From Escherichia virus TH55: DNA of 64,000 nt. Each line of letters opens with the position of its first letter. Positions within the stretch are counted from its first letter, which is position 1. The stretch lies in the sequence record MT446421.1. One strand, given 5' to 3'. Positions 1 through 64,000 of the stretch are shown one piece after another. Under the pieces are notes generated by a model. The model saw only the letters and a program-made list of their open reading frames with translations, ran no database searches and was not told the origin of the DNA. A program made the translations under genes and the position numbers.

Positions 1-240
1 AAATTCATCACCAAAAATAAGACCGGTTCCATTACGACTATGGAAAGAAAATCCAGTTCCATCGATAGTACTAAATTCCGTCACAACATTTGCTTCCATC
101 TTGGTGACTGAAAACTCTTTGGTAGTAATCAAATCAATGATAGAGGTTCCTTGCTGGTTCAAAATGCAACCGGGCATACCGACATGTTTAAGGAAGCCAT
201 CTAAATCTTTAATGCAATAACTCTTTCCAATTTTAAACAT
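1..240 (-). CDS. hypothetical protein, 3' end cut by window edge
   Basis: ATG at 238-240 preceded by GAGGA; minus frame open to position 1 (MFKIGKSYCIKDLDGF...). Confidence 0.45.
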   Translation of the reverse strand, partial: MFKIGKSYCIKDLDGFLKHVGMPGCILNQQGTSIIDLITTKEFSVTKMEANVVTEFSTIDGTGFSFHSRNGTGLIFGDEF

Positions 241-247
241 AATATCC

Positions 248-508
248 TCATTCAAATCGGATGGTTGAATTCTTGAACAACAAACCAGAACAAACAGTTC
301 CTTCAACTTTCTTACCAGTTGGACCCACGGCCGTAAAGCCTGTGTGTTGGAAATCATCTTTACCACAAGAGAACCAATTATATCCGGTGATTTGGATTTG
401 CTCATAGCCGTTTGCATCTAATACACGAATGGCGTTATCTGCATCAGTACAACCAGCTAATGAAACTGCCAGAACCAGCGCAGCAATAGAACGATTAATG
501 TATTTCAT
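248..508 (-). CDS. putative lipoprotein
   Basis: 86-aa ORF; N-terminal signal peptide with lipobox LAGC. Confidence 0.55.
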   Translation of the reverse strand: MKYINRSIAALVLAVSLAGCTDADNAIRVLDANGYEQIQITGYNWFSCGKDDFQHTGFTAVGPTGKKVEGTVCSGLLFKNSTIRFE

Positions 509-514
509 AATTTC

Positions 515-691
515 TCACTTAGTCAGCAGGTCGTAAAAACCGCCATTAACATGTTTGGGAGCCGAGACTAACCGAACAGCCAGCCGATGACAATCAGGAC
601 AAACATCATTATCTCTTTCAGAGATTTTCTTGATTTTTTCGTATTCTTTCGCGCAGTCATCAGATTGGCATTTGTAATCATAAAGTGGCAT
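515..691 (-). CDS. FmdB-like zinc-ribbon small protein (58 aa)
   Basis: Not in ORF track (<60 aa); MPLYDYKCQSDDC...CPDCH CxxC/CxxC pattern; fills gap between neighbours. Confidence 0.45.
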   Translation of the reverse strand: MPLYDYKCQSDDCAKEYEKIKKISERDNDVCPDCHRLAVRLVSAPKHVNGGFYDLLTK

Positions 692-692
692 G

Positions 693-1064
693 TTATTCCT
701 TAAAGTGTGCTTTCAACATCTGGTAAACGGTCCAGGCTTCAGAGTTATTAGAAATGGTGATTTTAGTCAAAGGGAATTCGCTTGGTTCAGATGTAGCTGC
801 GTCTTCGCATTCATCTTCAGTATCGTCATCTTTTTCTTCTTCAAAGAAACGGAATTCGTCTTCCTTTATGAATAGACTCACAAATTCACCAGTTGATAAT
901 TCCATTTTATACACATCACCATCTTCAATTCTGACTGGTCTAAATCCCTCGCCATTGATTATAGCATTGGCTATATTATCATTATCTGTGCATAACAAAC
1001 GGAATCTGCTTTCAGCAACATTATCTTTAAAATAATACCACTTATCAGTTTCAAATTTAGACAT
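693..1064 (-). CDS. hypothetical acidic protein
   Basis: ORF 693..1187 trimmed to internal ATG (1062-1064) with AGGAGA SD; resolves overlap with 1057..1281. Confidence 0.5.
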   Translation of the reverse strand: MSKFETDKWYYFKDNVAESRFRLLCTDNDNIANAIINGEGFRPVRIEDGDVYKMELSTGEFVSLFIKEDEFRFFEEEKDDDTEDECEDAATSEPSEFPLTKITISNNSEAWTVYQMLKAHFKE

Positions 1065-1281
1065 TATAAATCTCCTTCCAAAAATCTGTACCATCTTCTG
1101 ATTCTTCGCGGAACAGCGCATAGCTAGGTAATTCTGCGTCTTTGTCTGCATACACATAAATGATATCAGTGGTGCAAAGAAATTCATTGATGTTTTTCTT
1201 CACAATCACTTTATCACTTTCAGCAGTGTCCCAAAACTCTTCAGCGGTCAGGGAAGTGGTCACACAATCTTCATTAAACAT
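1057..1281 (-). CDS. hypothetical protein
   Basis: 74-aa ORF, ATG with GAGGAG SD. Confidence 0.5.
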   Translation of the reverse strand: MFNEDCVTTSLTAEEFWDTAESDKVIVKKNINEFLCTTDIIYVYADKDAELPSYALFREESEDGTDFWKEIYNV

Positions 1282-1329
1282 AATATTCTCCTCATTGATA
1301 GGGCAAAATTACCCTATCATTTTTATAAT

Positions 1330-1821
1330 TTAGGCACGATGAATATCAGCATACTCAACGATAAAGCTTTCAGGAACCACCTTAAAGGTTCCAAGGAACA
1401 CAATGTTATAGAGCTTAACGCCTTCTTCAACCCACTGGTCTGTGATGTAACCAGACATGCTAGTGGTTTCATAAGTACCAAAAGGTTCGTCAACATATTC
1501 AAACGGTTTAGGTGAAACAAAAAAGACACCTTTGCCCAATTTCCATTTAAAATCAACCCCAACATGAGACTGGTCAATGGTTTCAACTTCTTCGGTCACA
1601 GGAGCGATGTACCCAGTAAATTCGGTTGATTCCAGGAATTTAGGATGCACATAAGCCAATTGAGTTTCAGTCTGACCATTTTTAGGAATAATACGCACTT
1701 TAACTTCTTTAATTCCACCTACTAAATTAGTGCGAAGACCCACAACCTCAACAAAACGACCAGCAGCTTTAGAACGAGATTCTTTAGAAACACGTACAAT
1801 ATCACCAGCTTCAACTTTCAT
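1330..1821 (-). CDS. hypothetical protein, paralog of 1900..2652
   Basis: 163-aa ORF; C-terminal ITDQWVEEGVKLYNIV block shared with next gene; own promoter motif upstream. Confidence 0.6.
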   Translation of the reverse strand: MKVEAGDIVRVSKESRSKAAGRFVEVVGLRTNLVGGIKEVKVRIIPKNGQTETQLAYVHPKFLESTEFTGYIAPVTEEVETIDQSHVGVDFKWKLGKGVFFVSPKPFEYVDEPFGTYETTSMSGYITDQWVEEGVKLYNIVFLGTFKVVPESFIVEYADIHRA

Positions 1822-1863
1822 AATTTTCTCTCTTGGTTAATAAGTTTATTCTCCAGTGGGGTC

Positions 1864-1892
1864 ATTATACTCTGACCCCAAGAGTTTGTACA
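1864..1892 (-). promoter_or_regulatory. early-type promoter (sigma70-like)
   Basis: -35 TGTACA 1887-1892, 17-bp spacer, -10 TATAAT 1864-1869; upstream of 1330..1821. Confidence 0.55.
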
Positions 1893-1899
1893 CTTAAAT

Positions 1900-2652
1900 T
1901 TAATTAAAAATTTCAACAACCATGGAACGTGGAACAACAGTAAATTCACCAGCATGAACAACGTTCAGGAGTTCAACGCCATCTTCAATCCACTGGTCTG
2001 TTACCCAACCACAAATGGAACTGTTAAATGGGCGTTTGATTTGAACTGGTTTACATAACAAGTCAATAGGGTCACCCAGTTCGCTAACTTCTTCCAGCAG
2101 TACAGATTCACGCGGATAAAGGATAGCTTCAAGATTGTCACCTGATTCATTGACCGCAGTAAATTCAAAGATGCTTTGGTGATTGTGGTACTTAACTGTT
2201 TTAACGGTAAATGGAGCAAATCCAAAAATACCTTTCAGTACGCGCCAACCGGCATTCAATGCATTAGTATTATCAAAATCACCATATCCAACAAGTTGAT
2301 AGATTTTGCCAACTTTGATAGGAGTTTCTTCAACTTCCTTGAAGAGCTCAATCTCAGCTTCATAAACAATAATTTTTTCTACTTCATTAGTATCAAGGCG
2401 ACGTGCATGCAGAATATATGCGTTATAAAACCAGTTACTTTTTACAAAAGTTTCAACAATAAATTCACCTTCACCTAAAGCATCAGCCAGAGTATTATAC
2501 CCAGAAATCATAGCTGCGTTTTGAGTAATAGGTTTAACCAGATGATAAGTTTTGTTAATTTCAATAGTCATATTTTGTTTCTCAAGTTTTAATGGTTTAA
2601 TTGGGCGAACATACATACTTACAACATCAAAGTCAATAAATTCTGGTTTCAT
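1900..2652 (-). CDS. hypothetical protein
   Basis: 250-aa ORF; C-terminal VTDQWIEDGVELLNVV block shared with 1330..1821. Confidence 0.6.
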   Translation of the reverse strand: MKPEFIDFDVVSMYVRPIKPLKLEKQNMTIEINKTYHLVKPITQNAAMISGYNTLADALGEGEFIVETFVKSNWFYNAYILHARRLDTNEVEKIIVYEAEIELFKEVEETPIKVGKIYQLVGYGDFDNTNALNAGWRVLKGIFGFAPFTVKTVKYHNHQSIFEFTAVNESGDNLEAILYPRESVLLEEVSELGDPIDLLCKPVQIKRPFNSSICGWVTDQWIEDGVELLNVVHAGEFTVVPRSMVVEIFN

Positions 2653-2909
2653 TATGCAACCTTATTGAACATCGCCAGTTGATTAGGTTGTACAACCATA
2701 ATTTCACGACGACCTTTGGCGTTTGACACGTTCAGGTAGATGCCTTTGTTCATGTCTGTTTCTTTATCATATACCGCAATTTTATTGACAGTAAAGATTT
2801 TACCACGAATATTTGTAAATGCACATTCAAACGCTTCAGTCAGACCTGCTTCAGCAGCTTGAAGAGCAGACATTTCATATTGTTGGCCAATTTCAAAAGA
2901 AGTAATCAT
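2652..2909 (-). CDS. hypothetical protein
   Basis: ORF 2652..2957 trimmed: upstream 48 nt is the promoter/leader motif; ATG 2907-2909 has GAGGA SD. Confidence 0.55.
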   Translation of the reverse strand: MITSFEIGQQYEMSALQAAEAGLTEAFECAFTNIRGKIFTVNKIAVYDKETDMNKGIYLNVSNAKGRREIMVVQPNQLAMFNKVA

Positions 2910-2940
2910 TTTGTTATCCTCATCAGTAGTTGATGAGATG

Positions 2941-2969
2941 ATTATGTCTCTTTCCATTGGCCTTGTACA
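2941..2969 (-). promoter_or_regulatory. early-type promoter
   Basis: -35 TGTACA 2964-2969, 17 bp, -10 CATAAT 2941-2946; conserved leader CATCAACTACTGATGAGGA. Confidence 0.55.
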
Positions 2970-2976
2970 CTACTTT

Positions 2977-3660
2977 TTATCGTTTTTTCGGTAAAGATAA
3001 CGGGTCTGCATCTTCTTCGGAAGGAACTTCATCTAAACCAAGAGCATAGCGCTGGGCGTACTTAAGCATCAAAATATCTTTCGCGCAGTCATGCACCGAA
3101 TCATGCGCCACAAATCCATCTAAAGTCCCCTTTGGTAATGGAGTTTCACACATCTTACGGACGAGTGATAGGGCTTCGATTGCTGTCCTGATATCTCGCT
3201 GGTTCCAGAATACAACCGGCTCCAGGCCATAGGTATTCAATTCACGCTCGGGAATACCCTCATTGCGCTGTAGGTCACGGATAAGGTCAACAAACAACGG
3301 GAAGTCAAAAGACATTCCACGACACCACATAAGGCTTTCGTATTTGTTAATTCCATTACCATTCAGATAATCAATTGCCTGTTGGATACCGGTCAGAGTA
3401 TCAACATCTTGCGCAGAAGGAGCCAAGTTAACACGGGCTTCTGCTGATTGCTTTTTCCACCAACCCATGGTTGTTGTATCGAACAGACGCTTACCTTTTT
3501 GGTATTCAAGGCTAAACTTGATACGTTTGCCGCGATTAACCAGGGTTTCGAATGATTCCACAATAGCAGGGTCAGATTCGAATGTAATCAGAGCCAGGTC
3601 AATAACGGCTCCCTTCGAGCCGTTTCCCAGAGTTTCAAAGTCAATAATAGCATCAATCAT
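2977..3660 (-). CDS. dexA: exonuclease A (DexA)
   Basis: 227 aa; near-colinear with recalled T4 DexA (MxDxIIDFET...GFVAHDSxHDCAKD...). Confidence 0.85.
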   Translation of the reverse strand: MIDAIIDFETLGNGSKGAVIDLALITFESDPAIVESFETLVNRGKRIKFSLEYQKGKRLFDTTTMGWWKKQSAEARVNLAPSAQDVDTLTGIQQAIDYLNGNGINKYESLMWCRGMSFDFPLFVDLIRDLQRNEGIPERELNTYGLEPVVFWNQRDIRTAIEALSLVRKMCETPLPKGTLDGFVAHDSVHDCAKDILMLKYAQRYALGLDEVPSEEDADPLSLPKKR

Positions 3661-3737
3661 CGCACATCTCTTTTAATTTTTGAATTTCACCAGCAACCAT
3701 CGCACATCTCTTTTAATTTCTGAATTTCACCAGCAAC
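3658..3737. repeat. 40-bp tandem direct duplication (2 copies, 1 mismatch)
   Basis: catcgcacatctcttttaattt[t/c]tgaatttcaccagcaac at 3658-3697 and 3698-3737; spans dexA start. Confidence 0.85.
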
Positions 3738-3932
3738 ATAGTCGGAGATAAAAATCCCTGGCTCTTCATTGTTAAAATATTCAATCGCGGCCATACGTTT
3801 CCGAATAAGATTCAGTTCCAGCAAAACGTAATTACCCTGCACGACGATAGTCGGATTATCTTCGAAAAATTCAACCGCGTCCTGAATACCATAGATAAGA
3901 TTATCTAAATCTTCTTTATGTACTTTATACAT
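3687..3932 (-). CDS. hypothetical protein (dda.1 position)
   Basis: ORF trimmed to ATG at 3930-3932 with GAGGT SD; 3' end lies in the 40-bp tandem repeat. Confidence 0.5.
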   Translation of the reverse strand: MYKVHKEDLDNLIYGIQDAVEFFEDNPTIVVQGNYVLLELNLIRKRMAAIEYFNNEEPGIFISDYVAGEIQKLKEMCDGCW

Positions 3933-5253
3933 AATATGCGTCGTACCTCGCTCGTGTGATTCCAACATAAGCCAACTGGCTCGCTAATGAAGCTTCGGCC
4001 ATATGGATGCATGGAGTATAGATGAATGCTTTGTCCACTGAAACGCCTTGGGCCTTGTGGATTGTACTGACCGGAAGAGCACGGACTTTCAAGAAGGTCC
4101 TGCGCGCTTTCCAGAAGTCTTTCCACTCTGGACGTTTACCAGCGGCTTTCATCTGTTTGTATGTGTCAGCAACTTTCGCCAGATATGCCTGGAATTTTGG
4201 TTGCTGGTCTTCTGGTAAAACTTTGATGCGGTCAACCTGATATTCTTCATCTTCATCAATTGACTCAACTTCCAGGTCCCAGTAATTAATCACTAACTGG
4301 TGCGATTCGCCTTTACAGCGGAGAATAGTGGAAGTGTATTTGCAATCCTTGATGCGAACCAACTGACCATTATTAAAAATGGTTTCGCTGAATTTCTTAC
4401 CTTCAAATTCCAGCTCTTTCATGTGCGGCTCTTGCATAACCAGGACTTCATACGGTAAAAATGCTTTATCCGTTTCATAGAGCTTGCGACGAATAATATT
4501 GTTCAGTTTTTCAACTGATTTATTCGTGTATGCATACATCCTGTTTTCCATCAACATATCAGCATCTTTTACAATACTGAAATAGTTTACCATGAAATCC
4601 TTTAAAGCGGTTTGTGAGGTGAAACCTTGCACGCCATGACCTTCATACATACAGTCACGGAACCAGCCGCCATTGCGAATTTCTGTCGCCACTTCAATGA
4701 TAGGAGCATTGCTTCGCATGACCTCAGTCAGATGAATCTGTTTGAACTTAGGATGCGTAAAGAACGGGCTTATCTTTTGCTGTGTGCTTCCCGGGTCAAC
4801 TGGCTGCAGCTGGTGCATATCACCAATTCCAAGAATAGTGCACCATTCAGGAACAGAGTTAAGAATAATCTTAAACAGAGACCCGTCATACATACTTGCT
4901 TCATCACAAACCAGAACATTGCATTTTGACATGTCAGGCATTTCGCGCTGTTCAAAAACGTTTTGGTCTTCATATGTCGTTGGGTTAATCTTCAAGATAC
5001 TATGGATTGTATTCGCTGTTTGACCAGACAATTTAGATAAAACTTTTTTCGCCTGGTGAGTTGGTGCAGCAAGCACAATTCCCATAACTCCATTACGCAC
5101 TAAGTGGTCAATGACAAATTTTGTCAGAGTGGTCTTACCTGTGCCAGCTGGACCATTCAGAGTGATACATTCCCCTGAACGTCGCTGAATAGCTTCAGTA
5201 ATATAATCAAAAGCTTCTTTTTGTCCTGTGTTCAAGTCTTCAAATTTAATCAT
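3925..5253 (-). CDS. dda: Dda DNA helicase (SF1)
   Basis: 442 aa; Walker A GPAGTGKTT; colinear with recalled T4 Dda. Confidence 0.9.
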   Translation of the reverse strand: MIKFEDLNTGQKEAFDYITEAIQRRSGECITLNGPAGTGKTTLTKFVIDHLVRNGVMGIVLAAPTHQAKKVLSKLSGQTANTIHSILKINPTTYEDQNVFEQREMPDMSKCNVLVCDEASMYDGSLFKIILNSVPEWCTILGIGDMHQLQPVDPGSTQQKISPFFTHPKFKQIHLTEVMRSNAPIIEVATEIRNGGWFRDCMYEGHGVQGFTSQTALKDFMVNYFSIVKDADMLMENRMYAYTNKSVEKLNNIIRRKLYETDKAFLPYEVLVMQEPHMKELEFEGKKFSETIFNNGQLVRIKDCKYTSTILRCKGESHQLVINYWDLEVESIDEDEEYQVDRIKVLPEDQQPKFQAYLAKVADTYKQMKAAGKRPEWKDFWKARRTFLKVRALPVSTIHKAQGVSVDKAFIYTPCIHMAEASLASQLAYVGITRARYDAYYV

Positions 5254-5549
5254 GCCAATTTTACTCGCTTAACATATAAAGTATCTAAAATTAATTTCAA
5301 TTCTCGTGCGTGTTCTTCAGTAGGAAAAACAGTTTTTGTTCCCCACTTATCAAACCACCATTTTCTAGGTGTGCATACTGTTTCAATACGTCCCATGCGT
5401 AAATAGCGGCTTGTAGTATATGAATAGTTGGCAAGTTCATATTCTGCGCCCACTTTTGTGGTGTATAAGGTAACCTTTCCATCATACTCCAATGGGTGTT
5501 CAAAACCATCTTTATCTTTGTGGACCAGCACATATGCGTAGTACATCAC
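5250..5549 (-). CDS. hypothetical protein
   Basis: 99-aa ORF abutting dda. Confidence 0.5.
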   Translation of the reverse strand: MMYYAYVLVHKDKDGFEHPLEYDGKVTLYTTKVGAEYELANYSYTTSRYLRMGRIETVCTPRKWWFDKWGTKTVFPTEEHARELKLILDTLYVKRVKLA

Positions 5550-5550
5550 A

Positions 5551-6297
5551 TTAACCTCTAATCAGTTTAAAAATTGACGCGTTCAAAGGCAGACCACGTT
5601 TCAGTTTTAATTTACCAATAAAACCAATCTTCTCAAAACGCTCAAGACCTTGAATGATTTTATCATAGCAATCAAAAAGCGTTTCAGCATTAGTTAATTT
5701 CTTGGTAACTTTCCAGTCATTACCTTTGAGCAAGACGTTCAATTTAGTAAGCTCATGACCTTCCGCAATACGGGAACCATCAATGCGAGCCTTCAGAGCA
5801 ACCATTTTTAATTGGTTTTCTTTGGACTGCTCTGATTTACTCATTTGAGCATAATGCTTAACGCGATTCTCACGTTTGTGTTGGATGTTCTTGATATGGG
5901 TATATGACTTTTTAATCTGTTCCCATTTCTCTGCAGTCAGATTTAACTTTTCAATCTTCTTGACAGATGGACGAGCAATTTTTACAGCAACATCATCACG
6001 ACGTTGTTTAAGCTCATCCAGGGACCAATCAGAACGCATGGTGTTGTATTTCTTTTTAACAGGAATAACATTACCTTTGATATAACCAATGTCATTGTTA
6101 AAACGCTCTAATGATAACTTCTCACCTTCAATAGAGTTATTAAATGTTTCACCAGAATAAGCACAAACTTTTTGGTCAAGAATGTTAACCAGGTAATTGA
6201 AATCCAGGTTAAAGTCCTTGCCACGACGTTTAGCAGAAGCTTGAGTGTGTTCCAGGCGACGTTTAACTTTCAGCGTTTTGGTTTTTGATAAAGTCAT
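5551..6297 (-). CDS. hypothetical basic protein (T4 srd position); weak HNH-like segment
   Basis: 248 aa; LSLERFNNDIGYIKGNVIPV resembles degenerate HNH_3 motif; position between dda and the ARTs. Confidence 0.5.
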   Translation of the reverse strand: MTLSKTKTLKVKRRLEHTQASAKRRGKDFNLDFNYLVNILDQKVCAYSGETFNNSIEGEKLSLERFNNDIGYIKGNVIPVKKKYNTMRSDWSLDELKQRRDDVAVKIARPSVKKIEKLNLTAEKWEQIKKSYTHIKNIQHKRENRVKHYAQMSKSEQSKENQLKMVALKARIDGSRIAEGHELTKLNVLLKGNDWKVTKKLTNAETLFDCYDKIIQGLERFEKIGFIGKLKLKRGLPLNASIFKLIRG

Positions 6298-6344
6298 GAT
6301 ATTTTTCTCATCTTACGGACGATTTGGTAACTCAGTATGAAATT

Positions 6345-6372
6345 ATTATACACCGTTCATCTTTCATGTACA
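6345..6372 (-). promoter_or_regulatory. early-type promoter
   Basis: -35 TGTACA 6367-6372, 16 bp, -10 TATAAT 6345-6350; leader TACTGAGTTACCAAA. Confidence 0.5.
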
Positions 6373-6432
6373 CCACTTTTTCGCCTTTAACGCTTTTATT
6401 TTTACTGTGTATAATGGTTCTAAGGTCTTTGG

Positions 6433-7047
6433 TTAGTTCAAAACAGTCAAATGCCAAACAGTATACAGGTTATTCAATGGGTGTGTTTCAATCAAGTCTA
6501 CGCGGAGCGTAGTCCCAGCGGGAAACATAAACTCATCTTCATCATTAACCAGGTGCAAGTTTGACTTCCTGGTTGCTTCTGGATATGCACCATTGAACTC
6601 TTCAGGAGGAGCACCACAAATCATTTTGAAGATTGCTTCCTGATAGTTATACGCATATGGTGCATTGTTTATGCAGAAAATATTCCTTGTTCCATAGAAA
6701 CTGTATGATGCGAAATTTCTTGCAACCTGCCAGTCCCTGGAAAAACTCATTACACGATTGAATTCAATCGTTGCACCAACATATCTTAAATCTTCCAGGT
6801 ATTCCATAGTTTTCTTTGATATACCACGGAACAACGCCGGGGGTGGTGCAGTATTCAGATTGTTGCGGATAATCCTGGACAAGTCTTCTTGAATCAGGTC
6901 AGGTTTATTTTCCATACACTGCCAGAGTACTGATTGCTCATTATCTGTATAAAGAGCATCAATCTCCGCTTGGCATTGGTTACGAAAAGACTCACTAGAA
7001 GCGGCAGTGTCAATAATTCCATTCAAAACGTCATCAGTGTACAGCAT
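6433..7047 (-). CDS. ADP-ribosyltransferase, ModA/ModB-like
   Basis: R-S-E triad: LFRG, MSFSRD, DEDEFMF; start trimmed to ATG 7045-7047 (GAGGA SD). Confidence 0.65.
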   Translation of the reverse strand: MLYTDDVLNGIIDTAASSESFRNQCQAEIDALYTDNEQSVLWQCMENKPDLIQEDLSRIIRNNLNTAPPPALFRGISKKTMEYLEDLRYVGATIEFNRVMSFSRDWQVARNFASYSFYGTRNIFCINNAPYAYNYQEAIFKMICGAPPEEFNGAYPEATRKSNLHLVNDEDEFMFPAGTTLRVDLIETHPLNNLYTVWHLTVLN

Positions 7048-7078
7048 TTTATTATCCTCATCAGTAGTTGATAGGAAC

Positions 7079-7107
7079 ATCTTAACGTGTCTTATTGCTC
7101 TTGTACA
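7079..7107 (-). promoter_or_regulatory. early-type promoter
   Basis: -35 TGTACA 7102-7107, 17 bp, -10 TAAGAT 7079-7084; upstream of ART gene. Confidence 0.5.
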
Positions 7108-7652
7108 CAGTCAAGAACATAATAATCATCAATAAATCCAGCATCAACTACCACGAATTTCTGGTCAACTGGAACAAACCATTCAAGCTCGGAATCAATC
7201 ATGTCCATGTATTCTTCACGCCTTAATGTAGCTGCCCGTGCGGAACCAGAAGCTGTATTGAAGAATTCAAGTGGAACATCAAGTGCGATTTTGCGCATCG
7301 CATCATGGTAACAAAAAGCTTTGGTCTGATTCAATCTGACGATAGTCCTAGTCACATATTCCATTGCAGCAAAATCCCTGGCAATACCATAGTCTTCTGT
7401 AAAGGAGGTTATCCGTCCAAATTCAAAAGGTTGCATTGATTCTTTTGCTTCATCTAACAAATCAATCTCTTGCTGGGTTACCCCGCGCCACAAGACTGTA
7501 TCGGGTATAGACAACCTTGACTTGATGATTGAGTTGACATTTGAATGCAAGGTCTTATCAACCTTTGATGTACGGCATTCAAATAATGAAGCTATCTCCA
7601 TTTCACTAAATTTTAACTGGTTGGGTTCGGTATCAGATTTGATGATGTTCAT
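7092..7652 (-). CDS. ADP-ribosyltransferase, ModA/ModB-like
   Basis: R-S-E triad: LWRG, ITSFTED, DSELEWF; tandem with 6433..7047. Confidence 0.65.
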   Translation of the reverse strand: MNIIKSDTEPNQLKFSEMEIASLFECRTSKVDKTLHSNVNSIIKSRLSIPDTVLWRGVTQQEIDLLDEAKESMQPFEFGRITSFTEDYGIARDFAAMEYVTRTIVRLNQTKAFCYHDAMRKIALDVPLEFFNTASGSARAATLRREEYMDMIDSELEWFVPVDQKFVVVDAGFIDDYYVLDCVQEQ

Positions 7653-7708
7653 AATGGTCTCTCTGTTGTAAGAAAGACCATTATGTCATTAGGAGGGGAG
7701 TAAGTAAA

Positions 7709-7978
7709 CTACTTAAACACTCCAAGTGGAACGCCAAAGACTGCAATGTCTACGGCCATACCAATCGGAGATTGGTATGATGGAGATTGATATGATGAGT
7801 AAGAACTTTTCGATTTTATCGGGGTTTCGACTTTAATTGTCTCGGATTCAGTCTTAAGCCTTTGTAAACGATTAATTTTTTGTTGCTCGATTTCCTTATG
7901 AGCATGTTTACGGTCGATATCCAGCGCCGATGTGGGAATATTTGTTAACCAGTTCATTGTTTCACCCATGGTGCCCAT
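7709..7978 (-). CDS. hypothetical protein
   Basis: 89-aa ORF. Confidence 0.45.
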   Translation of the reverse strand: MGTMGETMNWLTNIPTSALDIDRKHAHKEIEQQKINRLQRLKTESETIKVETPIKSKSSYSSYQSPSYQSPIGMAVDIAVFGVPLGVFK

Positions 7979-8133
7979 GGAGGTGGGTCATCGTAATATG
8001 AGGCCAGGTCGCGTAGAACTTCCATTGGGAGGCTAAAACCGTGCTTCTGTATAATCGCATCAAGTTCGTCAACTAGGTCCACACGGGCTTCCGTAGGAGC
8101 TTTAGGCTCTTCAAAAAGTTCAAATAAATCCAT
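7954..8133 (-). CDS. small acidic protein (59 aa)
   Basis: Not in ORF track; ATG overlaps upstream stop (TAATG). Confidence 0.3.
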   Translation of the reverse strand: MDLFELFEEPKAPTEARVDLVDELDAIIQKHGFSLPMEVLRDLASYYDDPPPWAPWVKQ

Positions 8134-8615
8134 TAGTAACCACCGATAGGGCCGTAACCATACATACGAGCTCGGACTTTAGTATCGTGCAGAGCTTCTT
8201 CTGTTAAAGTAAAGCGCAGACCAATATCAAAGTGTTTCCAAATCTGACGTTCGACTTCAGCAAGGTCGTCGGTAGTGGAAATCAGATATGTGCGACCTTG
8301 AAGACGTTCAGTGGCCATTTTATCTCTATCTTTATAGAAAATGGTATCTTCGCCATAAAGGTCTGGGTGACGATAGCCTTTGATGTGCAGAGCTTCAGAA
8401 ACAGTAAACGGACACCCTTCGGCAACATCAACGTTTTTTCTATGAAATACCTTCAGCATAACGTTTTCTGGCATCGTCAAGTTCATTAATTTTGTTTCCA
8501 ATGCAGTGACCGAATCCATGCCATTGTAAACCATGATAAGGCATGCGGTAGCATCGTAAGGTCGTGTTTGACCTGCCGAATCACGGACATAGAATTCTAA
8601 TTCATATACTTTCAT
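8133..8615 (-). CDS. hypothetical protein (T4 mrh position)
   Basis: 160-aa ORF; AAGAGGA SD. Confidence 0.5.
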
Positions 8616-8761
8616 AATGTTTTCCTCTTACCGACTAATGGACCATCAGGAACTTTATTTTCCTTGATGTACTTTTCGTTTTCTTCCATCATTTTACTGC
8701 CAATTTTCAAAAGCAAATCCAGTGCTTCTTTTGCTCGGCGTTCAGCATCTTCTTGTGTCAT
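8612..8761 (-). CDS. small protein (49 aa)
   Basis: Not in ORF track; ATGA stop/start overlaps at both ends. Confidence 0.3.
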
Positions 8762-8952
8762 GATTTATCTCCGTAGATATCACGCATCAGTTTAAGCGCT
8801 GCTCGTTCGGTCTTCTTTTCCTGCATGGCTTTAAGCCCGTTAACGGCCCATTCTTCGGCTTCGCGCTGCATTTCTTCCTCGGCTCTGGCCACCCAGGAAT
8901 CATCAATCCCTGGAGTAACCAACCAATCTTTAAGCCAACTTGTAATTCTCAT
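8758..8952 (-). CDS. hypothetical protein
   Basis: 64 aa; N-terminal SWLKDW similar to next gene (SWLKNL). Confidence 0.45.
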
Positions 8953-9294
8953 TTAATCACACGAGCTGGAAGACGAATCACAGCTTCCCGAATCATAGGA
9001 GGAATAAGACGAATCACCGGTCCACGAACTAACTGCGGCAGCGGTGACCACAATCGAAGTAGTATCGATACTGCTTTGCGCTTGGGCTCTTTGTTCTTGC
9101 AGTCGAGTTAAACGTTTTTGTAAGTCTTCTTCTGACATTGTAGAATATAGGTCTTTTGATTTCGATTTGACCACTTCTTCCATCATACCATCACCCATGT
9201 AAGCATATTCTCTTAGCTTAACATCTGGCGGGCTAACTGGAACCACGCCCTCGTTTGGTTTAGTCTTGAATAAATTCTTGAGCCAACTAATCAT
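8953..9294 (-). CDS. hypothetical Ser-rich protein
   Basis: 113-aa ORF. Confidence 0.45.
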   Translation of the reverse strand: MISWLKNLFKTKPNEGVVPVSPPDVKLREYAYMGDGMMEEVVKSKSKDLYSTMSEEDLQKRLTRLQEQRAQAQSSIDTTSIVVTAAAVSSWTGDSSYSSYDSGSCDSSSSSCD

Positions 9295-9488
9295 AGGAAA
9301 CCTCGTTTAAATTCAACTTGACCATCATCATAACTGATTTCAATATTGAATTCTAAAGAGTCATCGTCATGCATCATGAATGAATGTACGATAACTTCAT
9401 CAAACACACCCAGACCATACTTAAAATGGACATCATGCGCAATAATTTCATCTAAAGCTTTGTTTGGTTTAATCCAACGGTTTAACAT
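9291..9488 (-). CDS. hypothetical protein
   Basis: 65-aa ORF. Confidence 0.45.
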   Translation of the reverse strand: MLNRWIKPNKALDEIIAHDVHFKYGLGVFDEVIVHSFMMHDDDSLEFNIEISYDDGQVEFKRGFL

Positions 9489-9513
9489 AGTATTCTCCTC
9501 TGTAATTGAAATA

Positions 9514-9538
9514 ATTATACCGCTTCTATTAAAAGCAA
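9514..9538 (-). promoter_or_regulatory. possible middle-type promoter (MotA-box-like TTGCTT plus -10)
   Basis: -10 TATAAT 9514-9519 with TTTTTGCTTTTA about 11 bp upstream; no -35. Confidence 0.3.
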
Positions 9539-9541
9539 AAA

Positions 9542-9559
9542 GGGACTCCGAAGAGTCCC
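9542..9559 (-). terminator. rho-independent terminator after soc
   Basis: GGGACTC-TTCG-GAGTCCC hairpin followed by TTTTTGCTTTT on minus strand. Confidence 0.7.
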
Positions 9560-9564
9560 TATAA

Positions 9565-9798
9565 TTAAACTACTGGGGTAGGCGTAAACATCGCCGCGTT
9601 CTTAGTTCGCCAATCAGCTGCACTAGACGCTACGGTGACATAAGCGGCCTTTTCGGAAGGAAAAGTCTGATAGTGTGCATTTGCAATACGATGCTCATTT
9701 GAATAGATTTCAAACGGAACAGATACTTCAACACCTTTAACTTCTTTACCTTCACCAGCTGGATGCGTAAAGGTTTTGATATTAACGAAACCACCCAT
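9565..9798 (-). CDS. soc: small outer capsid protein Soc
   Basis: 77 aa; VNIKTF...HYQTFPSEKAAY matches recalled T4 Soc; TATAAATA late motif upstream. Confidence 0.85.
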   Translation of the reverse strand: MGGFVNIKTFTHPAGEGKEVKGVEVSVPFEIYSNEHRIANAHYQTFPSEKAAYVTVASSAADWRTKNAAMFTPTPVV

Positions 9799-9829
9799 AA
9801 TTAACTCCTTTGTTGTTTAATTACGGGTG

Positions 9830-9837
9830 TATTTATA
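9830..9837 (-). promoter_or_regulatory. T4-type late promoter motif TATAAATA upstream of soc
   Basis: Exact TATAAATA on minus strand about 32 nt upstream of soc ATG. Confidence 0.55.
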
Positions 9838-9839
9838 AC

Positions 9840-10358
9840 TTAATAACCCCGGTCCTGACGAGCAAAGTTCTCAGCGTTTTTCAGGTAATACAATTTAAAG
9901 ATTTCTTCTGCAGTCAGTCCAAGGCCATGGAACATGTTCAGAACAAAGTGCAGGATATCAATCATCTCAAATTTAATTTCGAGCTGGTCTTCGGGAGACA
10001 ACTCATCAATACGACGATTACGGAATTCAGCATGTTGGACTTTCCATGGTTTCCATACACTAGATGCAGCTTTCTCGCCATTAGACATACCACCGAGAGA
10101 AGTCAGAAGTTCACGGAATTCGTCGTCGACATAATCTTTCTGGTTACGAAGCCATGCAACAACATCACCTGCAGTAGCCAATTCATCTGGATGTGAGTTA
10201 TATTCTGGTTTTTCAGTAGCCAGACGAACTTGCAATGATTTCTGCATATCAAGCATAATCTGCAGCGGGTCAGTACCTTTTGTAATTGCATTGTCATAAG
10301 CTTCTTCAGCTTTATCAACACCGGCAATCAGTTGTGAACATTCATTAAAATGAGCCAT
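9840..10358 (-). CDS. 56: dCTP/dUTP pyrophosphatase gp56 (MazG-like)
   Basis: Trimmed to ATG 10356-10358 (AAGGAAA SD), 172 aa; MazG-like helical motifs; T4 gene 56 position. Confidence 0.7.
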   Translation of the reverse strand: MAHFNECSQLIAGVDKAEEAYDNAITKGTDPLQIMLDMQKSLQVRLATEKPEYNSHPDELATAGDVVAWLRNQKDYVDDEFRELLTSLGGMSNGEKAASSVWKPWKVQHAEFRNRRIDELSPEDQLEIKFEMIDILHFVLNMFHGLGLTAEEIFKLYYLKNAENFARQDRGY

Positions 10359-10443
10359 TATATTTTTCCTTATCAATTCATGTTATTTTGTATGTTAATT
10401 ATATCATATTGGTTTGAAGCATAAATACACGGAAGGAGGATAT

Positions 10444-10641
10444 ATGCTCAAACTATCTAGTCTAATTCAAGCCATCAAAGGCAGTCGTAAGCGAACGATT
10501 CTGGTCCTTTCGATACTCTGTTTAGTTCTACTCTGGAACTTCGTTGTTGCCCCTGTTGCATTGACACATGGTGTTATATTACCAGTCATTGCACTCGAAT
10601 CAGTTGTAGATATTTTACTGGCATTAATCGGCCTTATATAG
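10444..10641 (+). CDS. small hydrophobic protein on plus strand
   Basis: ATG 10444 preceded by GGAAGGAGGA; two hydrophobic helices; only plus-strand candidate, in the 56-61 gap. Confidence 0.35.
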   Translation: MLKLSSLIQAIKGSRKRTILVLSILCLVLLWNFVVAPVALTHGVILPVIALESVVDILLALIGLI

Positions 10642-10759
10642 ATGGAATAATGTGAATATTATTCCATCGGATTTGGAAATTAACCAGTAAGAAAGACAAG
10701 AAACATCATGGGCTTTTTAGCTCTTGATGTTTTTCTGTGGAACTTACCGGAATCCCTTC

Positions 10760-11788
10760 CTAAACTTTTGCGTACTTCGAAAGTCGCATTCTCGCCATCA
10801 ACCCTTGAGCAATGTTATCGGCCATATATGATTCGATTTGTTCAGGGGTTGCGCCCTCCGATTTAACCATCTCATTTATGTCTTTCGTATGCCATGGTGC
10901 ATTGTCCCAGAACATAACGGCTTCACCCGCTTCAACGAGCTTCTTCATACGTTTAATCGTATCCGGATGTCTTGGCTCGTTGTCCATTACCCATACTCGG
11001 GTTTCAGCATAAGGAACGGCTTCCAATGCTAATGTTCCACCGGTTATCGCAATGCTGTTAGGGATAAACAAACTATCAATCGGACCTTCCATTACCCACA
11101 CGCGCTTGCGCTCATCAATCTTGTCTACGCCATAGACTTTGGAAGCTTCTGGGTGAGCTTTGATTGTGATATATTTTTGTGGTGCATCTTTGCGAAGAGC
11201 TCGTCCTTGGAAAGATTCGATTTCTTTTTTGCCGTTGAAGATAGGAATAACCAAGCGTGGTTCATTCGTTTCATTCTTATACGTCCCAGGATTAACGGAG
11301 TTAACTAATGCAGGCCATTTGTTTGTAAACCATAACCGGTTCCAAACATTGCTCGGAATACACCGACTTTTCACATACTTAACTATCGGATGCGCTTCTG
11401 GTAAAGTATCGATTCTTTCGCAAAAAGCAAGCTCTTCAATAACCGGAGTTTTTTCTTGTTCTTTCGGAGCTTCTGCAACTTCATTACGTTGTCGACCGAA
11501 GGCGTTTTCCTTGTACTTCTCAACCATATATTCCCGGTGCAAATCCGGCTCAAACTCTTTTATGTATTTGCTTATATGCGTGGAGTAGTCACAGTTAAAA
11601 CATTTCACGTAAACCGCACCATCAGACGGATTGGTATACGCCCAGAATCGAGCCTTGTGCGAATCTTTCTGGGAGTCACCACAAACCTTGCAACGACAGT
11701 TTGCCTTAAATGTGCTCCCGGTGACTTCTCTATAACGTGGTTGATACGATAAAGCTCTGACTGCAAATTCTCTATCAATATATGACAT
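10760..11788 (-). CDS. 61: DNA primase gp61
   Basis: 342 aa; N-terminal Cys4 zinc-binding CRCKVCGD...CFNCDY; T4 gene 61 position and length. Confidence 0.85.
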   Translation of the reverse strand: MSYIDREFAVRALSYQPRYREVTGSTFKANCRCKVCGDSQKDSHKARFWAYTNPSDGAVYVKCFNCDYSTHISKYIKEFEPDLHREYMVEKYKENAFGRQRNEVAEAPKEQEKTPVIEELAFCERIDTLPEAHPIVKYVKSRCIPSNVWNRLWFTNKWPALVNSVNPGTYKNETNEPRLVIPIFNGKKEIESFQGRALRKDAPQKYITIKAHPEASKVYGVDKIDERKRVWVMEGPIDSLFIPNSIAITGGTLALEAVPYAETRVWVMDNEPRHPDTIKRMKKLVEAGEAVMFWDNAPWHTKDINEMVKSEGATPEQIESYMADNIAQGLMARMRLSKYAKV

Positions 11789-12007
11789 AGTTTCCTCATT
11801 TCAATGGCCCCGAAGGACCATTATACTGTAGGTTTATCGTCTTTATTCTTACGCTTTTTTGATGGGATTTGTTCAGGGCCTTTATTGACAACTGCCCCGG
11901 AAGTGGTACCTGTTGCGATATTAGTTGGGTTTCCACCTGCATCACCGGCAGCCATATCTTCGTTGATAAAATCTTTGAATGTTTTCATAACACCCCCTTT
12001 CCGCTAT

Positions 12008-12199
12008 TTATACAACGAAGATAGCTTTATCACCATTTGCATCAGTCACTTCATAAGTGTCTTCATGATACAACGGAATAATCCAGGTAACACCATCATC
12101 AGCGATAACATGGATTGCTTCTTGGTCTTGCGACACGATTTCATATTCTTCAAAAATCTGGAAGACCGAAATCTTAGAGCCCGTACACATTGCACTCAT
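12008..12199 (-). CDS. hypothetical protein
   Basis: 63-aa acidic ORF. Confidence 0.4.
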   Translation of the reverse strand: MSAMCTGSKISVFQIFEEYEIVSQDQEAIHVIADDGVTWIIPLYHEDTYEVTDANGDKAIFVV

Positions 12200-12395
12200 A
12201 TTGTTCCCTTCTTTTAATCAATTGACGATGTGCCTTTTTAAGTTTACGAATCTGACGTTTGGTCGGTCGTGCAACATAAGCTTGAGTAGTTACTCGTCCA
12301 AAAACTCCATACTTGGGAGACGGAGTATCAATAAAGACTTCCCACTGACAAGAGTAACTATATATTGCTTTAGAGAATTGGGTCAAAACAAACAT
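12174..12395 (-). CDS. small basic protein, PTKRQIR family
   Basis: 73 aa; W-E-V-F-I ... RPTKRQIRKLKK shared with 13548..13787 and 35532..35708. Confidence 0.5.
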   Translation of the reverse strand: MFVLTQFSKAIYSYSCQWEVFIDTPSPKYGVFGRVTTQAYVARPTKRQIRKLKKAHRQLIKRREQYECNVYGL

Positions 12396-12396
12396 A

Positions 12397-12756
12397 TTAA
12401 CCTCGCTTCATGAAGGCATTAAAAATCTGGTCATCAATATCAGTAGGCGGTTCTTGAGCTTTAACCCAAGCCCCTTCCAGAATGTCATTTGCTTCAGTAG
12501 ATATCATGACCCCAATTTCAGGGTTTCCGGTTATCCATACTGCACAATCGCGTACGTTCTTTTTATCAAATGGATAACCACGATTATCTTCACAAGGCCC
12601 ATTCATTGTCATAAACGAACGAGCCTTTATGATAACACCATCTTTAACGATGATATAACCAATCGCCTGATTATAACGGGGCTCACGAAATTCATAGTGA
12701 GCATTACCATTATTATTGCTCACCAGTTCAAAATTCAGAAAATTATAATAACTCAT
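12397..12756 (-). CDS. hypothetical protein
   Basis: 119 aa; C-terminus DDQIFNAFMKRG identical to that of next gene. Confidence 0.5.
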   Translation of the reverse strand: MSYYNFLNFELVSNNNGNAHYEFREPRYNQAIGYIIVKDGVIIKARSFMTMNGPCEDNRGYPFDKKNVRDCAVWITGNPEIGVMISTEANDILEGAWVKAQEPPTDIDDQIFNAFMKRG

Positions 12757-12757
12757 A

Positions 12758-13195
12758 CTAATCTCGCTTCATGAAGGCATTAAAAATCTGGTCGTCAACT
12801 GAATAAACAGGATTTTCCAGAATTTTCAAAAGACTGTTTTTGATGTACTTGCCAGGGATACCCATATTAACAATACTGTCATTCAATTCATTGTCAGGGT
12901 TGATGTCTTTAAATTCAAACCCTTCAAACTCAACCTTGTCAGGAATACCATCAGCGAAAAAATAAACCAATTGGTGCATTGTATTGCGCGAAAATAATTT
13001 AGACTTGACTGCAATAAGTTCTTTCCAATGGTTTAATTCTTTGTTAAGAAGTTTATGAGCAAACGTAATTCTATCATCACTATCAACAAGAAAATAACCC
13101 AGATATTGAATTTCGTCGCTCCAAAACACCCTGTATGCCTGCGCATTTGGATTTTTACAACGAAGTTTTTTGATAACCAAATTTCTGTTAATCAT
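12758..13195 (-). CDS. hypothetical protein
   Basis: Trimmed to ATG 13193-13195 (AGGTGA SD); C-terminus DDQIFNAFMKRD. Confidence 0.45.
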   Translation of the reverse strand: MINRNLVIKKLRCKNPNAQAYRVFWSDEIQYLGYFLVDSDDRITFAHKLLNKELNHWKELIAVKSKLFSRNTMHQLVYFFADGIPDKVEFEGFEFKDINPDNELNDSIVNMGIPGKYIKNSLLKILENPVYSVDDQIFNAFMKRD

Positions 13196-13196
13196 T

Positions 13197-13490
13197 TTAT
13201 TCACCTGTAACCCATTGAACAATTTTGCTATTGTCAAATGAAGCATCGCAATACAGAACATAGTTATACTGCATAACGTCACCAGAAGTCAATTGGTCAG
13301 ATACTTCTTTAACCATATCAGGGCGGTCACGTTTAGTAATATTCATGATGTCAGCGCGAATTTGAGTTTCAACATCAGTTTGGTCCGCAGTCATAGACCA
13401 CTCACAAAGGTTTTTATCAAGTCCAGCAGTAACTGGAGCTGTACCACATGATGCTACGGTAAGAATTGCCGCGATTAATAACTTTTTCAT
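13197..13490 (-). CDS. putative lipoprotein
   Basis: 97 aa; signal peptide with lipobox VASC; GGAG SD. Confidence 0.55.
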   Translation of the reverse strand: MKKLLIAAILTVASCGTAPVTAGLDKNLCEWSMTADQTDVETQIRADIMNITKRDRPDMVKEVSDQLTSGDVMQYNYVLYCDASFDNSKIVQWVTGE

Positions 13491-13518
13491 TTCAATCTCC
13501 TCAGTAGTTGATATGGAT

Positions 13519-13547
13519 AATATACAGCATTATCCCTTTGTTGTACA
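13519..13547 (-). promoter_or_regulatory. early-type promoter
   Basis: -35 TGTACA 13542-13547, 17 bp, -10 TATATT 13519-13524. Confidence 0.5.
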
Positions 13548-13787
13548 CTATTTTAATGCATCTTCCAGATAAATTTTACGGAATTTGCGTTTTGTCTGAC
13601 GAATCTGACGCTTGGTAGGTTTCACAGGAAATTCGAAGAACTCTACGTATTCTTGTTCATAACCGCCATGGTCTTCCGAAAGAACTAGTTCCCAGCTGCT
13701 TACGGTGCGTTGGATAAACATATTATGCTTACCAAAAGATTTATTCCAAAAAGAACTAGGGGTAGGTTTCATTAATGTGATATTCAT
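13548..13787 (-). CDS. small basic protein, PTKRQIR family
   Basis: 79 aa; ...KPTKRQIRQTKRKF. Confidence 0.5.
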   Translation of the reverse strand: MNITLMKPTPSSFWNKSFGKHNMFIQRTVSSWELVLSEDHGGYEQEYVEFFEFPVKPTKRQIRQTKRKFRKIYLEDALK

Positions 13788-13991
13788 TTAAATTTCCTCA
13801 ATGCGGGCATCATATTCAAAAACTTTATTGTCATTAACAAAGGCTTTAACCAGCGCATTATTCACTTCTGCATACTGCACTGTAACCCATTCAATCATAT
13901 TTTGGTCACTAACATCCAGCGCGGTTTCTTTGGTAAACATATTACCATTTTCAAACCAACCAATAAACACTACGTTCTCTAATTTATACAT
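13788..13991 (-). CDS. dmd: Dmd antitoxin (inhibitor of RnlA/LsoA)
   Basis: 67 aa; VVFIGWFENGNMFTKE...QYAEVNNALVKAF matches recalled T4 Dmd; sits between 61 and 41. Confidence 0.8.
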   Translation of the reverse strand: MYKLENVVFIGWFENGNMFTKETALDVSDQNMIEWVTVQYAEVNNALVKAFVNDNKVFEYDARIEEI

Positions 13992-14309
13992 TTAGATTTC
14001 CTCACAGAAGGCCCAGGCGGCGTGATAAACGGTTGCGCCTTTAGTATCATTTAAACAAACCACGTCAACAGGTGCAATCACACGATAAAGACGGGGTTCT
14101 CCTCCATATGAGCGAGCTGCTCTTCCTGCATAGATACGCGCCAAACCAATATCTTCAGTAAAAAACACACGCCCTAAATTTTTCTTACGCCCAACTTCTG
14201 ACAGAACACCAGTTGCATCAGGAGGGCAAAGCATATTTTGGATTCCAGCATTAGAGCTTGAGCCATGATAATAAACTTTGTATTCCGCCTTGCAATCAAT
14301 AGTTTTCAT
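13992..14309 (-). CDS. hypothetical protein with H-G-S motif (possible Arr/Tpt1-like ART fold)
   Basis: 105 aa; YYHGSSSN ... GRVFFTEDIGLARIYAG; functional call speculative. Confidence 0.45.
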   Translation of the reverse strand: MKTIDCKAEYKVYYHGSSSNAGIQNMLCPPDATGVLSEVGRKKNLGRVFFTEDIGLARIYAGRAARSYGGEPRLYRVIAPVDVVCLNDTKGATVYHAAWAFCEEI

Positions 14310-14353
14310 TTTATTCTCCAGTAGTTGATAGGGTCATTATAACATAAGAAAAA

Positions 14354-14368
14354 GGGGCCGTAAGCCCC
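14354..14368 (-). terminator. rho-independent terminator after gene 41
   Basis: GGGGC-loop-GCCCC hairpin with T-run. Confidence 0.65.
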
Positions 14369-14380
14369 TTTTAAAATATT

Positions 14381-15820
14381 TTAAAATTTCATTTGAGCAG
14401 CAAGGTCATCCAGGTCGCTCCTGTTGACCCTGGTTTGTCGATTCATTTCGGCCTGGCGATTCATCTCACCGGTGGCTTCTTTAACCGTAGGGCCTTGTTT
14501 AGGAGCCGAATCATCATCAACCTCATACCAGCGCTGATTACCTTTCTTAACACCCATCTTGAATTTATTATAGTAGTTCTTATCACCATAACGAGACTTA
14601 AGCTGTTTGATTAACTGCAGCCCCATTTGAGCGAATTCTTCGGTCTCAACAACACCCAGCATAAAGTCAGCCGTGTGAGCAATACCAAAGGATTCTGCAA
14701 TGTCAGCCATATCAATCTCGGCTGCAACGTTCGCGCCCCTGGTTGTCTGCGCTGCAGTCCACAAGACCACATTTTTCTCAACTGCCAGACCACGAAGTTC
14801 TTCTGCAACCATCTTAATCAGGCCGTAACTGTTTTCGGTAAACGTTTTCAGTCTTGAGCTTGCACAGATTGCCAGGTAGTCAACAATAATCACATCCGGT
14901 ACAAACCCTTGCTTCAGTTTGTACTCGTTCAGTAATGCACGGAAGGTATCCGCATGAGCACCACCAGTTGGATATTGTTTTATCTTCAGAGTCCCGAGAG
15001 TCCCGGAAGCACGCCATTTTTCCATCTTAGCTTTATATTCCGCCCATGATATATGACCTTCATCAATATCATCCAGAGATACATCCAGCAAGTTGGCATC
15101 AATACGTTTGGCACATACTTCTTCGGCCATTTCCATGCTTATATAAAGAACGTTATGACCAGTCTGAAGATAGTCAGCCGCTAACGAACAAAGCCCCAGA
15201 GATTTACCGACATTCGTCCCGGCTAGTAAAACGTTCTCTGTACCGTACTCAACCCCGCCTTTCGTAATTTTATTCAGGATGTTAATGCGGAACGGAACTT
15301 TCTTCGATTTGTTCAGATAAGTCTGGAATCGAGCCTCGTAATCGTTTAACCAGTCATGACCAAGGGCAGAATCAAAACAGATGGACAATGCATCACGCAT
15401 GATGTCAGGGATAGCACCGATATCCGGGATTCGTTTATCACGTTTATCTTTAGGAAGTTCGGCATTACTCTGGATTTCGATAATCCTGGATGTGGCATTG
15501 AACATCGCAGACTTCTGTACATACTTTTCGGTTTCTCTAACCAACCATTCCTGGTCTTCTGGAGTATCGGCCAGGACTCCTAAAAGTTTCTTTGTGCCTT
15601 CATATTCGACTTCAGAAAGGTCAGAGTTGTCAAGTGCAATATCAAGTGCAGTCTTAGTTGGTACAGCTTGATATTCTTTTACGTGTTCGTTAATCGTATT
15701 AAAAAGGGTCTTCGCGGGACCCTTTTCAAAATATGTGCTATTCAGATATGGCCAGACTTTAACAAAATATTCCTTGTTAAAGAGTAGCTGGGATAAAATA
15801 GTTTCTACCACTTCCACCAC
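14381..15820 (-). CDS. 41: replicative DNA helicase gp41 (DnaB-like)
   Basis: 479 aa; Walker A GTNVGKS; colinear with recalled T4 gp41. Confidence 0.9.
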   Translation of the reverse strand: MVEVVETILSQLLFNKEYFVKVWPYLNSTYFEKGPAKTLFNTINEHVKEYQAVPTKTALDIALDNSDLSEVEYEGTKKLLGVLADTPEDQEWLVRETEKYVQKSAMFNATSRIIEIQSNAELPKDKRDKRIPDIGAIPDIMRDALSICFDSALGHDWLNDYEARFQTYLNKSKKVPFRINILNKITKGGVEYGTENVLLAGTNVGKSLGLCSLAADYLQTGHNVLYISMEMAEEVCAKRIDANLLDVSLDDIDEGHISWAEYKAKMEKWRASGTLGTLKIKQYPTGGAHADTFRALLNEYKLKQGFVPDVIIVDYLAICASSRLKTFTENSYGLIKMVAEELRGLAVEKNVVLWTAAQTTRGANVAAEIDMADIAESFGIAHTADFMLGVVETEEFAQMGLQLIKQLKSRYGDKNYYNKFKMGVKKGNQRWYEVDDDSAPKQGPTVKEATGEMNRQAEMNRQTRVNRSDLDDLAAQMKF

Positions 15821-16149
15821 CTCTTTTTCATTTTAATCTTATCAATTTCATCTTGTATTTGCATTGTAACACACTTTTCTACATGCACTGCAAGCTCCGC
15901 TTTGCGGTCTTCAGAAGGGGTGCCGAAATCAACTGAAACTTTTCCAGATGGTTCAATTTTAATTCCGGTTACGTACACAATGTGATTGGACCCATCAGGG
16001 AGTGATAACAGAATTTCCTGTCGTACGGTTCCCATGGATTGCCGGATAATCTCCAAACTTTTTTCGTAGTAAGGCACAGAAGGAGCCTTAGCTCCCTCCG
16101 CATCTTTCTCGAAATTATCTAAATCAGATAAATCGATATCATTCATCAA
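15805..16149 (-). CDS. hypothetical protein (T4 gene 40 position)
   Basis: 114-aa ORF between 41 and uvsX; assignment positional only. Confidence 0.45.
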   Translation of the reverse strand: MMNDIDLSDLDNFEKDAEGAKAPSVPYYEKSLEIIRQSMGTVRQEILLSLPDGSNHIVYVTGIKIEPSGKVSVDFGTPSEDRKAELAVHVEKCVTMQIQDEIDKIKMKKRWWKW

Positions 16150-17317
16150 GGTCTTCCATCATATCTAAATCGTTTTCGATATCTGCCGCAGATGGTTTTG
16201 CCTTACCTTCAGGGGCAGAGTATTTTTCAACCTTGGAGGCAATAAGCGCATCAACTTCGGCGTCAACAACAGCATTGCTATCGATTGCACCCAGCTGGTA
16301 ATGTCGTTTGATTGCATCACGGAAAGGTTCGTGCTTGAACAATGGACCCCAGAATTCGGTACAGTTAGTATCTTTTGCACGCCATGATTTTTCTTCGCGG
16401 ACCATTTCACCGGTCTCAACATCAAGATATTCACGGTTATACCAACCAACTTTCGGTTTCACCACAAATCCAATTTCCATTGCCATATCAAGCAGGCCAG
16501 AATACGGGTCAATACCCCCATCGAATTTTACATCAATGAAGAATTTACTTTTCTCTTTGACCATACGAGATTTTTCGGCGTTCAGAACAAATTGGAAACC
16601 TTCAAGTTCTTTACCAGTTTCTTTAATCTGACGTTTACCGATAATGAATACGGTGTCTGCAGAATACATAACACCTGTACCACCGGTCATAACGGTTTTG
16701 CTGTACATCTCAATCGTCTCAATTGTATGGTTAACCGCGACACAAGGGATATCCTTGATACTAAAATATGGGGTAACAATACGGAATAGAGATTTCAGGG
16801 ATTTAGCGCGAGTCATATCGCCAACGACTTTTTCGTTCATCGCATCTTCTGTTTCTTTTTTAGACGCCATGTTACCGATTGAGTCAATAAAGATAATGAC
16901 TTTTTCACCACGCTCAATTGCTTCAAGCTGGTTAACCATATCAACTTTCAATTGTTCAACCGACTGGATTGGTGTGTGAATAACACGTTCCGGGTCAACT
17001 TTCATTGCACGAAGATATGCTTCTGTGATACCAAATTCTGAATCATAGAACAAACAGATTGCATCGGGGTATTTGTTCATATATGCAGAGACCATCGTTA
17101 AACCCATATTGGATTTAAAGTGTTTTGACGGACCAGCAAAAATAGTCAAACCTGACTGCATACCACCATCTAGTGCACCGCTGATTGCAATGTTCAGCAT
17201 CGGGATTTTTGTACGAACTACATCTTTATCATTAAAAAACTTGGACTTAGTAAGAGTCGCAGTCATTTTGGATGTAGAAGCTTTAATCAAACGGGATTTC
17301 AAATCTGCAATAGACAT
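16139..17317 (-). CDS. uvsX: UvsX recombinase (RecA-like)
   Basis: 392 aa; colinear with recalled T4 UvsX (MSIADLKSRLIKASTSK...GPSKHFKSN). Confidence 0.9.
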   Translation of the reverse strand: MSIADLKSRLIKASTSKMTATLTKSKFFNDKDVVRTKIPMLNIAISGALDGGMQSGLTIFAGPSKHFKSNMGLTMVSAYMNKYPDAICLFYDSEFGITEAYLRAMKVDPERVIHTPIQSVEQLKVDMVNQLEAIERGEKVIIFIDSIGNMASKKETEDAMNEKVVGDMTRAKSLKSLFRIVTPYFSIKDIPCVAVNHTIETIEMYSKTVMTGGTGVMYSADTVFIIGKRQIKETGKELEGFQFVLNAEKSRMVKEKSKFFIDVKFDGGIDPYSGLLDMAMEIGFVVKPKVGWYNREYLDVETGEMVREEKSWRAKDTNCTEFWGPLFKHEPFRDAIKRHYQLGAIDSNAVVDAEVDALIASKVEKYSAPEGKAKPSAADIENDLDMMEDLDE

Positions 17318-17402
17318 TCATTTTTTCCATAGGCACCATTATATTTTTCTCACAGGTTTAAGATAGGATAATTATATCACTGTATTTTTAGAGCAATTAA
17401 TG

Positions 17403-17906
17403 TTAGTTAATACCTTGGCGTGCTTTCTCTTTAGCTACACATTTATTAATATAGCTCAGACGGTTTTGAGCAGAACGCTGATACATATCGCGATACTCAT
17501 TAGCTTTTGGAGAACCAGCCTCTGCTGCCTGATAAGCTTCCGCGCGCATGATGTTTATCTGCATATTGATGTATGACATACAGACCTGTGAAATCTGGTT
17601 AACAGTATCCAAGTCATTTTGTCGCTTAGTTTCTGCTTCTAATTTAGCGATTACTTCATCATGCTTCGCAGCTTGCTCGCGTTTGTACTCAATTTCTTGT
17701 TGAGCATATTTCGCGCAGTTATTTCCACATTGATTGTTGTCGCGTTTGTAGATAAGTCCAGTACCACCTTTGAAATCAAAGGAACCATTATGCACCTGAC
17801 GGTCTGCAGCAATTCGCGCTTTACCAATCTCACTGGCATTAACTACATCACCCTGGTAAGCACAACCAGATAACAGTATAACAGCTGCGATAGCTAACTT
17901 TTTCAT
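17403..17906 (-). CDS. putative lipoprotein with coiled-coil
   Basis: Trimmed to ATG 17904-17906 (GAGGA SD); MKKLAIAAVILLSGC lipobox; sits where T4 has beta-gt/42. Confidence 0.55.
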   Translation of the reverse strand: MKKLAIAAVILLSGCAYQGDVVNASEIGKARIAADRQVHNGSFDFKGGTGLIYKRDNNQCGNNCAKYAQQEIEYKREQAAKHDEVIAKLEAETKRQNDLDTVNQISQVCMSYINMQINIMRAEAYQAAEAGSPKANEYRDMYQRSAQNRLSYINKCVAKEKARQGIN

Positions 17907-17916
17907 TGTATTTTCC

Positions 17917-18060
17917 TCAATTAAAACATTCATAGCGGGCTTGGAGCCCCAAAAATACCCAACCCAAAATTAAAGTTGGAATCATATGTGGAGTCATTAT
18001 TGCCCAATAGATTGACATACCAAAAAATGCAATCAGTACAATAATTGTAATCATCTTCAT
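17917..18060 (-). CDS. small membrane protein (47 aa)
   Basis: Not in ORF track; ATGA overlap with stop of 18057..18299; hydrophobic. Confidence 0.35.
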   Translation of the reverse strand: MKMITIIVLIAFFGMSIYWAIMTPHMIPTLILGWVFLGLQARYECFN

Positions 18061-18299
18061 TTGGTTTCCTTGATGATAATTACTTGTGCGTTTGATTTAC
18101 GTTCAGCAACGAGTGCCCAGATAAATGCAATAAACCACCCGACCATTGTCCAACCTAACAGGAGGTTAACAAAGAAGATTCCGCAATTACTTTTGGTTCC
18201 TCGCAGTAGCGCGATAATCCACGGCAGAAAATATGCCAGTGCAGCCAGGAAGAAAGAACCAGCACCAAGAACAACAGTACCTGCAATTAATGTTTCCAT
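18057..18299 (-). CDS. small inner-membrane protein, Imm-like (by position and size)
   Basis: 80 aa, two predicted TM helices, directly downstream of gene 43 as T4 imm. Confidence 0.45.
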   Translation of the reverse strand: METLIAGTVVLGAGSFFLAALAYFLPWIIALLRGTKSNCGIFFVNLLLGWTMVGWFIAFIWALVAERKSNAQVIIIKETK

Positions 18300-18339
18300 T
18301 TTAATATCCTTAATTTAATCATCAGTAGTTGATGGAGTA

Positions 18340-18368
18340 ATCATACGGCAATCCTTTGCCGTTGTAAA
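18340..18368 (-). promoter_or_regulatory. early-type promoter
   Basis: -35 TTTACA 18363-18368, 17 bp, -10 TATGAT 18340-18345; upstream of imm-like gene. Confidence 0.55.
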
Positions 18369-18371
18369 CAC

Positions 18372-21086
18372 TTAAAAGTCAAACATATCAAAAAGAGTTG
18401 CTTTCTTTTCGTAATCAACCTTTGCTGCTTCAGAGAACCCCGTTAACGGTTTGACAAAAGTCTTCTGGAACAGTGTGTTGTAGTCCATCCACTGCAGAAC
18501 CTGGTCACGAATTTCAATCGGGAGTTCAATCCCTGATGGCCATGCAATCACAGTTTCGCCAAACGGGTTACCAACTTTAAGAGGAAGCACATACACCTTT
18601 TCCCCTTCCATGATTTGTGGAACAGTCTTCAACCCTTTGGTTGCACGCATGTAAGCGAGCACGCCTTTGATATGAGCCGGACACTTAAATCCAGGGAAAC
18701 CACCCTCATTATATTTCTGGATGTTGTTAACCGATGATACACCTGCGATTGTCATGTAGTTAAGCTCATTAAATTCCTTATTGAATTCCTTGAAGTATGT
18801 CTGCAGAGATTCTTCACCTTCTTGCAGCATGCGACGGATACATTCTTTCAGGGCTTTCTGACATGCTTTTGGCGTACTCGACTTTTGAGTTTCCAGACCC
18901 ATGATTTTCAGTTTCGGAACAGCATATCGGGTGCCTTCCATATCGTACACGTTCAGAGCATAACGCTTCTTCGCCGTCCAGAATCCACCAACACCTTTAG
19001 AACCCAACGGAGGACATGCAATCGCTTCACGGTCCATAAACATAAGGTGCTGTTTGTTGTTCATGTATTCAGCCAGCTCACGGAAAGCTTTATCGATTGC
19101 TGGTTCCAGACGGTCTTTCGCAAACTTGTCCATGAAGTCAACCAGGTGGTTTGTATCGCGGAATTTAGATTCGCCACCAACCTTTTTAATCAGGTTATCG
19201 CACTGGATATAAATGGAGTCAGTATCGCCATAGAATACATATGTTTCACCACTTGTACCACAAACACTATCAAAATATTCGTTAACTTTACGCTCAATCC
19301 ACTGCAATGTAAGTTGTCCGAAAGATGTAATCGCGGTTGCATTTCGCAGGTCAAAGTAACGGAACCAGATATTACCCAGAGCGCCATAACAACTGTTGAT
19401 AAGCAGTTTACGGTTAATCTGTGCGGTCATGCCTGCAACTTCTTCCATCTGCGCTTTGTACAACATACCATTCAGAACTGTTTGATTCAGACCATGCAAG
19501 GTTGTTTTCATATTATCATCAAAGTCATAACGATAATCAACTTCAGGCTCGGTTGTACCAGTTCCTGGATTACGCAGGGCTTCCTTAATCAGTTCACCAT
19601 TACGTTGAGCCGCAAGCATATAACCTTTGTGCTCTTTACGCTGATTAAACACCTTGGTGACTTCTGTTGGAATAATACCCGCAACATCTTTAAAATACAT
19701 CATACCGTTTGGAGCACAACTAAATGTATCAGATGGACGGTCAGCAGTTCCTGCGATGTATTCGTACATTGGCGCTGGTGTAAATGACCCGGCAATCGTT
19801 TCTGGACTAATGTTAATCTGTCGGATGATGCTCGGATACAGAGATGTTAAGTCACAGCTCATAACGTATTTGTATGCGTTCGGAATCGGTTCCTTAACAA
19901 ATGCACCTGGGAACGATTGACGAACATGTGATTTGGTTTCCGGAATGACTTTATTTTGAGTCTTCAGGCTGTTAAAGATAATCGCATCCCAAGTTTTGAT
20001 TGGGCTGAATACAGACTGAATCTGCATTTTTGCATAATAACCCATTGACTGGCTAAGGTTAATAAACTGACGCTTACGGTCAATCTGTACAACACGATAA
20101 ACATCGATGATGTTATAAGAAATATACCGTTGGTGATTTGATTCGCGCAGTTTAGAAATCGGGCCATCATACGGGAGTTTACCAACACCCAGCTCAGATT
20201 CCGCAACATAATCCAACGAATAAGACGGTTGGTTTGTGAAGCTGAACTTTTTATACAGGTCCAGATAATCCAGAACAGAGATACCCAGAATCTGAACGAT
20301 TTCTTGTTCTTCACCGAAACCGTTGTTAATGACCTTAACTTTTGTACGACGATGTGGACTCAAACGTTTTGCCGTAGCTTCACCAAATACATTTTTAAGG
20401 CGGTTGTAGATATATGGAATATCAAACTTCTCGATGTTCCAACCAGTTAACATAACCGGAGTTTTCTCGTTCCAGAATACCAAATACTGTTGGAGCATTT
20501 CTTCTTCTGAATCGAAAGCCATATAAACAATTTTTTCCAGGATTTCTTCAGGGACTTCATCACCGCCATCTTCTTGCAGCTTAGCAGCAATATCGATAGA
20601 CCATTGCTCCACAGTGGCGTATGGTGAGCCCAAAAGGTCAAAGACATAGAATTTATCGTCTATCGAATCATAGTGCGTCAGGGCATCAATAGGGTGACGT
20701 GCTTCAGACGGCTCAGGGAACCCATCAGGAGATGTCACCTCGATATCGAAGTTAGCCACACGGATTTTACTTGAATCGTATTTGATTTCGTGCGGGTAAC
20801 GGTCGGACAAGTATGCGAGTTTAAAGTCATCCATACCCATAGCTTCGAGACCCATGTCATTCATTCGCTTCATCCACTGGGATGCATCACGCATGGAATC
20901 GAATTCTTTTTTCACGCAACCTTTATTATAGATGTCTGTATATTTTGCAGCTTGGTCTTCGCGGGCATGCATAAACAGGCATGGGGCATAGGGGATTTCA
21001 CGAACACGTTCATGACCATTCTTGTCAATGTATCGTTCGAGTAGGTTGTCACCGATTTGTTCGATAGTTAAATAAAATTCTTGCAT
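18372..21086 (-). CDS. 43: DNA polymerase gp43 (family B)
   Basis: 904 aa; colinear with recalled T4 gp43 including exonuclease and YGDTDS polymerase motifs. Confidence 0.95.
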   Translation of the reverse strand: MQEFYLTIEQIGDNLLERYIDKNGHERVREIPYAPCLFMHAREDQAAKYTDIYNKGCVKKEFDSMRDASQWMKRMNDMGLEAMGMDDFKLAYLSDRYPHEIKYDSSKIRVANFDIEVTSPDGFPEPSEARHPIDALTHYDSIDDKFYVFDLLGSPYATVEQWSIDIAAKLQEDGGDEVPEEILEKIVYMAFDSEEEMLQQYLVFWNEKTPVMLTGWNIEKFDIPYIYNRLKNVFGEATAKRLSPHRRTKVKVINNGFGEEQEIVQILGISVLDYLDLYKKFSFTNQPSYSLDYVAESELGVGKLPYDGPISKLRESNHQRYISYNIIDVYRVVQIDRKRQFINLSQSMGYYAKMQIQSVFSPIKTWDAIIFNSLKTQNKVIPETKSHVRQSFPGAFVKEPIPNAYKYVMSCDLTSLYPSIIRQINISPETIAGSFTPAPMYEYIAGTADRPSDTFSCAPNGMMYFKDVAGIIPTEVTKVFNQRKEHKGYMLAAQRNGELIKEALRNPGTGTTEPEVDYRYDFDDNMKTTLHGLNQTVLNGMLYKAQMEEVAGMTAQINRKLLINSCYGALGNIWFRYFDLRNATAITSFGQLTLQWIERKVNEYFDSVCGTSGETYVFYGDTDSIYIQCDNLIKKVGGESKFRDTNHLVDFMDKFAKDRLEPAIDKAFRELAEYMNNKQHLMFMDREAIACPPLGSKGVGGFWTAKKRYALNVYDMEGTRYAVPKLKIMGLETQKSSTPKACQKALKECIRRMLQEGEESLQTYFKEFNKEFNELNYMTIAGVSSVNNIQKYNEGGFPGFKCPAHIKGVLAYMRATKGLKTVPQIMEGEKVYVLPLKVGNPFGETVIAWPSGIELPIEIRDQVLQWMDYNTLFQKTFVKPLTGFSEAAKVDYEKKATLFDMFDF

Positions 21087-21150
21087 TTGGTTTCCTTTAT
21101 AGTCGAGTGATTGACTTTTGTTTATGACTTGATGTTATTATACTACAAAA

Positions 21151-21164
21151 GGGACCGAAGTCCC
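21151..21164 (-). terminator. rho-independent terminator after regA
   Basis: GGGAC-TTCG-GTCCC hairpin then TTTTGT. Confidence 0.65.
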
Positions 21165-21175
21165 TTTGCTTTAAA

Positions 21176-21544
21176 TTAATTGCCAATTGTGTATTTGGCT
21201 ACGAGCTTCCAGTCGTCTTTTTGTTTAAAGGAGATAACACGGAAGTTGTTTGTTACTGCAAACAATTCATTATGCTCTTCTTCTTTGATAGTGATTAAGC
21301 CCCAGTCTTCGAGCAGTTGAGCGATGGAATCACGGCGCTGATAGTCTTCACCATCAATATCCACCTGGCGGCCATCCATGCGCAGCATTTCTTTGAAGTG
21401 AACAATATAGTAACGGCCTTGCTTTTGGAGGATGTGACAGCTCTGGTAAAGTACACGGTCTTTATTATTTGCGATGCCCATACGGGTCAGAGTTTCTTTA
21501 ACTTTCAGGAAGTCTTCAGGTTGCTTTAATGTAATTTCAATCAT
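21176..21544 (-). CDS. regA: translational repressor RegA
   Basis: 122 aa; near-identical to recalled T4 RegA. Confidence 0.9.
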   Translation of the reverse strand: MIEITLKQPEDFLKVKETLTRMGIANNKDRVLYQSCHILQKQGRYYIVHFKEMLRMDGRQVDIDGEDYQRRDSIAQLLEDWGLITIKEEEHNELFAVTNNFRVISFKQKDDWKLVAKYTIGN

Positions 21545-21545
21545 T

Positions 21546-22124
21546 TTACCATTCCAATATTTGTTTTTTAATTTCTTTTTGTTCTTTCACATTACTGGTA
21601 ACGGTCTTTAAGAATTCATCCGTCACCAGACCTTTTGTCTTTTTCAAAACATCTTTAAGACTACCTTTGACTTTCAATGTTTCCATATACATCAAAGCAT
21701 CATCTGCATTAATTGTATAATATTTCATTAAAAGCTTTAACACAAGCTGGACGCTGACTACATCCGGCTCAGCCTTAGCCCATTTGCCATAACGCTTGCC
21801 TTGTGGAACCGCATGCAGCAAATAATTATAATGCTGTTGGTCTGTTAACCCGGAACCGATTAAGTTCATCACGTTCACCTGCATGATGCAATCGACATGT
21901 TGGCTCAATGCGTTTTCTAACCAGAATTTATTGTAGTTTTCCGATTGAATCAGGTTTCGTGGTTTTTTACTAACGGTTATGTCATTAAGAATCGCGAACA
22001 ATTCATTTTCTGCTTTCTCTTTGTATGAATCGGACAATTCCTGAATTTTGTTAAAGTCGCGTGATTTCCACGCAACCTCATGTTCGTTTAATTGAACGTC
22101 ATCATCAAAGAGACTTACAGCCAT
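21546..22124 (-). CDS. 62: clamp loader small subunit gp62
   Basis: 192 aa; colinear with recalled T4 gp62. Confidence 0.85.
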   Translation of the reverse strand: MAVSLFDDDVQLNEHEVAWKSRDFNKIQELSDSYKEKAENELFAILNDITVSKKPRNLIQSENYNKFWLENALSQHVDCIMQVNVMNLIGSGLTDQQHYNYLLHAVPQGKRYGKWAKAEPDVVSVQLVLKLLMKYYTINADDALMYMETLKVKGSLKDVLKKTKGLVTDEFLKTVTSNVKEQKEIKKQILEW

Positions 22125-23074
22125 TTCATTTCCCCAGCCAGTTGAGCAAACAGATAAGTCAAGTGAACTTCGGTATTGGCTGCAATGCCATGGTACTGAT
22201 TATTCTCACCCACAATCTCATACATACGGATGATGCTTGCACCAGTCAGTTTGCCATACATTTCATCAGCCAGCTTTGCAATGAAGCTTGAATAATCATT
22301 TGCATGCTTAGGAGCCAGGCCACGGAGAACTTTAAAGTTACGGTCTTTAAGGGCATCAATCACATCATCAATTGGTGTGCGATTGTTTGTCACGATGCTT
22401 AGAATACCAGAATCGATAACACCCTTTGCGGAGTAACGGTCAAGCTCATTAATTGTCTTACGCAGGTCCGGGAAATTATGCTTAACCAGAGCAGCAACAA
22501 CTTTCAGGTCTTCGATTTCAACGCCTTCGTTTTTACATATCGCGACTGCACGATGAATCATCTCTTTCATCATAGTGGTCTGGTCAGCTGGAGTTGCTTC
22601 ACCAAACTTAATTACGCGACAACGAGACTGCAGCGGAGTGATGATGCCATCGATATTGTTCGCGGTCATAATGATTGAACAGTTGCTCGAATAAGCTTCC
22701 ATAAAGCTACGAAGGTGTCGTTGTGATTCAGCCAGACCCGCGCGGTCGAACTCATCGATAACGATTACCTTGCGGCGACCTTCGATTGATTTAGATGATG
22801 CAAAGCGAGTCAATTCATTACGCACAAAGTCAATTCGGCAATCGGAGCCGTTAACAAACAGCATATCGGAATTTGTATCCGCACACATAGCTTTCGCAAC
22901 TGTTGTCTTACCAGTACCAGGGGAACTACTGACCAGAATCAAGTTGGGAATCAAACCTTTTTTAACAATCGCCTCTAATGTTTCTTTATCATGAGCCGGA
23001 AGAATACACTCTGATAATGTACCTGGGCGGTATTTTTGTTCCCACATGAATTCTTTGTCATTAACCGTTAACAT
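22115..23074 (-). CDS. 44: clamp loader ATPase gp44 (AAA+)
   Basis: 319 aa; Walker A SPGTGKTT, Walker B VIVIDEFD. Confidence 0.9.
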   Translation of the reverse strand: MLTVNDKEFMWEQKYRPGTLSECILPAHDKETLEAIVKKGLIPNLILVSSSPGTGKTTVAKAMCADTNSDMLFVNGSDCRIDFVRNELTRFASSKSIEGRRKVIVIDEFDRAGLAESQRHLRSFMEAYSSNCSIIMTANNIDGIITPLQSRCRVIKFGEATPADQTTMMKEMIHRAVAICKNEGVEIEDLKVVAALVKHNFPDLRKTINELDRYSAKGVIDSGILSIVTNNRTPIDDVIDALKDRNFKVLRGLAPKHANDYSSFIAKLADEMYGKLTGASIIRMYEIVGENNQYHGIAANTEVHLTYLFAQLAGEMKWL

Positions 23075-23130
23075 ATATTTTCCTCATATTAGTTTCTACT
23101 TTGTACTCCATGGGGCCGAAGCCCCATTTA

Positions 23131-23826
23131 TTAATCTTGGAATTCGTGGCTAGAGCCTTGTTCCATTGCAATCACATAGCTTGCTTGTGTGCCTTCAAAC
23201 TTCGTAGCAAATTTATCATCTTTCGCCCAAAGCATAACACGGTAATCGGCCGGAATCATTTTCATGTTCAGTTTGTTAATGATAAATTTAAACGCTGCAT
23301 CACCTTCGTAGTCGCCGCACACCAGGGAATACAATGGACGCGCTAACTCTTTATCTTCGAGCTGATTATAACCATGGATAACAATCTTACCGTCTTTGTT
23401 GGTGATTGCAAAAGTATCCAGAGACAAACCACCAGCCACACGCAGAAGCTGCTGCAGGTCACTACCTTTCAGGTCGAAGATAACCTTAGCTACCGGGAAA
23501 GGAATCTTCTTAGCAGGGAACACGATAGTGCTCGGGTCTGCTGCAGGCCAGTGAATCGTTGAACGTTGGTCTTTGATAATGATGTTTGATGCGTCTTCAG
23601 CCAGAGATACTTCAGCTTGGTCAGTTACCAGGCTAAGAATACTTAAGAAGCCGTTCAAGTCATAAATTGCAGCTTCAAAGTCAATTGTATCATTGATTTC
23701 GGCTTCGCCGTATGACGCTCCAGTTACGGAACGAGTCAGGATGGTATTACCTGGCTTAAGCATAATGCCAGAGTAAATGGAAGTGAAGTTTTTCAGAACT
23801 GTGATAGTGTCTTTAGAGAATTTCAT
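23131..23826 (-). CDS. 45: sliding clamp gp45
   Basis: 231 aa; colinear with recalled T4 gp45. Confidence 0.9.
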   Translation of the reverse strand: MKFSKDTITVLKNFTSIYSGIMLKPGNTILTRSVTGASYGEAEINDTIDFEAAIYDLNGFLSILSLVTDQAEVSLAEDASNIIIKDQRSTIHWPAADPSTIVFPAKKIPFPVAKVIFDLKGSDLQQLLRVAGGLSLDTFAITNKDGKIVIHGYNQLEDKELARPLYSLVCGDYEGDAAFKFIINKLNMKMIPADYRVMLWAKDDKFATKFEGTQASYVIAMEQGSSHEFQD

Positions 23827-23856
23827 TTAATTACCTTTTATTCAAATCAAAATTAA

Positions 23857-24288
23857 TTAAGCAACAACTGCCATTTGTTTGCGGATAGCTTCCGGAAGAG
23901 ATTCAATATACTCTGGAAGTTGCGCAGCAATAATAGAACCAGCTTGCACCAGATGGTCGTCAGAATTAACACAATAATCATCTTCAAGACGTTCGGAACC
24001 GTCACGGTCGATAACCAGTTTAGCACCAGCAGCCAGTGAATCGTTGTAGTGATTACGCATCAGTTCAATCCACTTATCAGATACATCAGTATCAATCACA
24101 CCGTACAGCATGAATTTAATTTCTTGCGGCAGAGACTGCAGACGGGTAGCAGATGCTTCATCACAGGCCAGAACCCAGGATTTGCGCACACGGTTTTGGT
24201 TATGTGGGTTAGCGTCGGTGCGGATGGTTTTAACTTGGATATCTTTAGCAGTTACGTTGTTCATAATATTCTCTCTATTCATTATCAA
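23857..24288 (-). CDS. rpbA: RNA polymerase-binding protein RpbA-like (positional)
   Basis: ORF between 45 and 46 as T4 rpbA; TTG-initiated in track, true start probably ATG at 24282 or 24264. Confidence 0.5.
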   Translation of the reverse strand: MIMNRENIMNNVTAKDIQVKTIRTDANPHNQNRVRKSWVLACDEASATRLQSLPQEIKFMLYGVIDTDVSDKWIELMRNHYNDSLAAGAKLVIDRDGSERLEDDYCVNSDDHLVQAGSIIAAQLPEYIESLPEAIRKQMAVVA

Positions 24289-24540
24289 TTAATCAAAGTA
24301 TTCATATGCGAACCAGGCATTGTGTCTGTTCGCGATTATTTTAACATATTCTTCACCGAAAGCGTTTTGCAAGTCACGTTCAGTGACAAGGTGTTCATCT
24401 TTCGAAAAGGTATTAACTAACACATACCGTTTAATTTCAGGGACAGCCAGTAAATGCTGCCCGGTTAAGAAGTCAGCCATAATAGCCTCTATTATAACAT
24501 CCTTGTTTAAAGCATTATTCCATAACAGTGAATCGACCAA
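24289..24540 (-). CDS. hypothetical protein (45.2 position)
   Basis: 83-aa ORF; 5' end overlaps gene 46 by 26 nt, start uncertain. Confidence 0.45.
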   Translation of the reverse strand: MVDSLLWNNALNKDVIIEAIMADFLTGQHLLAVPEIKRYVLVNTFSKDEHLVTERDLQNAFGEEYVKIIANRHNAWFAYEYFD

Positions 24541-26197
24541 CTTTTTTCATCTGGAGATGTTGCCCGTATGCTTCCGGGTCATGGTCTCGGTGGCTGATGA
24601 TAAAGATGTTGGTGTCTTCCAATTTGTTCAGGATGGTAGCAATTGCTTTAACACCCTCTACGTCAGTGGCCGAGTCAAAAACTTCATCCAGAATCAATGT
24701 GTTAATATTAACACCAGATACTTTCGCAGCAATATCGCGCCATGTAAACAGCAATGCAATATCTATACGAGCTTTTTCACCCTGGCTAAATGATGCATAA
24801 CTAAAGTCTTCACGACCACGAGATTTAATCGTTTCGTTGAACTCTTCATCTAACGTAAAGCTATAATCAGCTTCCATAACTTTAAGATAAGCGTTTATCT
24901 GCTTATTAAAGATAGGAATATATTTCTTAATAATCGCGCCCTTAATACCAGAATCTTTCAGCATATCCGTTAGGATACCACGTTGATATTTTTCCATCAC
25001 AAGGTCGGATTTCTGTTTGACTATTTTATCAAGCTGGTCTTGAAGCATTTTAATGTCTGCTGCATGGTCAATAAATTCTGACTTAGCTTGCTCGATTAAT
25101 GCTTTAACCTTTTTAGCTTTTTCGACAGTCTGGACTAAGGTTTGTTTCTTAGTTTGAATGTCTTGAGCTATTGTACGCTGGTTTTGTCTTGCCTTGGTAT
25201 ACGCATCAAATTGCTCTTGAACAGCATTCTGGCGAGCTTTATGCTTATCAGCTGATGCATTACATTCTTCAATCTTTGACTCAATCCTGGCGACAATAGG
25301 GTCTCCTGGATGCAACTGACTGGCACAAGTCTGACAACAACCGCCCTTCTCGTACAGACCAACAACCTTTCGGTAATCGTCAATCTTCGATTTAATCAGG
25401 AATGATTCCTGCTTTAACTTTGTGAGTTCGTGCTCGGGGTCTTCTCCCAAAATTATCTCGGTCAGTCTTGTTGTTGCTTCTTCGATAGTTGCCTTGATTC
25501 CACGTGCTTCTGTAGCAAGTTCATCATACATCGTTTGCAGCCGCAACAGATTATCACCTGACAATTTTCTTTGACGGTCTTCGTTGTCCTGATAGATTTT
25601 AATCTGTTGAACGATACCATCATGCTGCACATCCATTACCTGGATTTGACTATTGACTTCGCGGATAAGAGATTTGTTCAGCTTATCCATATCGGCCAGT
25701 ACAGAAACCTCTAACAGGTCTTCGACGAGTTTTCTTCTTGCAGGAGTGGATAGGCCCATAAAAGGGGTATATCCAGCTGTGCCGAGTACGACAATTTGTT
25801 TGAAGCTTGCGTAGGACATTCCGATAAGCTGTTCAAATTCCGCTTGGAAGTCTTTACTGCTGGCAGATTCATCAAGACGTTTACCGCCACAAGAGATTTC
25901 AAAAACATTGGGTTTTTGCCCGCGTTTGATATAGTATTCTTTTCCATCATATTCCATCCACAATTCAACGAGCATATCTTTTTTGTTGCTCGAGTTAATC
26001 AGCTGACCTTTCTTTACATCACGGAAAGGCTTACCGAACATAGCAAAGGTAACCGCTTCAAGGAACGTAGATTTACCTGCGCCATTCTTGCCAGTTACAA
26101 GAGTTTTCTGGACTTTATCCAGTTCAACAGTAATCGGTTGAGCACCAACCGACATAATATTTTTATAGATAACTTTCTTAAGCTTAAAAGTCTTCAC
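24515..26197 (-). CDS. 46: recombination nuclease subunit gp46 (Rad50/SbcC-like)
   Basis: 560 aa; Walker A GKNGAGKST, coiled-coil, CxxC hook, C-terminal signature/D-loop. Confidence 0.9.
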   Translation of the reverse strand: MKTFKLKKVIYKNIMSVGAQPITVELDKVQKTLVTGKNGAGKSTFLEAVTFAMFGKPFRDVKKGQLINSSNKKDMLVELWMEYDGKEYYIKRGQKPNVFEISCGGKRLDESASSKDFQAEFEQLIGMSYASFKQIVVLGTAGYTPFMGLSTPARRKLVEDLLEVSVLADMDKLNKSLIREVNSQIQVMDVQHDGIVQQIKIYQDNEDRQRKLSGDNLLRLQTMYDELATEARGIKATIEEATTRLTEIILGEDPEHELTKLKQESFLIKSKIDDYRKVVGLYEKGGCCQTCASQLHPGDPIVARIESKIEECNASADKHKARQNAVQEQFDAYTKARQNQRTIAQDIQTKKQTLVQTVEKAKKVKALIEQAKSEFIDHAADIKMLQDQLDKIVKQKSDLVMEKYQRGILTDMLKDSGIKGAIIKKYIPIFNKQINAYLKVMEADYSFTLDEEFNETIKSRGREDFSYASFSQGEKARIDIALLFTWRDIAAKVSGVNINTLILDEVFDSATDVEGVKAIATILNKLEDTNIFIISHRDHDPEAYGQHLQMKKVGRFTVME

Positions 26198-26412
26198 AAA
26201 AGATTCCTTTTAATGTATCTTTTAGACCATTCTATCATATCATCATAATCTAAAAAGCATTCATCAAATTCAGCCATGCAAACCACTCCCTGCGCCGTTT
26301 TTGATGTGATATAAATTATTCCGACATATCTAGAATCTTCTTCGGTATAATCAATATTTGCTACAAATTCATCATCAAGATTAAATTCAAAAGTCTTCAT
26401 CGTAATAAGCAT
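26194..26412 (-). CDS. hypothetical protein
   Basis: 72-aa acidic ORF. Confidence 0.45.
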   Translation of the reverse strand: MLITMKTFEFNLDDEFVANIDYTEEDSRYVGIIYITSKTAQGVVCMAEFDECFLDYDDMIEWSKRYIKRNLL

Positions 26413-26650
26413 CCTTGATGCATGATTCAGCCATATGAATTAATGTCTCTGGAGTATCATCTTCCATTACATTAAAACTAAATTCTACGGCCCAATCGGT
26501 GACTACATAGACTTTGATAAGTTGACCGGTTTCCCGGTCAGTGATAGCTTCAAACCAATACTTAATAGTATTCGGTTGATTATCGTCGTCAACCACATCA
26601 CATTCGCGGATATGTTCAAGCCCCGCTTCATTAAAATCATAAAGTCTCAC
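26387..26650 (-). CDS. hypothetical protein
   Basis: 87-aa acidic ORF. Confidence 0.45.
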   Translation of the reverse strand: MRLYDFNEAGLEHIRECDVVDDDNQPNTIKYWFEAITDRETGQLIKVYVVTDWAVEFSFNVMEDDTPETLIHMAESCIKDAYYDEDF

Positions 26651-27666
26651 GGTTGCACCTCAAGATATAATTTGTTGGCCAATGCTTTAAGAGCTTTTGA
26701 TTCTTTCTCATTGGTGTCAGGTAATGCATCAATATATTCTGCCATCATATCAGTTAAGCGTTTTATGTCTAACTCTTCTTCGGAGTCAGTCGTATCAACA
26801 CTGTTATCAACCTTATTGACAACACGCAATTCATGTACACGCTTTTCTAATTCAGATTCGAACTTGGTCAGGTCTTTATCGACTTTTTCTACAATAACAC
26901 GGACTGATAAGTCTTTGAAGTCGTCGTAGTTAATAGTTTCGTTTGGATAGAAAATCTTCCGATGCCAAGTGGTTTCATTCGGAATAAATTTCATCTCTTC
27001 GGTTTCTGTATCAAATTCCCAGAATCCGCGCGGGTCATTCTCATCACCTGCTGTTAATGTCCATGGCGTTCCTATGTACTTAACGTTCGCAGCTTCCGAA
27101 ATGGTATGGAAGTGCCCAGACCAAACTTGCTTGTACTTCTTAAGGAAATCAGGCTCAAGCCCGTGGGATTTCAATCCTTTATAGAAATAAAACCCGGTTA
27201 ATTCCCAGTGACCGATGCAATATTCGGCACCAGAAGTTTTGATGTGTTGATGAATGTCAGTCGCGTTCTCGTCACACATCCATGGAATCATATCAATCTG
27301 ACAACCGTCAAAATCAACAGTCGTTGGCTTGTCGTAGATTTTAACATGGTCATACTTATTCAGGAGTTCGGTGATAGCATTAGGATGAATCTTATTCTTC
27401 AGATTCATGTCATGGTTCCCGACTATCGTGTGCATAGTAATTCCTGCTTCACGAAGGAGTTCCATAATCTCGCGGCTGAATTCCATTGTCTTATGCGTTA
27501 CAGCCTTACGGACGTCAAAAATATCACCATATTGAATCCAGACTTTAATTCCATTTGCTTTGGAATATGCAATCGCCTGTAAAATACCATCACGTTGAAT
27601 GTTTTGAGCCCATGGGTCGTCAGCTTTGACACCCAAGTGCCAATCACCTAAATTTAAAATTTTCAT
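26647..27666 (-). CDS. 47: recombination nuclease subunit gp47 (Mre11/SbcD-like)
   Basis: Trimmed to ATG 27664-27666 (MKILNLGDWHLG); phosphoesterase motifs GDxxD, GNHD. Confidence 0.9.
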   Translation of the reverse strand: MKILNLGDWHLGVKADDPWAQNIQRDGILQAIAYSKANGIKVWIQYGDIFDVRKAVTHKTMEFSREIMELLREAGITMHTIVGNHDMNLKNKIHPNAITELLNKYDHVKIYDKPTTVDFDGCQIDMIPWMCDENATDIHQHIKTSGAEYCIGHWELTGFYFYKGLKSHGLEPDFLKKYKQVWSGHFHTISEAANVKYIGTPWTLTAGDENDPRGFWEFDTETEEMKFIPNETTWHRKIFYPNETINYDDFKDLSVRVIVEKVDKDLTKFESELEKRVHELRVVNKVDNSVDTTDSEEELDIKRLTDMMAEYIDALPDTNEKESKALKALANKLYLEVQP

Positions 27667-27806
27667 AAGCCAAGCGCCGTTATCGCAGTGCAAAATAAAA
27701 TTATTGAAATGAACCCGTCAGGAGTAGAAAAGAATCCTATCCAACAAGCTCGTGTGAATGTGTAGAATGCCATGAATAACACAACATATCCTAAAAATAA
27801 TTCCAT
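27663..27806 (-). CDS. small membrane protein (47 aa)
   Basis: Not in ORF track; GAGGAG SD; stop overlaps gp47 ATG (ATGA). Confidence 0.4.
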   Translation of the reverse strand: MELFLGYVVLFMAFYTFTRACWIGFFSTPDGFISIILFCTAITALGL

Positions 27807-27855
27807 ATAATCTCCTCAGTTGGTTCATTTTATCATCCCGAATATAAAGCAAAAA

Positions 27856-27872
27856 GGAAGCACTAGGCTTCC
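27856..27872 (-). terminator. terminator-like hairpin
   Basis: GGAAGC-loop-GCTTCC followed by TTTTT on minus strand. Confidence 0.5.
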
Positions 27873-28036
27873 TTTCCAATTAATACACCATACAGAGGTT
27901 CGCGATTAGACTTGAACTTGATTTTCTTATGGGTAATAGTACCTTCATTTTCTGCTTTAATACGAGCGGCTTCAAATTGAAGTATCATCTCATTTTTATC
28001 AGATTTAATCTTATCAAAATCCGTCGAATTCGTCAT
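27863..28036 (-). CDS. small protein (57 aa)
   Basis: Not in ORF track; GAGGT SD; stop lies in loop of terminator hairpin. Confidence 0.3.
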   Translation of the reverse strand: MTNSTDFDKIKSDKNEMILQFEAARIKAENEGTITHKKIKFKSNREPLYGVLIGKEA

Positions 28037-28191
28037 TCATATGACCTCTTAAAAATCAGGATGTTCGTCTTGAAATATATTACCCAATCGTTTTAATTCG
28101 TCGGAAGTAAGAATATTTACATCATCAATAGTCATAATACACCTCTTAAACTTTTTCGTATTCGTCATTCATTAACCGGCAGTCCATGTTA

Positions 28192-28392
28192 TCATCGTTG
28201 CCACCACTTCTTAAGTTGATGTGAATCCACCCAAACCTTGGCTACAGGCTCAATCCGAAAAATTTCATCGGAATACTGCCCAACCATTTTATATTCGGTT
28301 TCAGTCTGCTTGATACAGATATTACCATATGAGCGAAGTCTGAAAGCGGCTCCAACAAGAAGCCGTTTAAAAGGTTTATTTACTAATGCCAT
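28192..28392 (-). CDS. hypothetical basic protein
   Basis: 66-aa ORF. Confidence 0.4.
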   Translation of the reverse strand: MALVNKPFKRLLVGAAFRLRSYGNICIKQTETEYKMVGQYSDEIFRIEPVAKVWVDSHQLKKWWQR

Positions 28393-28687
28393 TTACGATT
28401 TCCCAAATTTGTTTGCGAGTAGTTTCCCACATCAACTTAATCAGGTCTTCCGTAACTGGTTGGCGGTAAATTCCACGCAGTTTAACTAAAGCATATTTGT
28501 ATGCTTCAAAATTGTTTTCCAGCACTGCCCCTTGAGCATGCTTATTCAGTCGTGCAATTTCACGAGCATTCTTTTTCAGAATCTTTGCCGCTTGACTCTG
28601 TGCTTCGAGTGCGTTCGCTTCTTCGAGACGTTCCTGTGCTTCTTCAATCTGCTTATCGGTCAGTTGAGAAATATCTGGAGCTTGCAT
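28376..28687 (-). CDS. hypothetical coiled-coil protein
   Basis: 103-aa ORF. Confidence 0.5.
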   Translation of the reverse strand: MQAPDISQLTDKQIEEAQERLEEANALEAQSQAAKILKKNAREIARLNKHAQGAVLENNFEAYKYALVKLRGIYRQPVTEDLIKLMWETTRKQIWEIVNGISK

Positions 28688-28688
28688 A

Positions 28689-28940
28689 TTAATCCTTGGG
28701 AGTTAACTCAATTGTAAAATATAGATTAGCATTATCTACATGATAACGGTAATCAACGTTATTATCCGGTGAAGTAAATTCCAGATTCCGGACGTTTAAA
28801 GGGTCGATATCAATTGGAAGACCTTTTATGTCTCGCAGATAAAGTTTAATGAAATATGGGAGCGCAGTAAAGTCTTCCTCGATTTTATCTAAAAAATCGG
28901 TAATATCAAATTGATGTTCCATATAAAAAATCCAAATCAC
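28689..28940 (-). CDS. hypothetical protein
   Basis: 83-aa ORF; 5' end overlaps gene 55, start uncertain. Confidence 0.45.
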
Positions 28941-29463
28941 CTTCTTTATCTTTGGCGCTCTTATCAGACCCTGGCGCTTTAACTAAAGAGGATTCGTACT
29001 GTGTCATTTTGTCATAGATGTCCTGGATAAATGTTTCATCAGCCAGAGCCACCATATCGTCATCACGTGAATCATACACGTTATGGACGAAGTAGCTATA
29101 TTTCTTTGCCATTTCTTTACGTTCTTTTTTGATACGCTGAACGAAAGCATTGAAGCAAGCCATTGTTATGTAAGCATGTGGATTATCGTATTTTGTTTCG
29201 TCGAAGTTGTGAAGACCTTTTATTGCGGCCTCAATTCCGTCTGCAATCATTTCTTGCTTCCAGGATTGGGTATATCCGGAGAAGTTGAAACGTTTGCTAA
29301 GACCTTCGGCTATAAGCATAATTGCCAGACCAATAACGTCGTTCTGGCGAATAATTTTATTCGGGTCGGTGTTCGCATTCAGCTTCTGTTTCCACTCCGA
29401 AATAGCTTTCAGAAGCTCTTTATTATTTACATAGTTATTCTTGGTTAATTTAATTTCGTTCAT
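28906..29463 (-). CDS. 55: late-transcription sigma factor gp55
   Basis: 185 aa; NYVNNKELL...[36 protein letters not shown] matches recalled T4 gp55. Confidence 0.9.
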
Positions 29464-29511
29464 ATCGCCTCGCTTAGTATATGAATATTATATCATCCTT
29501 AATACAAAGCA

Positions 29512-29778
29512 TTAGCGAAGTAAACAGTAAGCCTGAAAGACCTTCTCCATAATTGCCTTAAATTCATGAATGTCAATATAAGGGATAACCTCGGCATCGC
29601 TAATGAATTCCATCAGGCGGTCATGTTCGTTGCGGTATTGCCCTTCATTCAGCATACTAATATGGGACTCCCAAGAGCCGTACCCTTCTGCGTGCGGGAA
29701 GAATGTTATTTTCATAAATTCATCCACCCAAAACGTTCCCAGGTCCTGGACGGATATCATTGTATGATTGATGTGCAT
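29512..29778 (-). CDS. hypothetical protein
   Basis: 88-aa ORF. Confidence 0.45.
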   Translation of the reverse strand: MHINHTMISVQDLGTFWVDEFMKITFFPHAEGYGSWESHISMLNEGQYRNEHDRLMEFISDAEVIPYIDIHEFKAIMEKVFQAYCLLR

Positions 29779-30044
29779 CAGTACACCATCTGAGCAGCTT
29801 CTAAAACATCGTCAAGCTTATCAAACTGGTCAACATAATCAATCCCACCTACTTCATCTTTAGCATACAACCAATACTGATGAAATTCATATTCAATAAT
29901 AAAGTGGTCACCTTCAATCTGGAGGACACCAACATCATTGACACAAACAGCATAACCTGCCAGACGTACATCATTCAGGAGTTCTTCTTTCATAGCAATC
30001 ATTTCCAGGTTTTTCTCATAATGAGAGAGTTTAATTTTAATCAT
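29778..30044 (-). CDS. hypothetical protein
   Basis: 88-aa ORF. Confidence 0.45.
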   Translation of the reverse strand: MIKIKLSHYEKNLEMIAMKEELLNDVRLAGYAVCVNDVGVLQIEGDHFIIEYEFHQYWLYAKDEVGGIDYVDQFDKLDDVLEAAQMVY

Positions 30045-30294
30045 TTAAGTAGTCCAGGAATTCGTCTAATGTCATACCTTCCCCCCAAGCTTCCCAAGCA
30101 TCGATTTTAGTGTACTTGGTTTTAGTACACATAGGATAGATTCTGAATTCATATCCCATTGAAATGAAATAATTTAAAATCCTTTGTAAATAGTAACCGT
30201 GACTAATTTTATGAGCTCGGCGAATTCCATTAGCATACTTGTAAGATACTATTACCGCAACACCTTCAGGTAATTCAATAGCAGGACACATCAT
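30037..30294 (-). CDS. hypothetical protein
   Basis: 85-aa ORF. Confidence 0.45.
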   Translation of the reverse strand: MMCPAIELPEGVAVIVSYKYANGIRRAHKISHGYYLQRILNYFISMGYEFRIYPMCTKTKYTKIDAWEAWGEGMTLDEFLDYLND

Positions 30295-30617
30295 TTCGCA
30301 CCCTTAACAATTTTCAGGTCAACAAACCCCTTCTTGCGCTGGGCCTTCATACGCTTGATAGCTTTATCAGAAACTTCTTTGTTTTCACGCAGAAGCGGTA
30401 AACCAAACGCTACTACATCAAATTCATTCAGGATATACTGGACAAGGCTTTCACGAATACGCGCTTTGCCCATTGTCTGACCTTCTGCAATAATCAGTTT
30501 CTGTACATCGCCTTCCCACTGGTCCAGAATCTCAGGAGTAACAAAACCAGATTTCATCAGAGTGTTAACTTTAGCAAATGCGAAATTAGCGATGATGTTA
30601 GTGATAGATGCAGTCAT
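30291..30617 (-). CDS. hypothetical protein
   Basis: 108-aa ORF. Confidence 0.5.
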   Translation of the reverse strand: MTASITNIIANFAFAKVNTLMKSGFVTPEILDQWEGDVQKLIIAEGQTMGKARIRESLVQYILNEFDVVAFGLPLLRENKEVSDKAIKRMKAQRKKGFVDLKIVKGAK

Positions 30618-30689
30618 GATATATTCCTCAGTCTCATTAAATTAAAATTTTATTATCCTAGGGTCATTATACCATGACCCCGTTGGTTT

Positions 30690-30887
30690 TTACTGCGCTT
30701 TAGCGCCTTTCCAGCCTTCGTACATCAATGCGGCCGATAATAATATTGTTCCTGCACATTTTGAATAATAGAGATTCCAAAACCAGTTCAGAAAAACTTC
30801 ATCATCAATACCTTGAGCTATCATATTTTCAAAGAACTGACGACGAGATTCAGCAATTCGCTGTGATAATTTAGATTCAGGATTCAT
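30690..30887 (-). CDS. hypothetical protein
   Basis: 65-aa ORF. Confidence 0.45.
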   Translation of the reverse strand: MNPESKLSQRIAESRRQFFENMIAQGIDDEVFLNWFWNLYYSKCAGTILLSAALMYEGWKGAKAQ

Positions 30888-31019
30888 TTAAATTTTCCAG
30901 TTACCGTTTTCATCAATAAATTTAATCCAGTCATTTACTGACCACTTAGTTGTATCGCCTTTTGGAGCAGAATTTAAAGCGTATAATCCTTGTTTAAAAA
31001 GCATTCGTTTGATATTCAT
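30888..31019 (-). CDS. small protein (43 aa)
   Basis: ORF 30888..31112 trimmed to ATG 31017-31019 with GAGGA SD. Confidence 0.35.
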   Translation of the reverse strand: MNIKRMLFKQGLYALNSAPKGDTTKWSVNDWIKFIDENGNWKI

Positions 31020-31026
31020 GTTTTCC

Positions 31027-31320
31027 TCAGCTGTAACGATAGCACTCGTTTGATTTACGTTTTGCAACAAGATGAGAAGTATTATAATCCAAATCATCCT
31101 CAACGTATACATCTTTTTTCAACTGACGAACTTCTTTACGCAGTTGACGATTCATCTCATTCTTGACTTCTGAATCAACGCCACGCATACGCTTCCATTT
31201 GTCTGAACGGAAGATATTTTCGTTTAAAGTTTCTTCTGATACACCATCAGGCGCTTTACGTCTAGCTATGCAATTAAAATCTTTAGAAGACAAATCTTTA
31301 CGACGAATAGTTTTACCCAT
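31027..31320 (-). CDS. hypothetical basic protein
   Basis: 97-aa ORF. Confidence 0.45.
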   Translation of the reverse strand: MGKTIRRKDLSSKDFNCIARRKAPDGVSEETLNENIFRSDKWKRMRGVDSEVKNEMNRQLRKEVRQLKKDVYVEDDLDYNTSHLVAKRKSNECYRYS

Positions 31321-31322
31321 AG

Positions 31323-31577
31323 TTACCTCAACAGTTTGTATCCAATAAGATTTTTAATGTACTGAATATCTTTGACATCCAAATCCAACTTAAGGTCTTT
31401 CAGACGGTCGCACAGGGTCAAAAAGGTTACATGCTTCCAATTCTTCACTGGGCAACAATAAGTCTTAGGACCATTTGCAATTTCAATATTCTTATCAGTG
31501 ACGGTGAGAAAAATTAGGCGCTCATCATCCAGATTAAGGGTAATGATATTTTTCATTGAGTGTAATTTCAGGCTCAT
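31323..31577 (-). CDS. hypothetical protein
   Basis: 84-aa ORF. Confidence 0.45.
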   Translation of the reverse strand: MSLKLHSMKNIITLNLDDERLIFLTVTDKNIEIANGPKTYCCPVKNWKHVTFLTLCDRLKDLKLDLDVKDIQYIKNLIGYKLLR

Positions 31578-31750
31578 AATTTAATTTCCTTAGCTATCGA
31601 ACAAAACACTCCACGGTCACAAATCATTTTAATACCAAGGTCAATTATGGTATACCACACATCCAGGCTAGATATTTCAGTTACTAAAACAGCTTTGCCG
31701 TTGATTGAATAATACTGGTTGACTTTAATTTCTTTATCTTCAATAACCAT
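31574..31750 (-). CDS. small protein (58 aa)
   Basis: ORF 31574..31828 trimmed: upstream part is the promoter/leader motif; ATG 31748-31750 with GAGGA SD. Confidence 0.45.
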   Translation of the reverse strand: MVIEDKEIKVNQYYSINGKAVLVTEISSLDVWYTIIDLGIKMICDRGVFCSIAKEIKL

Positions 31751-31781
31751 TTTGTTTTCCTCATCAGTAGTTGATGGGATA

Positions 31782-31810
31782 ATGATACACCGTTCAAAGG
31801 GGCTTGTACA
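31782..31810 (-). promoter_or_regulatory. early-type promoter
   Basis: -35 TGTACA 31805-31810, 17 bp, -10 TATCAT 31782-31787. Confidence 0.55.
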
Positions 31811-31817
31811 CCCCTTT

Positions 31818-32135
31818 TTAATCTTCAATTAAGTCCTGGTCGTACCCCAGGGATATCAGTTTTGTTTTAAAGGCAGGAATATTGGTCATTTTTTCATCAT
31901 TGACAAAAATCACCGGGTAACGAATGTTAAGAGTAGGATATCCACCACGCTTAGCCAAAGACACGATTAAAGGCCTGTCATAAGCGATTTCAGAGCCTTG
32001 TTTGTTAAGGACTGAATAGAATGTATAAGGAAGGTTTAAGGAGCCCAGAAGGCTCCTGACGTGCATACAACCAGGGCATCGACCGACTTCTTCGGGGATA
32101 CCATAGATTTCAATCTTAGTCGAGTTTTGGCCCAC
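31818..32135 (-). CDS. nrdH: glutaredoxin/NrdH-like redoxin
   Basis: 105 aa; CPGC active-site motif; adjacent to nrdG/nrdD. Confidence 0.6.
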   Translation of the reverse strand: MGQNSTKIEIYGIPEEVGRCPGCMHVRSLLGSLNLPYTFYSVLNKQGSEIAYDRPLIVSLAKRGGYPTLNIRYPVIFVNDEKMTNIPAFKTKLISLGYDQDLIED

Positions 32136-32415
32136 AGGAAATCACTCCTTGGTAGTTCCAGGTTTTAATAACTTCTTCATCGCTGGCGGTTGCATACGGG
32201 ACATAAACCTGAATAAGGAAACCTGTGTCATCGAAAGAGAAATAAACCGTCGGTTTGATTCCATGAATCTCAGATAGAGCATAGATATCTTTAAGGTCTT
32301 CTTCTTTATCAGCAAAGAATTTCGGGTCCAAGTCACAGTCATGGAAGTACCATTCATCACCGAACTTGTCCCATGCGGTCCAATTAGTAGCTACATATTC
32401 TTCGAAACGTTTCAT
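32116..32415 (-). CDS. hypothetical protein
   Basis: 99-aa ORF. Confidence 0.45.
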   Translation of the reverse strand: MKRFEEYVATNWTAWDKFGDEWYFHDCDLDPKFFADKEEDLKDIYALSEIHGIKPTVYFSFDDTGFLIQVYVPYATASDEEVIKTWNYQGVISCGPKLD

Positions 32416-32651
32416 TCTTTCACCTTCATCATTTTAGCAATAACACTATGGACAGCCTGGATTCGTTTGTCGAACTCAGACCCTTCAAGGCCCTTTTCAG
32501 TACTCAGGGCACCAATCATCACAAACAGCAATCCAAATGGGATAACCAGGATTAAAAGGCACACAATAAACAGGACAAATGTAATATTGGCCAGGATATC
32601 AGAAACAGCATTACGAAATTTATTCATATTTACCCTTAATTGATTAACCAA
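32412..32651 (-). CDS. small membrane protein
   Basis: 79 aa; central hydrophobic helix. Confidence 0.45.
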   Translation of the reverse strand: MVNQLRVNMNKFRNAVSDILANITFVLFIVCLLILVIPFGLLFVMIGALSTEKGLEGSEFDKRIQAVHSVIAKMMKVKE

Positions 32652-32741
32652 GCATTGATAAGCACTAAACTATACTGCGAATAAAATTCTGGACCAAAAT
32701 GAAAAATCATATCATTTATAGTATCCATAATATAATTAAAT

Positions 32742-33212
32742 TTAATCATGTTTCCACACCCCATCGGTATTTGACCAAAGTCGCTGATTATCTGACCCTC
32801 GCCACAGTTTTTTGGTCGGAAGATTTTTCTCATACTTCCCATCAATAATAACATCAACATATTTAAGCATTTCTAGTTGTTTAATATCTTCAAACTTATA
32901 TCCTGTCCACATCCAAATGCTTTTATTTGGATAAAGATTTTTAACAGTTTGAACCACAGAGTGAATAACATCTCGGTTATCAGGATAGAGAGGGTCTCCT
33001 CCAGTTATAGTTAATCCTTCTATATAATCATTATTCAAACATTCAATTAATTGTTCTAGTGTTTCACCAGTGAATGGAACCCCATTTCTAGCATTCCATG
33101 TTGATTTATTATAACACCCTTCACATTTATGCAAACAACCTGTAACGAAAAGAACGACCCTGCATCCAGGGCCATTCACAAAATCACAAGGATAAAATCT
33201 ATCATAATTCAT
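32742..33212 (-). CDS. nrdG: anaerobic ribonucleotide reductase activase NrdG (radical SAM)
   Basis: 156 aa; CxxxCxxC cluster CLHKCEGC. Confidence 0.85.
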   Translation of the reverse strand: MNYDRFYPCDFVNGPGCRVVLFVTGCLHKCEGCYNKSTWNARNGVPFTGETLEQLIECLNNDYIEGLTITGGDPLYPDNRDVIHSVVQTVKNLYPNKSIWMWTGYKFEDIKQLEMLKYVDVIIDGKYEKNLPTKKLWRGSDNQRLWSNTDGVWKHD

Positions 33213-35026
33213 TGGTGTTTAACCCTATGCATGATTTCTTTATTTTTGCCGAGATTAAATCCACGTTCGTTCGGATTTCCCAAATAACCGCAAGTTCTTC
33301 TTATTGTGTTCATCTTTTTAGGGTCAGTTTCTCCACAAATAGAACAAACAAATCCGTTTTCAGTAGGAGTCATTTCATGGGTACTTCCACACGTAAAACA
33401 TTTATCTACTGGCATATTAACACCAAAATAATCTAAATGTTGCGCGGCATAATCCCATACAGCCTCAAGACCTTTTAAGTTATTTTTCATATCAGGAAGT
33501 TCAACATAAGAAATGTGACCACCTGTCGCAATGAAATGATATGGGGCTTCGCGAGAAATCTTTTCAAACGGAGTAATATTTTCTTCTACTGAAACGTGGA
33601 AACTGTTAGTGTACCATCCTTTATCGGTAACATCTTTTACACTTCCATATTTTTCAGTATCAAGTTTACAGAAGCGATAACAAAGGTTTTCAGCAGGTGT
33701 AGAATACAAACTAAAAGCAAAACCGGTTCTTTCAGTCCACTGCTTAAGACGAGCATTCATTTTAGTTAAAATTTCTTGCCCAATATCACGACCGGCAAGA
33801 ATATTCAATTCGTGAATACCAATGTATCCCAAAGACACTGAACTTCTACCGTTTTTAAATAACTCAATTATATCATCATCAGGTTTAAGACGAACCCCGA
33901 ATGCACCTTCTTGGTAAAGAATAGGAGCAACAGTCGCTTTAACTCCTTTTAAAGAACTAATTCTACACATCAAAGCTTCAAAACACAAATCCATTCGCTC
34001 ATTGAACAATTCGATAAATTTCTGTTCATTGAACTGTGTTCCAATATAAGAATCTAACGCAATGCGAGGAAGATTCAGTGTTACAACACCAAGATTATTA
34101 CGTCCATCAAGAATTTCATTACCAGTCGAATCTTTCCATACGCCCAAGAAACTACGGCAACCCATTGGAGAAACAGGAATAGATGAACCAGTGATAGCTT
34201 TATTGTTCTTAGCTGAAATAATATCAGGATACATTCTTTTGCTTGCACACTCTAGAGCAAGCTGCTTAATATCATAGTTCGGGTCGTCTTTATAAAGATT
34301 AACACCTTCTTCAACGAACATAACAAGTTTAGGGAAAATAGGAGTTATCCCATCGCGACCAAGACCTTTGATACGATTTTTCAGAATTGCTTTCTGAATC
34401 ATTCGTTCAGTCCAGTCAGTTCCCGTGCCAAACGTAATTGTCACAAAAGGCGTTTGCCCATTTGAACTAAAGAGCGTATTTACTTCATATTCATAAGCTT
34501 GGAATGCATCGTATACGTCTTTTTCTGTTTTAGATTGGGCATAATTCAATGCATCAGTGATTTGCCATTTTTCTGCATCTTCAATATGTTTTGCGTATGT
34601 ACGTTTAACATAAGGAGAAAATACTTTGTCTACATTAGCAAAAGTCGTTCCGCCATATTGGTGAGAAGCAACCTGTGCAGTAATTTGTGCCATAATTGCA
34701 GTAGCAACACCGATTGATTTAGGAGTTTCAATCTGTGCATTACCAAGCTTAAATCCGTTCTCAAGCATTCCTTTTAAATCTACTAAACAGCAATTAGTAA
34801 ATGGAAGAGCAGGGGAATAATCAATATCATGGAAATGAATAATTCCACTTTCATGTGCTTTCATAATAAAAGACGCGACCATATTTTTGGCAATGTGTTT
34901 AGATACAATACCAGCCATAAGGTCCCGTTGAGTTGGAAAAACACGAGAATCTTTATTAGCATTCTCGTTTAAAAGGTCTTTATTAGTTTTATGAATCAAT
35001 CCTTCAATTTCGTTTTCAATTGTCAT
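33209..35026 (-). CDS. nrdD: anaerobic ribonucleoside-triphosphate reductase NrdD
   Basis: 605 aa; C-terminal glycyl-radical motif RTCGYLG; Cys4 zinc ribbon; uninterrupted (no intron). Confidence 0.9.
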   Translation of the reverse strand: MTIENEIEGLIHKTNKDLLNENANKDSRVFPTQRDLMAGIVSKHIAKNMVASFIMKAHESGIIHFHDIDYSPALPFTNCCLVDLKGMLENGFKLGNAQIETPKSIGVATAIMAQITAQVASHQYGGTTFANVDKVFSPYVKRTYAKHIEDAEKWQITDALNYAQSKTEKDVYDAFQAYEYEVNTLFSSNGQTPFVTITFGTGTDWTERMIQKAILKNRIKGLGRDGITPIFPKLVMFVEEGVNLYKDDPNYDIKQLALECASKRMYPDIISAKNNKAITGSSIPVSPMGCRSFLGVWKDSTGNEILDGRNNLGVVTLNLPRIALDSYIGTQFNEQKFIELFNERMDLCFEALMCRISSLKGVKATVAPILYQEGAFGVRLKPDDDIIELFKNGRSSVSLGYIGIHELNILAGRDIGQEILTKMNARLKQWTERTGFAFSLYSTPAENLCYRFCKLDTEKYGSVKDVTDKGWYTNSFHVSVEENITPFEKISREAPYHFIATGGHISYVELPDMKNNLKGLEAVWDYAAQHLDYFGVNMPVDKCFTCGSTHEMTPTENGFVCSICGETDPKKMNTIRRTCGYLGNPNERGFNLGKNKEIMHRVKHQ

Positions 35027-35496
35027 TTTAAACTCTTTCTAAGCTGCTTCTTAAATGAAGCCATTAATTGTGTTTTGGTGTCAGATTCATTATAAGTCAT
35101 ACCATTCAAAAGCATTTCCCGAATCATTTCTTCTTTCCCCAGACGACCGAACTCTTTGGCTTTGTCTGTTACAAAATTGGGGTGAATATTGTTTTCGGTA
35201 TAATCAGATTTCAGATAGACAAGCAAACTCTCTAACCATTCCAGGTAGTCAACATCGCGACTTTTCAGACCCGAACGGCTGAACTTATGCTTCATTTGTC
35301 CTTCTGTCCCATTGCACAGATTGCATAGTAACCCGCGAACCTTACCAGCTTTTGGCCCGTTCAATTCGTGGTCATGGTCAAGATGGTTGGCCTGAACATC
35401 GGAGTCCAAATCACGGTGGCAAATTGGACACTTACCAGCTTGTGCATCATAAAGTTTTTGTTTTTCTTCTTTGTATAATTTGCCAGTCAACAACAT
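35023..35496 (-). CDS. 49: recombination endonuclease VII gp49
   Basis: 157 aa; zinc-binding CPICHRDL...HLDHDH...CNLCN. Confidence 0.85.
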   Translation of the reverse strand: MLLTGKLYKEEKQKLYDAQAGKCPICHRDLDSDVQANHLDHDHELNGPKAGKVRGLLCNLCNGTEGQMKHKFSRSGLKSRDVDYLEWLESLLVYLKSDYTENNIHPNFVTDKAKEFGRLGKEEMIREMLLNGMTYNESDTKTQLMASFKKQLRKSLK

Positions 35497-35531
35497 AATA
35501 AACCCTTACCATTATTAGATAAGGGTATTTA

Positions 35532-35708
35532 TTAAATCTTATAAAACGCGCGGTGTAACCGTTTAAATTGACGAATCATCTTTTTAGTAGGACGAGTATA
35601 CAATCCTACACAGGTGGCCATAAACTGGTCGGTAGGACTTCCTTTAATAAGAAGTTTCCAGACCTTGACACCATTTAACTTTTCGGTATAGACTAATGCA
35701 GTTTTCAT
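35532..35708 (-). CDS. small basic protein, PTKRQIR family (58 aa)
   Basis: Not in ORF track; ...RPTKKMIRQFKRLHR; ATGA overlap with upstream stop. Confidence 0.4.
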   Translation of the reverse strand: MKTALVYTEKLNGVKVWKLLIKGSPTDQFMATCVGLYTRPTKKMIRQFKRLHRAFYKI

Positions 35709-36007
35709 GCGACCTCAAATTCATTATCATCGTTAGTCCAAAAACACCAGAATGAAGCTTTAGTATCTTCAAACATTTCTTTAGTGTATTCGTATACCTT
35801 ACCATTGAATTCGATAGCAGTTACGCCAATGATTTCAGGATTGCCCCATGGAGAAATCTCCACCTTCAAGATTTTAACTTCAGCACCTTCACAGAGCTCG
35901 CCTGACTCAAAACCGCGATTGCCGTTTAATTCAGGCCAGTCAACATAATGGTCAACATCTTCTTCAGTAATACGAACAGTTTTACCTTCAAATTCAAATA
36001 AATTCAT
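35705..36007 (-). CDS. hypothetical acidic protein
   Basis: 100-aa ORF. Confidence 0.5.
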   Translation of the reverse strand: MNLFEFEGKTVRITEEDVDHYVDWPELNGNRGFESGELCEGAEVKILKVEISPWGNPEIIGVTAIEFNGKVYEYTKEMFEDTKASFWCFWTNDDNEFEVA

Positions 36008-36180
36008 CAGAAGGCCTCATCAGCAAAGCGAAGTTGAGCTTCAAGCCAATGGATATAATCCGCCGCGGCAAAAATTAAAGCAGATTCTTCATCAGGTAAC
36101 TTACGGGAATCCGACAGTTCATAAAGTGATTTTTCAATCAGGCGGCCTTTATGACGGCCAATTTCAATTTTGGTACTCAT
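36007..36180 (-). CDS. small protein (57 aa)
   Basis: Not in ORF track; stop overlaps downstream ATG. Confidence 0.3.
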   Translation of the reverse strand: MSTKIEIGRHKGRLIEKSLYELSDSRKLPDEESALIFAAADYIHWLEAQLRFADEAF

Positions 36181-36297
36181 ATCCAAACTCCATATCGATT
36201 AAATCATTGTTTGAAGGTTCATTATAATCTATTTCGGAATCGTTGTAAACAGGTTCCTCTGGCTCGACGGTTTCCCATCGAGCGGTATACCATGGTT

Positions 36298-36618
36298 TTA
36301 TAGCGTAATCCATTCTCTGATAGTTTGGGTTACGACACGTTCTTGGAGCTTAACCAGTTCAACAGTCGGGACCATATGGTCCCAGTCGGTATGATAAGAA
36401 CCGGTACGAGTTTCGTTTACAGCCACATGCACATTATGTTTTTTGCTGAAATAAATTGCCTGGCGATATTGGTATTTGCCGGTTTGTGTCCATTCGCCTA
36501 ATTCAACCGGAACCAGGTAGTCCGAAAATTCAAACTCGTATGATTCAGTAAACGCATCATGGTCTTCAATGATTTCGCTTAAAACAGCATCAACATCTAA
36601 TTCATTTTCAATAGTCAT
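36298..36618 (-). CDS. hypothetical acidic protein
   Basis: 106-aa ORF. Confidence 0.5.
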   Translation of the reverse strand: MTIENELDVDAVLSEIIEDHDAFTESYEFEFSDYLVPVELGEWTQTGKYQYRQAIYFSKKHNVHVAVNETRTGSYHTDWDHMVPTVELVKLQERVVTQTIREWITL

Positions 36619-36923
36619 TGGTCACTCCAATAGCTTGATACTTCAAAATCAGGCTCGCCGTCGTCCCAGTACCAGGGACCCACCGGATGCCAATCGCCAT
36701 GCTTATCTTCTTCATATTCTATAGATTCAAGCCCAACGTATTGCCATTGGACTTCATAAGCAGTGCCACCAATTACAACAGTGTTCTCACCATACGGGTT
36801 AGCCACAGCAAAGTCAATACCTTCTTCCTTTGCCAGGGCGACCATGTATTCGTATAGTTTATATTCCAGGTCGTCTTCGTTGCCATCGCCCAGATAAATT
36901 GTTTGTCCGTCTAATTCACTCAT
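36615..36923 (-). CDS. hypothetical acidic protein
   Basis: 102-aa ORF. Confidence 0.5.
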   Translation of the reverse strand: MSELDGQTIYLGDGNEDDLEYKLYEYMVALAKEEGIDFAVANPYGENTVVIGGTAYEVQWQYVGLESIEYEEDKHGDWHPVGPWYWDDGEPDFEVSSYWSDQ

Positions 36924-37096
36924 AATTCCACCATAAATTCAAATAACTGGTCGCGTACACAAGTATCAGTCCAACCCCATTCGTTGGCTTCTTCTTTTAA
37001 CCAATCCGGGAGATTTGCCAATACGGTTTCTTTACTAGGCGCAGGAGTATCAAACTCTCTTGCGCAGGTTTTATAAGCCATATCAAATTCGGTCAT
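36920..37096 (-). CDS. small acidic protein (58 aa)
   Basis: Not in ORF track; ATGA overlap with downstream start. Confidence 0.3.
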   Translation of the reverse strand: MTEFDMAYKTCAREFDTPAPSKETVLANLPDWLKEEANEWGWTDTCVRDQLFEFMVEL

Positions 37097-37260
37097 TTAA
37101 AGTTCCAGAATGAAGCACCAACCAGAAATAAAGGCCAACAAATCATAGACGTCAGCCACCAGCAAAAGTCACCTGCACCGAAATCATCTAATTTAGCTAG
37201 GGTCTTAGCATAACCAATACCGATGATAAGATACAAAACACCCAACGATAATTCAATCAT
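37093..37260 (-). CDS. small membrane protein (55 aa)
   Basis: Not in ORF track; ATG overlaps nrdC stop; two hydrophobic segments. Confidence 0.3.
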   Translation of the reverse strand: MIELSLGVLYLIIGIGYAKTLAKLDDFGAGDFCWWLTSMICWPLFLVGASFWNFK

Positions 37261-37520
37261 TTAAAATATTCTCGCAGTTGGTCAAAGCCGCCAATATGAC
37301 TTCCGTCAGGAGCAAATACTTGCGGCATGGTCAAACCAATTTGAGATTCGCGACCAAGTGCAGCCAGGAGTTGGGCAATCTTCTCATCATCAAACACACC
37401 TTTTTCTGGCATAACGTTGATGAACTCGTAAGGTTGTTTTTTAACATCCAAAAAACGTTTTGCATTATCGCAGAATACACAGCGATGAATAGATGAATCA
37501 TAACCATATACTTTAAACAT
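37257..37520 (-). CDS. nrdC: thioredoxin/glutaredoxin NrdC
   Basis: 87 aa; near-colinear with recalled T4 NrdC (MFKVYGYDS..C.(F/Y)CDNAKR). Confidence 0.85.
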   Translation of the reverse strand: MFKVYGYDSSIHRCVFCDNAKRFLDVKKQPYEFINVMPEKGVFDDEKIAQLLAALGRESQIGLTMPQVFAPDGSHIGGFDQLREYFK

Positions 37521-37521
37521 A

Positions 37522-37779
37522 TTATTCCTTAATTCCTAATACTTGTTTGAAGGTCTCAGTATAATCGGGGTATTGACCGGTTTGTTCTTTATGTTTGACC
37601 ATAATACCATAAACTTCTGAACGCATATTATTATATGAACGAGTTAAAGCAGATTTCAATACTGAATAACTATCCGGAAGTTTACCGTGTTCTTTATAAT
37701 AGGCCAGAGTTAATTCACGGACCGCCTTATCAGCAGTCTCAAGATATTCTTTACGCTTTGCCATTTTCGTCTCGCTCAA
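37522..37779 (-). CDS. hypothetical protein
   Basis: 85-aa ORF. Confidence 0.45.
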
Positions 37780-38044
37780 ATTTGTGTTTACAATGTCTGC
37801 ATTTGTAACGAAGAGTACTAGTCTGCCAATGGACTAACTGGACCTGTTCAGTTCCACATTCTGGACAGTTAGGAACGCTCTTAGAAGCACGTTCACGGCG
37901 GCGAACCATAGCCATTACCATATCCCAATCGGGAACCTGACTATAATCATCAGTCCAGTTTATAAGACCTTTATTAAACCCCGCTGCGGGGGTCCATTCT
38001 GGAAATGCAGTTTCTGCAATATCTTCAGCTAAACGTTGTTTCAT
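37751..38044 (-). CDS. zinc-ribbon protein
   Basis: 97 aa; CPECG...CRHCKH Cys4 pattern. Confidence 0.5.
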
Positions 38045-39030
38045 TTCAGTAGCTCCAGAGCCTGTTCCAGTTTATCCAGACGATTAGTTGATTCTTCCCA
38101 AAGTCGCTTGGCTTTGGTATAGTCTTCAGTTGCCTTTTTATTAACAGCAAGAGCTTTATTATACGCCATTTCCAGAGCAACAATTTCAGGCGCTTTTTGT
38201 TCCACTGGCTCATTATTCAGATTATCAATCAGGTCTTCAAGGGTGGTTTCTTGCGGAGCATTCATAATTTCCTCACTTTTCTTTTTATAAATTTCTGCAT
38301 CAGTTGGTTGTTTTGCGCATTTAACTTCGCGTAATGTCACCACAATTTTCCAACCTTTCCAACCATGAGTACTGGTGATAGGGTCTACTTTAATTTTTTC
38401 AACAGTGCGCATATAGTTAAGGGCGCACTGCATCTGTGAAGTAAGCGTGCTCGCGGCATCAAGATACTTTTTGACATTTTCTGGAGTAGCTACCGGCGTA
38501 AAGAATTCATACTTAACTGTAATAATTACCTGGTTTTCACCAGACTCTTTAACATTTATCATGTGCTCAGCCAAATGGGAGATAGTGCGATAATCGCTAC
38601 CCATCAATTTTGTCGCTGATTTGATGATAGACATTTTGTTATCTCTGAATTCACGAGCCCAGCAATTTGCGAATTCAGAAACAGTATAGCCTTGTTTATC
38701 AAGGTAGTATTTTTCAACATCACCAAACCAATGATATCCAATTGTACCTTTACCATGTCTGGATTCAACGCCAAACTTATTAAGAAGGTCTTTATTAACC
38801 AGGTATGCCAGGACTCGGGAACCTTTAAAAGTTTTCTTGATATCATCTTTACCGGCACGGCTCGCAATAGTCGCAATGTCTTTCTTGAAGCGCCCGGATG
38901 CAACAATCGTCGAGTCAATCTGATTTAACCAGTAATTGATAATTAAAAGGATAGCCGATTCACCTATTAATGGTTTTACTTTTGCATCGATAGTGGTGTT
39001 AAAGGCCTGGATATATTCGTTACGTGTCAT
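38041..39030 (-). CDS. hypothetical protein
   Basis: 329-aa ORF; C-terminal coiled-coil. Confidence 0.55.
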   Translation of the reverse strand: MTRNEYIQAFNTTIDAKVKPLIGESAILLIINYWLNQIDSTIVASGRFKKDIATIASRAGKDDIKKTFKGSRVLAYLVNKDLLNKFGVESRHGKGTIGYHWFGDVEKYYLDKQGYTVSEFANCWAREFRDNKMSIIKSATKLMGSDYRTISHLAEHMINVKESGENQVIITVKYEFFTPVATPENVKKYLDAASTLTSQMQCALNYMRTVEKIKVDPITSTHGWKGWKIVVTLREVKCAKQPTDAEIYKKKSEEIMNAPQETTLEDLIDNLNNEPVEQKAPEIVALEMAYNKALAVNKKATEDYTKAKRLWEESTNRLDKLEQALELLK

Positions 39031-39088
39031 AGTGTTCTCCTCATAAAGTAGGAATTCATTATACTCCCTCCATCCTTGGAAGTAAACA

Positions 39089-39970
39089 TTATTTTAATGC
39101 TAAAATCGCCGCCTGCAATTTATTGCGTTGTGTTTCCATATTCTTGATGCGATTCAGAACATCCTGAATACCCTTTTTCTCATCTTCAATCAGACCGTTT
39201 AAGCGGTTGACTGATTCCTGGATAGCATCAGCATGATAGCTCTCAATAGGCTTCATTGGTGGGTTAAAGATTTCAAGAGAGCTGTTTGGCTGGATTTTCC
39301 ATTGATACATATTTTTAACTTCCAGTGGTGAAATTTTAGCCTGGTCGTAAGATTTAAACTGACCTGTAACTGCTGGGTTATATGTCGCAGTAGGGATATG
39401 TTCTGCCATTTCTGGTTCCTTTTTCTCTTGATAAGGTGCATAAGACAAAAGATATTCTTTAGTTAATTTAATATCAATGACTATAGTTTTAAGGAATTTT
39501 TCCGTTTGGTGGATATAATTTGTATCTTCTTCAAACGTGTATGCTTCAACAGCATGGCGCATATAAAACAGCGCGATACCCATAACCTCTTTAAAGGTAT
39601 CACAAAGAGCAACGTCGCCCTTGGTGGTTGGTTTGAACTTAATCTGTATACCATCATTCTTGATATTGATAATCAAGTTGTCAGAGTTAAAATTATAGTT
39701 CTTGATGTTAACCGGAGCCTTGCGAATACGAAGCCCGCCAGCCAGGATTTCCTTAATGCTCTTACGAACTGTGGCACCAAACAAAAACGCAGGGCGGCGG
39801 CAGTAATCATTCAGAGAGTTAATTCTTACAATACGTTGCCCATACCCCTGGGTGGCAGAACCTGATTTGATTTTACCAAAGTTAACCAGAGAATTCATCG
39901 CGATAAGACGGGTTGCACGACCTTCACGCTGTTCAAATCGAGAATATTCTTTACGTGTTTTAATGTTCAT
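39089..39970 (-). CDS. hypothetical protein
   Basis: ORF trimmed to ATG 39968-39970; C-terminal coiled-coil. Confidence 0.5.
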   Translation of the reverse strand: MNIKTRKEYSRFEQREGRATRLIAMNSLVNFGKIKSGSATQGYGQRIVRINSLNDYCRRPAFLFGATVRKSIKEILAGGLRIRKAPVNIKNYNFNSDNLIINIKNDGIQIKFKPTTKGDVALCDTFKEVMGIALFYMRHAVEAYTFEEDTNYIHQTEKFLKTIVIDIKLTKEYLLSYAPYQEKKEPEMAEHIPTATYNPAVTGQFKSYDQAKISPLEVKNMYQWKIQPNSSLEIFNPPMKPIESYHADAIQESVNRLNGLIEDEKKGIQDVLNRIKNMETQRNKLQAAILALK

Positions 39971-39971
39971 A

Positions 39972-40208
39972 TCATAATCCAAATAATTTTTTATAGAGTT
40001 TAGCAAAAGGCCAGGCCACACACATTATAACAGCGACTACCCAGAATATAGGCCAGCAAAATGTTGTGAACACCGCATCATACTCGTCCCCACTTTCGTA
40101 GGGACTATCAAACTTGTGAAGTAACAGGGTAGTAATAAAACCTATCACAAGATAACCAAAAATAATGCTGATAATCAAAATAGTCATATTAATCCTTAAG
40201 CAATTCAA
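39972..40208 (-). CDS. small membrane protein
   Basis: 78 aa; two hydrophobic helices. Confidence 0.45.
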   Translation of the reverse strand: MNCLRINMTILIISIIFGYLVIGFITTLLLHKFDSPYESGDEYDAVFTTFCWPIFWVVAVIMCVAWPFAKLYKKLFGL

Positions 40209-41034
40209 TAACGTTCATCAGTTTCTGACGTTCGGCTTTCGCCGCGTTATTCAGTCCCGACAGACGGAAAATTTCATCATCTTGCTGCTGGATGGTGATG
40301 TTAAGCTCTTCAATCTGTTTAGTGAAAAGCTCAATTTGCTCTGAATATTTTTCATTGCTTCGCACTGGAACAGGTTCCATTTTAGGAGCTTGTTCTGAAG
40401 GGCTGACTTCAAATTGGTCTTTAATTTGACATAGTTTAATACGCTGGACGCCTCCAGTTTTAACATCATAAAAGGTAAGAACACCATGGCATTCCAGTAC
40501 AGACAATGCCAAACGAAGATGGAATTTCCAATTATCATATTGACATCCACTAAAAGAAGAAATACTGTATTCACCTTCTTTTTGACCTTTAATAACATTA
40601 AATAGTTTATAATCTAAAGAATTATTGGTTTTAAAGGTCATTTGTTTATCTTGACCGCTTGCTAAACGAGCGCCTAATGCCAATAAACGGCGCTGGTTTT
40701 TCCAAAGGTCTTTAACCACTTCATCAAACGTCATGGTGCTAATCGCACGACCATAAAGGTCATAGCCTTTGTTATAATTTTTAAGTAGAATTTTGGCATT
40801 AGCACGAGACAACATACCTGAACGATGAAGAGATTTCATGACTCGGTCTTCTAATGTAAGAAGACCAGTGGTCTTTTCAAAGATTTTAGTGAATTCAGCG
40901 GAATTAGTACAAACATTGAACTTATTCCACATCATATATAGAACATTTAAAACCACATCTTTAGTGCTTGGAATACTGTTAAATTTAACAACTTTTTTAA
41001 CTTCAGAACGAATTTCATTAATTGCTTGTGACAT
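40189..41034 (-). CDS. hypothetical protein
   Basis: 281-aa ORF; AGGAAA SD; C-terminal coiled-coil. Confidence 0.55.
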   Translation of the reverse strand: MSQAINEIRSEVKKVVKFNSIPSTKDVVLNVLYMMWNKFNVCTNSAEFTKIFEKTTGLLTLEDRVMKSLHRSGMLSRANAKILLKNYNKGYDLYGRAISTMTFDEVVKDLWKNQRRLLALGARLASGQDKQMTFKTNNSLDYKLFNVIKGQKEGEYSISSFSGCQYDNWKFHLRLALSVLECHGVLTFYDVKTGGVQRIKLCQIKDQFEVSPSEQAPKMEPVPVRSNEKYSEQIELFTKQIEELNITIQQQDDEIFRLSGLNNAAKAERQKLMNVIELLKD

Positions 41035-41097
41035 AATAATTTCCTCAATAGATTAATCAAAGGTCAGAACCATTATACCATCCTTGGTATAAAGCGT

Positions 41098-41622
41098 TTA
41101 TGCGAGAACCGTCTTTAAACGCTCTTCAAACTTCTGAAGGAGTACCTGGCGCTCTGCTCTTTGTTTGGTATAGGTTTCAATACGCTCTGAAGTGAGATTG
41201 TATTGTTCATTAACTGATTCCCTCATGAATTCAGGAATCTCTTTACATGCTTTGATTTCATTGAACTTATCAAGCACCGCTTGTTGTTCAGCAATCAGAC
41301 CATCATAATATTGGATATCTGATTTGATGTTTTGTACATCAGATTCAGTAGGCATATTTTTCTTCGCTCTTGTCGCCTGATACTCAGCATTAGTCTCTCT
41401 TGACCAGAACAGGGAGCGGTTTTTATTGGTGTTTTTATACACATCAACAATACCAACTGAATCAACAGTCACAATCCAGTTCCAGGCGTTTTTATAAGTT
41501 TGACCACCTGATACTGTAATCTCACCCGCACAAGCAACATCATTAAAGAACTTGCTTTGTGCTTCTGATTTAAAATTACCATTATTGTAATTAATCAGAT
41601 TAAAGATTGATTTAGCTTCCAT
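41098..41622 (-). CDS. hypothetical protein
   Basis: 174-aa ORF with own promoter motif. Confidence 0.55.
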   Translation of the reverse strand: MEAKSIFNLINYNNGNFKSEAQSKFFNDVACAGEITVSGGQTYKNAWNWIVTVDSVGIVDVYKNTNKNRSLFWSRETNAEYQATRAKKNMPTESDVQNIKSDIQYYDGLIAEQQAVLDKFNEIKACKEIPEFMRESVNEQYNLTSERIETYTKQRAERQVLLQKFEERLKTVLA

Positions 41623-41658
41623 TTTATTCTCCAGTATTTGGTAACTCAGTATGGGAAC

Positions 41659-41687
41659 ATTATACGTCTATCCCCATACCATGTACA
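41659..41687 (-). promoter_or_regulatory. early-type promoter
   Basis: -35 TGTACA 41682-41687, 17 bp, -10 TATAAT 41659-41664. Confidence 0.55.
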
Positions 41688-41690
41688 CAT

Positions 41691-41993
41691 TTAATTAAAA
41701 GTTCTTTCAGTATTTTCACCACTGAACCAGACGCTCTTAACGGCTTGCTGGGCGCGATGGAGCTGCTCTGCCATATAAACACCAAGGGCCTCAGCTTTAC
41801 GTGCCCTGTGAGCTTCTGCGGCGACTATTTGCAACTTATCCATCATGATAAGAGCTTTACATTTCTCCTTCAGAGCATATCGCTTCTTCTCTTCTGGAGT
41901 TTTGACCATTCCTCTTAACTTGTGCATTTTCAACTTAAAATGGTCAGCAGATTTCAGACATGCGTCAGTCATGTCAAGTTCATACTTTTTCAT
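41691..41993 (-). CDS. hypothetical basic helical protein
   Basis: 100-aa ORF. Confidence 0.5.
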   Translation of the reverse strand: MKKYELDMTDACLKSADHFKLKMHKLRGMVKTPEEKKRYALKEKCKALIMMDKLQIVAAEAHRARKAEALGVYMAEQLHRAQQAVKSVWFSGENTERTFN

Positions 41994-41999
41994 AATTCC

Positions 42000-42206
42000 T
42001 CACTTGCGACGACGTTTTGGTAATGGTTTAGGGAAGAACATTGCTTTACCTGCAGGGGTCAAAGTCACACGCAAAGCATTACCAATACCAAGGGATGCTT
42101 TAACCAGACCTTTGGCTTTTAACTCACCAAATGCTTGACGTTGTTCGGGGTCACGAGTGTTAACCATCAGACCTTTTTCACCAGCAGCTTTGATTAATTC
42201 TAACAT
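42000..42206 (-). CDS. hypothetical protein
   Basis: 68-aa ORF; GGAGA SD; own promoter motif. Confidence 0.5.
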   Translation of the reverse strand: MLELIKAAGEKGLMVNTRDPEQRQAFGELKAKGLVKASLGIGNALRVTLTPAGKAMFFPKPLPKRRRK

Positions 42207-42255
42207 TTTATTCTCCGTTTGTTCGTTTGTTTATTTGGTAACTCAGTATGGAATC

Positions 42256-42284
42256 ATTATGCATCATGACCATCTGGTTGTACA
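42256..42284 (-). promoter_or_regulatory. early-type promoter
   Basis: -35 TGTACA 42279-42284, 17 bp, -10 CATAAT 42256-42261; just downstream of terminator. Confidence 0.55.
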
Positions 42285-42304
42285 CTACTTTTTAAAATAA
42301 AAAA

Positions 42305-42320
42305 GGACCCCGAAGGGTCC
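42305..42320 (-). terminator. rho-independent terminator
   Basis: GGACCC-TTCG-GGGTCC hairpin followed by TTTTTTATTTT. Confidence 0.75.
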
Positions 42321-42563
42321 TTAGATTACACTCCAAAAATTATGGAAGCGGATATCATCGATAGCCCAGTTAACAAACATGCGAGTTTGTTTGGGTGTTG
42401 GTTTACATGAGTACTTGTTATTGACCCGACGACCAGTTTCTCGACAGACTGCTTCGAGATACCATCGGCGGCCTTTATGAGGTCTTCCGTATGATAAGAA
42501 GACCTTGATTTCTTTGTTAACGATAATAGGAATTGTGGTTGTCAAGGTATACCTCTTCAACAA
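42321..42563 (-). CDS. hypothetical basic protein
   Basis: 80-aa ORF followed by strong terminator; 5' end overlaps upstream gene. Confidence 0.45.
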   Translation of the reverse strand: MLKRYTLTTTIPIIVNKEIKVFLSYGRPHKGRRWYLEAVCRETGRRVNNKYSCKPTPKQTRMFVNWAIDDIRFHNFWSVI

Positions 42564-43527
42564 ACTTGTCCCAGAACTTCATGTCCACCTTCACAGGCAT
42601 ACCATTCTTAGCAGCCTGGATGGCCAGAACTTCAACTAAATCGACAGTATCTTCAAGAAGTTCTTGAACTTCTTTAAATGGTAATTCACCAGCTTTAATC
42701 AGCTTAATGATAGAGGCTTCACGCAATGGGAATACCAAGTCACCTGTTTGGTAGATTTCCATCAATTGATACCCTGCACGATATGCATGGCTCAGTGCTT
42801 TCCAGTCAATACCTTCATTAGCTTCAGCCTTACGAGCACGTTCACCATATTCGGCGTCGAGTTTATTCAGAGATTGCTTGAGCTCGATTAATGATAGAGT
42901 AGTTTGGTATTTACGACCGAGGACAGTATAGAACGTTTGAGGACCTGTTTTCTCATGGTTATGAAATACCCATTCGCAGAACTCGTTTTCAGGGAGCCTG
43001 TGTTTGATATCTTCTACCTTAGTACGTCGTTGCTTAGTGGAACCATCTTCTTGATAATCAACCCATTGTTCAGGAATCTGGTTAACAATTTCCAATACAC
43101 CACGCAGTGCAGCCAATCGAGAACCTTTAACACCATATTTGGAAGCTTGCTTACGGACGTACCCCAAATAGGCTTTCATGTTAGTTGTATAGAACCGCGA
43201 ACGGTTGTCTTGAATAAACTTCCATACATCTGGTAAATCGGATTTGACTACCAGGTCAGCCGGTGTGTGAATCATATCCAGAGCAACGGTTTCGCCTTCG
43301 GCTGCCAGTTTAAAGAAATATTTCAGGCTATAAAGTTCATGGTCAACATCATCTTTTGTATTTTTGGTAGCCGTGTTATTCGTGTTCAGGTTGGTATGGT
43401 TCATCGCGGTTCCGAGCAGGATATCTCGCGGATGAGGAACAAAGATTTCTTTAAAATCAACATCAGATTCCGGAGTGCTTGTTCCATAAAGATGGCTACC
43501 GAAGTAGCCTTTCATAACTGTTCTCAT
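42517..43527 (-). CDS. predicted nucleotidyltransferase (pol-beta superfamily fold)
   Basis: 336 aa; N-terminal GSHLYGTSTPESDVD fits hG[GS]x9-13Dh[DE] motif. Confidence 0.5.
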   Translation of the reverse strand: MRTVMKGYFGSHLYGTSTPESDVDFKEIFVPHPRDILLGTAMNHTNLNTNNTATKNTKDDVDHELYSLKYFFKLAAEGETVALDMIHTPADLVVKSDLPDVWKFIQDNRSRFYTTNMKAYLGYVRKQASKYGVKGSRLAALRGVLEIVNQIPEQWVDYQEDGSTKQRRTKVEDIKHRLPENEFCEWVFHNHEKTGPQTFYTVLGRKYQTTLSLIELKQSLNKLDAEYGERARKAEANEGIDWKALSHAYRAGYQLMEIYQTGDLVFPLREASIIKLIKAGELPFKEVQELLEDTVDLVEVLAIQAAKNGMPVKVDMKFWDKFVEEVYLDNHNSYYR

Positions 43528-43976
43528 TTCTTCGCCTCAAAATGGATTACCGGGCACATCTTAGATTTACGAGCTTTGATATATTGAATGAAAACGTTTT
43601 CTTTAATTTCCTTTCCTTCGCGTTTGGCTAGAATGCGTTGCCATTCCTTTTCTTCTTTACGTAAATCATACCAGGACCATAAATTCATTAGACCGTACAT
43701 AATGCCAAAGGATACCACTAGAATAAGGGCCAGTGTAGCCAGTCCTAAAATAAATCCTAAGCTTAAACCAACCGGCATGCTTAATACAAAGAAATGCTCT
43801 AATACACCAGCCCCCGCGACAGTTAATCCAAAAACCATACTACCGATAAAAACGGCACAAACAAAACAAGCCCAAACCATTTTCCAGAAGTAAGCACACA
43901 AAGAGTGTGGTCGAGAATGACGGTCATAAAAACGGTCGTGTAATTTAACGTGCCAAGAGTTTGCATTGATAATCAT
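43524..43976 (-). CDS. membrane protein
   Basis: 150 aa; multiple hydrophobic helices. Confidence 0.5.
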   Translation of the reverse strand: MIINANSWHVKLHDRFYDRHSRPHSLCAYFWKMVWACFVCAVFIGSMVFGLTVAGAGVLEHFFVLSMPVGLSLGFILGLATLALILVVSFGIMYGLMNLWSWYDLRKEEKEWQRILAKREGKEIKENVFIQYIKARKSKMCPVIHFEAKK

Positions 43977-43986
43977 AATATTTTCC

Positions 43987-44547
43987 TTAAGAGTTCATAG
44001 TTGGGATAACAGAGTTCAGATAAGAGACTAAAACTTTTAGCTCGTCCTTAGTAAATACCACTTCATTAAAACCATCGTGTACTTGGGTAATACATAGTTG
44101 GTCACGACCGTCATGTTGAACAACAGTCAGTTCAGTATTATAATTTAATTCTTCTTCGTCGCCGTCAAAGGTTTCGCTGGAGCGAATCAGTGCATCTTGG
44201 CCTGGTACTTTCCATTCGACTTCTGGCTTACATTCTTCCTGGAACAGTTTGAAAATACAATCAAAGAATTTATCAGAATCGCTAATGCTCAGACATTTTT
44301 CATCTGTTTCAATATTAAACCCACCATCGTGCTTATAAATGCGAGCGCATACATCATCGTTAATATCAAATACACCACTAAAACTACCGCTAAGATAATC
44401 CTGTTTATCTAAAACCTTTAAAGCATAAAGTGGTTTAATATCTTGGATAGTCAGTACGATTTTATCGTCTTCTTGACAAAGCTCAATTGCATTATTAACT
44501 ACTTCAGCGGTCAGTTCGCCAAACAATTCAGTTGTTTCAATAATCAT
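43987..44547 (-). CDS. hypothetical acidic protein
   Basis: 186-aa ORF. Confidence 0.5.
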   Translation of the reverse strand: MIIETTELFGELTAEVVNNAIELCQEDDKIVLTIQDIKPLYALKVLDKQDYLSGSFSGVFDINDDVCARIYKHDGGFNIETDEKCLSISDSDKFFDCIFKLFQEECKPEVEWKVPGQDALIRSSETFDGDEEELNYNTELTVVQHDGRDQLCITQVHDGFNEVVFTKDELKVLVSYLNSVIPTMNS

Positions 44548-44557
44548 TTTCTGTTCC

Positions 44558-44842
44558 TCAACGGTTATGTTTTAAAATACTATAAAGTGCTTCTACTTGG
44601 CTTGCATCCAGGTAAATAACATCATCATCTTGCTCAATGGAAATCCCACCGGTATTACCTTTAACAAAATTACATTCGCATACTTCAACTGGGCGGTATA
44701 CGTCACCAACTGGATGCTCAGGCTCCAGAACAATCACACCATTTTCAGAATTGCCGCTTGGGTCATATAACATTACATTTTCCTCACTAACCACGAAAAG
44801 AATAAACCGATTAAAATAGGACCTATAATCATTGTTGACCAA
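44558..44842 (-). CDS. hypothetical protein
   Basis: 94-aa ORF. Confidence 0.45.
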   Translation of the reverse strand: MVNNDYRSYFNRFILFVVSEENVMLYDPSGNSENGVIVLEPEHPVGDVYRPVEVCECNFVKGNTGGISIEQDDDVIYLDASQVEALYSILKHNR

Positions 44843-44864
44843 GCCCAGGGTTCTAAGTAATAAA

Positions 44865-45122
44865 TCATCTCATGCTCCTGTGCCAACAATTTCTTGGTTC
44901 ACGTTTAAAAATTTCATCATGCATTGATTGACAACCAACACAATATATCACACCTTTAATCGCTTGTCTCCGCGCTTCAGGAATTTTTTCGTCGCAGTCA
45001 AAACAGAATTCAGCAGACTCCCTTTCAACTGCAACTTGTGCTCGTGCGTGAACGATAGCGGCTTGGACAACCGCTTCCATCTCTAACTGTTCAGCACCAT
45101 CTTTTGCAAATCCAACAGCCAT
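44865..45122 (-). CDS. TraR/DksA-family C4 zinc-finger protein
   Basis: 85 aa; CFDC-x17-CVGC with IPEARRQA core typical of TraR/DksA. Confidence 0.65.
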   Translation of the reverse strand: MAVGFAKDGAEQLEMEAVVQAAIVHARAQVAVERESAEFCFDCDEKIPEARRQAIKGVIYCVGCQSMHDEIFKREPRNCWHRSMR

Positions 45123-45304
45123 TATTCTTTCAACTCATTCAGATAAGCAATTAATTCTTCTTTAGAACTATTCAAATCACGCTTGCACTGTTCTATTCCA
45201 GAATATGAATAACCTTCACAATATTCAACAGCCAGGTCATTGGATGCATTTTCAATGTGCCAGGCGAGTTTGATAATTTTTTCAATCTGTTCAGTAGTTA
45301 ACAT
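45122..45304 (-). CDS. hypothetical protein
   Basis: 60-aa ORF. Confidence 0.4.
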   Translation of the reverse strand: MLTTEQIEKIIKLAWHIENASNDLAVEYCEGYSYSGIEQCKRDLNSSKEELIAYLNELKE

Positions 45305-45308
45305 AATA

Positions 45309-45545
45309 TCACCAGTATTTTTTGATAGTAGAAATTAATTCTTGGACTTGAGTGGTCTTCAGCTTACACCCACAACCTTTTAAGGTGTCTTTAAGGAGCC
45401 ATGGCTCTTTGAGCTCATCCTTTTCCAGGCGAATTCTATATCCGCGGTAATCAGCAAATATGCTTCCGTCATCAAATATCTTAATTTCAAGAATATGATT
45501 ATTGGTTTCATATTCCAATGAAACCATGGTATTTGTAAGTTTCAT
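45309..45545 (-). CDS. hypothetical protein
   Basis: 78-aa ORF. Confidence 0.45.
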   Translation of the reverse strand: MKLTNTMVSLEYETNNHILEIKIFDDGSIFADYRGYRIRLEKDELKEPWLLKDTLKGCGCKLKTTQVQELISTIKKYW

Positions 45546-45748
45546 TATTCCACCACATATGATAATGAGAAAATTGCTGATGAAAGATGAGTAGCATCTT
45601 CTTCACACAGTTCAAATGGAGCTTTCTGCAAGAGTTCAACAACTTCTTCATCAGTGGCACTGTCCATAAAGATTGCATAATCATTAAGATAGATAACAAC
45701 CTCATCACCAGTATTAACTGCATCAATCTTGATATTTTTAATTCTCAT
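45545..45748 (-). CDS. hypothetical acidic protein
   Basis: 67-aa ORF with own promoter motif. Confidence 0.45.
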   Translation of the reverse strand: MRIKNIKIDAVNTGDEVVIYLNDYAIFMDSATDEEVVELLQKAPFELCEEDATHLSSAIFSLSYVVE

Positions 45749-45776
45749 TGTATTCTCCTCAGTAGTTGATGGGATA

Positions 45777-45805
45777 ATAGTACACCCTTTTTATGAGGAT
45801 GTAAA
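45777..45805 (-). promoter_or_regulatory. early-type promoter
   Basis: -35 TTTACA 45800-45805, 17 bp, -10 TACTAT 45777-45782. Confidence 0.5.
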
Positions 45806-45848
45806 CCCCTAAATGAAAAAAGGCCCACCCGAAGGCAGACCTTTTGAA

Positions 45849-46232
45849 TTACTCTAGTGTTAACAGATACTTAGTCTGAAAGAAAACTCCAACGATATCG
45901 TCCAGAGTCGATTGAATAGCCTTAGGTACAACTTTATAGACTCTTTCCGAGCTTTTAATCATTTCATCTAAAAACAAAATTGTATCTTTCGGCAAGTCCG
46001 AGGCGGACGGTAATGCAGCTTTGTATTGTTTCCCGCTGTAACCTAACCATTGCTCACTGAACTGGTCGAGTGGACCTTGGATTTCTGTGAAGTAGAAATC
46101 ATAAGCTTTATGGCGGGCGTAACTTTTGGTTTCAAGATGGGCGGATTTAAAATAAGCCAAAGAGACTAACAACCACCCAATATATGAATCCACCTCAGAC
46201 CCACGACCCGTTACGAAATCATCAAATTTCAT
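45849..46232 (-). CDS. hypothetical protein (rI.-1 position)
   Basis: 127-aa ORF downstream of rI. Confidence 0.5.
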   Translation of the reverse strand: MKFDDFVTGRGSEVDSYIGWLLVSLAYFKSAHLETKSYARHKAYDFYFTEIQGPLDQFSEQWLGYSGKQYKAALPSASDLPKDTILFLDEMIKSSERVYKVVPKAIQSTLDDIVGVFFQTKYLLTLE

Positions 46233-46515
46233 CTTCCAATTTTACCTTCATTAATTTAGCGTATTCGACTGCAGCAGCACGGCCATCAATTTGACATGTG
46301 ATTTCATTTACACATTGACTCTTATTGTTCCATTCAGTTTTAATAAAAGCCCAAAATTGTTCGGACTGCTCGACGCTGGGTTCTTTGAATTGCGAATAGA
46401 TTTGCATCGCACTATCTGCATACTGGGTAAATTTACCATCTGTCGCAGAGGACATATTTGGGCCTAAACAGCCCATTAGTAATAGACTTAGAGAAAGTCC
46501 TCGAATAAGGTCCAT
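46222..46515 (-). CDS. rI: lysis-inhibition regulator RI (antiholin)
   Basis: Trimmed to ATG 46513-46515 (AAGGAG SD), 97 aa; signal-anchor plus C-terminal region resembling recalled T4 RI. Confidence 0.7.
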   Translation of the reverse strand: MDLIRGLSLSLLLMGCLGPNMSSATDGKFTQYADSAMQIYSQFKEPSVEQSEQFWAFIKTEWNNKSQCVNEITCQIDGRAAAVEYAKLMKVKLEDEI

Positions 46516-46589
46516 AAAGGACTCCTTATTGTTGGTCATGATTACGCTTTGCAGCCTTAACATAGCGGAATACTAGTTAGTAACTGTAT

Positions 46590-46865
46590 TTATAATCTTT
46601 TAAATTTGAAACAATACATTGCAAATAAATCAGAAAAATGTCTATCAACCCATATTCTTTGCACTGGACTAGTCACAGTCAGCATATAATGTGATTTTTG
46701 TAAATTTATTCCATTTTTATTCGGGCATTCTTTATTAACAGAATGGTACGTGCTTGCTACTATTTCAATTTCCCTTTCATATCTCTCGCTATCTGTTTGT
46801 GTGGGAATAAATGCAATTCCAGCAATAACAAAAATAGAGATATACGTCCAAACCTTGTATACCAT
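46590..46865 (-). CDS. membrane-anchored protein
   Basis: 91 aa; N-terminal TM helix. Confidence 0.45.
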   Translation of the reverse strand: MVYKVWTYISIFVIAGIAFIPTQTDSERYEREIEIVASTYHSVNKECPNKNGINLQKSHYMLTVTSPVQRIWVDRHFSDLFAMYCFKFKRL

Positions 46866-46872
46866 GCGAACC

Positions 46873-47445
46873 TCAGCTTGTTAATTCGAGCCAGTGTTTT
46901 CTGCATAAAGATACGTACGATTCATTCCCACCGACTAACACTTGCTCGCCGTCCTTTACAGCAGCACCGTCGATTACTCTCGCGGTCATGGTTGCTTTCC
47001 GGCCGCAATGACAGACGCCCTTTAATTCAACCAGTTTATCCGAAATAGCCAGAAGTCTGGCTGAACCGGGAAATAATTGACCCCGAAAATCTGTTCTTAA
47101 CCCGTAACACATAACGGGGATATTGTAATTATCAACCACTTGAGCTAACTGGTCAATTTGCTCTGGTAACAAAAATTGAGCTTCATCGACCAGGACACAA
47201 TGGATATCCTTTTGAGACTCGGCCCATTTATAGAATTCAAACAGGTTCATGTCGGCCGTTACCAGGTTTGCTTCCTGGCTAATACCAATACGTGATTTAA
47301 TTTCAGATTCCGAGTCCCGATTATCAATAACAGGTTTTAGCAAAAGCACACTCATTCCACGCTCTTTATAGGAATAAGCTGCAGTCAGCAATGAAGCTGT
47401 TTTGCCTGCATTCATTGCTGCGTAATGATAAATTAAACTCGCCAT
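46873..47445 (-). CDS. tk: thymidine kinase
   Basis: 190 aa; P-loop AAMNAGKT, C-terminal Cys/His zinc site CHCGRKA. Confidence 0.9.
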   Translation of the reverse strand: MASLIYHYAAMNAGKTASLLTAAYSYKERGMSVLLLKPVIDNRDSESEIKSRIGISQEANLVTADMNLFEFYKWAESQKDIHCVLVDEAQFLLPEQIDQLAQVVDNYNIPVMCYGLRTDFRGQLFPGSARLLAISDKLVELKGVCHCGRKATMTARVIDGAAVKDGEQVLVGGNESYVSLCRKHWLELTS

Positions 47446-47454
47446 ATCACCTTC

Positions 47455-47640
47455 TTAAAGCGTATTCACATAAGCTATTAATTCGTTTTCTTTCGCATCA
47501 AATCGATTAGCAAATTCTTCTTGCTGTTCGGGAGATAGCGGGCCATATTCATCGTAAAAAGCGTTTGCTTCTGTATGCTCATCCAAAAGCTCATGGATAA
47601 GCTCAAACAATCTACTTTTCTGACTAATACTTAAACTCAT
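47455..47640 (-). CDS. hypothetical acidic protein
   Basis: 61-aa ORF. Confidence 0.4.
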   Translation of the reverse strand: MSLSISQKSRLFELIHELLDEHTEANAFYDEYGPLSPEQQEEFANRFDAKENELIAYVNTL

Positions 47641-47843
47641 TTCGGTTCACCATATCGCACAAATTTAGGATGTTCGCAATAACCAGAATGAAAACCTTCA
47701 CCCTTATGATTAGAACATCCTTTATTAGAACAGTACCACCAGTAATCAAATTCACATTCCATTTCGTCGTTGCATAAAGCTGCGATTACTGGCCATTCGC
47801 ATTTTTCACATTTGGCCGTTTTAAGAATTCGGGCTTGACTCAT
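47637..47843 (-). CDS. Cys-rich small protein
   Basis: 68 aa with 8 Cys (CEKCEW...CSNKGC...). Confidence 0.45.
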   Translation of the reverse strand: MSQARILKTAKCEKCEWPVIAALCNDEMECEFDYWWYCSNKGCSNHKGEGFHSGYCEHPKFVRYGEPK

Positions 47844-48016
47844 AATTCAATTCCATCCATAACCAAAATTCTTTTTCGTTGGGTCTTGAGAGCTTCGTTA
47901 GCCCGGTCATAATCTTCTTGACTACCGCTAGGCTGTAAAGCCGCTACCTTTTTGGCCAAGTGAATAAGCTTATCCAAGTTTTCAACAATACGTTCTTGTT
48001 CTTCATTCAGGCTCAT
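47840..48016 (-). CDS. small protein (58 aa)
   Basis: Not in ORF track; ATGA overlap with downstream start. Confidence 0.3.
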   Translation of the reverse strand: MSLNEEQERIVENLDKLIHLAKKVAALQPSGSQEDYDRANEALKTQRKRILVMDGIEL

Positions 48017-48467
48017 AATCCACCACTATTAAATCAATATCAGGAGTAAACATGTCGATTAATTTAGAAACCTTTTCCCAATCTCCACCTGCAATACCAC
48101 AACCAATGCGAGGAATGTAAATTACCGGTTTAAACAAAAGGGTTTCTGCTTGTAGATTTAATTCTATCATACAATTTACTAAAGCACCATAATCAAGATT
48201 AGGGCCCGGTTCATATTGAGTGTACAAATTATAACACATACCAAACCCAGTAGGTTTATGTTTAAAAACAATAGACATATCGCCTAATTTATCACGAGAA
48301 CCATATTCAGTGGTGGTTTTATCTATTTCTAAAACTTTTGGATAGGCCTTCGCCAACTGTCCAGCTACACCAGAACCCATTGTGTGGAAGCAGTTACAAC
48401 CATGAGCAATAATATTGCCTTGAAGAAAGAGGGCGACGATATCGCCCTTAATATACTGGGTAATCAT
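48003..48467 (-). CDS. macro-domain-like protein (possible ADP-ribose binding/processing)
   Basis: 154 aa; IAHGCNC...MGSGVAG and IGCGIAGG glycine-rich segments resemble macro-domain motifs; tentative. Confidence 0.5.
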   Translation of the reverse strand: MITQYIKGDIVALFLQGNIIAHGCNCFHTMGSGVAGQLAKAYPKVLEIDKTTTEYGSRDKLGDMSIVFKHKPTGFGMCYNLYTQYEPGPNLDYGALVNCMIELNLQAETLLFKPVIYIPRIGCGIAGGDWEKVSKLIDMFTPDIDLIVVDYEPE

Positions 48468-48823
48468 TTAGAGTTCAATCCTCTATTATATGAATCCACT
48501 AACCTGTCAACCATACTGGTGCAGGCCGCCTTATATTTTGCACTTGAAAGAATGCAATCCATTTCAAATAATTTCTTTTCATATTTGTTGGATAATACAT
48601 TCTTTTTCAAAAGTGTATGTTCAACATCATTTTGGCCATCTTTATATGCCGCGGTGAGCTTGGCGCTGAACTGGATTACACAATCCACATTGCTTGGTGC
48701 GCAATAATCTTTAGCCGTCCTCGTTGCATATTCTATGATGCTGTTGTTGTCATCGCTCTGTACTGAAGCTATTCCTCCCATGCTGAATACTAACCCTATG
48801 GCTAAAGTGATAACTCTTACCAT
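48464..48823 (-). CDS. secreted/periplasmic protein
   Basis: 119 aa; N-terminal signal peptide. Confidence 0.5.
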   Translation of the reverse strand: MVRVITLAIGLVFSMGGIASVQSDDNNSIIEYATRTAKDYCAPSNVDCVIQFSAKLTAAYKDGQNDVEHTLLKKNVLSNKYEKKLFEMDCILSSAKYKAACTSMVDRLVDSYNRGLNSK

Positions 48824-48825
48824 TT

Positions 48826-49368
48826 TTAATCCACCGTTTTTAATAGGCCTCGTGATTTTAAGTAGTTAGCTTTTTCTAGGACCTGTGAAGCATACGTATT
48901 ACCAGCTTTCACATTCCATCCTGCGTTATATGATGATAGTGTTTTCCTTATATCCCCCTTATGAATATTCAACCAGTATGAAAGCTCAATGTAAGCCCAG
49001 CGTGCACTGTTCTCTCTCTTGCTTATCATTTTGATTATTTCTTTATCTGTCATTGTCCACCCAACCTGTTTCACGCGTTCGCGCACGGTTGGAAGATAAT
49101 TTTGGAATATACCATATGCATGATGCTTATCTTTATTTAATCCAGTATTAATCCCAGCAGAACTCTCCTGCCAGGTTAAACCAGCCATGATATATCCCAA
49201 ACCATTATGTTGGTGCGGATTTTCTTTGTACTTACCATTTTTCTGGAACTGTTCTCCAAACGCATAAGCATATTGGAGGTTTTCCATTTGTTCATTACTG
49301 AAAGTAGGCTCTACGCTATGGGCAGACATACTAACTGTCAATAGTAAGGTGGCGATTACTTTTTTCAT
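48826..49368 (-). CDS. lytic transglycosylase-like periplasmic protein (SLT domain)
   Basis: 180 aa; signal peptide; TWQESSAG ... GIFQ catalytic-motif pattern. Confidence 0.6.
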   Translation of the reverse strand: MKKVIATLLLTVSMSAHSVEPTFSNEQMENLQYAYAFGEQFQKNGKYKENPHQHNGLGYIMAGLTWQESSAGINTGLNKDKHHAYGIFQNYLPTVRERVKQVGWTMTDKEIIKMISKRENSARWAYIELSYWLNIHKGDIRKTLSSYNAGWNVKAGNTYASQVLEKANYLKSRGLLKTVD

Positions 49369-49378
49369 GAATTCCCCA

Positions 49379-49837
49379 TTAGATATAAATCACTTTTGTG
49401 CTAATTTTTCCTTCCAGACGATTAGAGTTAACAAACGCCATACGACAACACATGGTCGGAGACTTCCCAGGAATAGCGGGGTTAACTGTCATTCCTAACC
49501 ATAGGTTCTTGTCCGTGATTTCCAGACGAAGTGGACGGTAGTTCACATTCGGGTCAATTTGTGCTTCAACTTCCGGGAGTGGTTTCATCTCCAAGAATTC
49601 AACGATTTCTTTTACATGTGGTGTGATTTTTCCAAACAAGTCAAAAACATATTGTTCATCAATTTCACGCTGGATTGCACGGTCCAACAGGTGTGGACTG
49701 TACTTAATGAAGAATGCCTCAAGGCCTGCTTCTTTACAAGCCTTGTTGATAGCATTATTAATTTTGAGGAACTCCGTTTCAAAAATGCGACGAAGTTTAT
49801 TGCGGCGAATGTAAACACTTGAATCGATAGTAGTCAT
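49379..49837 (-). CDS. regB: endoribonuclease RegB
   Basis: Trimmed to ATG 49835-49837 (AAGGAGA SD), 153 aa; VYIRRNKLRR...HLLDRAIQREIDE matches recalled T4 RegB. Confidence 0.85.
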   Translation of the reverse strand: MTTIDSSVYIRRNKLRRIFETEFLKINNAINKACKEAGLEAFFIKYSPHLLDRAIQREIDEQYVFDLFGKITPHVKEIVEFLEMKPLPEVEAQIDPNVNYRPLRLEITDKNLWLGMTVNPAIPGKSPTMCCRMAFVNSNRLEGKISTKVIYI

Positions 49838-49864
49838 GATTATCTCCTTTTGTTTGATGGGATA

Positions 49865-49893
49865 ATCATAACTCATTTCAATCTGCTTGTACA
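49865..49893 (-). promoter_or_regulatory. early-type promoter upstream of regB
   Basis: -35 TGTACA 49888-49893, 17 bp, -10 TATGAT 49865-49870. Confidence 0.55.
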
Positions 49894-50473
<580 letters not shown>

Positions 50474-50477
<4 letters not shown>

Positions 50478-50692
50478 TTCACTTCCTCATCAGATGCAAT
50501 ATCATATTCTACAAAACGAAGGCCATCATATCCACCCCGAACAGAGATATACGTAGTCGGGTAAACAATTTCTTTACCATTCCATTGGCCACCGTCCCAA
50601 CATTCCATAAAGCCTTGTTCGCCCTGTTCGTGGAACCAGTCAACAAACATCTTCAGAGCTTCTTCAGAACCTTCAATAGTCAATTTAGACAT
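50474..50692 (-). CDS. hypothetical protein
   Basis: 72-aa ORF. Confidence 0.45.
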
Positions 50693-50981
50693 ATTTTTTC
50701 CAGTCAGAAATCATGTGAATCTCCTGGTCATATGCCAGGAGACTGCGAGTAATAATACCCTTACAAGGTCCAGAAATAAATTCCAGAGTAAAGTAAGGAA
50801 CCTGTTTCATTAATCGGATACTTGGAGCATGACATCTAAAACGAGAGCCCTTAAAGGGCCCTGACATGAATACATATTCTAATGGATAGAAATAAGCATA
50901 TTCAAAATTAACGGTAAGGTCCTCTCTTCGGACCTTACGTGAGAAATAGCAAAACTCAAAAAGTTCTTCATCAGTCATCAT
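50685..50981 (-). CDS. hypothetical protein
   Basis: 98-aa ORF. Confidence 0.45.
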   Translation of the reverse strand: MMTDEELFEFCYFSRKVRREDLTVNFEYAYFYPLEYVFMSGPFKGSRFRCHAPSIRLMKQVPYFTLEFISGPCKGIITRSLLAYDQEIHMISDWKKYV

Positions 50982-51505
50982 TGCATTCCTATCACAAAGA
51001 ACAACGGCAAAGGCTTATCACCTTGACACATAAATTTATTCATCATTACCTGATAAGCTTCATAGAACTTATCCATTGCAGGGAGGCGAATAGGTTCTTC
51101 AATAATGATTAAAAGACGCGTAAAACGCAATCCACGGTACTTATGGAAATTATCTTCATCAAGGAAACTGCGTACAGTATCATAGACAACGAATCCAGGT
51201 CGTTCAACTTGAAGATGTGGTTGTGCCTTAGAAACCCGCTTTATTATATTACAGATTTCTCGTGAGCGATGCGAAGAACTCGACATAACAATCACATCAT
51301 TACCTTTAGAAACCCAATCCGCAGCAAACTGCGCAATAGCACTTGTTTTACCTGTTTGTCTTCCACCATCAAGTCTAAGAGTACCAAACTCTTGCATTCT
51401 TGAAGCGGGTTCATACCAGGTGTATTGGTCTGAATCTAAACGTTCAATGGCGCGTTCAGCGAAGGCGTGCATTAAGGTTAGATAAATGGGAGTTAAAAAT
51501 TTCAT
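50978..51505 (-). CDS. P-loop NTPase
   Basis: 175 aa; Walker A GGRQTGKT, Walker B-like LLIIIEE. Confidence 0.55.
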   Translation of the reverse strand: MKFLTPIYLTLMHAFAERAIERLDSDQYTWYEPASRMQEFGTLRLDGGRQTGKTSAIAQFAADWVSKGNDVIVMSSSSHRSREICNIIKRVSKAQPHLQVERPGFVVYDTVRSFLDEDNFHKYRGLRFTRLLIIIEEPIRLPAMDKFYEAYQVMMNKFMCQGDKPLPLFFVIGMQ

Positions 51506-51666
51506 AGTTGTCTCTTAATTGTGGGGCCATTCCTTGGCACATTAATTCGTCCATGTATCCGTATGTAAACCCTTTACCGCACTTGGGCTCGACCTTATTA
51601 CAGGTAGGGAAAGGTCCATCACTCAGAGGACGCGACGTTCATGAGGAGAGGGCCGGCTTGCCTTTA

Positions 51667-51966
51667 TTAGAAAGAACCAGAACCTTTAATTGTGTTCTGG
51701 CGACCTTTATTTTCTAATTCAGAATGGTCGATTTCGTATGCTTGTGCTACACCAAAGGCCTTTTTAACTTTAGCTAAAGAGCCTTTAGATGTGACAATAT
51801 TAAAAGTATTGCCTTTAGTAAAATCAACCAAATCCACTTGTACACCCTGTTTACCGAGGCTTGCTACAATAGCATCAACATATTGTTGGTCTAAATTGCC
51901 CTGGACTCCGATTTGAAATGCTTTGGGAGCTTTGGCTTCAGTAATAAATTCTTGATAAGTTTTCAT
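51667..51966 (-). CDS. internal protein (IP) with capsid-targeting sequence
   Basis: Trimmed to Met of MKTYQEFITEAK, the T4 IP capsid-targeting N-terminus. Confidence 0.6.
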   Translation of the reverse strand: MKTYQEFITEAKAPKAFQIGVQGNLDQQYVDAIVASLGKQGVQVDLVDFTKGNTFNIVTSKGSLAKVKKAFGVAQAYEIDHSELENKGRQNTIKGSGSF

Positions 51967-52014
51967 TTTATATTCCATTGTTTGGTTAATAAAATCATTA
52001 TACAACCTTTTTAG

Positions 52015-52431
52015 TTAAGCGTACACAGCTTTCCCATAGTATTTGTACCAAGCAGGCTTTTGAGAAATTTTCTCATTCAGTCTAGCTTGACTGATTTCAA
52101 TTGACCAGATTGATGGTTGATAATCATTCTTCCATTCATCAGGAATATCAGTTAAATCTTGGGTAGAAATATCTTTTATGTTAAACCCTCGCTTTAAACA
52201 TTCCGCAATAAGTTCTTGATGCCGGTTTTTAAGGAACAAAAGCTTATCATAAAAGAAGGTGACATGACCAGTCCCTAAAAGGAAAGATGATGGGATTTTA
52301 AAGTCAGAAACCTTTTTACCATTTTGTACATGCTTACGAACAGCACCAAACACGCGAGGAAGCTCACGATATTCAGCCATAAGATGTTGGTCAGCGAGTT
52401 CAGATACCAGGGTTAAGTTAATGCGAGTCAT
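52015..52431 (-). CDS. denV: endonuclease V (pyrimidine-dimer glycosylase) DenV
   Basis: 138 aa; N-terminal [35 protein letters not shown] near-identical to recalled T4 endo V. Confidence 0.9.
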
Positions 52432-52457
52432 GTTTGTTCTCCGTAGTTGATAGGGTC

Positions 52458-52486
52458 ATTATAACCCTATCATTTGGAGATGTACA
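52458..52486 (-). promoter_or_regulatory. early-type promoter upstream of denV
   Basis: -35 TGTACA 52481-52486, 17 bp, -10 TATAAT 52458-52463 in loop of GATAGGGT/ACCCTATC inverted repeat. Confidence 0.55.
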
Positions 52487-52756
52487 TCATTTCTTAGAGT
52501 ATTGACCCATAAGTTTAGCGATATCACCCAATTTCTGATTAAACAAATAATCCACTTCTTTGCCAGATTTATCTACAATTTGCCACTGACCATTTCCTTT
52601 GTTGCCAAAGGTCCAATCACCGACTTTAAATGAAGTTCCATTAACTTTTTTAATAGAAGTAAACTCAAAGCCTTCTTTCTTAGCTAAAAATGCCATGCGG
52701 CTTTCATCTGATTCATTTAATACAGATTCAGCCAAAAATTCTTGATACGTTTTCAT
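52487..52756 (-). CDS. internal protein (IP) with capsid-targeting sequence
   Basis: 89 aa; N-terminal MKTYQEFLAE capsid-targeting motif. Confidence 0.65.
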   Translation of the reverse strand: MKTYQEFLAESVLNESDESRMAFLAKKEGFEFTSIKKVNGTSFKVGDWTFGNKGNGQWQIVDKSGKEVDYLFNQKLGDIAKLMGQYSKK

Positions 52757-52764
52757 ATTTTACC

Positions 52765-53256
52765 TTATTTGTATGCGTCAAAAGTTCCGGTGCGGAAAGT
52801 TTCAATAACTCGTTTAGCCCGGTTCGGAGTCTGGACTTTATACCATCTTGAGTCTGCCAGTTCCTTGGCAGCCGCTTCCCATGATTTAGCCTTCAGCAAT
52901 CGCATACCCTTAGGAAAACCCGCAACACCAGCAACACCCATCTGGAATACCATATTAATGAGTGCACAACGACGAACTTCATCAAGTACATCATAAACAG
53001 GTTTTAAGACAGGATGTCTCAAGATTCCGGCTTTAGCCTTTTCGACCGAACGGTTAAACAGTGTTTCGGCTTCGTGTTGGGTTATACGACCATTACAGAC
53101 GCGACCCATGAGCTTATCGAGCTCGGCGCGAGCAACATCTTTAGATGGGTTCTTAGTTATCAGTTGCCCGATGCCAATGGTCCAATAGCCTTCAGTATCT
53201 TTATACAAATCCAACTTACAACCTTCATCTATGCGTAACATTTCGAATATATTCAT
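52765..53256 (-). CDS. e: lysozyme (endolysin), T4 e-type
   Basis: 163 aa; near-colinear with recalled T4 lysozyme ([12 protein letters not shown]...catalytic E11/D20/T26). Confidence 0.95.
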
Positions 53257-53258
53257 AA

Positions 53259-53278
53259 TACCCCCTTATATAGGGGTA
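53259..53278 (-). promoter_or_regulatory. RBS-sequestering hairpin at lysozyme start
   Basis: Inverted repeat UACCCC/GGGGUA with 8-nt loop; SD AAGGGGG in 3' arm; AATAAATA overlaps 5' arm. Confidence 0.5.
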
Positions 53279-53282
53279 TTTA

Positions 53283-53741
53283 TTATCCGAAAATTTGAGT
53301 CATTACCTTGTACATCGATTTGCCCATCACATACTGCCATTGACTCGGTTTAATCAGAGCAAATGCATCGAACTCTGGAACCGAACTACCATCCGGGAAG
53401 GTATGATAGGCAGAGCATTTACTATGTCTAAACTGCTCATGCTCAACCGGAACCGTGTACAAAAACAGGTGAAGATTTTTGTTATCTGAATAACGGAACT
53501 CACCCAGGTCCTTTAAGAATGCCGGGTCGTATTGGGTAAACCCGGTTTCTTCTTCGGTTTCACGGATAGCCGCTTCAATCGGGGATTCACCAGCTTCAAC
53601 ATGGCCCTTAGGGATGTCCCATTTATGTGCAGGCATACCTGGTTTACGAGAACAAGTCACACGACCCATGAATAACTCTTTATCTTCAGTCATGAAAATA
53701 ATGCCAGCAGATAATTCTTTCACCTTGTTTTTCTTACTCAT
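53283..53741 (-). CDS. nudE: Nudix hydrolase NudE
   Basis: Trimmed to internal ATG; Nudix box GHVEAGESPIEAAIRETEEETG. Confidence 0.8.
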   Translation of the reverse strand: MSKKNKVKELSAGIIFMTEDKELFMGRVTCSRKPGMPAHKWDIPKGHVEAGESPIEAAIRETEEETGFTQYDPAFLKDLGEFRYSDNKNLHLFLYTVPVEHEQFRHSKCSAYHTFPDGSSVPEFDAFALIKPSQWQYVMGKSMYKVMTQIFG

Positions 53742-53970
53742 CGTCACGTTTCCATGATTGGTTAAAAATATCACTCATTAAAAATTCAAGTCTATTTTCC
53801 AATGAAGGGCTTTCACTACTAGAAACTTGAACCATGTAGTCGGAAATAGGTCGGAACATATCCAAGTCAGTTTCTAAATCATCTTTGATTTTCTCTTCTG
53901 ATGTACCTGTATCATAGGAATACAGATAAGAATCACATGACTCTGATTTAATATAAATTGCAATACTCAT
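53734..53970 (-). CDS. hypothetical acidic protein
   Basis: 78-aa ORF. Confidence 0.45.
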   Translation of the reverse strand: MSIAIYIKSESCDSYLYSYDTGTSEEKIKDDLETDLDMFRPISDYMVQVSSSESPSLENRLEFLMSDIFNQSWKRDDE

Positions 53971-54554
53971 TTACGGCATTCCTCAATAAAGGAGTTCAAT
54001 GTATTTTTCTTAGTGATATCGTCATATACCTTTTTAACTTTAGAAATACGAAAAGGTACTTCAATAACCATAGTCCATAAAAATGATGCAATAAGTCCAG
54101 CAAGAGCAGTAGAAAAGCACGCACCCATTACAGCTACGGGTGCTTCATTTTTGCCTGTCAAGAAAAACCACAGGAATGGTAAAAATAAGATTCCAGCCCA
54201 GGCATAAAACCTGGAACAAATTAACTTATCAAATTCATCACTCCAGGTACGAAATCCATATTTCTTGCTATAAGAAATTAATGGGTCGGGTGTCTGTTCT
54301 TTGAGTGGTTCTGGTTGATACCCATTAATGATATATCCCATTTTATATTCCTTAATTAAAAGCTCTTTCACATGACGATTGCATCGCGACCAATCAACAT
54401 TTTCCACCTTGATTCCTTCATCACCATCATCAAGGTTCGCCCAATATTTTTTGGTAATCATAAATTCATCTCTTGATACAATTATACCTGCATTTTCCGA
54501 CCGACGGATGAAGTTTACATCAACACCCATACAACCCGGCTCATAAAGGGCCAT
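53967..54554 (-). CDS. membrane protein, FI-x-EC-K/R tail family
   Basis: 195 aa; TM helices; C-terminus ...NSFIEECRK. Confidence 0.5.
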   Translation of the reverse strand: MALYEPGCMGVDVNFIRRSENAGIIVSRDEFMITKKYWANLDDGDEGIKVENVDWSRCNRHVKELLIKEYKMGYIINGYQPEPLKEQTPDPLISYSKKYGFRTWSDEFDKLICSRFYAWAGILFLPFLWFFLTGKNEAPVAVMGACFSTALAGLIASFLWTMVIEVPFRISKVKKVYDDITKKNTLNSFIEECRK

Positions 54555-55240
54555 TACCAGCCCTCCATAGGGAATTCCAGATATACTTGAGCATTAACGC
54601 GGATTTCATTTGTAATCTTTTTAACACGGTCGGTATTACGAGACACACGACCAAACCAGCGCCAACCGTTACTTACTGCGCGAGAACCTGTATGCCATGT
54701 CTGCCAATCAAACTGGAGCAACGTGCGGTCAGGAGCATCCCACTTGGCTAATTCATTGGACTCAATTTTTTCCAGAACTTCTTTATGCCACTGACGATAG
54801 ATAAGTTCGCCTTCAGGAATCTGACTAAATTGTGCAGTTCCGGTTGCAAAATAAGTAGGACACACATCAGCGTTAACAAGACCAAGAATATGTTCAGAAT
54901 GGTAACGAGGATTATCATAATCAGGTTGCCCTGCAGTAATAAAGTGTTGACCAACCGGAATATCCGGGCGTGGTACATCGTCATGGTGATAACCTGGGAT
55001 AGCAGGATACCAACCAGGCATCAGCATATGAACCCGAGAATCAAATACAACCTGGTCGGTGTTCCAATCATCCGGCAGACTCATAATAAAGCTACGAGTA
55101 ATAGGACCGCCATTGTCAAAAGCGAAAGCCAATGAGCTGTTGAAGAACATAGTTTCGTTTTTGATTTTATCATTAGAAATTTTACCAGCGAAACTGCCTA
55201 CTGCATGAGCTTGAGAATTAAAAGTTTTTGGACCGTTCAT
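54554..55240 (-). CDS. hypothetical protein
   Basis: 228-aa ORF; GAGGA SD; His/Asp-rich, no confident family call. Confidence 0.5.
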   Translation of the reverse strand: MNGPKTFNSQAHAVGSFAGKISNDKIKNETMFFNSSLAFAFDNGGPITRSFIMSLPDDWNTDQVVFDSRVHMLMPGWYPAIPGYHHDDVPRPDIPVGQHFITAGQPDYDNPRYHSEHILGLVNADVCPTYFATGTAQFSQIPEGELIYRQWHKEVLEKIESNELAKWDAPDRTLLQFDWQTWHTGSRAVSNGWRWFGRVSRNTDRVKKITNEIRVNAQVYLEFPMEGW

Positions 55241-55267
55241 AATATTTTCCTCATTGATTGTGGGACC

Positions 55268-55296
55268 ATTGTGTCATAGTCCCACTTGGATGTACA
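55268..55296 (-). promoter_or_regulatory. early-type promoter (weak -10)
   Basis: -35 TGTACA 55291-55296, 17 bp, -10 CACAAT 55268-55273. Confidence 0.35.
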
Positions 55297-55299
55297 CAC

Positions 55300-56280
55300 T
55301 TATTTTTCGAAAGGACGAATTAAATGTTGGTTAGCCTTGAAACGTTTAACATAGTCTTCGTGACCCAGGGTGTTGTACATATTAACCACTTCCTGGTAAT
55401 GTTCCCAGGCATACTCGCGGAACCATCCAGAAGTAATGGAGGTGCAGACTTTTTCCAGCGCAATATGGAAGCTCACGGATGGAGAGATATTGAACTCATT
55501 GGGAACCTGCGAACGCTCCAGAGCGAGTACACATGCTTCTTCATAAACCCCTGCCAGTTTAATAATCTCAGGGAGTGCTTCAAATTTTTCACGCGAGGTC
55601 ATAACTTCTGAATCATCTTTCATATAGAACTTATATGCAGGCTTATCAGCAAGCGCCACGGCCTCGTGGATGGAGTCATGGTCAAGGGTATAGATTGTAT
55701 CATTAAAGAAAGTTTTCTTGCCCACGTCTAGTTTAGGGTGACTATATGACAATGTTTCTGCCTGGCGCTGCAGCATGATTTTATGCAGTTCGTCATTAAG
55801 AACAACCCCCTTATTGCGAAGGTAATTAATATGACTCATGGTCTTCAGGAAGAATGGATTGTTCTTCAGGTAACGATGAGACAATTTAATTGCCAGACAA
55901 ATATCAGGAGTCGCCCAGTAAAAACCAGATAGACGGTCTTTCTGAATATTTGCCTTCGCATATTTGAGTAAACGATAACTGGAGGTAAAATCTTCCTCTT
56001 GTAGCTCATCAGTCAGCTCACGAACACTTGTCAATGCGCGGACGATGTACGCTTCAAAATAGGTTTCTTTACCATTGTGCATACATTTAAAAGCTTGAAC
56101 ATCTGGGTTATCCACATGCACATGTTGTCCCATCATCTGGGTTTTAAAGCTATTCCAGGAGCCCTGGTCAGCGATAAAGTCCCAATCAGAGTTTTCAATT
56201 TTCTGACTTTCAATCAGACCAGCGTTATGTAATGCACGAGAACCAATAACTAACATCATAATATTTTCCTCAAATAACAC
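55300..56280 (-). CDS. hypothetical protein
   Basis: 326-aa ORF. Confidence 0.55.
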   Translation of the reverse strand: MLFEENIMMLVIGSRALHNAGLIESQKIENSDWDFIADQGSWNSFKTQMMGQHVHVDNPDVQAFKCMHNGKETYFEAYIVRALTSVRELTDELQEEDFTSSYRLLKYAKANIQKDRLSGFYWATPDICLAIKLSHRYLKNNPFFLKTMSHINYLRNKGVVLNDELHKIMLQRQAETLSYSHPKLDVGKKTFFNDTIYTLDHDSIHEAVALADKPAYKFYMKDDSEVMTSREKFEALPEIIKLAGVYEEACVLALERSQVPNEFNISPSVSFHIALEKVCTSITSGWFREYAWEHYQEVVNMYNTLGHEDYVKRFKANQHLIRPFEK

Positions 56281-56511
56281 TTAAATTTCAGCAGCAGAGA
56301 TATTAGATTCATCTATCATCTCAGAGGCGGACCCCTTAACGATAGGAACCAATTTGCCATAGAGGTCTTCATTATAAGGGTCGTTGATACAGTGTGCATC
56401 TTCAAAACGAACACCGTAATCAGACTTCTTATAAACGAGACCGTAAATCTTTGTAAACTTAGCACGACTAATTTTTACAGGCTCATCAGTCATTGGGGCG
56501 TAATACCACAT
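56281..56511 (-). CDS. hypothetical protein
   Basis: 76-aa ORF with own promoter motif. Confidence 0.45.
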   Translation of the reverse strand: MWYYAPMTDEPVKISRAKFTKIYGLVYKKSDYGVRFEDAHCINDPYNEDLYGKLVPIVKGSASEMIDESNISAAEI

Positions 56512-56539
56512 AATGTTTTCCTCATTAGTTGACGAAATA

Positions 56540-56568
56540 ATGATACTACATTTCTTTAGGCTTGTACA
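56540..56568 (-). promoter_or_regulatory. early-type promoter
   Basis: -35 TGTACA 56563-56568, 17 bp, -10 TATCAT 56540-56545. Confidence 0.55.
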
Positions 56569-56614
56569 CTAAATTTCTGCACATAAGTCCTCCTATCACA
56601 TCCTTGTGATTAAA

Positions 56615-56842
56615 TTATTTTCCTAACGAAATACGAGTAGGTTTTTTACCGAAATATTCTTCATAGGAACCATCTAAACGACCTGCTTTAGACCGACAGT
56701 ATGAATCATACTTTTTGTAATAAGTCAACTCTGTATTGTAACGTGGATGTCTATCAGCCATAATAATACTTAACGGCCAGCCTTTAGCATAATCGATAAG
56801 ACCATTTATTTTACGAATATATCTTTTCTTTAATTTTAGCAT
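56615..56842 (-). CDS. hypothetical basic protein
   Basis: 75-aa ORF. Confidence 0.45.
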   Translation of the reverse strand: MLKLKKRYIRKINGLIDYAKGWPLSIIMADRHPRYNTELTYYKKYDSYCRSKAGRLDGSYEEYFGKKPTRISLGK

Positions 56843-57069
56843 GAGCTTGGGTACCAGATTTTACCATCGGCACGAGCAACGAAGGTGCGACCAGCTTCTT
56901 CACCATAACAAGAGCTGTTCAACCAGTCTTCAAGACGGACTTCGCCGTCATAATCATCAAGCTCGACACCGAAATCTTGAGCAGAAGCCATATCTTTTAC
57001 TTTCTTATACAGCGCGGCCAGTTCAAGGGCAGCTTTTTCTAATTCAGCATGTTCAACAGCAGTAGTCAT
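56836..57069 (-). CDS. small acidic protein, WxSSxC-tail paralog 1
   Basis: 77 aa; AAGGTGA SD; C-terminus ...GKIWYPSSC. Confidence 0.55.
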   Translation of the reverse strand: MTTAVEHAELEKAALELAALYKKVKDMASAQDFGVELDDYDGEVRLEDWLNSSCYGEEAGRTFVARADGKIWYPSSC

Positions 57070-57078
57070 TTTATCACC

Positions 57079-57309
57079 TTAGCAAGTCATAGAGGAGTTA
57101 AACCAGAAACCCTGGCCATCATTGATGCCGTAATCACTGCGAATCCAGTCATATTCTTCATATTCTTCGCTAGAAGCCGGAATATAACGTTGGAAACGGT
57201 CTGCGGCGTGTAAATTAAAAATTTCACCGGTTTTATCGGCTAACTGCTCACCTTCACAGATTAGTGCACGGATTTGGTCTTCAATTTCTTTAACAGTTTT
57301 AGTAGTCAT
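57079..57309 (-). CDS. small acidic protein, WxSSxC-tail paralog 2
   Basis: 76 aa; AAGGT SD; C-terminus ...GFWFNSSMTC. Confidence 0.55.
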   Translation of the reverse strand: MTTKTVKEIEDQIRALICEGEQLADKTGEIFNLHAADRFQRYIPASSEEYEEYDWIRSDYGINDGQGFWFNSSMTC

Positions 57310-57318
57310 TTTATAACC

Positions 57319-57516
57319 TTAGCATTCATAAGAGGAGGACACCCAAGAGGTACCGCTAATAGTAATACAACCATTATAAAGCGTAATATGTTGTTCCAGA
57401 TTACGCTGACCGTCAATATAGATATCAGCTTCTTCGCGTTCTTCTTTGCAAATCTGGATAACGTTTTCAATAGCTGCCGCGGCAGTACGGATTGCACAAT
57501 CTAATTCACGAGACAT
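57319..57516 (-). CDS. small acidic protein, WxSSxC-tail paralog 3
   Basis: Trimmed to ATG 57514-57516 (AAGGAA SD); C-terminus ...GTSWVSSSYEC. Confidence 0.55.
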   Translation of the reverse strand: MSRELDCAIRTAAAAIENVIQICKEEREEADIYIDGQRNLEQHITLYNGCITISGTSWVSSSYEC

Positions 57517-57524
57517 ATAATTCC

Positions 57525-57806
57525 TTAACATTCAGAAGAGGAGGACACCCAACCGCCATTTTCTAGGTCGGTTGTGTAGTCATGAGTATTAACAATAGCC
57601 CATTCAGGATGACCATCTTCTTCCCAATGAGCAAGGTCAGCTTTCAAGGCGCCAGGAGAATAATAGTCACCGCCCATACCGCGAGCAGGGTATATATTAA
57701 AATGAGTCTCATATTTGTCTGCAATTTCCTCAGCACGGCGAATGGCTTCATGGATTTCTTTTACTGCGGCCAGAAGCTCTGGTTGGTTATGGTTATCATT
57801 CATCAT
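57525..57806 (-). CDS. small acidic protein, WxSSxC-tail paralog 4
   Basis: Trimmed to MMNDNHN start abutting upstream stop; C-terminus ...GGWVSSSSEC. Confidence 0.55.
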   Translation of the reverse strand: MMNDNHNQPELLAAVKEIHEAIRRAEEIADKYETHFNIYPARGMGGDYYSPGALKADLAHWEEDGHPEWAIVNTHDYTTDLENGGWVSSSSEC

Positions 57807-57807
57807 A

Positions 57808-58098
57808 TTAGCACATCTCAGAAGAGGAAACCCAGGCACCAACAGTAACAACGCCGTTTTCAACTCGCCCGCCGTTGTTTTCAATATGGTGAGCGAACCA
57901 TTCGGAACATTCATAACCAACTGGATGATATGTACGGCCGGTGCCGTAATCACCAGTGCTGAATTCGATACCATATTCATCTGCGATTTCTTCACAGTGT
58001 TTTTCAATTTCAGAGGTCTTATTTAGAAGAGAATAGATGGCTTTTTCTGCAGATTTCTCATCATAATACTTGGGGATAGCAATTTCAATTTTATTCAT
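57808..58098 (-). CDS. small acidic protein, WxSSxC-tail paralog 5
   Basis: 96 aa; AAGGAA SD; C-terminus ...GAWVSSSEMC. Confidence 0.55.
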   Translation of the reverse strand: MNKIEIAIPKYYDEKSAEKAIYSLLNKTSEIEKHCEEIADEYGIEFSTGDYGTGRTYHPVGYECSEWFAHHIENNGGRVENGVVTVGAWVSSSEMC

Positions 58099-58448
58099 GA
58101 TTTACATTCCTTAATAAAGGTTTCAAGGTCATTACGTTTTGTTTTGTCTAGGAACTTATTATACTCAGCCATTGCCAAAGCGTATCTCTTTCGGCTGGGA
58201 GCATTCACGGCATTTGTGTGACAGATATCATACACAACCGGGATAAAATAAGCCACAACAGCCGGAGCAATTATCATAAAGAAGCCCATCTCAATAGGCA
58301 TGACTCCCTCGATTGCAGCCATAACCGTGGTCATTACCAGACCAACCAAACCACCAAGCATGGCAGTGACAATCCCCAATAATAAATTGCCGCCAATATC
58401 ATATTCAGCCAATTGATAAACATGTGATGCAAGACTAGGCCGTTCCAT
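58095..58448 (-). CDS. membrane protein, FI-x-EC-K/R tail family
   Basis: Trimmed to ATG 58446-58448 (AAGGAGG SD); TM helices; C-terminus ...LETFIKECKS. Confidence 0.5.
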   Translation of the reverse strand: MERPSLASHVYQLAEYDIGGNLLLGIVTAMLGGLVGLVMTTVMAAIEGVMPIEMGFFMIIAPAVVAYFIPVVYDICHTNAVNAPSRKRYALAMAEYNKFLDKTKRNDLETFIKECKS

Positions 58449-58794
58449 TACGAACCTCCTTAATAAATTCTTCGGCACATTTAATTTTGTGCTCTTCTTG
58501 TAGGGAAACACATTTTTGTTCCCACTCTTTAACTCGTCCACGGTATCCTTTATTCATATGATTTTGATGCCACACATTTATCAAAATCATACTCAGGACT
58601 GTAATAAAAGGAGCTGCGATTATTAGCGCCCAGGCAACTCCAACACTAATGATACTCATATCCCCACAAAGCACCATCATTATAACCCCAACGATGCATA
58701 TGGACAGGGCCCCAAATGCTGGCATAAGGTCTTTATCAATTTTGTCTGCGTATACAAATTTTTCTGGTTTACTTGGCAGATATAACGTTCGCAT
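58435..58794 (-). CDS. membrane protein, FI-x-E tail family
   Basis: Trimmed to ATG 58792-58794 (AAGGGG SD); TM helices; C-terminus ...AEEFIKEVRNGTA. Confidence 0.5.
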   Translation of the reverse strand: MRTLYLPSKPEKFVYADKIDKDLMPAFGALSICIVGVIMMVLCGDMSIISVGVAWALIIAAPFITVLSMILINVWHQNHMNKGYRGRVKEWEQKCVSLQEEHKIKCAEEFIKEVRNGTA

Positions 58795-59341
58795 TTTGAA
58801 CCCCTTTAGCATATTCACGACATTCAGCAATAAAACGATTAAGCTTACGTTTCCGTTTACGACCCTCTAATGTATACTCAGCCGCCAAATCAAGAAGCTC
58901 ATCTTTATCATAATTTTTAATATCAGTATAAGTTGGGCGGCGGTCAACCATTCCAAAGTGGTCACCATTTTCCAACATCAAATAACACACCAAATGGTCA
59001 TCATCGTCCGCATTAATAAGCTGCTTATAATCACTTGGTTCATTTAACGCATACACAGAATAACTCAGCCCAGCGAATTCCACTCGTTGAATACCCAGAT
59101 TTACGTCAATAATTTCCAAGGCATCTGCAAAAGAAAGGTCTTCAGCTAAAGCAAAAATAAAAGGCAATTTGGTAGTATCGCCGCGACTTGTTGTTCTTCT
59201 TAAGAAATCATTGGAATAGCCCAAGTCGCGGCGGATTCTATAAAGAACTGTGTTAGTTTCAGTGGCAAGACCACTACCGCCAAACCATTCCACATTTGAT
59301 AAAAGATTATCATATAAAGTCATAATTTTCTCCTCTCCCAA
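58769..59341 (-). CDS. hypothetical protein with FI-x-EC-R motif
   Basis: 190 aa; C-terminal KRKRKLNRFIAECREYAKG. Confidence 0.5.
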   Translation of the reverse strand: MGEEKIMTLYDNLLSNVEWFGGSGLATETNTVLYRIRRDLGYSNDFLRRTTSRGDTTKLPFIFALAEDLSFADALEIIDVNLGIQRVEFAGLSYSVYALNEPSDYKQLINADDDDHLVCYLMLENGDHFGMVDRRPTYTDIKNYDKDELLDLAAEYTLEGRKRKRKLNRFIAECREYAKGVQNANVISAK

Positions 59342-59365
59342 TTAGGGGGCTTTGCCCCCTTTATC

Positions 59366-59959
59366 TTACTTAAGTGAATTGATGTATTCTTCAATGTCAG
59401 CGGACGTGGTATCCACACCAACCTGTGGACCTTTGAAGGTTTCAACACGCATCAAGGTGTCTTCAATATCAATCTTAGTCAATGCAGCGATTTCAACAAC
59501 ATCATCTGCAGTCGCAATACCCAGGGCAGATACCTTACGGGTTTCGCGGATGTATTCCAGTTTAACAGCTAGTTCCTGACGAGAATCATCCAGCTCTTTA
59601 ACTTTCAATTTAATTTCATTACGCATTTCAACATAATCGTCTGCCTTCTTACGAAGTTGTTTAGCAGTGCGACGATACAGGAGACCCAGTTTAGCATGGA
59701 CCTGGACATCAGCACCATCAGCAATCAGTTTGCGGATTTCACGCTCTTTTGAGGCGGCGAGTTGGTCTTTTTCATTCGCTAACTCGCGGATGCGTTTTTC
59801 TTCATTAACAGACTTAACGTGGGCGGTCTGGAGCTCAGTAATCTTGTCAATCAGGGTAGACGCCGCTTGAGTATATTGGTCTTCAATAGACAGGTTTTTT
59901 GCCATTGCAGTACCCAGTTTGGAGCGGATGAATTCAACAAGTTTCTTTAAAGTATTCAT
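59366..59959 (-). CDS. coiled-coil protein
   Basis: 197 aa; extended heptad-like helical sequence. Confidence 0.5.
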
Positions 59960-60031
59960 GGTATTTCCTTCAGTTGGTTAATGTTTTATTATCCAGGGAA
60001 CATACTATCATGTTCCCATTAAAGCACTAAT

Positions 60032-60337
60032 TTAGATTTTGTTTTCCTGCACACCATAGTAAAGTTCATCAGACACAATATCCAGGATGCGGCGAACATA
60101 TTCATCATGGTATTGGCAGTCAAAATCAAATGCAACAGTAGTTTCCGCTTCACGAGTGAATTTAACTTGCACATTCAGGTGATTAACAACGTTAGTTAAT
60201 TTATCAGTAAAGAACTCTTTTGCTACCGCCTGTTGGACTTGTACTTTGAACTTGGTGTTGCGAATCATATTTTCAGCAGATGCGAAATTACCAGTTTTAT
60301 CAAAGTCAACAAGCGCCAGGTTGATGATGAATTTCAT
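60032..60337 (-). CDS. hypothetical protein
   Basis: 101-aa ORF; own promoter motif. Confidence 0.5.
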   Translation of the reverse strand: MKFIINLALVDFDKTGNFASAENMIRNTKFKVQVQQAVAKEFFTDKLTNVVNHLNVQVKFTREAETTVAFDFDCQYHDEYVRRILDIVSDELYYGVQENKI

Positions 60338-60378
60338 TTTATTCTCCAGTGTTTTATTTGGTAACTCAGTATGGAATC

Positions 60379-60407
60379 ATTATGCCTTAAAGCAGGGGGC
60401 TTGTATA
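60379..60407 (-). promoter_or_regulatory. early-type promoter
   Basis: -35 TATACA 60402-60407, 17 bp, -10 CATAAT 60379-60384; leader TACTGAGTTACCAAA. Confidence 0.5.
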
Positions 60408-60423
60408 CCCCCCCCTTTTTGAA

Positions 60424-60867
60424 TTAAATTTCAAATTCTTTGCGGAAGTTGGAAGCATAAGACTGAACTGATGCTTTGTTGAACCCAAACTCACGCACAA
60501 TCATATCAATAACAGCTCTGCGAGCAGCACCATTAGACATATTAACAGTTTTGAACATATCATAGCATAAATCTTTGTTGCTCATACCGGAGCGTTTAGG
60601 TGCCTTACGTTCAGCTTTTGGTTCAGCTTTAGGAGTAGGTTTAACTTCTGGTTTAACCTGTCCATCATTCAGACCTTTAAAAATTTTACCTGCCAGAGTT
60701 GCCAGTTTAGCAGCTTCGCCACGAGTGATACCAAATACTGCCGGGTTAAATGAAATACCTTCAGCTGTCAGACGTTTGAAGAACATACGGGCTGCGGATT
60801 GTGCTTCAGCTTCAGAAGAGTTGTTTAATGCCAGTTTAACGTACTTAACCAGTTTTGAAGTTTTCAT
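60424..60867 (-). CDS. hypothetical protein, paralog of 60951..61376
   Basis: Trimmed to MKTSKLVKYV start; shared C-terminal GAARRAxIDxxV...VQSYASNFRK. Confidence 0.5.
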   Translation of the reverse strand: MKTSKLVKYVKLALNNSSEAEAQSAARMFFKRLTAEGISFNPAVFGITRGEAAKLATLAGKIFKGLNDGQVKPEVKPTPKAEPKAERKAPKRSGMSNKDLCYDMFKTVNMSNGAARRAVIDMIVREFGFNKASVQSYASNFRKEFEI

Positions 60868-60909
60868 TTTATTATCCCGTTTGTTTATTTGGTAACTCAG
60901 TATGGGATA

Positions 60910-60938
60910 ATTATACATTATCCCACCTGGAAGTAAAA
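60910..60938 (-). promoter_or_regulatory. early-type promoter
   Basis: -35 TTTTAC 60933-60938, 17 bp, -10 TATAAT 60910-60915. Confidence 0.5.
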
Positions 60939-60950
60939 CACTTTTCTCAA

Positions 60951-61376
60951 TTATTTTTGAGCTTTGCGGAAGTTGGAAGCATATGACTGAACAACAGTCT
61001 TTTTGATATCATGGGTGTTAACCAGAACATCAATCAGAGCGCGACGAGCTGCACCATCTGCCATATCAATTTCTGCAAATGCCTGGAAGCAAATGTCACG
61101 AGCATTACCAGATTTTGACTGGATTTTTTCTTCTTTAACTTCTTCAATTGGGAATTCAATCATTTCAGCTTGGATTAATTCAATGATAGATTCTTTTGAC
61201 TGTTTGGTGTTTACCTTCAGTTCAGAATTAAGGGACTTGGCGATGGCAACAATCTGGGTTGAAGTCAGATGAATAAGTGCATCTTCACGAATGCAGATTT
61301 CACATACTTCATCGGCAACCATTTTGTTGGTGATGCGGGTAACAGAGAATGCAGAGGTCAGGGTCAGGAAGTTCAT
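60951..61376 (-). CDS. hypothetical protein, paralog of 60424..60867
   Basis: Trimmed to ATG 61374-61376 (GGAGA SD); shared C-terminal domain. Confidence 0.5.
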   Translation of the reverse strand: MNFLTLTSAFSVTRITNKMVADEVCEICIREDALIHLTSTQIVAIAKSLNSELKVNTKQSKESIIELIQAEMIEFPIEEVKEEKIQSKSGNARDICFQAFAEIDMADGAARRALIDVLVNTHDIKKTVVQSYASNFRKAQK

Positions 61377-61427
61377 TTTATTTCTCCAAAGTTTTGTTTG
61401 ATTCAGTGTGTAACTCAGTATGGAATC

Positions 61428-61456
61428 ATTATGCATCCAGTCAATTCGGATGTACA
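61428..61456 (-). promoter_or_regulatory. early-type promoter
   Basis: -35 TGTACA 61451-61456, 17 bp, -10 CATAAT 61428-61433. Confidence 0.55.
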
Positions 61457-61500
61457 CTACTTTTTGAAGAAAATTTCAAATTTATTCGGGGTATAAAAAA

Positions 61501-61515
61501 GCCCGCAATGCGGGC
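61501..61515 (-). terminator. rho-independent terminator
   Basis: GCCCG-loop-CGGGC hairpin followed by TTTTTT. Confidence 0.65.
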
Positions 61516-61517
61516 TG

Positions 61518-62072
61518 TTAGTTCTTATAAAAGCGGAACGGATTTATATGAAAGGCGAGCATAGCCTTAGGGATTGGTCGGGACAGAAGGCTCTTGAGCT
61601 TCCAACCACAATAAACGCGCAGATAAAAGGTGATTCCACCGACCTTGAGATAAGGAACAGAAGCAAAAACACCCCAGGCATTATCCGTCCACATCCAGAG
61701 CCATCCGTGATGAGCTTTATCCGGGGAACCGGATTCAACATCAGGATTGCCTTTATAATGGAATTCTGAATTGCAATCACGACCGAGCTTGTGGTAAGCA
61801 AAATTGTATGCTTTGTTTCGCCAGAGCCAAGCTACTCGTTGGAAGTAAACACCTAACGGCCATTTTCGGATTTTTGACCAACGTTTGACATGACCCCGGT
61901 CACCATCAATCGGATTATCATAAGTCATCATCCAATCAAACCCGAACGGAAGTTTACCAGTCTTTTTATTATAGAATGGAACTACAAATGGAGCCAGGAT
62001 AACGGCCAGAATCATGGAGATAAAATCCAGTGGAACTAACAGAATCCAACTCAAATATTTTAACAGTTTCAT
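61518..62072 (-). CDS. membrane-anchored protein
   Basis: Trimmed to ATG 62070-62072; N-terminal TM helix; Trp/His-rich. Confidence 0.5.
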   Translation of the reverse strand: MKLLKYLSWILLVPLDFISMILAVILAPFVVPFYNKKTGKLPFGFDWMMTYDNPIDGDRGHVKRWSKIRKWPLGVYFQRVAWLWRNKAYNFAYHKLGRDCNSEFHYKGNPDVESGSPDKAHHGWLWMWTDNAWGVFASVPYLKVGGITFYLRVYCGWKLKSLLSRPIPKAMLAFHINPFRFYKN

Positions 62073-62101
62073 ACGTTTCTCTTTAGTTGATTTATAAAAA
62101 A

Positions 62102-62123
62102 GCCCCAACCTTTCGGAAGGGGC
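62102..62123 (-). terminator. rho-independent terminator
   Basis: GCCCC...GGGGC interrupted hairpin followed by TTTTTT. Confidence 0.6.
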
Positions 62124-62161
62124 TATACCTTGTCGGGGTTCCACCTGCAAGGCAAGTGTTC

Positions 62162-62557
62162 TTATCCGCGAGCGAATGCCATTGCAGCGCGTTCGTTAGC
62201 ACGGTCGGTGATGTTCAAGAATTTATCACGAGCGATTTCGATTGGAGCACCAACCCAGTCAGCAGCACCATTACCTGGAGACTGTTTAGGGCGAACCATA
62301 TAAGTTGAAACTTTGGAACCGGCTAGTTTGGCACCAGGTGCCGCGGCATTTTTAACGTCTTTAGCTTTGATGCCAAACCCAGTTACGATACCCCAAGAAA
62401 CGCCATTAACTGGTTTCTTGAACATAACACGGTCACCAATTGAAACACCGGCTTTTTCTGGAGCCACTAAAGAAAATTTACCAGCTTCAGTCAGTACGGA
62501 TTCGGTGATGGTATTGCGATTTAAAAATTCTGCATATGTAAGCATTTTGTTTTCCAT
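62162..62557 (-). CDS. hypothetical protein, possible internal/virion protein
   Basis: 131 aa; N-terminus MLTYAEFLN loosely resembles IP targeting sequence; TATAAATA late motif upstream. Confidence 0.45.
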   Translation of the reverse strand: MENKMLTYAEFLNRNTITESVLTEAGKFSLVAPEKAGVSIGDRVMFKKPVNGVSWGIVTGFGIKAKDVKNAAAPGAKLAGSKVSTYMVRPKQSPGNGAADWVGAPIEIARDKFLNITDRANERAAMAFARG

Positions 62558-62575
62558 TATTAGGGTTGTTGTTAA

Positions 62576-62583
62576 TATTTATA
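62576..62583 (-). promoter_or_regulatory. T4-type late promoter motif TATAAATA
   Basis: Exact TATAAATA on minus strand 19 nt upstream of ATG 62557. Confidence 0.4.
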
Positions 62584-62594
62584 TTCCATAGTAC

Positions 62595-62643
62595 CGGATG
62601 CACCATCCGCTCGGATTTCTCATACTACCGGACGCACCGTCCG
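62595..62643. repeat. two tandem related stem-loops in ORF-free region
   Basis: CGGATG-CAC-CATCCG (62595-62609) and CGGACG-CAC-CGTCCG (62629-62643), each within a ~30-bp repeated unit. Confidence 0.6.
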
Positions 62644-62781
62644 CTCTGGAAAAACTCCGTAAAAGGGTGCGCCGTTTCAGCTGTGATATAAGGGGGCATC
62701 AACAAATCGTAAAGATTTATTAATGCCAGTCCTTAAACAGGGAACTTCAGTCCGACGACTTACCGGTAGCGACCCGGTTTC

Positions 62782-63021
62782 TCATTCAATTGTAATAGCT
62801 AATTTGACTTTAACAACCTTATAATTGGAATCAAGGTCATTGAATTCCATAAAATTTGTTGCTAATCTGCGAGTCGGGAAACTTAGATATTTATTATGCT
62901 CAGGTGGAGCGGTTAATGCAAACCATGGGACTTGTTTATCATTTTCATCAAACTCATCAAAGCTATAAACCAACTCGTTGTTGGTTATATCCATAACTGC
63001 ATATGATTCACTAATAACCAT
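62782..63021 (-). CDS. hypothetical acidic protein
   Basis: Trimmed to ATG 63019-63021 (GAGGA SD); track N-terminal extension runs through tRNA-Arg. Confidence 0.45.
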   Translation of the reverse strand: MVISESYAVMDITNNELVYSFDEFDENDKQVPWFALTAPPEHNKYLSFPTRRLATNFMEFNDLDSNYKVVKVKLAITIE

Positions 63022-63036
63022 AATATCCTCGGTAAT

Positions 63037-63113
63037 TGGTCGGGGTGGTGGGATTCTAACCCACAACCTACGGTTTAGAAGACCGTTGCTCTATACAATT
63101 GAGCTACACCCCG
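63037..63113 (-). tRNA. tRNA-Arg (anticodon UCU)
   Basis: Hand-folded cloverleaf: acceptor CGGGGTG/CACCCCG, anticodon stem ACGGT/ACCGT, loop CTTCTAA, T-arm GTGGG/CCCAC, encoded CCA. Confidence 0.75.
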
Positions 63114-63189
63114 GGTGGCCCCATCCGGACTTGAACCGGAAACCTGCCAGTTATGAGCCGGATGCTCTAACCAATTGAGCTACAGGGCC
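63114..63189 (-). tRNA. tRNA with CAU anticodon (Met or lysidine-type Ile)
   Basis: Hand-folded: acceptor GGCCCTG/TGGGGCC, D-arm GCTC/GAGC, loop CTCATAA, T-arm TCCGG/CCGGA; abuts tRNA-Arg. Confidence 0.7.
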
Positions 63190-63194
63190 TAAAA

Positions 63195-63464
63195 TTAAAT
63201 TACAAATCCAGCGGGAGCATTATCATCTTTAACCATATGCTGAATTGTATGATAAGTCATTTCTTCTGGTGCAACCAGATAAGCCGCAGTGTTAACCAAC
63301 GGGATTAATTTGACTTTATTGAATGTTGAACAACCAATTGACATAAAGGTTTCGCCTGTTGGATGCTGAATTTCGCCAAATTGGCACTCATACGAAATAG
63401 AGCAACGTTTGGTAGTGGTTGTCTTTGTTTTAGGGTCGTAAAAAGCTAATTTTAATACTAACAT
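63195..63464 (-). CDS. hypothetical protein
   Basis: 89-aa ORF upstream of tRNA pair. Confidence 0.45.
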   Translation of the reverse strand: MLVLKLAFYDPKTKTTTTKRCSISYECQFGEIQHPTGETFMSIGCSTFNKVKLIPLVNTAAYLVAPEEMTYHTIQHMVKDDNAPAGFVI

Positions 63465-63584
63465 AACACCTCAAATAAAATTAAGTAAAGTAAGTTTGAT
63501 TAATAGCACATGCTATTATGAAAGGTTCTTTGAGGGAAGAACCTTTGGTAATAGAGGGTACTTATTAATAATAACGCGTTTTTA

Positions 63585-64000
63585 TTAAAGCATATCAAGC
63601 GCTTTAACAGATGGGATTTGGATTTCTTCTTCGATTATATATAGCTTAACATAAGAAATTACACGCATGAAATCACCATCATTTTCACAAGCCATGCCTA
63701 AAAGTTCGGTCAGGGCTTCATTCAGGTAGTATTCTTCATCATCGCCATTTAGCAATGCATCTAAATCTTCTACACCCAGAACCTTACTTAAAAATTCATG
63801 GGTTAACTGACCAGATTTTACACCAGATGCAATGTAGTCGATAACCAAGTGTTTAACCACATCCCATTCTGAATTACCACATTTGTTGCGGTTATTGCAA
63901 TGCGAACCATAGAAAAGTTCCAGGATATATTTGTACTGTTGTATTTCTTGTTCTTCTACACCAAATACAGTCTGGGTTTTATAATTATCACCATCATTTT
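63585..64000 (-). CDS. hypothetical protein, 5' end cut by window edge
   Basis: Frame stays open upstream of the GTG at 63860 to position 64000. Confidence 0.45.
   Translation of the reverse strand, partial: NDGDNYKTQTVFGVEEQEIQQYKYILELFYGSHCNNRNKCGNSEWDVVKHLVIDYIASGVKSGQLTHEFLSKVLGVEDLDALLNGDDEEYYLNEALTELLGMACENDGDFMRVISYVKLYIIEEEIQIPSVKALDML

Follow-up and report, generated by a model that had tools for sequence, protein, structure and literature searches.

Thirteen open reading frames (ORFs) of 43-59 aa, located between the longer genes of a T4-like phage, are very probably ordinary small protein-coding genes of its early and middle transcription units. They are conserved, evolve under purifying selection and form part of a class of T4 accessory genes known for a long time, the 'ORFans' of hyperplastic regions; in T4, 289 ORFs are predicted and the ORFans number more than 100 (PMC4396842). 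None of the thirteen genes is new, as they are annotated and named in phage relatives and T4.

The window (the whole 64,000-nt stretch of DNA that was analysed) matches Escherichia phage UPEC07 / TH22 (Gaprivervirus, T4-like, Tevenvirinae) at 100% identity. TH22 is the record which holds the window contiguously and has no annotation; UPEC07 is the annotated record. The minus strand carries all transcription in the window. Gene order is 39.1-dda-modA/B-61-41-uvsX-43-45-46-47-55-nrdD-nrdC-tk-e, and this run of genes, found in a phage of the Tevenvirinae, bears out the first-pass annotation's description of a T4-type early region. The small genes are found on the early-transcribed strand of this Tevenvirinae genome, between conserved replication and nucleotide-metabolism genes. 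All thirteen proposed coordinates are right: each is intact, lies on the minus strand, opens with ATG and has no internal stop. They are as follows (dN/dS in the proposed frame; QUL numbers are UPEC07 proteins).

515..691 (-): gene 39.2 homolog (39.2 in SP18, JS98 and VR7), 58 aa, zinc-ribbon (FmdB-like), CxxC...CxxC; Pfam and phrog_1076; dN/dS 0.06; QUL77752.1, cut by the record end
7954..8133 (-): modA.2 homolog (modA.2 in SP18, JS98 and VR7), 59 aa, acidic, soluble; phrog_1647, E 3e-27; dN/dS 0.34; QUL77736.1
8612..8761 (-): modA.4 homolog (modA.4 in VR7 and JS98), 49 aa; phrog_2681, E 3e-33; dN/dS 0.15; QUL77734.1
17917..18060 (-): '42.1' (VR7 name) / SP18_gp046, 47 aa, hydrophobic; phrog_3610, E 1e-26; dN/dS 0.39, against close relatives and from few substitutions; QUL77713.1
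27663..27806 (-): 47.1 homolog, 47 aa, predicted membrane peptide; phrog_6693, E 1e-30; dN/dS 0.17
27863..28036 (-): a-gt.2 homolog, 57 aa; Pfam DUF5486, 68.9 bits (cutoff 27); phrog_2140; dN/dS 0.43; QUL77698.1
30888..31019 (-): 55.4 homolog, 43 aa; Pfam DUF5484, 112.6 bits (cutoff 27), full length; dN/dS 0.12; QUL77687.1
35532..35708 (-): JS98 orf76 homolog, 58 aa, basic; Pfam DUF7279, 59.2 bits (cutoff 24.5); phrog_3272; dN/dS 0.10; QUL77676.1
36007..36180 (-): Pin-like ORF, 57 aa, homolog of the PinA C-part; phrog_9092, E 9e-41; dN/dS 0.09; QUL77674.1
36164..36313 (-): 49.1 homolog (49.1 in SP18, JS98, VR7 and T4), 49 aa, very acidic; phrog_2382, E 4e-29; dN/dS 0.26; QUL77673.1
36920..37096 (-): SP18_gp086 / JS98 orf81 homolog, 58 aa, acidic; phrog_9444, E 2.5e-21; dN/dS 0.13, against close relatives and from few substitutions; QUL77670.1
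37093..37260 (-): SP18_gp087 / VR7ORF088c homolog, 55 aa, hydrophobic; phrog_6756, E 1.5e-30; dN/dS 0.11, against close relatives and from few substitutions; QUL77669.1
47840..48016 (-): ORF in the tk.3 slot, 58 aa; phrog_3452, E 2e-19; dN/dS 0.25; QUL77642.1

Selection, gap filling and initiation sites

Related phages carry intact homologs. The proposed frames have a pooled dN/dS of 0.22, compared to 1.26 and 1.27 in the shifted frames, and by gene it ranges from 0.06 to 0.43, well below 1 for every ORF; a-gt.2 and 42.1 are the least constrained. Substitutions are distributed 96:69:265 across codon positions (p = 6e-35). Only one codon pair contains a stop in frame, versus 172 and 315 out of frame. 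This purifying selection supports the earlier reading of the ORFs as genes. What is selected is the sequence of the peptides, so it is they that are the functional products.

All thirteen ORFs match PHROG families, mostly at full length (E 1e-11 to 1e-41), and for five there is also a Pfam match that passes the curated cutoff. The DUF5486, DUF5484 and DUF7279 matches (ORFs at 27863, 30888 and 35532) exceed their cutoffs and are near full length. The ORF at 515 matches Zn_ribbon_8 (PF09723) over profile positions 1-40 of 41 with 44.1 bits (cutoff 34.4), and it has two CxxC pairs, C8..C13 and C31..C34. It is the positional ortholog of T4 39.2, with 91% identity across the first 44 residues and intact CxxC pairs. 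The two differ in length (58 aa here, 45 aa in T4); the C-terminus is longer here, and the last 12 residues of T4 39.2 are encoded in another frame. T4 gp39.2 (NwgI) is a GroEL modulator which shifts the GroEL open/closed equilibrium, according to the account of Ang & Georgopoulos 2012 given in PMC4396842; by analogy with this ortholog, the product of 515..691 is a putative GroEL modulator.

Genes of at least 60 aa leave 20 gaps of 90 nt or more between them, and a gap was counted as filled when a single ATG ORF covers at least 75% of it. By this criterion ORFs on the coding strand fill 10 of the 20, and ORFs on the opposite strand fill none. In 1000 shuffles the mean was 1.29 filled gaps and the maximum 6. 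Three more gaps contain two or three small ORFs in tandem. Gap filling itself was thus correctly observed, but the claimed total of at least 15 gaps was too high for the thirteen ORFs, which sit in 10; about 15-17 are reached only when the other deposited sub-60-aa CDS are added. The latter include three genes unlisted in the first-pass annotation:

11821..11988 (-): 61.1 homolog (61.1 in SP18, JS98 and VR7), 55 aa; phrog_1823, E 1.5e-31; QUL77726.1
31574..31750 (-): 55.6 homolog (55.6 in SP18 and JS98), 58 aa; phrog_2283, E 1e-32; QUL77684.1
44773..44868 (-): VR7ORF105c homolog, 31 aa; phrog_12165, E 7e-21; dN/dS 0.19; QUL77653.1

For 10 of the 13 ORFs the Shine-Dalgarno (SD) site equals that of long genes in strength, a good site being defined as an anti-SD duplex of -5.4 kcal/mol or stronger. 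The median SD energy is -6.1 kcal/mol; genes of 100 aa or longer have -5.6, and ATGs that are not starts have -1.9 (p = 1e-5). The site of 47.1 is the strongest of the set (-9.2 kcal/mol) and that of 39.2 equals the median (-6.1 kcal/mol). Good sites had been ascribed to the whole set; they are weak or absent at 36164 (+0.8 kcal/mol, no SD), 36920 (-3.3 kcal/mol) and 37093 (-3.0 kcal/mol).

Junctions, putative coupling and expression

Nine of the 13 ORFs have a start codon that overlaps the gene upstream, as had been proposed for them generally, but the junction is an exact ATGA or TAATG in only six. Such junctions include the TAATG shared by modA.2 and the modA.3 stop, the ATGA at both ends of the ORFs at 8612, 36920 and 37093, and the ATGA between the ORF at 35532 and the ORF upstream of it. 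The 49.1 homolog overlaps both neighbours by 16-17 nt; T4 has the same 16-nt overlap for 49.1. The junction geometry of the ORFs at 515, 27863 and 30888 shows overlap with neither neighbour: 39.2 starts 1 nt past the goF stop, and the stop of 55.4 is followed directly by the start of 55.3 (TAAATG).

Overlaps characterise the region as a whole rather than its small genes in particular. Region-wide, 61 of 130 junctions overlap, and the difference between small and large genes (14/21 and 47/109) is not significant (p = 0.058). Exact 4-nt or 1-nt stop/start junctions make up 36 of the 130. Translational coupling of the small ORFs is putative, as it is deduced from overlap geometry.

The small ORFs would be carried on long polycistronic minus-strand mRNAs. 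The ten with their own SD site are probably initiated independently. Those at 36164, 36920 and 37093 have their starts within the upstream gene, two of the three at exact ATGA junctions, and are most likely translated by termination-reinitiation, by ribosomes finishing that gene. At 36920 and 37093, the combination of a weak SD and an exact ATGA is suggestive of coupling.

The ORFs could be translated merely as relays or leaders from which ribosomes are passed to the downstream gene, for example from 47.1 to 47. In keeping with this, 9 of the 13 meet at least one neighbour at an exact 4-nt or 1-nt junction, and an ATGA overlap joins the stop of 47.1 to the start of gene 47 in the window, JS98 and T4. 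However, a pure relay would not need its amino acids conserved, and dN/dS is well below 1 in all thirteen. Some have recognisable domains (a zinc ribbon, a part of PinA, DUF families), and for 10 of the 13 the upstream and downstream genes share the overlap regime of long genes. VR7 has kept gene 47 and lost 47.1, so coupling between the two is not obligatory. The relay explanation is therefore very unlikely, and the small ORFs are better regarded as genes for functional peptides. The individual products are likely to be accessory factors which modulate the host or act at membranes.

Expression data are available for T4 (PMC9697503 supplement). The T4 proteins 55.4, modA.2, a-gt.2 and 49.1 were detected by mass spectrometry (MS), 55.4 as an early protein; the products of 39.2 and 47.1 were undetected by MS in that data set. 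RNA of the T4 orthologs is early in all cases, 39.2 and 47.1 included. Early timing in a UPEC07/TH22-type phage would follow by analogy with these orthologs.

Annotation status

The ORFs had been described as missing from the ORF track. They are absent from it because this mechanical track ends at 60 aa, yet 12 of the 13 are annotated CDS in the identical UPEC07 record. The statement that the true gene count exceeds the track holds: 21 of the 131 deposited CDS (window 248-56842) are shorter than 60 aa, and a 60-aa track thus undercounts.

Most of the ORFs have T4-style names (39.2, modA.2, modA.4, 42.1, 47.1, a-gt.2, 55.4, 49.1). Seven have named, annotated T4 counterparts: 39.2, modA.2, modA.4, 47.1, a-gt.2, 55.4 and 49.1. 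Unnamed T4 matches exist for two others, 42.1 (an unannotated ORF) and the Pin-like ORF (part of pin). Orthologs in T4 (RefSeq NC_000866), JS98, SP18 and VR7 share slots, strand and lengths (43-60 aa) with the window, and tblastn identity of the small ORFs to T4 is 42-91%. Differences from T4 also arise: 47.1 and a-gt.2 are not separated by an a-gt gene, and the tk.3 slot is occupied by an unrelated family. This family is different from, and rarer than, the tk.3 of SP18 and VR7, in both of which a homolog of 47840..48016 was sought and not found; it occurs in 39 records from several Tevenvirinae genera. Its shifted frames have dN/dS of 0.99 and 1.27.

It is extremely improbable that the thirteen ORFs are previously unrecognised genes and that public annotation of this phage group falls substantially short of the true gene number. 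Such a view could draw on the unannotated TH22 record and on scattered omissions: 47.1 is unlisted in UPEC07 and SP18 and is a separate CDS under the match in only 6 of 25 records (a spread sample with a 47.1 homolog), the T4 RefSeq table has no entry for the 42.1 homolog, the JS98 annotation lacks gp087, and that of EAWsc9 lacks the tk.3-slot ORF. Against it, besides the UPEC07 CDS, each of the 13 ORFs tested has an annotated counterpart in at least one relative and falls in a PHROG family built in 2021. A scan of the leftover gaps of the deposited gene model turned up no additional ORF that combines an ATG, an SD and conservation.

Deposited CDS also include doubtful ones, among them a 36-aa frame over 47.1:

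27718..27828 (-): UPEC07 CDS QUL77699.1, 36 aa, overlaps 47.1; deposited annotation

Its own-frame dN/dS is 2.79, with substitutions at 7:4:0 across codon positions; the same alignment gives 0.20 in one of the two shifted frames. No match was found in PHROG. It is probably no gene but a wrong-frame call over 47.1. The deposited CDS 21097..21186 is doubtful too (dN/dS 0.87, no PHROG match). Such cases, and the ease with which 40-60-codon ORFs arise at random (the window has 452 of at least 40 aa in six frames), would suit the view that the thirteen are chance open frames in AT-rich non-coding spacers (for example promoter or terminator regions) and encode nothing, but that view is refuted by the frame-specific selection signal and has a practically negligible probability, given also the strand-specific gap filling far above shuffles, SD sites equal to those of long genes, mostly full-length family matches and the four T4 orthologs seen by MS.

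PinA-related ORFs and membrane peptides

T4 PinA, a Lon protease inhibitor (PF10465), is a single 161-aa protein. In the window its counterparts are separate, putatively coupled ORFs, with the C-part encoded ahead of the N-part and Pfam scores barely above cutoff. The N-part is found on an ORF unlisted in the first-pass annotation:

35705..36007 (-): JS98 orf77, 100 aa, PinA N-part-like; PF10465

This ORF matches PF10465 profile positions 3-74 (27.6 bits, cutoff 27), positions 5-75 of 146 in phrog_2167 and T4 PinA residues 9-79 (E 1e-4); it occurs in 24 records only. The Pin-like ORF at 36007..36180, joined to it by a TGATG junction, matches profile positions 88-136 of 136 (28.1 bits, cutoff 27) and T4 PinA residues 102-145 (39% identity, E 4e-8). 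It is rejected as PinA itself: its PF10465 match is not full-length and the N-part lies on a different, downstream ORF. It is homologous to a portion of PinA, and Lon inhibition by its product is putative. The C-terminal 15 aa of the ORF at 35532 are also similar to the C-terminal tail of T4 PinA. There is an outside chance that in the JS98-like lineage PinA has been broken into coupled, order-swapped ORFs, perhaps still working as a multi-chain inhibitor. The split could have originated by tandem duplication followed by loss of the outer halves. If so, the PinA pieces would represent natural fission and permutation of a phage anti-host protein.

Several of the small products had been called hydrophobic. 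This applies strongly to three (17917, 27663 and 37093); the remainder are charged and soluble. The three, 42.1, 47.1 and gp087, are predicted to be two-helix membrane peptides; comparison with T4 Imm showed no sequence similarity. T4 and JS98 annotate 47.1 as a predicted membrane protein, and its homologs are found in 600 records. The 42.1 ORF has a maximum hydropathy of 2.31, and a two-helix hairpin is likely. It is located directly downstream of imm, which in T4 encodes the superinfection immunity membrane protein, and is joined to the imm stop by an ATGA junction both here and in T4. It may serve Imm as a conserved partner in the membrane, one that is missing from the T4 reference annotation; homologs of 42.1 are present in 313 phage records.

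Identity of the small ORFs

All thirteen minus-strand ORFs of 43-59 aa are present in the window, each with an ATG start and no internal stop. The observation is real and its interpretation is right: these are known, annotated T4-type small genes which a mechanical ORF list that stops at 60 aa conceals. Tightly packed, overlapping small genes in the early regions have counted as a textbook trait of T4 ever since the genome sequence became available. The particular genes listed here can already be found in public annotation and family databases, so the finding, as posed, adds little.

The small ORFs and their names in relatives
515..691, minus: 39.2
7954..8133, minus: modA.2
8612..8761, minus: modA.4
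17917..18060, minus: 42.1 (VR7)
27663..27806, minus: 47.1
27863..28036, minus: a-gt.2
30888..31019, minus: 55.4
35532..35708, minus: JS98 orf76
36007..36180, minus: Pin-like (JS98 orf78)
36164..36313, minus: 49.1
36920..37096, minus: JS98 orf81 / SP18_gp086
37093..37260, minus: SP18_gp087
47840..48016, minus: 58-aa gene in the tk.3 slot

By megablast, the window is 100% identical, in two stretches, to Escherichia phage UPEC07 (MW250787.1) and Escherichia virus TH22 (MT446396.1), both Gaprivervirus (Tevenvirinae). The TH22 record holds the window contiguously and without annotation; the UPEC07 record is annotated, and as a linear record it stops at position 535 of the window. All along the window, the ORF list and GC skew indicate a single coding strand, the minus strand. 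Gene order is that of the T4 early/middle region: 39.1, goF, motB, dexA, dda, srd, modA/B, soc, 56, 61 and 41, then 40, uvsX, imm, 43, regA, 62, 44, 45, 46, 47, 55, nrdG/D, 49, nrdC, tk, vs, regB and e. This synteny and the T4-style names used in relatives bear out the T4-type early region proposed in the first-pass annotation.

The UPEC07 gene model was rebuilt in window coordinates and comprises 131 CDS, from 248 to 56842. Twenty-one are shorter than 60 aa; the gene count does exceed the track, and in regions like this a 60-aa cutoff misses roughly one gene in six. Genes described as missing are hidden by that cutoff, but 12 of the 13 are already CDS in UPEC07, the exception being 27663..27806. 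At least 15 filled gaps were claimed; the 13 ORFs sit in 10. Hydrophobic products were also proposed; only three (17917, 27663 and 37093) are strongly so.

All thirteen match PHROG families, most over their full length (E 1e-11 to 1e-41). Pfam searches gave no accepted match for eight of the 13; 39.2 matches Zn_ribbon_8, a-gt.2 DUF5486, 55.4 DUF5484 and 35532 DUF7279, and 36007 falls on the C-terminal third of PinA, the T4 Lon inhibitor. SLATT_4 was rejected for 47840..48016 (18.1 bits, below the cutoff of 27).

Many UPEC07 product names appear spurious, given the T4-type slots to which they are attached. For example, modA.2, modA.3 and modA.4 are labelled 'molybdenum ABC transporter', all genes from nrdC.1 to nrdC.9 'thioredoxin', a membrane peptide of 55 aa 'ATPase', a-gt.2 'prohead core protein protease' and small early ORFs 'major capsid protein'. 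JS98 carries an unannotated 53-aa homolog of the gp087 gene (37093..37260) at 38779..38937 (minus strand; 94.5% identity). The annotated JS98 orf81 is extended at its N-terminus (84 aa in total; 58 aa in the window), and the extension covers part of this homolog.

Coding capacity and chance

Genes of 60 aa or more leave 20 gaps of at least 90 nt between them; in 10 of these gaps, one coding-strand ATG ORF fills at least 75% of the length. Opposite-strand ORFs fill none of the 20, and 1000 shuffles gave a mean of 1.29 and a maximum of 6. Three other gaps each contain two or three small ORFs in tandem. Once 47.1 is restored, the deposited model still has 25 gaps of 45 nt or more, and in none of them does an ATG ORF show both a Shine-Dalgarno (SD) sequence and conservation.

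Intact homologs were found for 12 of the 13 ORFs by tblastn against the syntenic loci of SP18, VR7, JS98 and T4. Pooled over these 12, Nei-Gojobori estimates in the proposed frames were pS 0.279 and pN 0.073 (dN/dS, or omega, 0.22), whereas the two shifted frames of the same alignments gave omega 1.26 and 1.27. A stop was present in one codon pair in frame, but in 172 and 315 pairs when the frame was shifted. Gene by gene, omega ranged from 0.06 to 0.43. Substitutions were distributed 96:69:265 over the codon positions (chi-square p = 6e-35). Conservation and coding potential across related phages, the check suggested at first pass, thus uphold the reading frames. The low omega indicates selection on the peptides themselves, so these are very unlikely to be mere relay ORFs.

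Junctions, ribosome binding sites and expression

Close packing is general in the deposited model. Some overlap occurs at 61 of 130 junctions, including 27 with the 4-nt ATGA overlap and nine with a 1-nt overlap; a further 28 are spaced by 0-10 nt. Overlap was found at 14/21 junctions of small genes and 47/109 of large ones; this difference is not significant (p = 0.058), so coupling is not peculiar to small genes. The first-pass annotation had start codons overlapping the neighbouring stop. The start overlaps the upstream gene in nine of the 13, exactly (-4 or -1) in six, but not in the remaining four. Counting either end, nine candidates have an exact junction; ORFs 515, 27863 and 30888 overlap no neighbour.

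Good SD sequences were likewise claimed for all. Ten of the 13 form an anti-SD duplex of -5.4 kcal/mol or stronger, but 36164, 36920 and 37093 have a weak SD or none. The 13 have a median of -6.1 kcal/mol; the value is -5.6 in genes of 100 aa or more and -1.9 at 1484 ATGs that are not starts (p = 1e-5). Judging from this anatomy and from established T4 gene expression, the small genes would be carried on long early/middle polycistronic mRNAs, most of them being translated from their own SD. ORFs 36920 and 37093, with weak SDs and exact ATGA junctions, probably depend on termination-reinitiation.

In a dual-omics study of T4 (PMC9697503), RNAs of the T4 orthologs were classed as early. 55.4, modA.2, a-gt.2 and 49.1 were among the detected proteins; no protein class is given for 39.2 or 47.1, and the same study notes that LC-MS detection is difficult for very small proteins. 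The expression check has therefore been partly done, in T4. No relevant work on small T4 proteins by ribosome profiling turned up in a literature search. In T4, 289 ORFs are predicted, more than 100 of them ORFans concentrated in hyperplastic regions (PMC4396842). A passage of the same article, citing Ang & Georgopoulos 2012, states that gp39.2 shifts the GroEL open/closed equilibrium.

Differences among relatives

ORF 27663..27806 is gene 47.1. T4 and JS98 both carry 47.1 as an annotated gene for a predicted membrane protein, its stop overlapping the gene 47 start. UPEC07 instead has a 36-aa CDS at 27718..27828 (minus strand), probably a wrong-frame call at the 47.1 locus: it has omega 2.79 in its own frame and lacks a PHROG match. 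Nothing is called at this locus in SP18. Homologs of 47.1 occur in 600 phage records, and only six of 25 records in a spread sample of these have a separate CDS under the match. Deposited annotation is uneven, 47.1 having no separate CDS in most sampled T4-like records. VR7 has gene 47 but not 47.1, with only 57 nt between gene 47 and a-gt.2 (VR7 29642..29700), so at least one close relative can do without 47.1.

Homologs of 42.1 (17917..18060) are found in 313 records. In T4 (NC_000866), an intact hydrophobic ORF of 48 aa lies between imm and gene 42 (21731..21877, minus strand). It has an SD, overlaps the imm stop as ATGA and shares 50% identity with 42.1 of the window; the RefSeq feature table as retrieved has no CDS there. 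The 39.2 product has 58 aa in the window, and its counterparts in JS98, SP18 and VR7 have 57-58 aa, whereas T4 39.2 is annotated as 45 aa. In T4 (1172..1340 region), the final 12 residues are encoded just downstream in another frame, which suggests that T4 39.2 is frameshifted or truncated relative to its relatives.

The tk.3 slot holds a 70-aa tk.3 in SP18 and VR7 but an unrelated 58-aa gene (47840..48016) in the window. Tblastn found no match to the latter in SP18 or VR7 and orthology with tk.3 was dropped; it is a different family in the same slot. Comparison with DK-13, EAWsc9, PEi20 and KLB31 gave an omega of 0.25 in the proposed frame, while the shifted frames gave 0.99 and 1.27. The EAWsc9 homolog is unannotated. 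In the phage collection, tblastn located homologs in only 39 records, scattered among Escherichia, Salmonella, Edwardsiella, Klebsiella, Enterobacter, Pectobacterium and Citrobacter phages; this distribution points to cassette-like replacement.

T4 has one pin gene; in the window, its putative pieces lie on three adjacent small ORFs (35532..36180, minus strand), the C-terminal part before the N-terminal part. The 57-aa ORF (36007) covers PF10465 profile positions 88-136 and T4 PinA residues 102-145. Next downstream on the mRNA, across a TGATG junction, the 100-aa ORF 35705..36007 covers PF10465 positions 3-74, phrog_2167 positions 5-75 and PinA residues 9-79. The third, the 58-aa ORF 35532, follows at an ATGA junction, and its C-terminal end (...MIRQFKRLHRAFYKI) is close to the PinA tail (...MIQQYKRLHQMFYNT). 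JS98 is annotated with the same layout. Just 24 records contain the 100-aa piece, and in SP18 and VR7 it is replaced by a diverged ORF of ~90 aa, which aligns loosely with the PinA N-terminus and does not reach the threshold of the Pfam PinA model. Since the Pfam scores are barely over the cutoff, a split, order-swapped pin is a lead rather than a result; it might merit study as an example of phage accessory-gene remodelling.

The largest gap of the region (10359..10759, 401 nt) contains two overlapping ORFs.

10444..10641, plus: 65-aa hydrophobic deposited CDS (phrog_2024), the lone plus-strand gene amid an all-minus region
Overlapping 10444..10641, minus: 40-aa ORF

Omega is 0.46 for each, and each frame stays open in SP18, VR7, JS98 and T4; the plus-strand ORF alone has a PHROG match.

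Follow-up and report, generated by a model that had tools for sequence, protein, structure and literature searches.

The junction between dexA and the small gene upstream of it carries a tandem duplication of 40 bp in Escherichia virus TH55. The duplication is genuine and lies above chance. It is an ordinary but tidy structural polymorphism, akin to known short tandem duplications. It is probably an old duplication that still segregates among related phages, having arisen once, spread by recombination and been lost repeatedly while being nearly neutral. The sequence analysed is a stretch of 64,000 nucleotides from record MT446421.1, called the window below, and all positions refer to it.

All genes in this region lie on the minus strand. 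The gene dexA (2977-3660, minus strand) codes for the 3'-5' exonuclease A, a protein of 227 amino acids (phrog_255 exonuclease, PF16473) that is 65% identical over its full length to T4 DexA and shares its start. How DexA behaves depends on temperature (PMC12153337). The small ORF upstream of it (3687-3932, minus strand) has 81 amino acids, or 93 if translation begins at an alternative in-frame ATG further upstream, at 3968. The assignment of this ORF to the DexA.1/DexA.2 family follows from its match to phrog_5263 (E 2.9e-32), from a precomputed Pfam match to PF26837 (Phage_T4_Y00H_G) and from synteny; a Pfam scan of the ORF run here returned nothing at E≤0.01. With BLASTP the ORF is 31% identical to T4 DexA.2 (E 2e-9) and also matches T4 DexA.1 (E 2e-4), and the GenBank depositors of related phages have labelled it "similar to T4 DexA.2". 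The sequence-only reading had described the upstream gene as dda.1-like. This identity was rejected, as BLASTP gave no alignment between the ORF and T4 Dda.1, and the family PF25693 (Phage_Y01A, E 1.1e-26) instead matches the ORF at 5250-5549 (minus strand), which lies upstream of dda and is the dda.1 homolog according to the annotations of relatives as well.

The T4 proteins DexA.1 and DexA.2 (PF26837) have a similar length to the product of this ORF, which has 79 to 81 amino acids among the Gaprivervirus phages, and are encoded at the same place between dda and dexA. However, T4 has two such paralogs, whereas Gaprivervirus has one, and the duplication-bearing allele has a tail that is extended by two residues and contains Cys. 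The T4 RefSeq record NC_000866.4 names the 81-residue DexA.2 (NP_049631.1; positions 1644-1889 of the locus that was read) "dextranase", which looks like an error of name propagation.

The early-gene cluster is a chain of start/stop overlaps. The dda.1 homolog overlaps the helicase gene dda (3925-5253, minus strand) by 4 nt (5250-5253), and the stop of dda overlaps the start of the DexA.2-like ORF by 8 nt at 3925-3932 (ATGTATAA). The geometry of the latter overlap equals that of the ancestral overlap between the DexA.2-like ORF and dexA, and only this last link of the chain is broken by the duplication. The GenBank annotation of phage ECML-359 (OL631482.1) has no CDS for the homologs of dda.1 (5250-5549) and srd (5551-6297). 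In the window neither ORF is disrupted, and VR20, SP18 and others have annotations for both.

The two copies of the 40-bp unit are arranged head to tail with no spacer between them and are identical at 39 of 40 bases. On the minus strand, which is the direction of the genes, the unit reads GTTGCTGGTGAAATTCA[G/A]AAATTAAAAGAGATGTGCGATG, or GTTGCTGGTGAAATTCAGAAATTAAAAGAGATGTGCGATG as written in full. The distal copy (copy A, 3698-3737) lies inside the DexA.2-like coding sequence and matches the unit exactly, while the proximal copy (copy B, 3658-3697) has a single mismatch, G>A at unit position 18. This lone difference appears as T/C on the plus strand (3680 and 3720, respectively), corresponding to A/G on the minus strand. 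Tandem Repeats Finder reports the repeat at 3654-3737 with a period of 40, 2.1 copies, 95% matches and a score of 154, the highest of the three tandem repeats that the program finds in the window, the other two being weak. A repeat search at the site found a single direct-repeat family with a spacing of 40. Allowing up to three mismatches, the unit occurs exactly twice in the whole window, and in 100 shuffled, dinucleotide-preserving versions of the window there was no match at that threshold, which rules out chance as the source of the repeat. The direct reading of the sequence, Tandem Repeats Finder and the shuffles thus all bear out the two near-identical units with one T/C difference that the sequence-only reading had described. 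It was also correct in stating that the duplication takes in the dexA ATG together with its 5' region, and that a second, out-of-frame ATG is created 40 nt upstream. Each ATG closes its copy: that of dexA takes up the final three bases of the proximal copy, and the second one (3700-3698) those of the distal copy.

The consequences of the duplication are best seen by comparison with the relatives that have one copy. In these phages the small ORF is 79 codons long and ends with GAG ATG TGC GAT GAT TGA (EMCDD followed by the stop). It overlaps dexA by 8 nt (ATGATTGA), and its last 37 nt double as the ribosome-binding region of dexA. In the window, the distal copy encodes VAGEIQKLKEMCD and supplies the first base of a new Gly codon. 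The proximal copy then continues the reading frame as GGT TGC TGG TGA, giving a protein of 81 amino acids that ends in EMCDGCW, with the new TGA stop at 3689-3687. The DexA.2-like protein is therefore altered at its end only, where the final D is replaced by GCW. The earlier suggestion that one unit encodes MCDGCW holds only in part: the residues up to VAGEIQKLKEMCD do come from the distal unit, but G-C-W and the stop come from the junction and the proximal unit. The new tail contains a C-x-x-C motif (CDGC).

The stop codon of the DexA.2-like ORF and the dexA ATG (3660-3658) are separated by a gap of 26 nt, inside which lies the weak Shine-Dalgarno sequence GAG. Except for G>A at position 18, the single-copy phages have the same 37 nt in front of the dexA ATG. 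At the level of sequence each of the two functions thus comes to have a copy to itself: the distal copy specifies the C-terminus of the small protein, and the proximal copy the predicted initiation region of dexA. At this junction the overlap that characterizes a translationally coupled gene pair is present only in the single-copy relatives and is absent from the window. The possible change in coupling that the sequence-only reading had raised would rest on this shift of stop and start from an 8-nt overlap to a 26-nt gap.

The duplication also creates a predicted mini-ORF of 15 codons (3653-3700, minus strand) with the translation MVAGEIQKLKEMCDD. It starts at the duplicated Shine-Dalgarno sequence and ATG of dexA (3700-3698) and runs as far as the ancestral TGA (3655-3653), a stop that overlaps codons 2 and 3 of dexA. 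The mini-ORF has the sequence features of an upstream leader ORF, namely a Shine-Dalgarno sequence with a start codon, a short reading frame and a stop that overlaps the main start.

No other element was recognized in the unit. A search of 3658-3737 for sigma-70-type promoters and intrinsic terminators, which excludes MotA-dependent promoters, found neither. Reading GTTGCTGGT as a MotA box was rejected because by eye it is a poor match that lacks TAnnnT at the right spacing. No inverted repeats were found at the repeat locus. Four predicted folds of mRNA segments in and around the repeat, covering the duplication and the single-copy form, gave z-scores between -0.09 and +0.88. RNA structure, a promoter or terminator made by the repeat and template switching at inverted repeats were all rejected on these null scans. 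The duplex energy between the dexA Shine-Dalgarno sequence and the anti-Shine-Dalgarno sequence is -2.9 kcal/mol in both forms, compared with -6.4 kcal/mol for T4 dexA. The two forms are also similar in how accessible the dexA start region is predicted to be, with values of 0.50 for the single copy and 0.60 for the duplication.

Comparison with close relatives, which the sequence-only reading had proposed as a check, was made by a megablast search with positions 3400-4000 of the window (601 bp) against 50,697 phage records. The search retrieved 33 records representing 27 distinct phages. Those records for which a taxonomy was retrieved are classified as Gaprivervirus, except for three whose taxonomy line ends at a higher rank, and the junction was read at 25 fetched loci. 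The alignments are either unbroken and 601 bp long or split in two and 561 bp long. Across the 601 bp, ECML-359, TH22 and UPEC07 match the window at 100% identity. The duplication is present with identical endpoints in nine of the 27 distinct GenBank genomes (ECML-359, TH22, UPEC07, TH41, MN01, TH54, TH57, UPEC01 and VR20), and the carriers share the junction GCGATG joined directly to GTTGCTGG. The sources of the GenBank carriers include Lithuania, USA, Uganda and Bangladesh. The remaining 18 phages have a single copy, and among them are close relatives with otherwise colinear flanks.

The nine metagenome contigs that were read in Logan and ENA assemblies all carry the duplication; they had been found by an exact match to the duplication form of the protein. 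Both forms occur in neighbouring sequencing runs within one accession series, as SRR11772948 and SRR29999943 hold the duplication, whereas SRR11772956 and SRR29999876 hold the single-copy form. In the Logan contig of SRR11772956, dexA (1069-1758) is called with 229 amino acids rather than the usual 227, which implies a C-terminal or stop-codon variant. Scans of IMG/VR for either arrangement, the duplication junction or the site with one copy, found only VR20, VR25 and VR26, and a scan of JGI metagenomes found one single-copy contig. No three-copy form was seen among the relatives and contigs compared.

The two copies have diverged from each other to different degrees in different carriers. Seven haplotypes are found among the 18 carriers, and the copies differ at zero to three of the 40 positions. 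In the window haplotype the distal copy equals the reference and the proximal copy has 18G>A, and in VR20 and UPEC01 the proximal copy has 36C>T. Other carriers have 9T>C or 36C>T in the distal copy combined with 2T>C, 5C>T or 18G>A in the proximal copy, and a single contig (L038) has two identical copies. The suggestion that the duplication looks recent is not supported, given its presence in nine of 27 genomes and in nine contigs, the seven haplotypes and the differences between copies of up to three bases in 40.

Some single-copy phages are nearly indistinguishable from carriers at this locus. If the 40 bp are set aside, EAWsc9 and ECML-359 have the same sequence for about 1.3 kb around the site. 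YenP8 is the same as ECML-359 over about 0.7 kb, and so is M719-6WT.2, save for the allele at unit position 18. At this position EAWsc9 and YenP8 have CAG, as in the distal copy, while M719-6WT.2 has CAA, which is otherwise found only in proximal copies. These two single-copy outcomes are those expected if unequal crossovers fell to one or the other side of position 18. Upon constructing a neighbour-joining tree from 700 bp of flanking sequence on each side, the duplication character was found to need at least seven changes. The duplication is scattered through the clade of SP18, VR20 and ECML-359 and is absent from the clade of VR7, VR25, VR26, TH15 and TH40. However, the flanks of the site are a recombination mosaic, so that the local tree is unreliable and gains are not formally separable from losses or from lateral spread.

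A single origin, followed by recombinational spread and several independent losses, is the most likely history to produce this pattern. In the ancestor of the SP18/VR20/ECML-359 sub-lineage, slipped mispairing or illegitimate recombination would have produced the duplication a single time. In the single-copy sequence the endpoints share microhomology 40 nt apart, consisting either of a perfect TTG or of a match at five of six positions (gTTGcTG and aTTGaTG); this could be due to chance, and it hints only weakly at slippage as the origin. Homologous recombination would then have carried the duplication onto different backgrounds, and unequal homologous recombination or slippage between the copies would have removed it repeatedly. 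Small patches of homology, of less than 50 bp, suffice for T4-type recombination (Singer et al. 1982, as cited in PMC2839356), and the collapse of a 40-bp repeat is thus to be expected.

The effect of the duplication on expression is probably mild, judging from the arrangement of starts and stops. Ribosomes that finish the DexA.2-like ORF 26 nt upstream, or the mini-ORF at the old stop, could still reinitiate at dexA. As reinitiation would remain possible, the output of DexA should be little changed, and we infer that the variant is nearly neutral. On the other hand the Shine-Dalgarno sequence of dexA is weak, and losing the 8-nt overlap could therefore matter more than is assumed here.

It is also conceivable, although unlikely, that the duplication is an adaptive "decompression" of the junction that is kept by selection, either because it uncouples the translation of dexA from the DexA.2-like ORF or boosts it through a relay over the mini-ORF, or because the C-x-x-C tail has gained a function. 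Roughly between a quarter and a third of the sampled genomes keep the duplication, and this persistence could reflect selection, since it is found in nine of the 27 GenBank genomes and in nine contigs from several continents in spite of being a recombination-prone repeat. Nevertheless, it appears to have been lost repeatedly in close relatives, and the deep VR7-type clade is without it. The weakness of the dexA Shine-Dalgarno sequence makes the coupling geometry potentially important, and the 8-nt and 4-nt overlaps of the adjacent genes form a consistent pattern that the duplication breaks, but dexA is non-essential in T4. The GCW tail with its stop is intact in every carrier that was ascertained from DNA. 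The changes 2T>C and 5C>T, which occur in the proximal copy only, are synonymous in the frame of the tail, and no proximal copy has a substitution at position 9, which belongs to the new stop. These tail-synonymous changes come from contigs retrieved by protein match, however, and an excess of conservation free of this bias is absent. The exact match forces an intact tail, so that its apparent conservation in the metagenome contigs is an artefact of ascertainment and was rejected as evidence for selection on the GCW residues.

Recurrent duplication of the same 40 bp at a mutational hotspot, with carriers that are unrelated by descent at the site, is quite improbable. The scattered distribution on the local tree with its at least seven changes, the several haplotypes, the imperfect TTGnTG repeat 40 nt apart in the single-copy sequence and the identical copies of L038, which could be a fresh event, would all be compatible with such a hotspot. 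However, 18 of 18 carriers share the junction to the exact base even though no perfect microhomology determines its endpoints, nor is there an inverted repeat or quasi-palindrome that could act as a template. In addition, 18G>A in the proximal copy is common to ECML-359, MN01, TH54, TH57, L033/L040 and L051, on divergent backgrounds. This argues against independent origins, as the change is not expected from independent duplications of a CAG-containing unit.

The repeat might further be read as a reversible, recombination-driven switch (a "contingency locus") between an overlapped, coupled state and a decompressed state with the mini-ORF and the C-x-x-C tail, both being kept by fluctuating selection. 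We consider this highly improbable; if it were true, the fluctuating selection would act on DexA dosage or on the function of the small protein. A recent duplication private to this lineage, or an assembly or sequencing artefact of this genome, is scarcely credible, for although the copies in the window differ by one base only, the identical structure is found in phages sequenced independently in different laboratories and countries and in Logan and ENA metagenome assemblies, with multiple haplotypes and up to three differences between copies. The occurrence of the same structure in independent assemblies excludes an artefact as far as public data allow, and the earlier worry about assembly is effectively refuted by the nine GenBank phages and nine metagenome contigs.

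In its behaviour the duplication is like the short tandem duplications and deletions known from the classical genetics of the T4 rII region, which arise at short or imperfect repeats and are resolved by the efficient homologous recombination of the phage. As in such duplications, the copies described here are head to tail with no spacer and are present or absent among close relatives. The single-copy derivatives have chimeric or alternative alleles, which crossovers between the copies would be expected to leave, and 40 bp is within the range of T4-type recombination. Unlike the rearrangements of T4 that were selected in the laboratory, this is a natural, geographically widespread polymorphism situated exactly at a gene-gene junction, and its endpoints lack a clear and perfect microhomology.

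In T4-type genomes, modules are shuffled by way of cassettes termed PeSL, for promoter-early stem-loop (Arbiol et al. 2010, PMC2839356). The 40-bp unit resembles them in being a short repeat that ends in the Shine-Dalgarno sequence and ATG of the downstream gene, in lying in a plastic early-gene region and in being a possible substrate for recombination. However, it has no sigma-70-like promoter, stem-loop, terminator or AT-rich upstream block. The unit is mostly coding, occurs only twice in the window and does not flank a cassette gene. An identity as a PeSL regulatory cassette was rejected on the lack of a promoter, stem-loop and terminator in the unit.

The ancestral arrangement is that of overlapping and presumably coupled pairs (ATGA, TAATG or ATGnnTGA), of which the single-copy Gaprivervirus junction ATGATTGA shows the classical overlap; the T4 dexA.1/dexA junction is a TAATG overlap. 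In the window, by contrast, the two ORFs no longer overlap; the upstream one stops 26 nt before dexA, and the mini-ORF bridges the distance to the old stop. This layout resembles the T7.1 design, in which overlapping phage genes were reportedly "refactored" by duplicating the segment that they share. A literature search found no paper describing the present duplication.

The junction offers a natural example of a short tandem duplication that separates the coding of a C-terminus from the ribosome-binding region of the next gene. It also illustrates the fate of a repeat in a recombinogenic T4-type population, where the repeat appears to spread, to diverge slightly between its copies and to collapse repeatedly, leaving either allele. 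The duplication is a useful strain marker for therapeutic phages of Gaprivervirus (ECML-359 and the UPEC and TH series), and annotators should be aware that the small ORF upstream of dexA comes in two natural lengths. Should the duplication measurably change the synthesis of DexA, it would provide a simple natural system for translational coupling.

Several minor features were noticed in the surrounding sequence. The ORF just downstream of dexA (2652-2957, minus strand; phrog_17795, function unknown) is annotated with 85 or 101 amino acids among relatives. In the longer version the phrog_17795 profile matches residues 17-101, suggesting that the shorter start is the usual one. In Escherichia phage DCP80 (PQ671644.1, 140,978 bp; positions 1-1871 of the fetched locus), CDSs for the tail sheath and the terminase large subunit adjoin this ORF, at the position that is occupied by motB.1/motB/cef in every other relative. 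The DCP80 genome is about 30 kb short and has two places that match in megablast, and it looks mis-assembled or rearranged.

One of the other two tandem repeats in the window is a weak 18-bp repeat at 28598-28642, with 2.5 copies, 75% matches and 20% indels according to Tandem Repeats Finder. The other is a 15-bp repeat at 7767-7797 (GGAGATTGATATGAT, 2.1 copies on the plus strand), which is in frame in an ORF of 89 amino acids (7709-7978, minus strand) and encodes the motif SYQSP-SYQSP near the C-terminal third of the product.

Follow-up and report, generated by a model that had tools for sequence, protein, structure and literature searches.

Tandem Mod-type ADP-ribosyltransferase genes in Escherichia virus TH55 and their relationship to T4 modA and modB

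Two adjacent genes in Escherichia virus TH55 raise the question of whether both encode ADP-ribosyltransferases (ARTs) and how far the names and functions of T4 ModA and ModB may be extended to their products. The genes lie within a 64,000-nucleotide stretch of DNA, referred to here as the window, and an earlier note made from the sequence alone had described the pair as tandem R-S-E ARTs of the ModA/ModB type. The two T4 enzymes are textbook agents of host takeover, and ModB is also the enzyme on which RNAylation was founded. From the sequence comparisons and structure predictions presented below, both genes very likely encode NAD+-dependent, arginine-specific mono-ADP-ribosyltransferases of approximately 20 kDa of the phage Mod family, which is part of the R-S-ExE clade, and correspond to T4 ModA and ModB.

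Gene boundaries and genome setting

The two adjacent open reading frames (ORFs) are present as the earlier note had described, together with all six of the motif strings quoted from them. The genes are named here according to their order along transcription.

6433..7047, minus strand: downstream mod gene, at the position of T4 modA; 204 aa from the ATG at 7047
7092..7652, minus strand: upstream mod gene, at the position of T4 modB; 186-aa ORF
7680..7708, minus strand: promoter-like site of the sigma-70 type, directly before the upstream mod gene; TTTACT, 17 nt, CATAAT, with a TG before the latter

The longest ORF of the downstream gene spans 6433..7080 on the minus strand and would encode 215 aa. 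The start is most likely the second ATG at 7047, giving a protein of 204 aa. This start is favored since it has a GAGGA Shine-Dalgarno sequence at 7055–7059 with a spacer of 7 nt, the nearest homologs are also 204 aa in length with an amino terminus that reads MLY, and the GenBank annotation of phage UPEC07 uses the 204-aa form. The extra 11 residues up to the 7080 start are probably not translated.

Positions 5200–8700 of the window are 100.0% identical to Escherichia phage UPEC07 (MW250787.1; Straboviridae, Tevenvirinae, Gaprivervirus) and 90–95% identical to phages VR7, VR20, VR25, VR26, and SP18, all of which carry both mod ORFs intact and annotated as genes. The GenBank record of UPEC07 names the downstream product 'NAD--protein ADP-ribosyltransferase modA' (QUL77739.1) and the upstream product 'ModB ADP-ribosylase' (QUL77738.1). 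Both genes are already known, being annotated homologs of characterized T4 enzymes in a deposited phage, and homologs of ModA and ModB are to be expected in a T4-like phage. Within Gaprivervirus, there is no substantive difference from the window pair; identity to the VR20 counterpart is 97% for the downstream protein, and identity to the VR7 counterpart is 94% for the upstream protein. The pairs of Gaprivervirus and Dhakavirus (VR7, VR20, SP18, and JS98) have the same gene order and are annotated as modA and modB.

Along the direction of transcription, the window contains a Mrh/ModA.3-like gene (Pfam T4_MRH, 2e-43), small ORFs, the upstream mod gene, the downstream mod gene, srd (phrog_1400, 1e-98), dda.1 (Pfam Phage_Y01A, 1e-26), and dda (SH3_14, 2e-33). 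The order in the T4 annotation matches: modA.3, modA.2, modB, modA, srd, dda.1, and dda. When compared with T4, JS98, and LH01, the position between the modA.2/mrh-like genes and srd-dda.1-dda is a T-even early-region slot. The upstream gene has the position of T4 modB, downstream of a modA.2-like gene and upstream of a second mod gene, and the downstream gene has the position of T4 modA, immediately upstream of srd. The spacing differs from T4, where the modB stop overlaps the modA start; in the window, the mod genes are separated by 44 nt, or by 11 nt if the start at 7080 is used. Two tandem mod genes occupy this slot in Tequatrovirus (T4), Dhakavirus (JS98), Mosigvirus (LH01), and Gaprivervirus, and a single mod gene is found in the same slot of Gelderlandvirus (STP4-a), Karamvirus (fGh-Ecl04), Marfavirus (Klebsiella EI), and Jiaodavirus (15882-6).

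Since the locus is syntenic with T4 early genes and the flanking genes share one orientation, both mod genes are probably transcribed early. By analogy with T4, host RNA polymerase would probably start early transcription from a promoter immediately before the first mod gene, and the site at 7680..7708 may serve the mod-mod-srd-dda.1-dda run as an early promoter. Promoter-like sites are not enriched in this region, as a consensus scan identified 6 compared to 9.1 ± 3.6 in shuffled sequences, and the promoter and terminator scan of the region gave no excess over shuffles.

Homology, catalytic residues, and predicted fold

By sequence comparison, the downstream and upstream Mod proteins are paralogs with a similarity far beyond chance (BLASTP: 28% identity over 151 aa, E 4e-18); in this alignment, each of the three motifs falls in register. 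Each also aligns by BLASTP over nearly its full length with both of the T4 enzymes. For the downstream protein, the identity is 34% to T4 ModA (E 1e-19, 69.7 bits) and 37% to T4 ModB (E 2e-28, 93.6 bits); for the upstream protein, it is 29% (E 7e-14, 53.5 bits) and 31% (E 2e-23, 79.3 bits), respectively. Both proteins match phrog_832, 'RNA polymerase ADP-ribosylase', with E-values of 2.3e-38 (downstream) and 6.6e-28 (upstream). A tblastn search identified homologs of the downstream protein in 1021 phage records and of the upstream protein in 931. Scans of both proteins against Pfam-A and NCBIfam gave nothing above threshold and only a sub-threshold match to DRAT; PF26816.1, which homologs of the window proteins bear as a precomputed assignment, was outside the scanned library.

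The R-S-E residues are encoded at the positions below, with the downstream protein numbered in its 204-aa form unless noted.

6826..6828, minus strand: downstream Mod, codon of the putative NAD-binding Arg, R74 (R85 in the 215-aa form), within LFRG on strand β1
6739..6747, minus strand: downstream Mod, S-F-S (S101-F-S103), at a strand end followed by a helix
6532..6540, minus strand: downstream Mod, Glu-x-Glu (E170-D-E172; E181/E183 in the 215-aa form), aligned to ModA and ModB
7485..7487, minus strand: upstream Mod, codon of the putative NAD-binding Arg, R56, within LWRG
7398..7406, minus strand: upstream Mod, S-F-T (S83-F-T85), aligned with the S-F-S of the paralog
7182..7190, minus strand: upstream Mod, Glu-x-Glu (E155-L-E157), aligned to ModB E171/E173

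As strings, the motifs are LFRG (83–86), MSFSRD (111–116), and DEDEF (180–184) in the 215-aa ORF, and LWRG (54–57), ITSFTED (81–87), and DSELEW (153–158) in the 186-aa ORF. A Ser-x-Ser signature had been claimed for both proteins; this is correct for the S-F-S of the downstream protein, but the upstream protein presents S-F-T.

The catalytic arginine of the downstream protein (R74) aligns with R56 of the upstream protein, R72 of ModA, and R73 of ModB, and the glycine that follows it is also aligned in all four (G75, G57, G73, and G74, in the same order). The first glutamate of the Glu-x-Glu motif is E170, E155, E163, and E171, and the second is E172, E157, E165, and E173. T4 ModB (NP_049636, 207 aa) has its family, fold, and R-G, S-x-T, and E-x-E positions in common with the window proteins, and T4 ModA (NP_049635, 200 aa) has its family and catalytic positions in common. 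T4 ModB with an R73A/G74A substitution loses both ADP-ribosylation and RNAylation (PMC10468400). A preprint (bioRxiv 10.1101/2025.07.11.664405, citing Tiemann 2004) gives E173 of T4 ModB as essential and R73 as binding NAD, and E165A in T4 ModA abolishes ADP-ribosylation (PMC11404850). The alignment to T4 ModA and ModB that the earlier note had proposed as a check thus places the catalytic Arg and Glu-x-Glu of both window proteins upon T4 residues that are essential by mutation. The Arg, S-x-S/T, and E-x-E motifs all align with the positions of the ART active site.

An exhaustive profile search over 1.84 billion cluster representatives gave 108 members of the family at E ≤ 1e-3, of which 41 reached E ≤ 1e-10. 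Conservation was examined in an alignment of 45 family representatives (≤50% identity) to which the T4 and window proteins were added. The only invariant columns among the 45 members are R74, G75, E170, and E172 in the downstream numbering, while S101 is kept in at least 90% of them. Since R, G, E, and E alone are invariant across the Mod family, a chance pattern is excluded, and the R-S-E motif is, as judged from this alignment, the conserved core of the family.

Models were calculated with AlphaFold2 for the downstream 204-aa protein (pLDDT = 91.7, pTM = 0.85) and the upstream 186-aa protein (pLDDT = 86.8, pTM = 0.81). In the downstream model, the Arg is located in a strand (71–75), and a second strand (100–103) carries the S-x-S motif and is followed by a helix (106–113). 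In the upstream model, the Arg is located in strand 54–57, the S-F-T motif is at the end of strand 82–85 and followed by helix 88–98, and at the E-x-E motif helix 138–155 gives way to strand 157–160. In both models, the E-x-E motif is found where a long helix and a strand meet. In these predictions, both proteins have the canonical R-S-E topology of the ADP-ribosyltransferase fold.

Both models were searched against the PDB with Foldseek, and all of the top matches were R-S-E ARTs (E 1e-6 to 1e-7, TM ~0.5). These included Certhrax, HopU1, XopAI, an ART toxin/immunity pair (6drh, 6dre), and the C3 exoenzymes, as well as iota toxin Ia, CDTa, VIP2, and Plx2A. Among the predicted viral structures of BFVD, the upstream 186-aa model matched Mod proteins of T4-like phages with TM scores of 0.74–0.90. 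A single-sequence phmmer search of the PDB sequences gave no meaningful match; Vis, an arginine-specific ART (4xzj, E 1.4e-3), and XopAI were reached with the 45-sequence profile alone. In the alignment of the profile to Vis, the LYRG, TSFS, and dEkE of the family correspond to YRG, TSTS, and EAE. Homology, the alignment of catalytic residues, synteny with T4, the predicted ART fold, and the profile match to Vis all agree, and the description of the locus as a tandem pair of R-S-E ARTs of the ModA/ModB type is upheld.

Two readings that would deny activity to one or both proteins may be weighed against these results. It could be argued that small phage proteins of unrelated origin, and not ARTs, have matched the motifs by chance, given how short R, SxS, and ExE are and that the Pfam search reached only sub-threshold DRAT. 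This reading is extremely improbable and was rejected on the evidence of full-length homology to T4 ModA and ModB (down to E 2e-28), the PHROG match (2e-38), R-S-E ARTs as the sole top fold matches, and motif residues that are the only invariant columns of the family. It is also very unlikely that one of the paralogs is a catalytically dead pseudoenzyme that is kept for binding only. Tandem duplicates sometimes degenerate and the upstream protein is very divergent, but nothing specific points to a loss of catalysis; R-G, S-x-S/T, and E-x-E are kept at aligned positions in both proteins, both are confidently predicted to have ART folds, and the ORFs are intact and annotated in VR7, VR20, VR25, VR26, and SP18.

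The ART fold is common to the Mod proteins and the R-S-E toxins and effectors (Vis, Certhrax, HopU1, XopAI, C3, Ia/CDTa, and VIP2), with a sequence identity of 8–16%. Unlike the toxins, the Mod proteins are encoded by phages and are cytoplasmic proteins of one domain; they have no secretion or binding components and possess a distinct N-terminal helical bundle. T4 Alt has been placed in one clade with the Mod proteins (PMC9503650). The ExE strand of Alt does align, with Mod NDEDEFMFPAG opposite Alt SNEMEVILPRG; however, the profile comparison was not significant (hhalign E 0.12) and covered 22 columns of the ExE strand only. The earlier note had suggested an alignment with ModA, ModB, and Alt together, and while the similarity to ModA and ModB is significant, that to Alt is faint. 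Alt is a head-packaged protein of 682 aa and is not encoded in this region, whereas the window proteins are ~20 kDa products of the early region. Membership of the window proteins in an Alt/VIP2 family was rejected given the non-significant similarity to Alt and the small, single-domain products.

Orthology to T4 ModA and ModB

The assignment of a ModA equivalent and a ModB equivalent is made from gene position only, and so is that of their targets, the weakest step of the analysis. Labels based on sequence scores fail: for the downstream and the upstream protein alike, the score against T4 ModB exceeds that against T4 ModA. T4 ModB is the best-scoring T4 relative of both, yet the identity is only 31–37%. 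The downstream protein, which has the position of modA, is closer to T4 ModB than to T4 ModA. The two T4 enzymes are themselves only ~25–30% identical (PMC10468400).

A neighbor-joining tree was calculated from 12 Mod proteins with 300 bootstraps. The downstream proteins of UPEC07, JS98, and LH01 formed one clade with 100% support, and the upstream proteins of JS98 and LH01 formed another, also with 100% support. T4 ModA, T4 ModB, and the UPEC07 upstream protein are long branches without a firm place in the tree, and the deep nodes have a support of 18–60%. The UPEC07 upstream protein grouped neither with T4 ModB nor with the upstream proteins of JS98 and LH01. Outside of Tequatrovirus, the best matches of T4 ModA are the downstream proteins of JS98 (86 bits), LH01 (76 bits), and UPEC07 (69 bits), and neither the JS98 nor the LH01 upstream protein was matched by T4 ModA in BLASTP. 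This pattern of matches agrees weakly with orthology by position. The names modA and modB in genera other than that of T4 thus reflect the position of the gene and not demonstrable orthology.

Proposed function and the divergent upstream enzyme

Modification of RNA polymerase α Arg265 by T4 ModA leads to less use of UP-element and CRP-dependent promoters, and T4 ModB acts on ribosomal protein S1, EF-Tu, and trigger factor. To our knowledge, RNAylation has no defined sequence determinant. In a review of T4, ModA is described as modifying Arg265 of both RNA polymerase α subunits and ModB as modifying translation factors (PMC2988021). A further activity of ModB, only weak in ModA and Alt, is the attachment of NAD-capped RNAs to S1 and L2 (PMC10468400).

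By analogy with these enzymes, NAD+ would be bound by the β1 Arg and the S-x-S/T strand of each Mod protein. The second Glu of the E-x-E motif would catalyze the transfer of ADP-ribose to arginine side chains in host proteins, and the first Glu would confer the specificity for arginine. The downstream 204-aa enzyme, as the ModA equivalent by position, would be expected to target Arg265 of RNA polymerase α. The upstream 186-aa enzyme, as the ModB equivalent by position, would be expected to target S1, EF-Tu, and trigger factor, and possibly to transfer NAD-capped RNA by RNAylation.

The extension of T4 ModB function to the upstream protein is the least secure of these steps because of the divergence of this protein. 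At the equal position in JS98 and LH01, the proteins are 31% identical to it, while in the comparison to JS98 the flanking genes are 51–79% identical and the downstream Mod protein is 65% identical. Among the 931 matching phage records, 33 have an identity of at least 90%, and none of the remaining 898 reaches 60%; within this latter group, the identity is at most 33% among the matches listed. A metagenomic relative (P0016) is 63% identical. From these comparisons, the upstream protein is a divergent lineage that, among phage records, is confined to Gaprivervirus. When compared to T4 ModB, it is 21 aa shorter, chiefly at the amino terminus.

Given an identity of only 31% between the upstream protein and its counterparts in JS98 and LH01, at a locus where the flanking genes are 51–79% identical to those of JS98, the targets of the upstream protein may differ from those of T4 ModB. 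The alternative to a straightforward ModA/ModB pair is that, although both proteins are active as ARTs, the targets or the substrate preference of the upstream 186-aa enzyme have come to differ from those of T4 ModB, such that the ModA and ModB labels are misleading. Examples would be an enzyme that does not carry out RNAylation or one that targets a host defense protein. We regard this alternative as a credible minority view. It would account for an upstream protein that is found at an identity of at least 90% only in some 33 Gaprivervirus records, that has diverged to 31% from its positional counterparts while its JS98 neighbors (51–79%) and the downstream Mod protein (65%) have not, that is placed with no ModB in the tree, and that has a shorter N-terminal helical region. 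However, the catalytic core and the arginine-type ExE motif are fully kept in the upstream protein, its position in the operon is conserved, and other targets lack any direct support. Low identity is also normal for the Mod family, as is evident from the ~25–30% identity between T4 ModA and ModB themselves.

A more specific proposal, and a somewhat more doubtful one, is that the upstream gene encodes a Gaprivervirus-specific paralog that diverged rapidly or was replaced, with targets or a transfer of NAD-capped RNA unlike those of T4 ModB. If this were true, the tandem mod locus of the T-even phages would be a hot spot of repeatedly re-invented ART specificity and not a fixed ModA/ModB pair. 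The practical consequence of the divergence of the upstream protein is that the targets and RNAylation properties of T4 ModB are not safely carried over to the Gaprivervirus upstream Mod protein.

The mod genes had also been grouped in the earlier note with three other genes as a set of NAD/ADP-ribose-related enzymes encoded by the window.

42517-43527: nucleotidyltransferase of 336 aa, RlaP-type (2e-12), an RNA-repair family
48003-48467: macro-domain protein (Pfam Macro, 6e-8)
53283-53741: NudE-type Nudix hydrolase (Pfam NUDIX, 2e-16)

The grouping is partly loose: NudE and the macro-domain protein are confirmed, but the nucleotidyltransferase is of the RlaP type and has no shown link to NAD. 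A functional cluster of the mod genes with these three was rejected; the three genes lie 35–46 kb away from the mod genes, and no local NAD/ADP-ribose cluster is therefore indicated. The T4 counterpart of the Nudix hydrolase, NudE, is the product of gene e.1 and hydrolyzes ADP-ribose, FAD, and Ap3A (PMC9503650).

Divergence and copy number of the mod genes

The upstream mod gene (7092-7652) shares no more than 31% identity with the genes occupying the same slot in phages of two sister genera, JS98 and LH01, while the genes that flank it match those of JS98 at 51-79% identity. A gap is seen among phage records compared to the upstream Mod protein: 33 match at 90% identity or higher, and the others fall below 60% (at most 33% among the matches listed). 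Taken together, the low identity in the same slot relative to its flanks and the gap in the phage records point to either a local replacement or a very rapid evolution of this gene alone.

A tandem pair of mod genes is present in all four of the E. coli genera examined. The phages from Tevenvirinae genera outside E. coli (STP4-a, fGh-Ecl04, Klebsiella EI and Klebsiella 15882-6) have a single mod gene with a modA.2-like gene on one side and srd on the other; Klebsiella EI additionally has a dmd gene separating mod from srd. Some T4-like phages, namely G2133 (MK327928.1) and HY01 (NC_027349.1), match the 186-aa Mod protein at three separate places. The best of these matches is far from the dda-srd region, at around 52 kb in the record. 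The sequence comparison suggests a third Mod paralog encoded elsewhere in these genomes.

All close homologs (P0001-P0017) carry the precomputed Pfam accession PF26816.1. A scan of these proteins against a Pfam-A copy that did not include PF26816.1 returned only sub-threshold matches to the DRAT family.

Annotation of the neighboring genes

Three small ORFs lie upstream of the mod pair, within 7954-8761.

7954..8133, minus strand, small ORF
8133..8615, minus strand, small ORF
8612..8761, minus strand, small ORF

The UPEC07 GenBank record, identical in sequence, labels them "molybdenum ABC transporter" or "periplasmic molybdenum-binding protein". Judging from its Pfam T4_MRH match (2e-43), the 160-aa protein of this group is in fact a member of the T4 MRH/ModA.3 family. 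The molybdenum names look like a confusion of the T4 gene names modA.2/.3/.4 with bacterial ModA. Comparable name-propagation artefacts in other parts of the record are "thioredoxin", used eight times, and "major capsid protein", applied to ORFs of approximately 75 aa. The offset between the window and the UPEC07 locus places window 1-534 as 534 bases past the end of this linear "partial genome" record (MW250787.1). The window therefore either has a source other than the record in its deposited form or runs across the record's two ends.

Two features were noted at the junction of the downstream mod gene and srd.

6332-6457, minus strand, 41-aa "hypothetical protein" CDS (UPEC07 annotation)
6372-6345, promoter-like site (TGTACA, 16 nt, TATAAT)

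The 41-aa CDS, which takes in the 3' end of the downstream mod gene as well as the mod-srd intergenic region with its promoter-like site, is probably a spurious gene call.

Other genes listed as NAD/ADP-ribose-related

The earlier note listed NudE, a macro-like protein and a nucleotidyltransferase in the window, and all three were confirmed.

42517-43527, minus strand, RlaP-type nucleotidyltransferase (2e-12)
48003-48467, minus strand, macro-domain protein (Pfam Macro, 6e-8)
53283-53741, minus strand, NudE Nudix hydrolase (2e-16)

These genes are scattered in the window and are unlinked to the mod genes.

Follow-up and report, generated by a model that had tools for sequence, protein, structure and literature searches.

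A conserved gene for a predicted small membrane protein between genes 56 and 61 of Escherichia virus TH55: late-promoter-like control and a possible remote link to GTA-type holins

The proteins T (218 aa) and RI (97 aa) of phage T4, its holin and antiholin, are made late in infection. Each is held in the inner membrane by a single anchor helix, and the rest of the protein, with a globular domain, lies in the periplasm. T4-like phages already have holin T, and t mutants of T4 do not lyse. Among the holins of Pfam family PF11351 (GTA_holin_3TM), the founding member is rcc00556, which belongs to the rcc00555-rcc00556 lysis locus needed for the release of RcGTA (PMC5026251). Regarding transcription, the early and middle transcripts of T4 all run counterclockwise, while the late ones run either way (PMC2988020). 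The late promoter of T4 is TATAAATA at positions -13 to -6; 32 of 50 T4 sites are perfect and nine carry A at -13 (PMC2988020). This is the least conserved position of the T4 late promoters (PMC2988020, PMC1524935), and it is poorly conserved in other T4-like phages as well (PMC1524935).

The DNA analysed here, referred to as the window, is a stretch of 64,000 nucleotides from Escherichia virus TH55 (MT446421.1). Its bases 10300-10800 are 100% identical to those of TH22 and UPEC07, two T4-like Escherichia phages in the genus Gaprivervirus. An earlier note had pointed to a plus-strand ORF for a hydrophobic product of 65 aa with a strong Shine-Dalgarno sequence, and this was confirmed from the sequence (Table 1); the product reads MLKLSSLIQAIKGSRKRTILVLSILCLVLLWNFVVAPVALTHGVILPVIALESVVDILLALIGLI. 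The gap between the start of gene 56 (10358) and the stop of gene 61 (10760) measures 401 bp, instead of the 380 bp given before, and is AT-rich. It had also been described as having no minus-strand ORF. Strictly, two mechanical ORFs of 40 and 30 aa exist on that strand, antisense inside the plus ORF; neither is conserved or annotated. In the identical and annotated phage UPEC07, one strand holds 116 of the 117 features over 50 kb, and the sole feature on the opposite strand is the ORF under study. This bears out its description as the only plus-strand gene, as well as its orientation against the early transcription unit.

Table 1. Positions of the features at the locus, numbered from the first base of the window.
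Feature	Position	Strand	Details
Gene 56 (dCTPase), divergent left neighbour	9840..10358	-	phrog_173, E 2e-44; annotations of UPEC07, VR7 and others
CATAAATA, T4-type late-promoter-like box	10420..10427	+	7/8 match to TATAAATA, with the one difference at -13; 16 nt before ATG
Shine-Dalgarno sequence GGAAGGAGGA	10431..10440	+	Read directly from the sequence
Gene for a 65-aa small membrane protein (predicted), type A of phrog_2024	10444..10641	+	ATG 10444-10446, stop TAG 10639-10641
12-bp inverted repeat (hairpin of the earlier note)	10641..10668	.	Stem 10641-10652 / 10657-10668
Pseudogene remnant of tandem paralogue, type B	10650..10763	+	Aligned with the 66-aa copy that is intact in MN01 and VR26
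Second hairpin, inside the copy B remnant	10696..10738	+	dG -19.3, z -4.2
Gene 61 (DNA primase), convergent right neighbour, syntenic partner of phrog_2024	10760..11788	-	phrog_47, E 4e-95

The protein is 100% identical to QUL77728.1 of phage UPEC07. The same gene is annotated as hypothetical in UPEC07, VR7 (VR7ORF033w), RB51 (RB32ORF030w) and JS09 (RB69ORF029w), and the record of EAWsc9 labels it "holin family protein". The ORF is already known, being present in GenBank and in a PHROGs family without assigned function (phrog_2024), and therefore the finding itself is not new. A literature search on the ORF names and on phrog_2024 yielded no paper naming or studying the family, and a search for T4 Ribo-seq or small-ORF studies yielded nothing relevant. 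The label "head morphogenesis protein" in T6 and other product names in T6 and UPEC07 look like transfer errors and were given no weight.

In order to evaluate how the gene could be expressed, the region upstream of its ATG was compared among 12 loci from five genera, with differing upstream neighbours. The motif NATAAATA was found 16-22 nt before the ATG in 12/12 loci, followed in every case by AGGAGG or AGGAG. The box is a perfect TATAAATA in the Marfa-like Klebsiella phages, AATAAATA in RB51, JS09 and JS98, GATAAATA in T4 and CATAAATA in Gaprivervirus; the C at -13 of this last form departs from the consensus, the variants in the literature having mostly A. ATAAATA is depleted in the 64-kb window (8 found, 22.1 +/- 4.5 expected), and its only plus-strand occurrence is at 10421-10427. 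On the minus strand, soc and 61.1 are preceded by TATAAATA at 31 and 17 nt, and the lysozyme gene e by AATAAATA at 20 nt. Sigma-70 promoter-like sites were no more frequent than background (4 found, 2.6 expected). Since only late transcripts run either way in T4, a clockwise gene in an early region is expected to be late. The unique plus-strand box, together with a motif at the same place in every genus checked, makes this the most likely class, and the gene is probably transcribed late from the putative CATAAATA promoter.

The box could have been thought to be solely the -35 element of a divergent early promoter of gene 56. This was rejected: the distance to the nearest minus-strand -10-like box is 2, 17, 19-20 or 47 nt, or no such box is present, whereas the spacing to the ORF is conserved. 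In Gaprivervirus the reverse complement of the box lies 17 nt from a minus-strand TGATATAAT, and so the candidate box could double there as part of the early promoter of gene 56. The late-promoter-like CATAAATA, absent from the earlier note, offers a natural reason for a gene pointing against the early unit.

An AlphaFold2 model of the protein, built from a 30-sequence alignment (mean pLDDT 75), displayed helices at residues 2-11, 15-41 and 51-61. These correspond to one certain transmembrane segment (15-41) and one short C-terminal helix (51-61). The hydropathy of the transmembrane segment was 2.39, and the N-terminus carries a net charge of +5. In every subfamily the central segment scores as strongly hydrophobic (Kyte-Doolittle 1.65-2.39). 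Over the final 18 residues, type A, the form to which the TH55 protein belongs, is hydrophobic (1.8-2.5); type B and the distant members are far less hydrophobic there (0.6-1.4). From the model, the hydropathy and the charge, the protein is predicted to insert in the inner membrane, and this is held to be very likely. The topology inferred is that of an anchor with the N-terminus inside; the C-terminal helix would dip back into the membrane or rest on its outer face. The TH55 protein and its T4 and JS09 homologues gave no match in Pfam or NCBIfam scans, and a Foldseek search of the model against viral structures returned only family members.

A relation to holins was then assessed at the level of profiles. 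The TH55 protein gave no match to PF11351 (gathering threshold 24.8 bits) even at E<=10. Its relatives scored 13.6-17.3 bits (E 0.007-0.1), below the 24.8 cut-off and always at profile positions of about 57-117. One lineage of relatives matched the holin family phrog_3427 (E 5e-4, sub-threshold). For several members the sub-threshold PF11351 and phrog_3427 matches fall in the same profile region. Starting from a chromosomal relative of 97 aa, tblastn led to annotated holins of Paracoccus phage ParKuw1, Methylophilales phage MEP301 and a metagenomic podovirus (ctXG1253). All three are solid members of PF11351 (E 1e-15 to 1e-19) and lie beside endolysin genes.

When the phrog_2024 family was aligned by hhalign with PF11351 holins, represented by a profile of only four sequences from lysis cassettes, a probability of 80.4% was obtained (E 1.3e-5) over 49 columns, family positions 18-66 against holin positions 67-122; transmembrane segments are prone to spurious profile matches, and reversed and 30 column-shuffled controls remained at or below 3.1%. 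The values for subsets of the family were 78.5% for type A, 87.5% for the distant members and only 3.6% for type B. These comparisons slightly favour a common ancestry of phrog_2024 and the PF11351 holins, and it is plausible to see the family as a reduced relative of the final two helices of GTA-type holins.

A shared origin would fit a working (pin)holin or antiholin, which would form or gate membrane lesions and set the time of lysis together with holin T, RI and RIII. This reading draws on the remote similarity to the last two helices of holins from real endolysin-holin cassettes, on the late-promoter-like control, and on a product that is small, predicted to be embedded in the membrane and basic at its cytoplasmic end. 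Two databases or records label members as "holin", apparently by automatic transfer, but no experimental support was found for these labels. Moreover, the protein has one certain transmembrane segment in place of the three of PF11351, of the holin profile only the C-terminal part is aligned, and the Pfam threshold is not reached. The charged cytoplasmic C-terminal tail typical of holins is absent: the protein ends in ...LLALIGLI and has its charge at the N-terminus instead. The gene also lies outside a lysis cassette, its neighbours being 56 and 61 and the lysozyme gene e lying near 53.2 kb, 40 kb away. T4 t mutants do not lyse though they carry the gene. Altogether, such a holin or antiholin is rather unlikely. 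An autonomous holin role is unlikely because holin T is present and t mutants fail to lyse. Some role in lysis or membrane permeabilisation is possible, although not the expected outcome.

The distribution of the family was also examined. Type A comprises the TH55 ORF and the copies of Tequatrovirus, T4 included, and Mosigvirus; type B is found in the JS98-like Dhakavirus and in the Marfa-like Klebsiella phages. At every locus inspected the gene runs clockwise towards the primase gene 61, converging on its 3' end, and in most loci the stop codons of the two overlap by 4 nt. The same orientation and neighbour were observed in T4, RB51, T6, fPS-65, JS09, VR7, MN01, VR26 and the JS98-, Marfa- and S16-like phages. 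The gene ends 4 nt inside gene 61 by annotation in T4, RB51, T6, fPS-65, JS09, MN01 and VR26, and by ORF calls in the JS98- and Marfa-like phages. The upstream neighbour varies, being 56, dam, a gene for a 93-aa MazG-like protein or a homing endonuclease gene. The distant members of the S16-like phages and of Citrobacter phage CkP1 adjoin the primase gene, and their match overlaps the annotated primase. In the T4 reference (NC_000866.4) an intact homologue was found at 17738..17938, within the 309-bp "gap" that separates dam from 61 and carries no annotated feature. Homologues were also detected in chromosomes, within prophage-like islands; the one in Raoultella adjoins a RelA_SpoT (toxSAS-type) gene. 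A tblastn search with P0119 gave no phage homologue.

Such islands, and the RelA_SpoT gene in Raoultella, are a typical neighbourhood of defence genes or morons. This would suit a membrane-active effector unrelated to lysis, acting in late superinfection exclusion or anti-defence, or as a depolarising peptide of the type I toxin kind, which the antisense 61-56 transcript would restrain early on. The ORF is indeed wholly antisense to the early transcript reading through from 61 into 56, an arrangement resembling type I toxin loci, and one family member gave a faint match to Ldr_toxin (E 0.1). However, this match is at noise level, no significant similarity to known toxin, exclusion or anti-defence families was found, and the neighbours in the chromosomal islands are themselves uncharacterised. 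A function of this kind is considered improbable.

The space between the TH55 gene and gene 61 showed the remains of a second copy. In the Gaprivervirus phages MN01 and VR26, copy A is followed after 8 nt by an intact copy B, which ends 4 nt inside gene 61. Alignment with them shows 10650-10763 to be what is left of copy B: this lineage once carried two tandem paralogues, A and then B, and B decayed in TH55. In the TH55 copy B, the ATG (10650-10652) is directly followed by TGA (10653-10655), 2 bp are deleted, and a further 86 bp are missing with a junction near 10749/10750. Other lineages show other lesions of B: SP18 has lost 97 bp, VR7 has a +1 frameshift, VR20 combines a nonsense mutation with the 2-bp deletion, and in DK-13 a homing-endonuclease gene has replaced it. 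A mechanical ORF at 10708..10866 is a by-product of the remnant. Disruption in close relatives, which the earlier note had proposed as evidence against the ORF, was found only next door: in every Gaprivervirus examined copy A is intact, never disrupted, while B carries five different inactivating lesions.

The inverted repeat reported in the earlier note (GGAATAAT...ATTATTCC) is present and longer than stated, with a stem of 12 bp. It starts at the last base of the stop codon of the ORF and has a folding energy of -13.5 kcal/mol for the plus-strand RNA and -12.9 for the minus strand (z -3.6 and -5.7). The repeat consists of the decayed ribosome-binding site and opening codons of copy B, and three base changes relative to the intact copy improve its pairing. 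In EAWsc9 the 6-nt loop is exactly reverse-complemented (GTGAAT vs ATTCAC), a change taken to be the trace of template switching at a quasi-palindrome. The second hairpin was made perfect by the 2-bp deletion of copy B, as seen by comparison with the intact copy. Neither hairpin was called in a terminator scan, which returned only the 5-bp tip of the second (1 found, 0.4 expected), and no U-tract follows either of them. The first hairpin is no obvious terminator, since it lies in the remains of the copy B start and no U-run follows. The hairpins may help to end or stabilise the mRNA of the gene now that copy B is gone; equally, they may be mutational by-products in dead sequence. An Rfam scan of 10200-10900 gave only a sub-threshold match to SpF11 sRNA (29 bits vs 54), which was treated as chance.

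Coding constraint was evaluated across the family. The phrog_2024 HMM matched the TH55 protein with E 6.4e-26, residues 1-65 against profile positions 1-65/65, and also matched type B and the distant members. Conservation in related phages, proposed earlier as a check, was extensive: tblastn with the protein matched 697 phage records, 689 of them at >=80% query coverage. Divergent members were found in 164 further records from Klebsiella, Salmonella, Citrobacter and other phages. Searching 5.8 billion proteins with a profile gave 106 relatives, mostly of 65-66 aa with a few truncated or extended. Among 1.84 billion cluster representatives only a handful of more distant small proteins was added, and the common core was hhhW-N-hhhhPhAAxxGhxLPxhxhE. 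Related-locus searches with single proteins gave only 3 and 11 loci. The main types A and B keep a fixed length of 65-66 aa, and the divergent members range from 57 to 97 aa. The residues W-N-P-G-P are invariant across members.

Variability at codon positions 1/2/3 was 0.30/0.11/0.36 in type A and 0.19/0.09/0.46 in type B, in the order 3>1>2 in both. Between genera, synonymous sites are saturated (pS 0.6-0.99) with pN of 0.13-0.39, and dN/dS is 0.05-0.38. For close pairs within Tequatrovirus and Dhakavirus it was 0.05-0.15. Within Gaprivervirus it was 0.2-0.7, based on few changes that are mostly swaps among the hydrophobic residues I/V/L/A; this shows only moderate constraint on the TH55 ORF within its genus. 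Judged from these comparisons, 10444-10641(+) is almost certainly a genuine protein-coding gene.

The same data bear on two further explanations. One holds that a late antisense transcript is the selected function, shutting down or processing the primase and 56 mRNAs, with the peptide being secondary. The convergent 4-nt overlap with gene 61, conserved across genera, would agree with it, but selection clearly acts on the amino-acid sequence, and the overlap was lost in TH55 while the ORF was retained. An antisense role would not preserve a frame of 65-66 codons, the invariant residues or the Shine-Dalgarno site, and it is regarded as highly improbable. The weakest explanation is the chance ORF in a regulatory spacer, holding only promoters, terminators or origin signals for 56 and 61, which the earlier note had set beside a real membrane peptide: the gap is AT-rich, with a divergent promoter-like TGATATAAT for gene 56 and two hairpins, and T4 and fPS-65 show a minus-strand terminator-like hairpin inside the first codons of the ORF, but the hairpins are not kept beyond a few close relatives, and the end-to-end family match, the near-complete length in 689/697 records, the 65-66 aa held across genera with unalignable DNA and the third-position-biased substitution with dN/dS well below 1 rule it out on comparative grounds, leaving it next to no probability. 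Of those two alternatives it is the membrane peptide that stands, being conserved, under purifying selection and annotated in relatives.

The preferred reading is that of a real late gene for a membrane protein resembling GTA-type holins and accessory to lysis, with its tandem copy B decayed. The phrog_2024 family is kept at one fixed place in the enterobacterial T4-like phages, clockwise into the end of gene 61 and against the early unit. The gp55-RNA polymerase would transcribe the TH55 gene late, using the CATAAATA box, and translation would rely on the strong Shine-Dalgarno sequence. The product would have a basic cytoplasmic N-terminus, one transmembrane helix with the invariant W-N...P motif, a short periplasmic G..LP turn, and a C-terminal helix re-entering or lying on the membrane. 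The best guess is an accessory role in lysis or its timing, exerted at the inner membrane late in infection by a protein that is not itself the holin. As a whole, this explanation appears fairly likely. A bolder version is that T4 and essentially all enterobacterial T4-like phages have an overlooked late membrane mini-protein derived from the last two helices of a GTA-type holin, a missing component of lysis or lysis inhibition; this is unlikely, with odds a little below those of a (pin)holin. If it were true, the A and B forms would be interchangeable, and one would therefore decay when both are present.

For the TH55 window, these results mean that the lone "wrong-way" gene is real and already in the catalogues, and that a putative late-type promoter accounts for its direction, which is mainly housekeeping. 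Three points appear to be unreported in the material searched: the T4 homologue, the A and B forms with repeated decay of B, and the profile link to PF11351. T4 is the best-studied phage, and its reference annotation omits an intact, constrained copy. Omics and CRISPRi screens relying on that annotation therefore never score the gene. The two forms substitute for each other at one locus and the tandem B is repeatedly destroyed, which amounts to a natural complementation experiment. Likewise, the remote GTA-holin link provides a concrete and cheap functional hypothesis for a gene kept by hundreds of phages.

Compared with T and RI of T4, the TH55 protein is likewise expected late and is predicted to be anchored in the inner membrane by one helix close to its N-terminus. 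It differs from them in that no sequence similarity was detected and at most about 24 residues lie beyond the membrane helix. The rI gene is present elsewhere in the TH55 genome.

The PF11351 holins are, like the predicted TH55 product, small phage membrane proteins. Aligned with holin profile positions of about 66-122 are a transmembrane helix with W-x-F...P, a G..(L)P turn, an acidic residue and a last helix rich in G. In contrast, the TH55 protein is half their size, lacks the N-terminal helices and the basic C-terminal tail, and falls below the Pfam cut-off; and the examples of PF11351 lie directly beside endolysin, lysozyme or peptidase M15 genes, unlike the gene studied here.

The closest counterparts are the other phrog_2024 genes (RB69ORF029w, RB32ORF030w and VR7ORF033w), which share its length, strand and position converging on gene 61. 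In most loci the gene overlaps gene 61, whereas in TH55 the two are separated by 118 bp of decayed paralogue. Clockwise late genes in the early regions of T4 show that the same polarity is possible (PMC2988020); the candidate box of the TH55 gene has C at -13, compared with T or A. Like the late promoters of soc, 61.1 and e, this gene carries a TATAAATA-type box 16-31 nt before its Shine-Dalgarno sequence and ATG.

Directly beyond the flagged gene (65-aa predicted membrane protein, type A), a decayed copy of its type B paralogue was recognized, whose lesions are listed in the table below. The type B copy is intact in phages MN01 and VR26, and it has been inactivated in four further ways in SP18, VR7, VR20 and DK-13. 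In the 12-bp hairpin found here, three differences from the intact gene have made the arms complementary. Its loop (10653-10658) reads GTGAAT in the window and ATTCAC, the exact reverse complement, at the same position of the nearly identical phage EAWsc9. Judged from the sequences, the loop inversion together with the arm changes looks like a template-switch mutation at a quasi-palindrome.

An intact homologue of the small gene was located in T4. It lies in the 309-bp dam-61 interval, for which the reference record annotates no feature, and the same holds for T4 record MT984581. In T4 and fPS-65 a terminator-like hairpin, positioned downstream of gene 61, lies on the opposite strand inside the small gene; its conservation does not extend to the window or to JS98-like phages. 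In the annotations of UPEC07 and T6 (AP018814), many product names look like errors of automatic transfer and are unfit as functional evidence. Examples are eight "thioredoxin" genes, a "molybdenum ABC transporter", gp56 as "ferredoxin" and, in T6, the small gene as "head morphogenesis protein".

The neighbourhood of genes 56 and 61 is an insertion hot spot. Besides the insertions tabulated, dam is present there in T4 and fPS-65, with an additional ORF in the latter.

Features in the window and in comparison loci (L-numbers)
Feature	Position	Strand	Remarks
Type B tandem paralogue of flagged gene, pseudogene remnant	window 10650-10763	+	stop directly after ATG, 2-bp deletion, 86-bp deletion
Small-gene homologue, T4, intact, 66 aa	NC_000866.4 (L034) 17738..17938; L005 2492-2692	+	AGGAGG and GATAAATA upstream
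Terminator-like hairpin AUGGCAUU-AACA-AGUGCCAU, then UUAAUUUUU	T4 (L005) 2507-2526; fPS-65 (L007) 1496-1536	-	within small-gene codons 6-13
Homing endonuclease	DK-13 (L012) 1717-2466		between small gene and 61
segF	VR7 (L003) 380-1051; VR26 (L010) 80-751		between 56 and soc
soc genes, two	SP18 (L011) 234-699		
Late-promoter box, soc	window 9830-9837	-	31 nt before gene
Late-promoter box, 61.1	window 12005-12012	-	17 nt before gene
Late-promoter box AATAAATA, lysozyme e	window 53277-53284	-	20 nt before gene
Second AATAAATA box	window 35526-35533	-	upstream of ORF starting MLLTGKL

The motif ATAAATA is strongly depleted in the whole window (8 occurrences on both strands, against 22.1 ± 4.5 expected) and skewed in strand (1 plus, 7 minus), which is consistent with avoidance of stray late promoters. 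A late-type box of its own was unexpected for 61.1.

Relatives of the family (70-97 aa) were also found in chromosomal contigs of E. coli and Raoultella (L027-L033; homologue at 6001-6213 or 6001-6294). The two ORFs upstream (about 196 and 106 aa) had no PHROG match. These relatives lie at the margin of prophage-like regions, near one gene that resembles T4 lysozyme and a GIY-YIG gene that resembles SegE, and in Raoultella a RelA_SpoT (toxSAS-like) gene follows immediately downstream.
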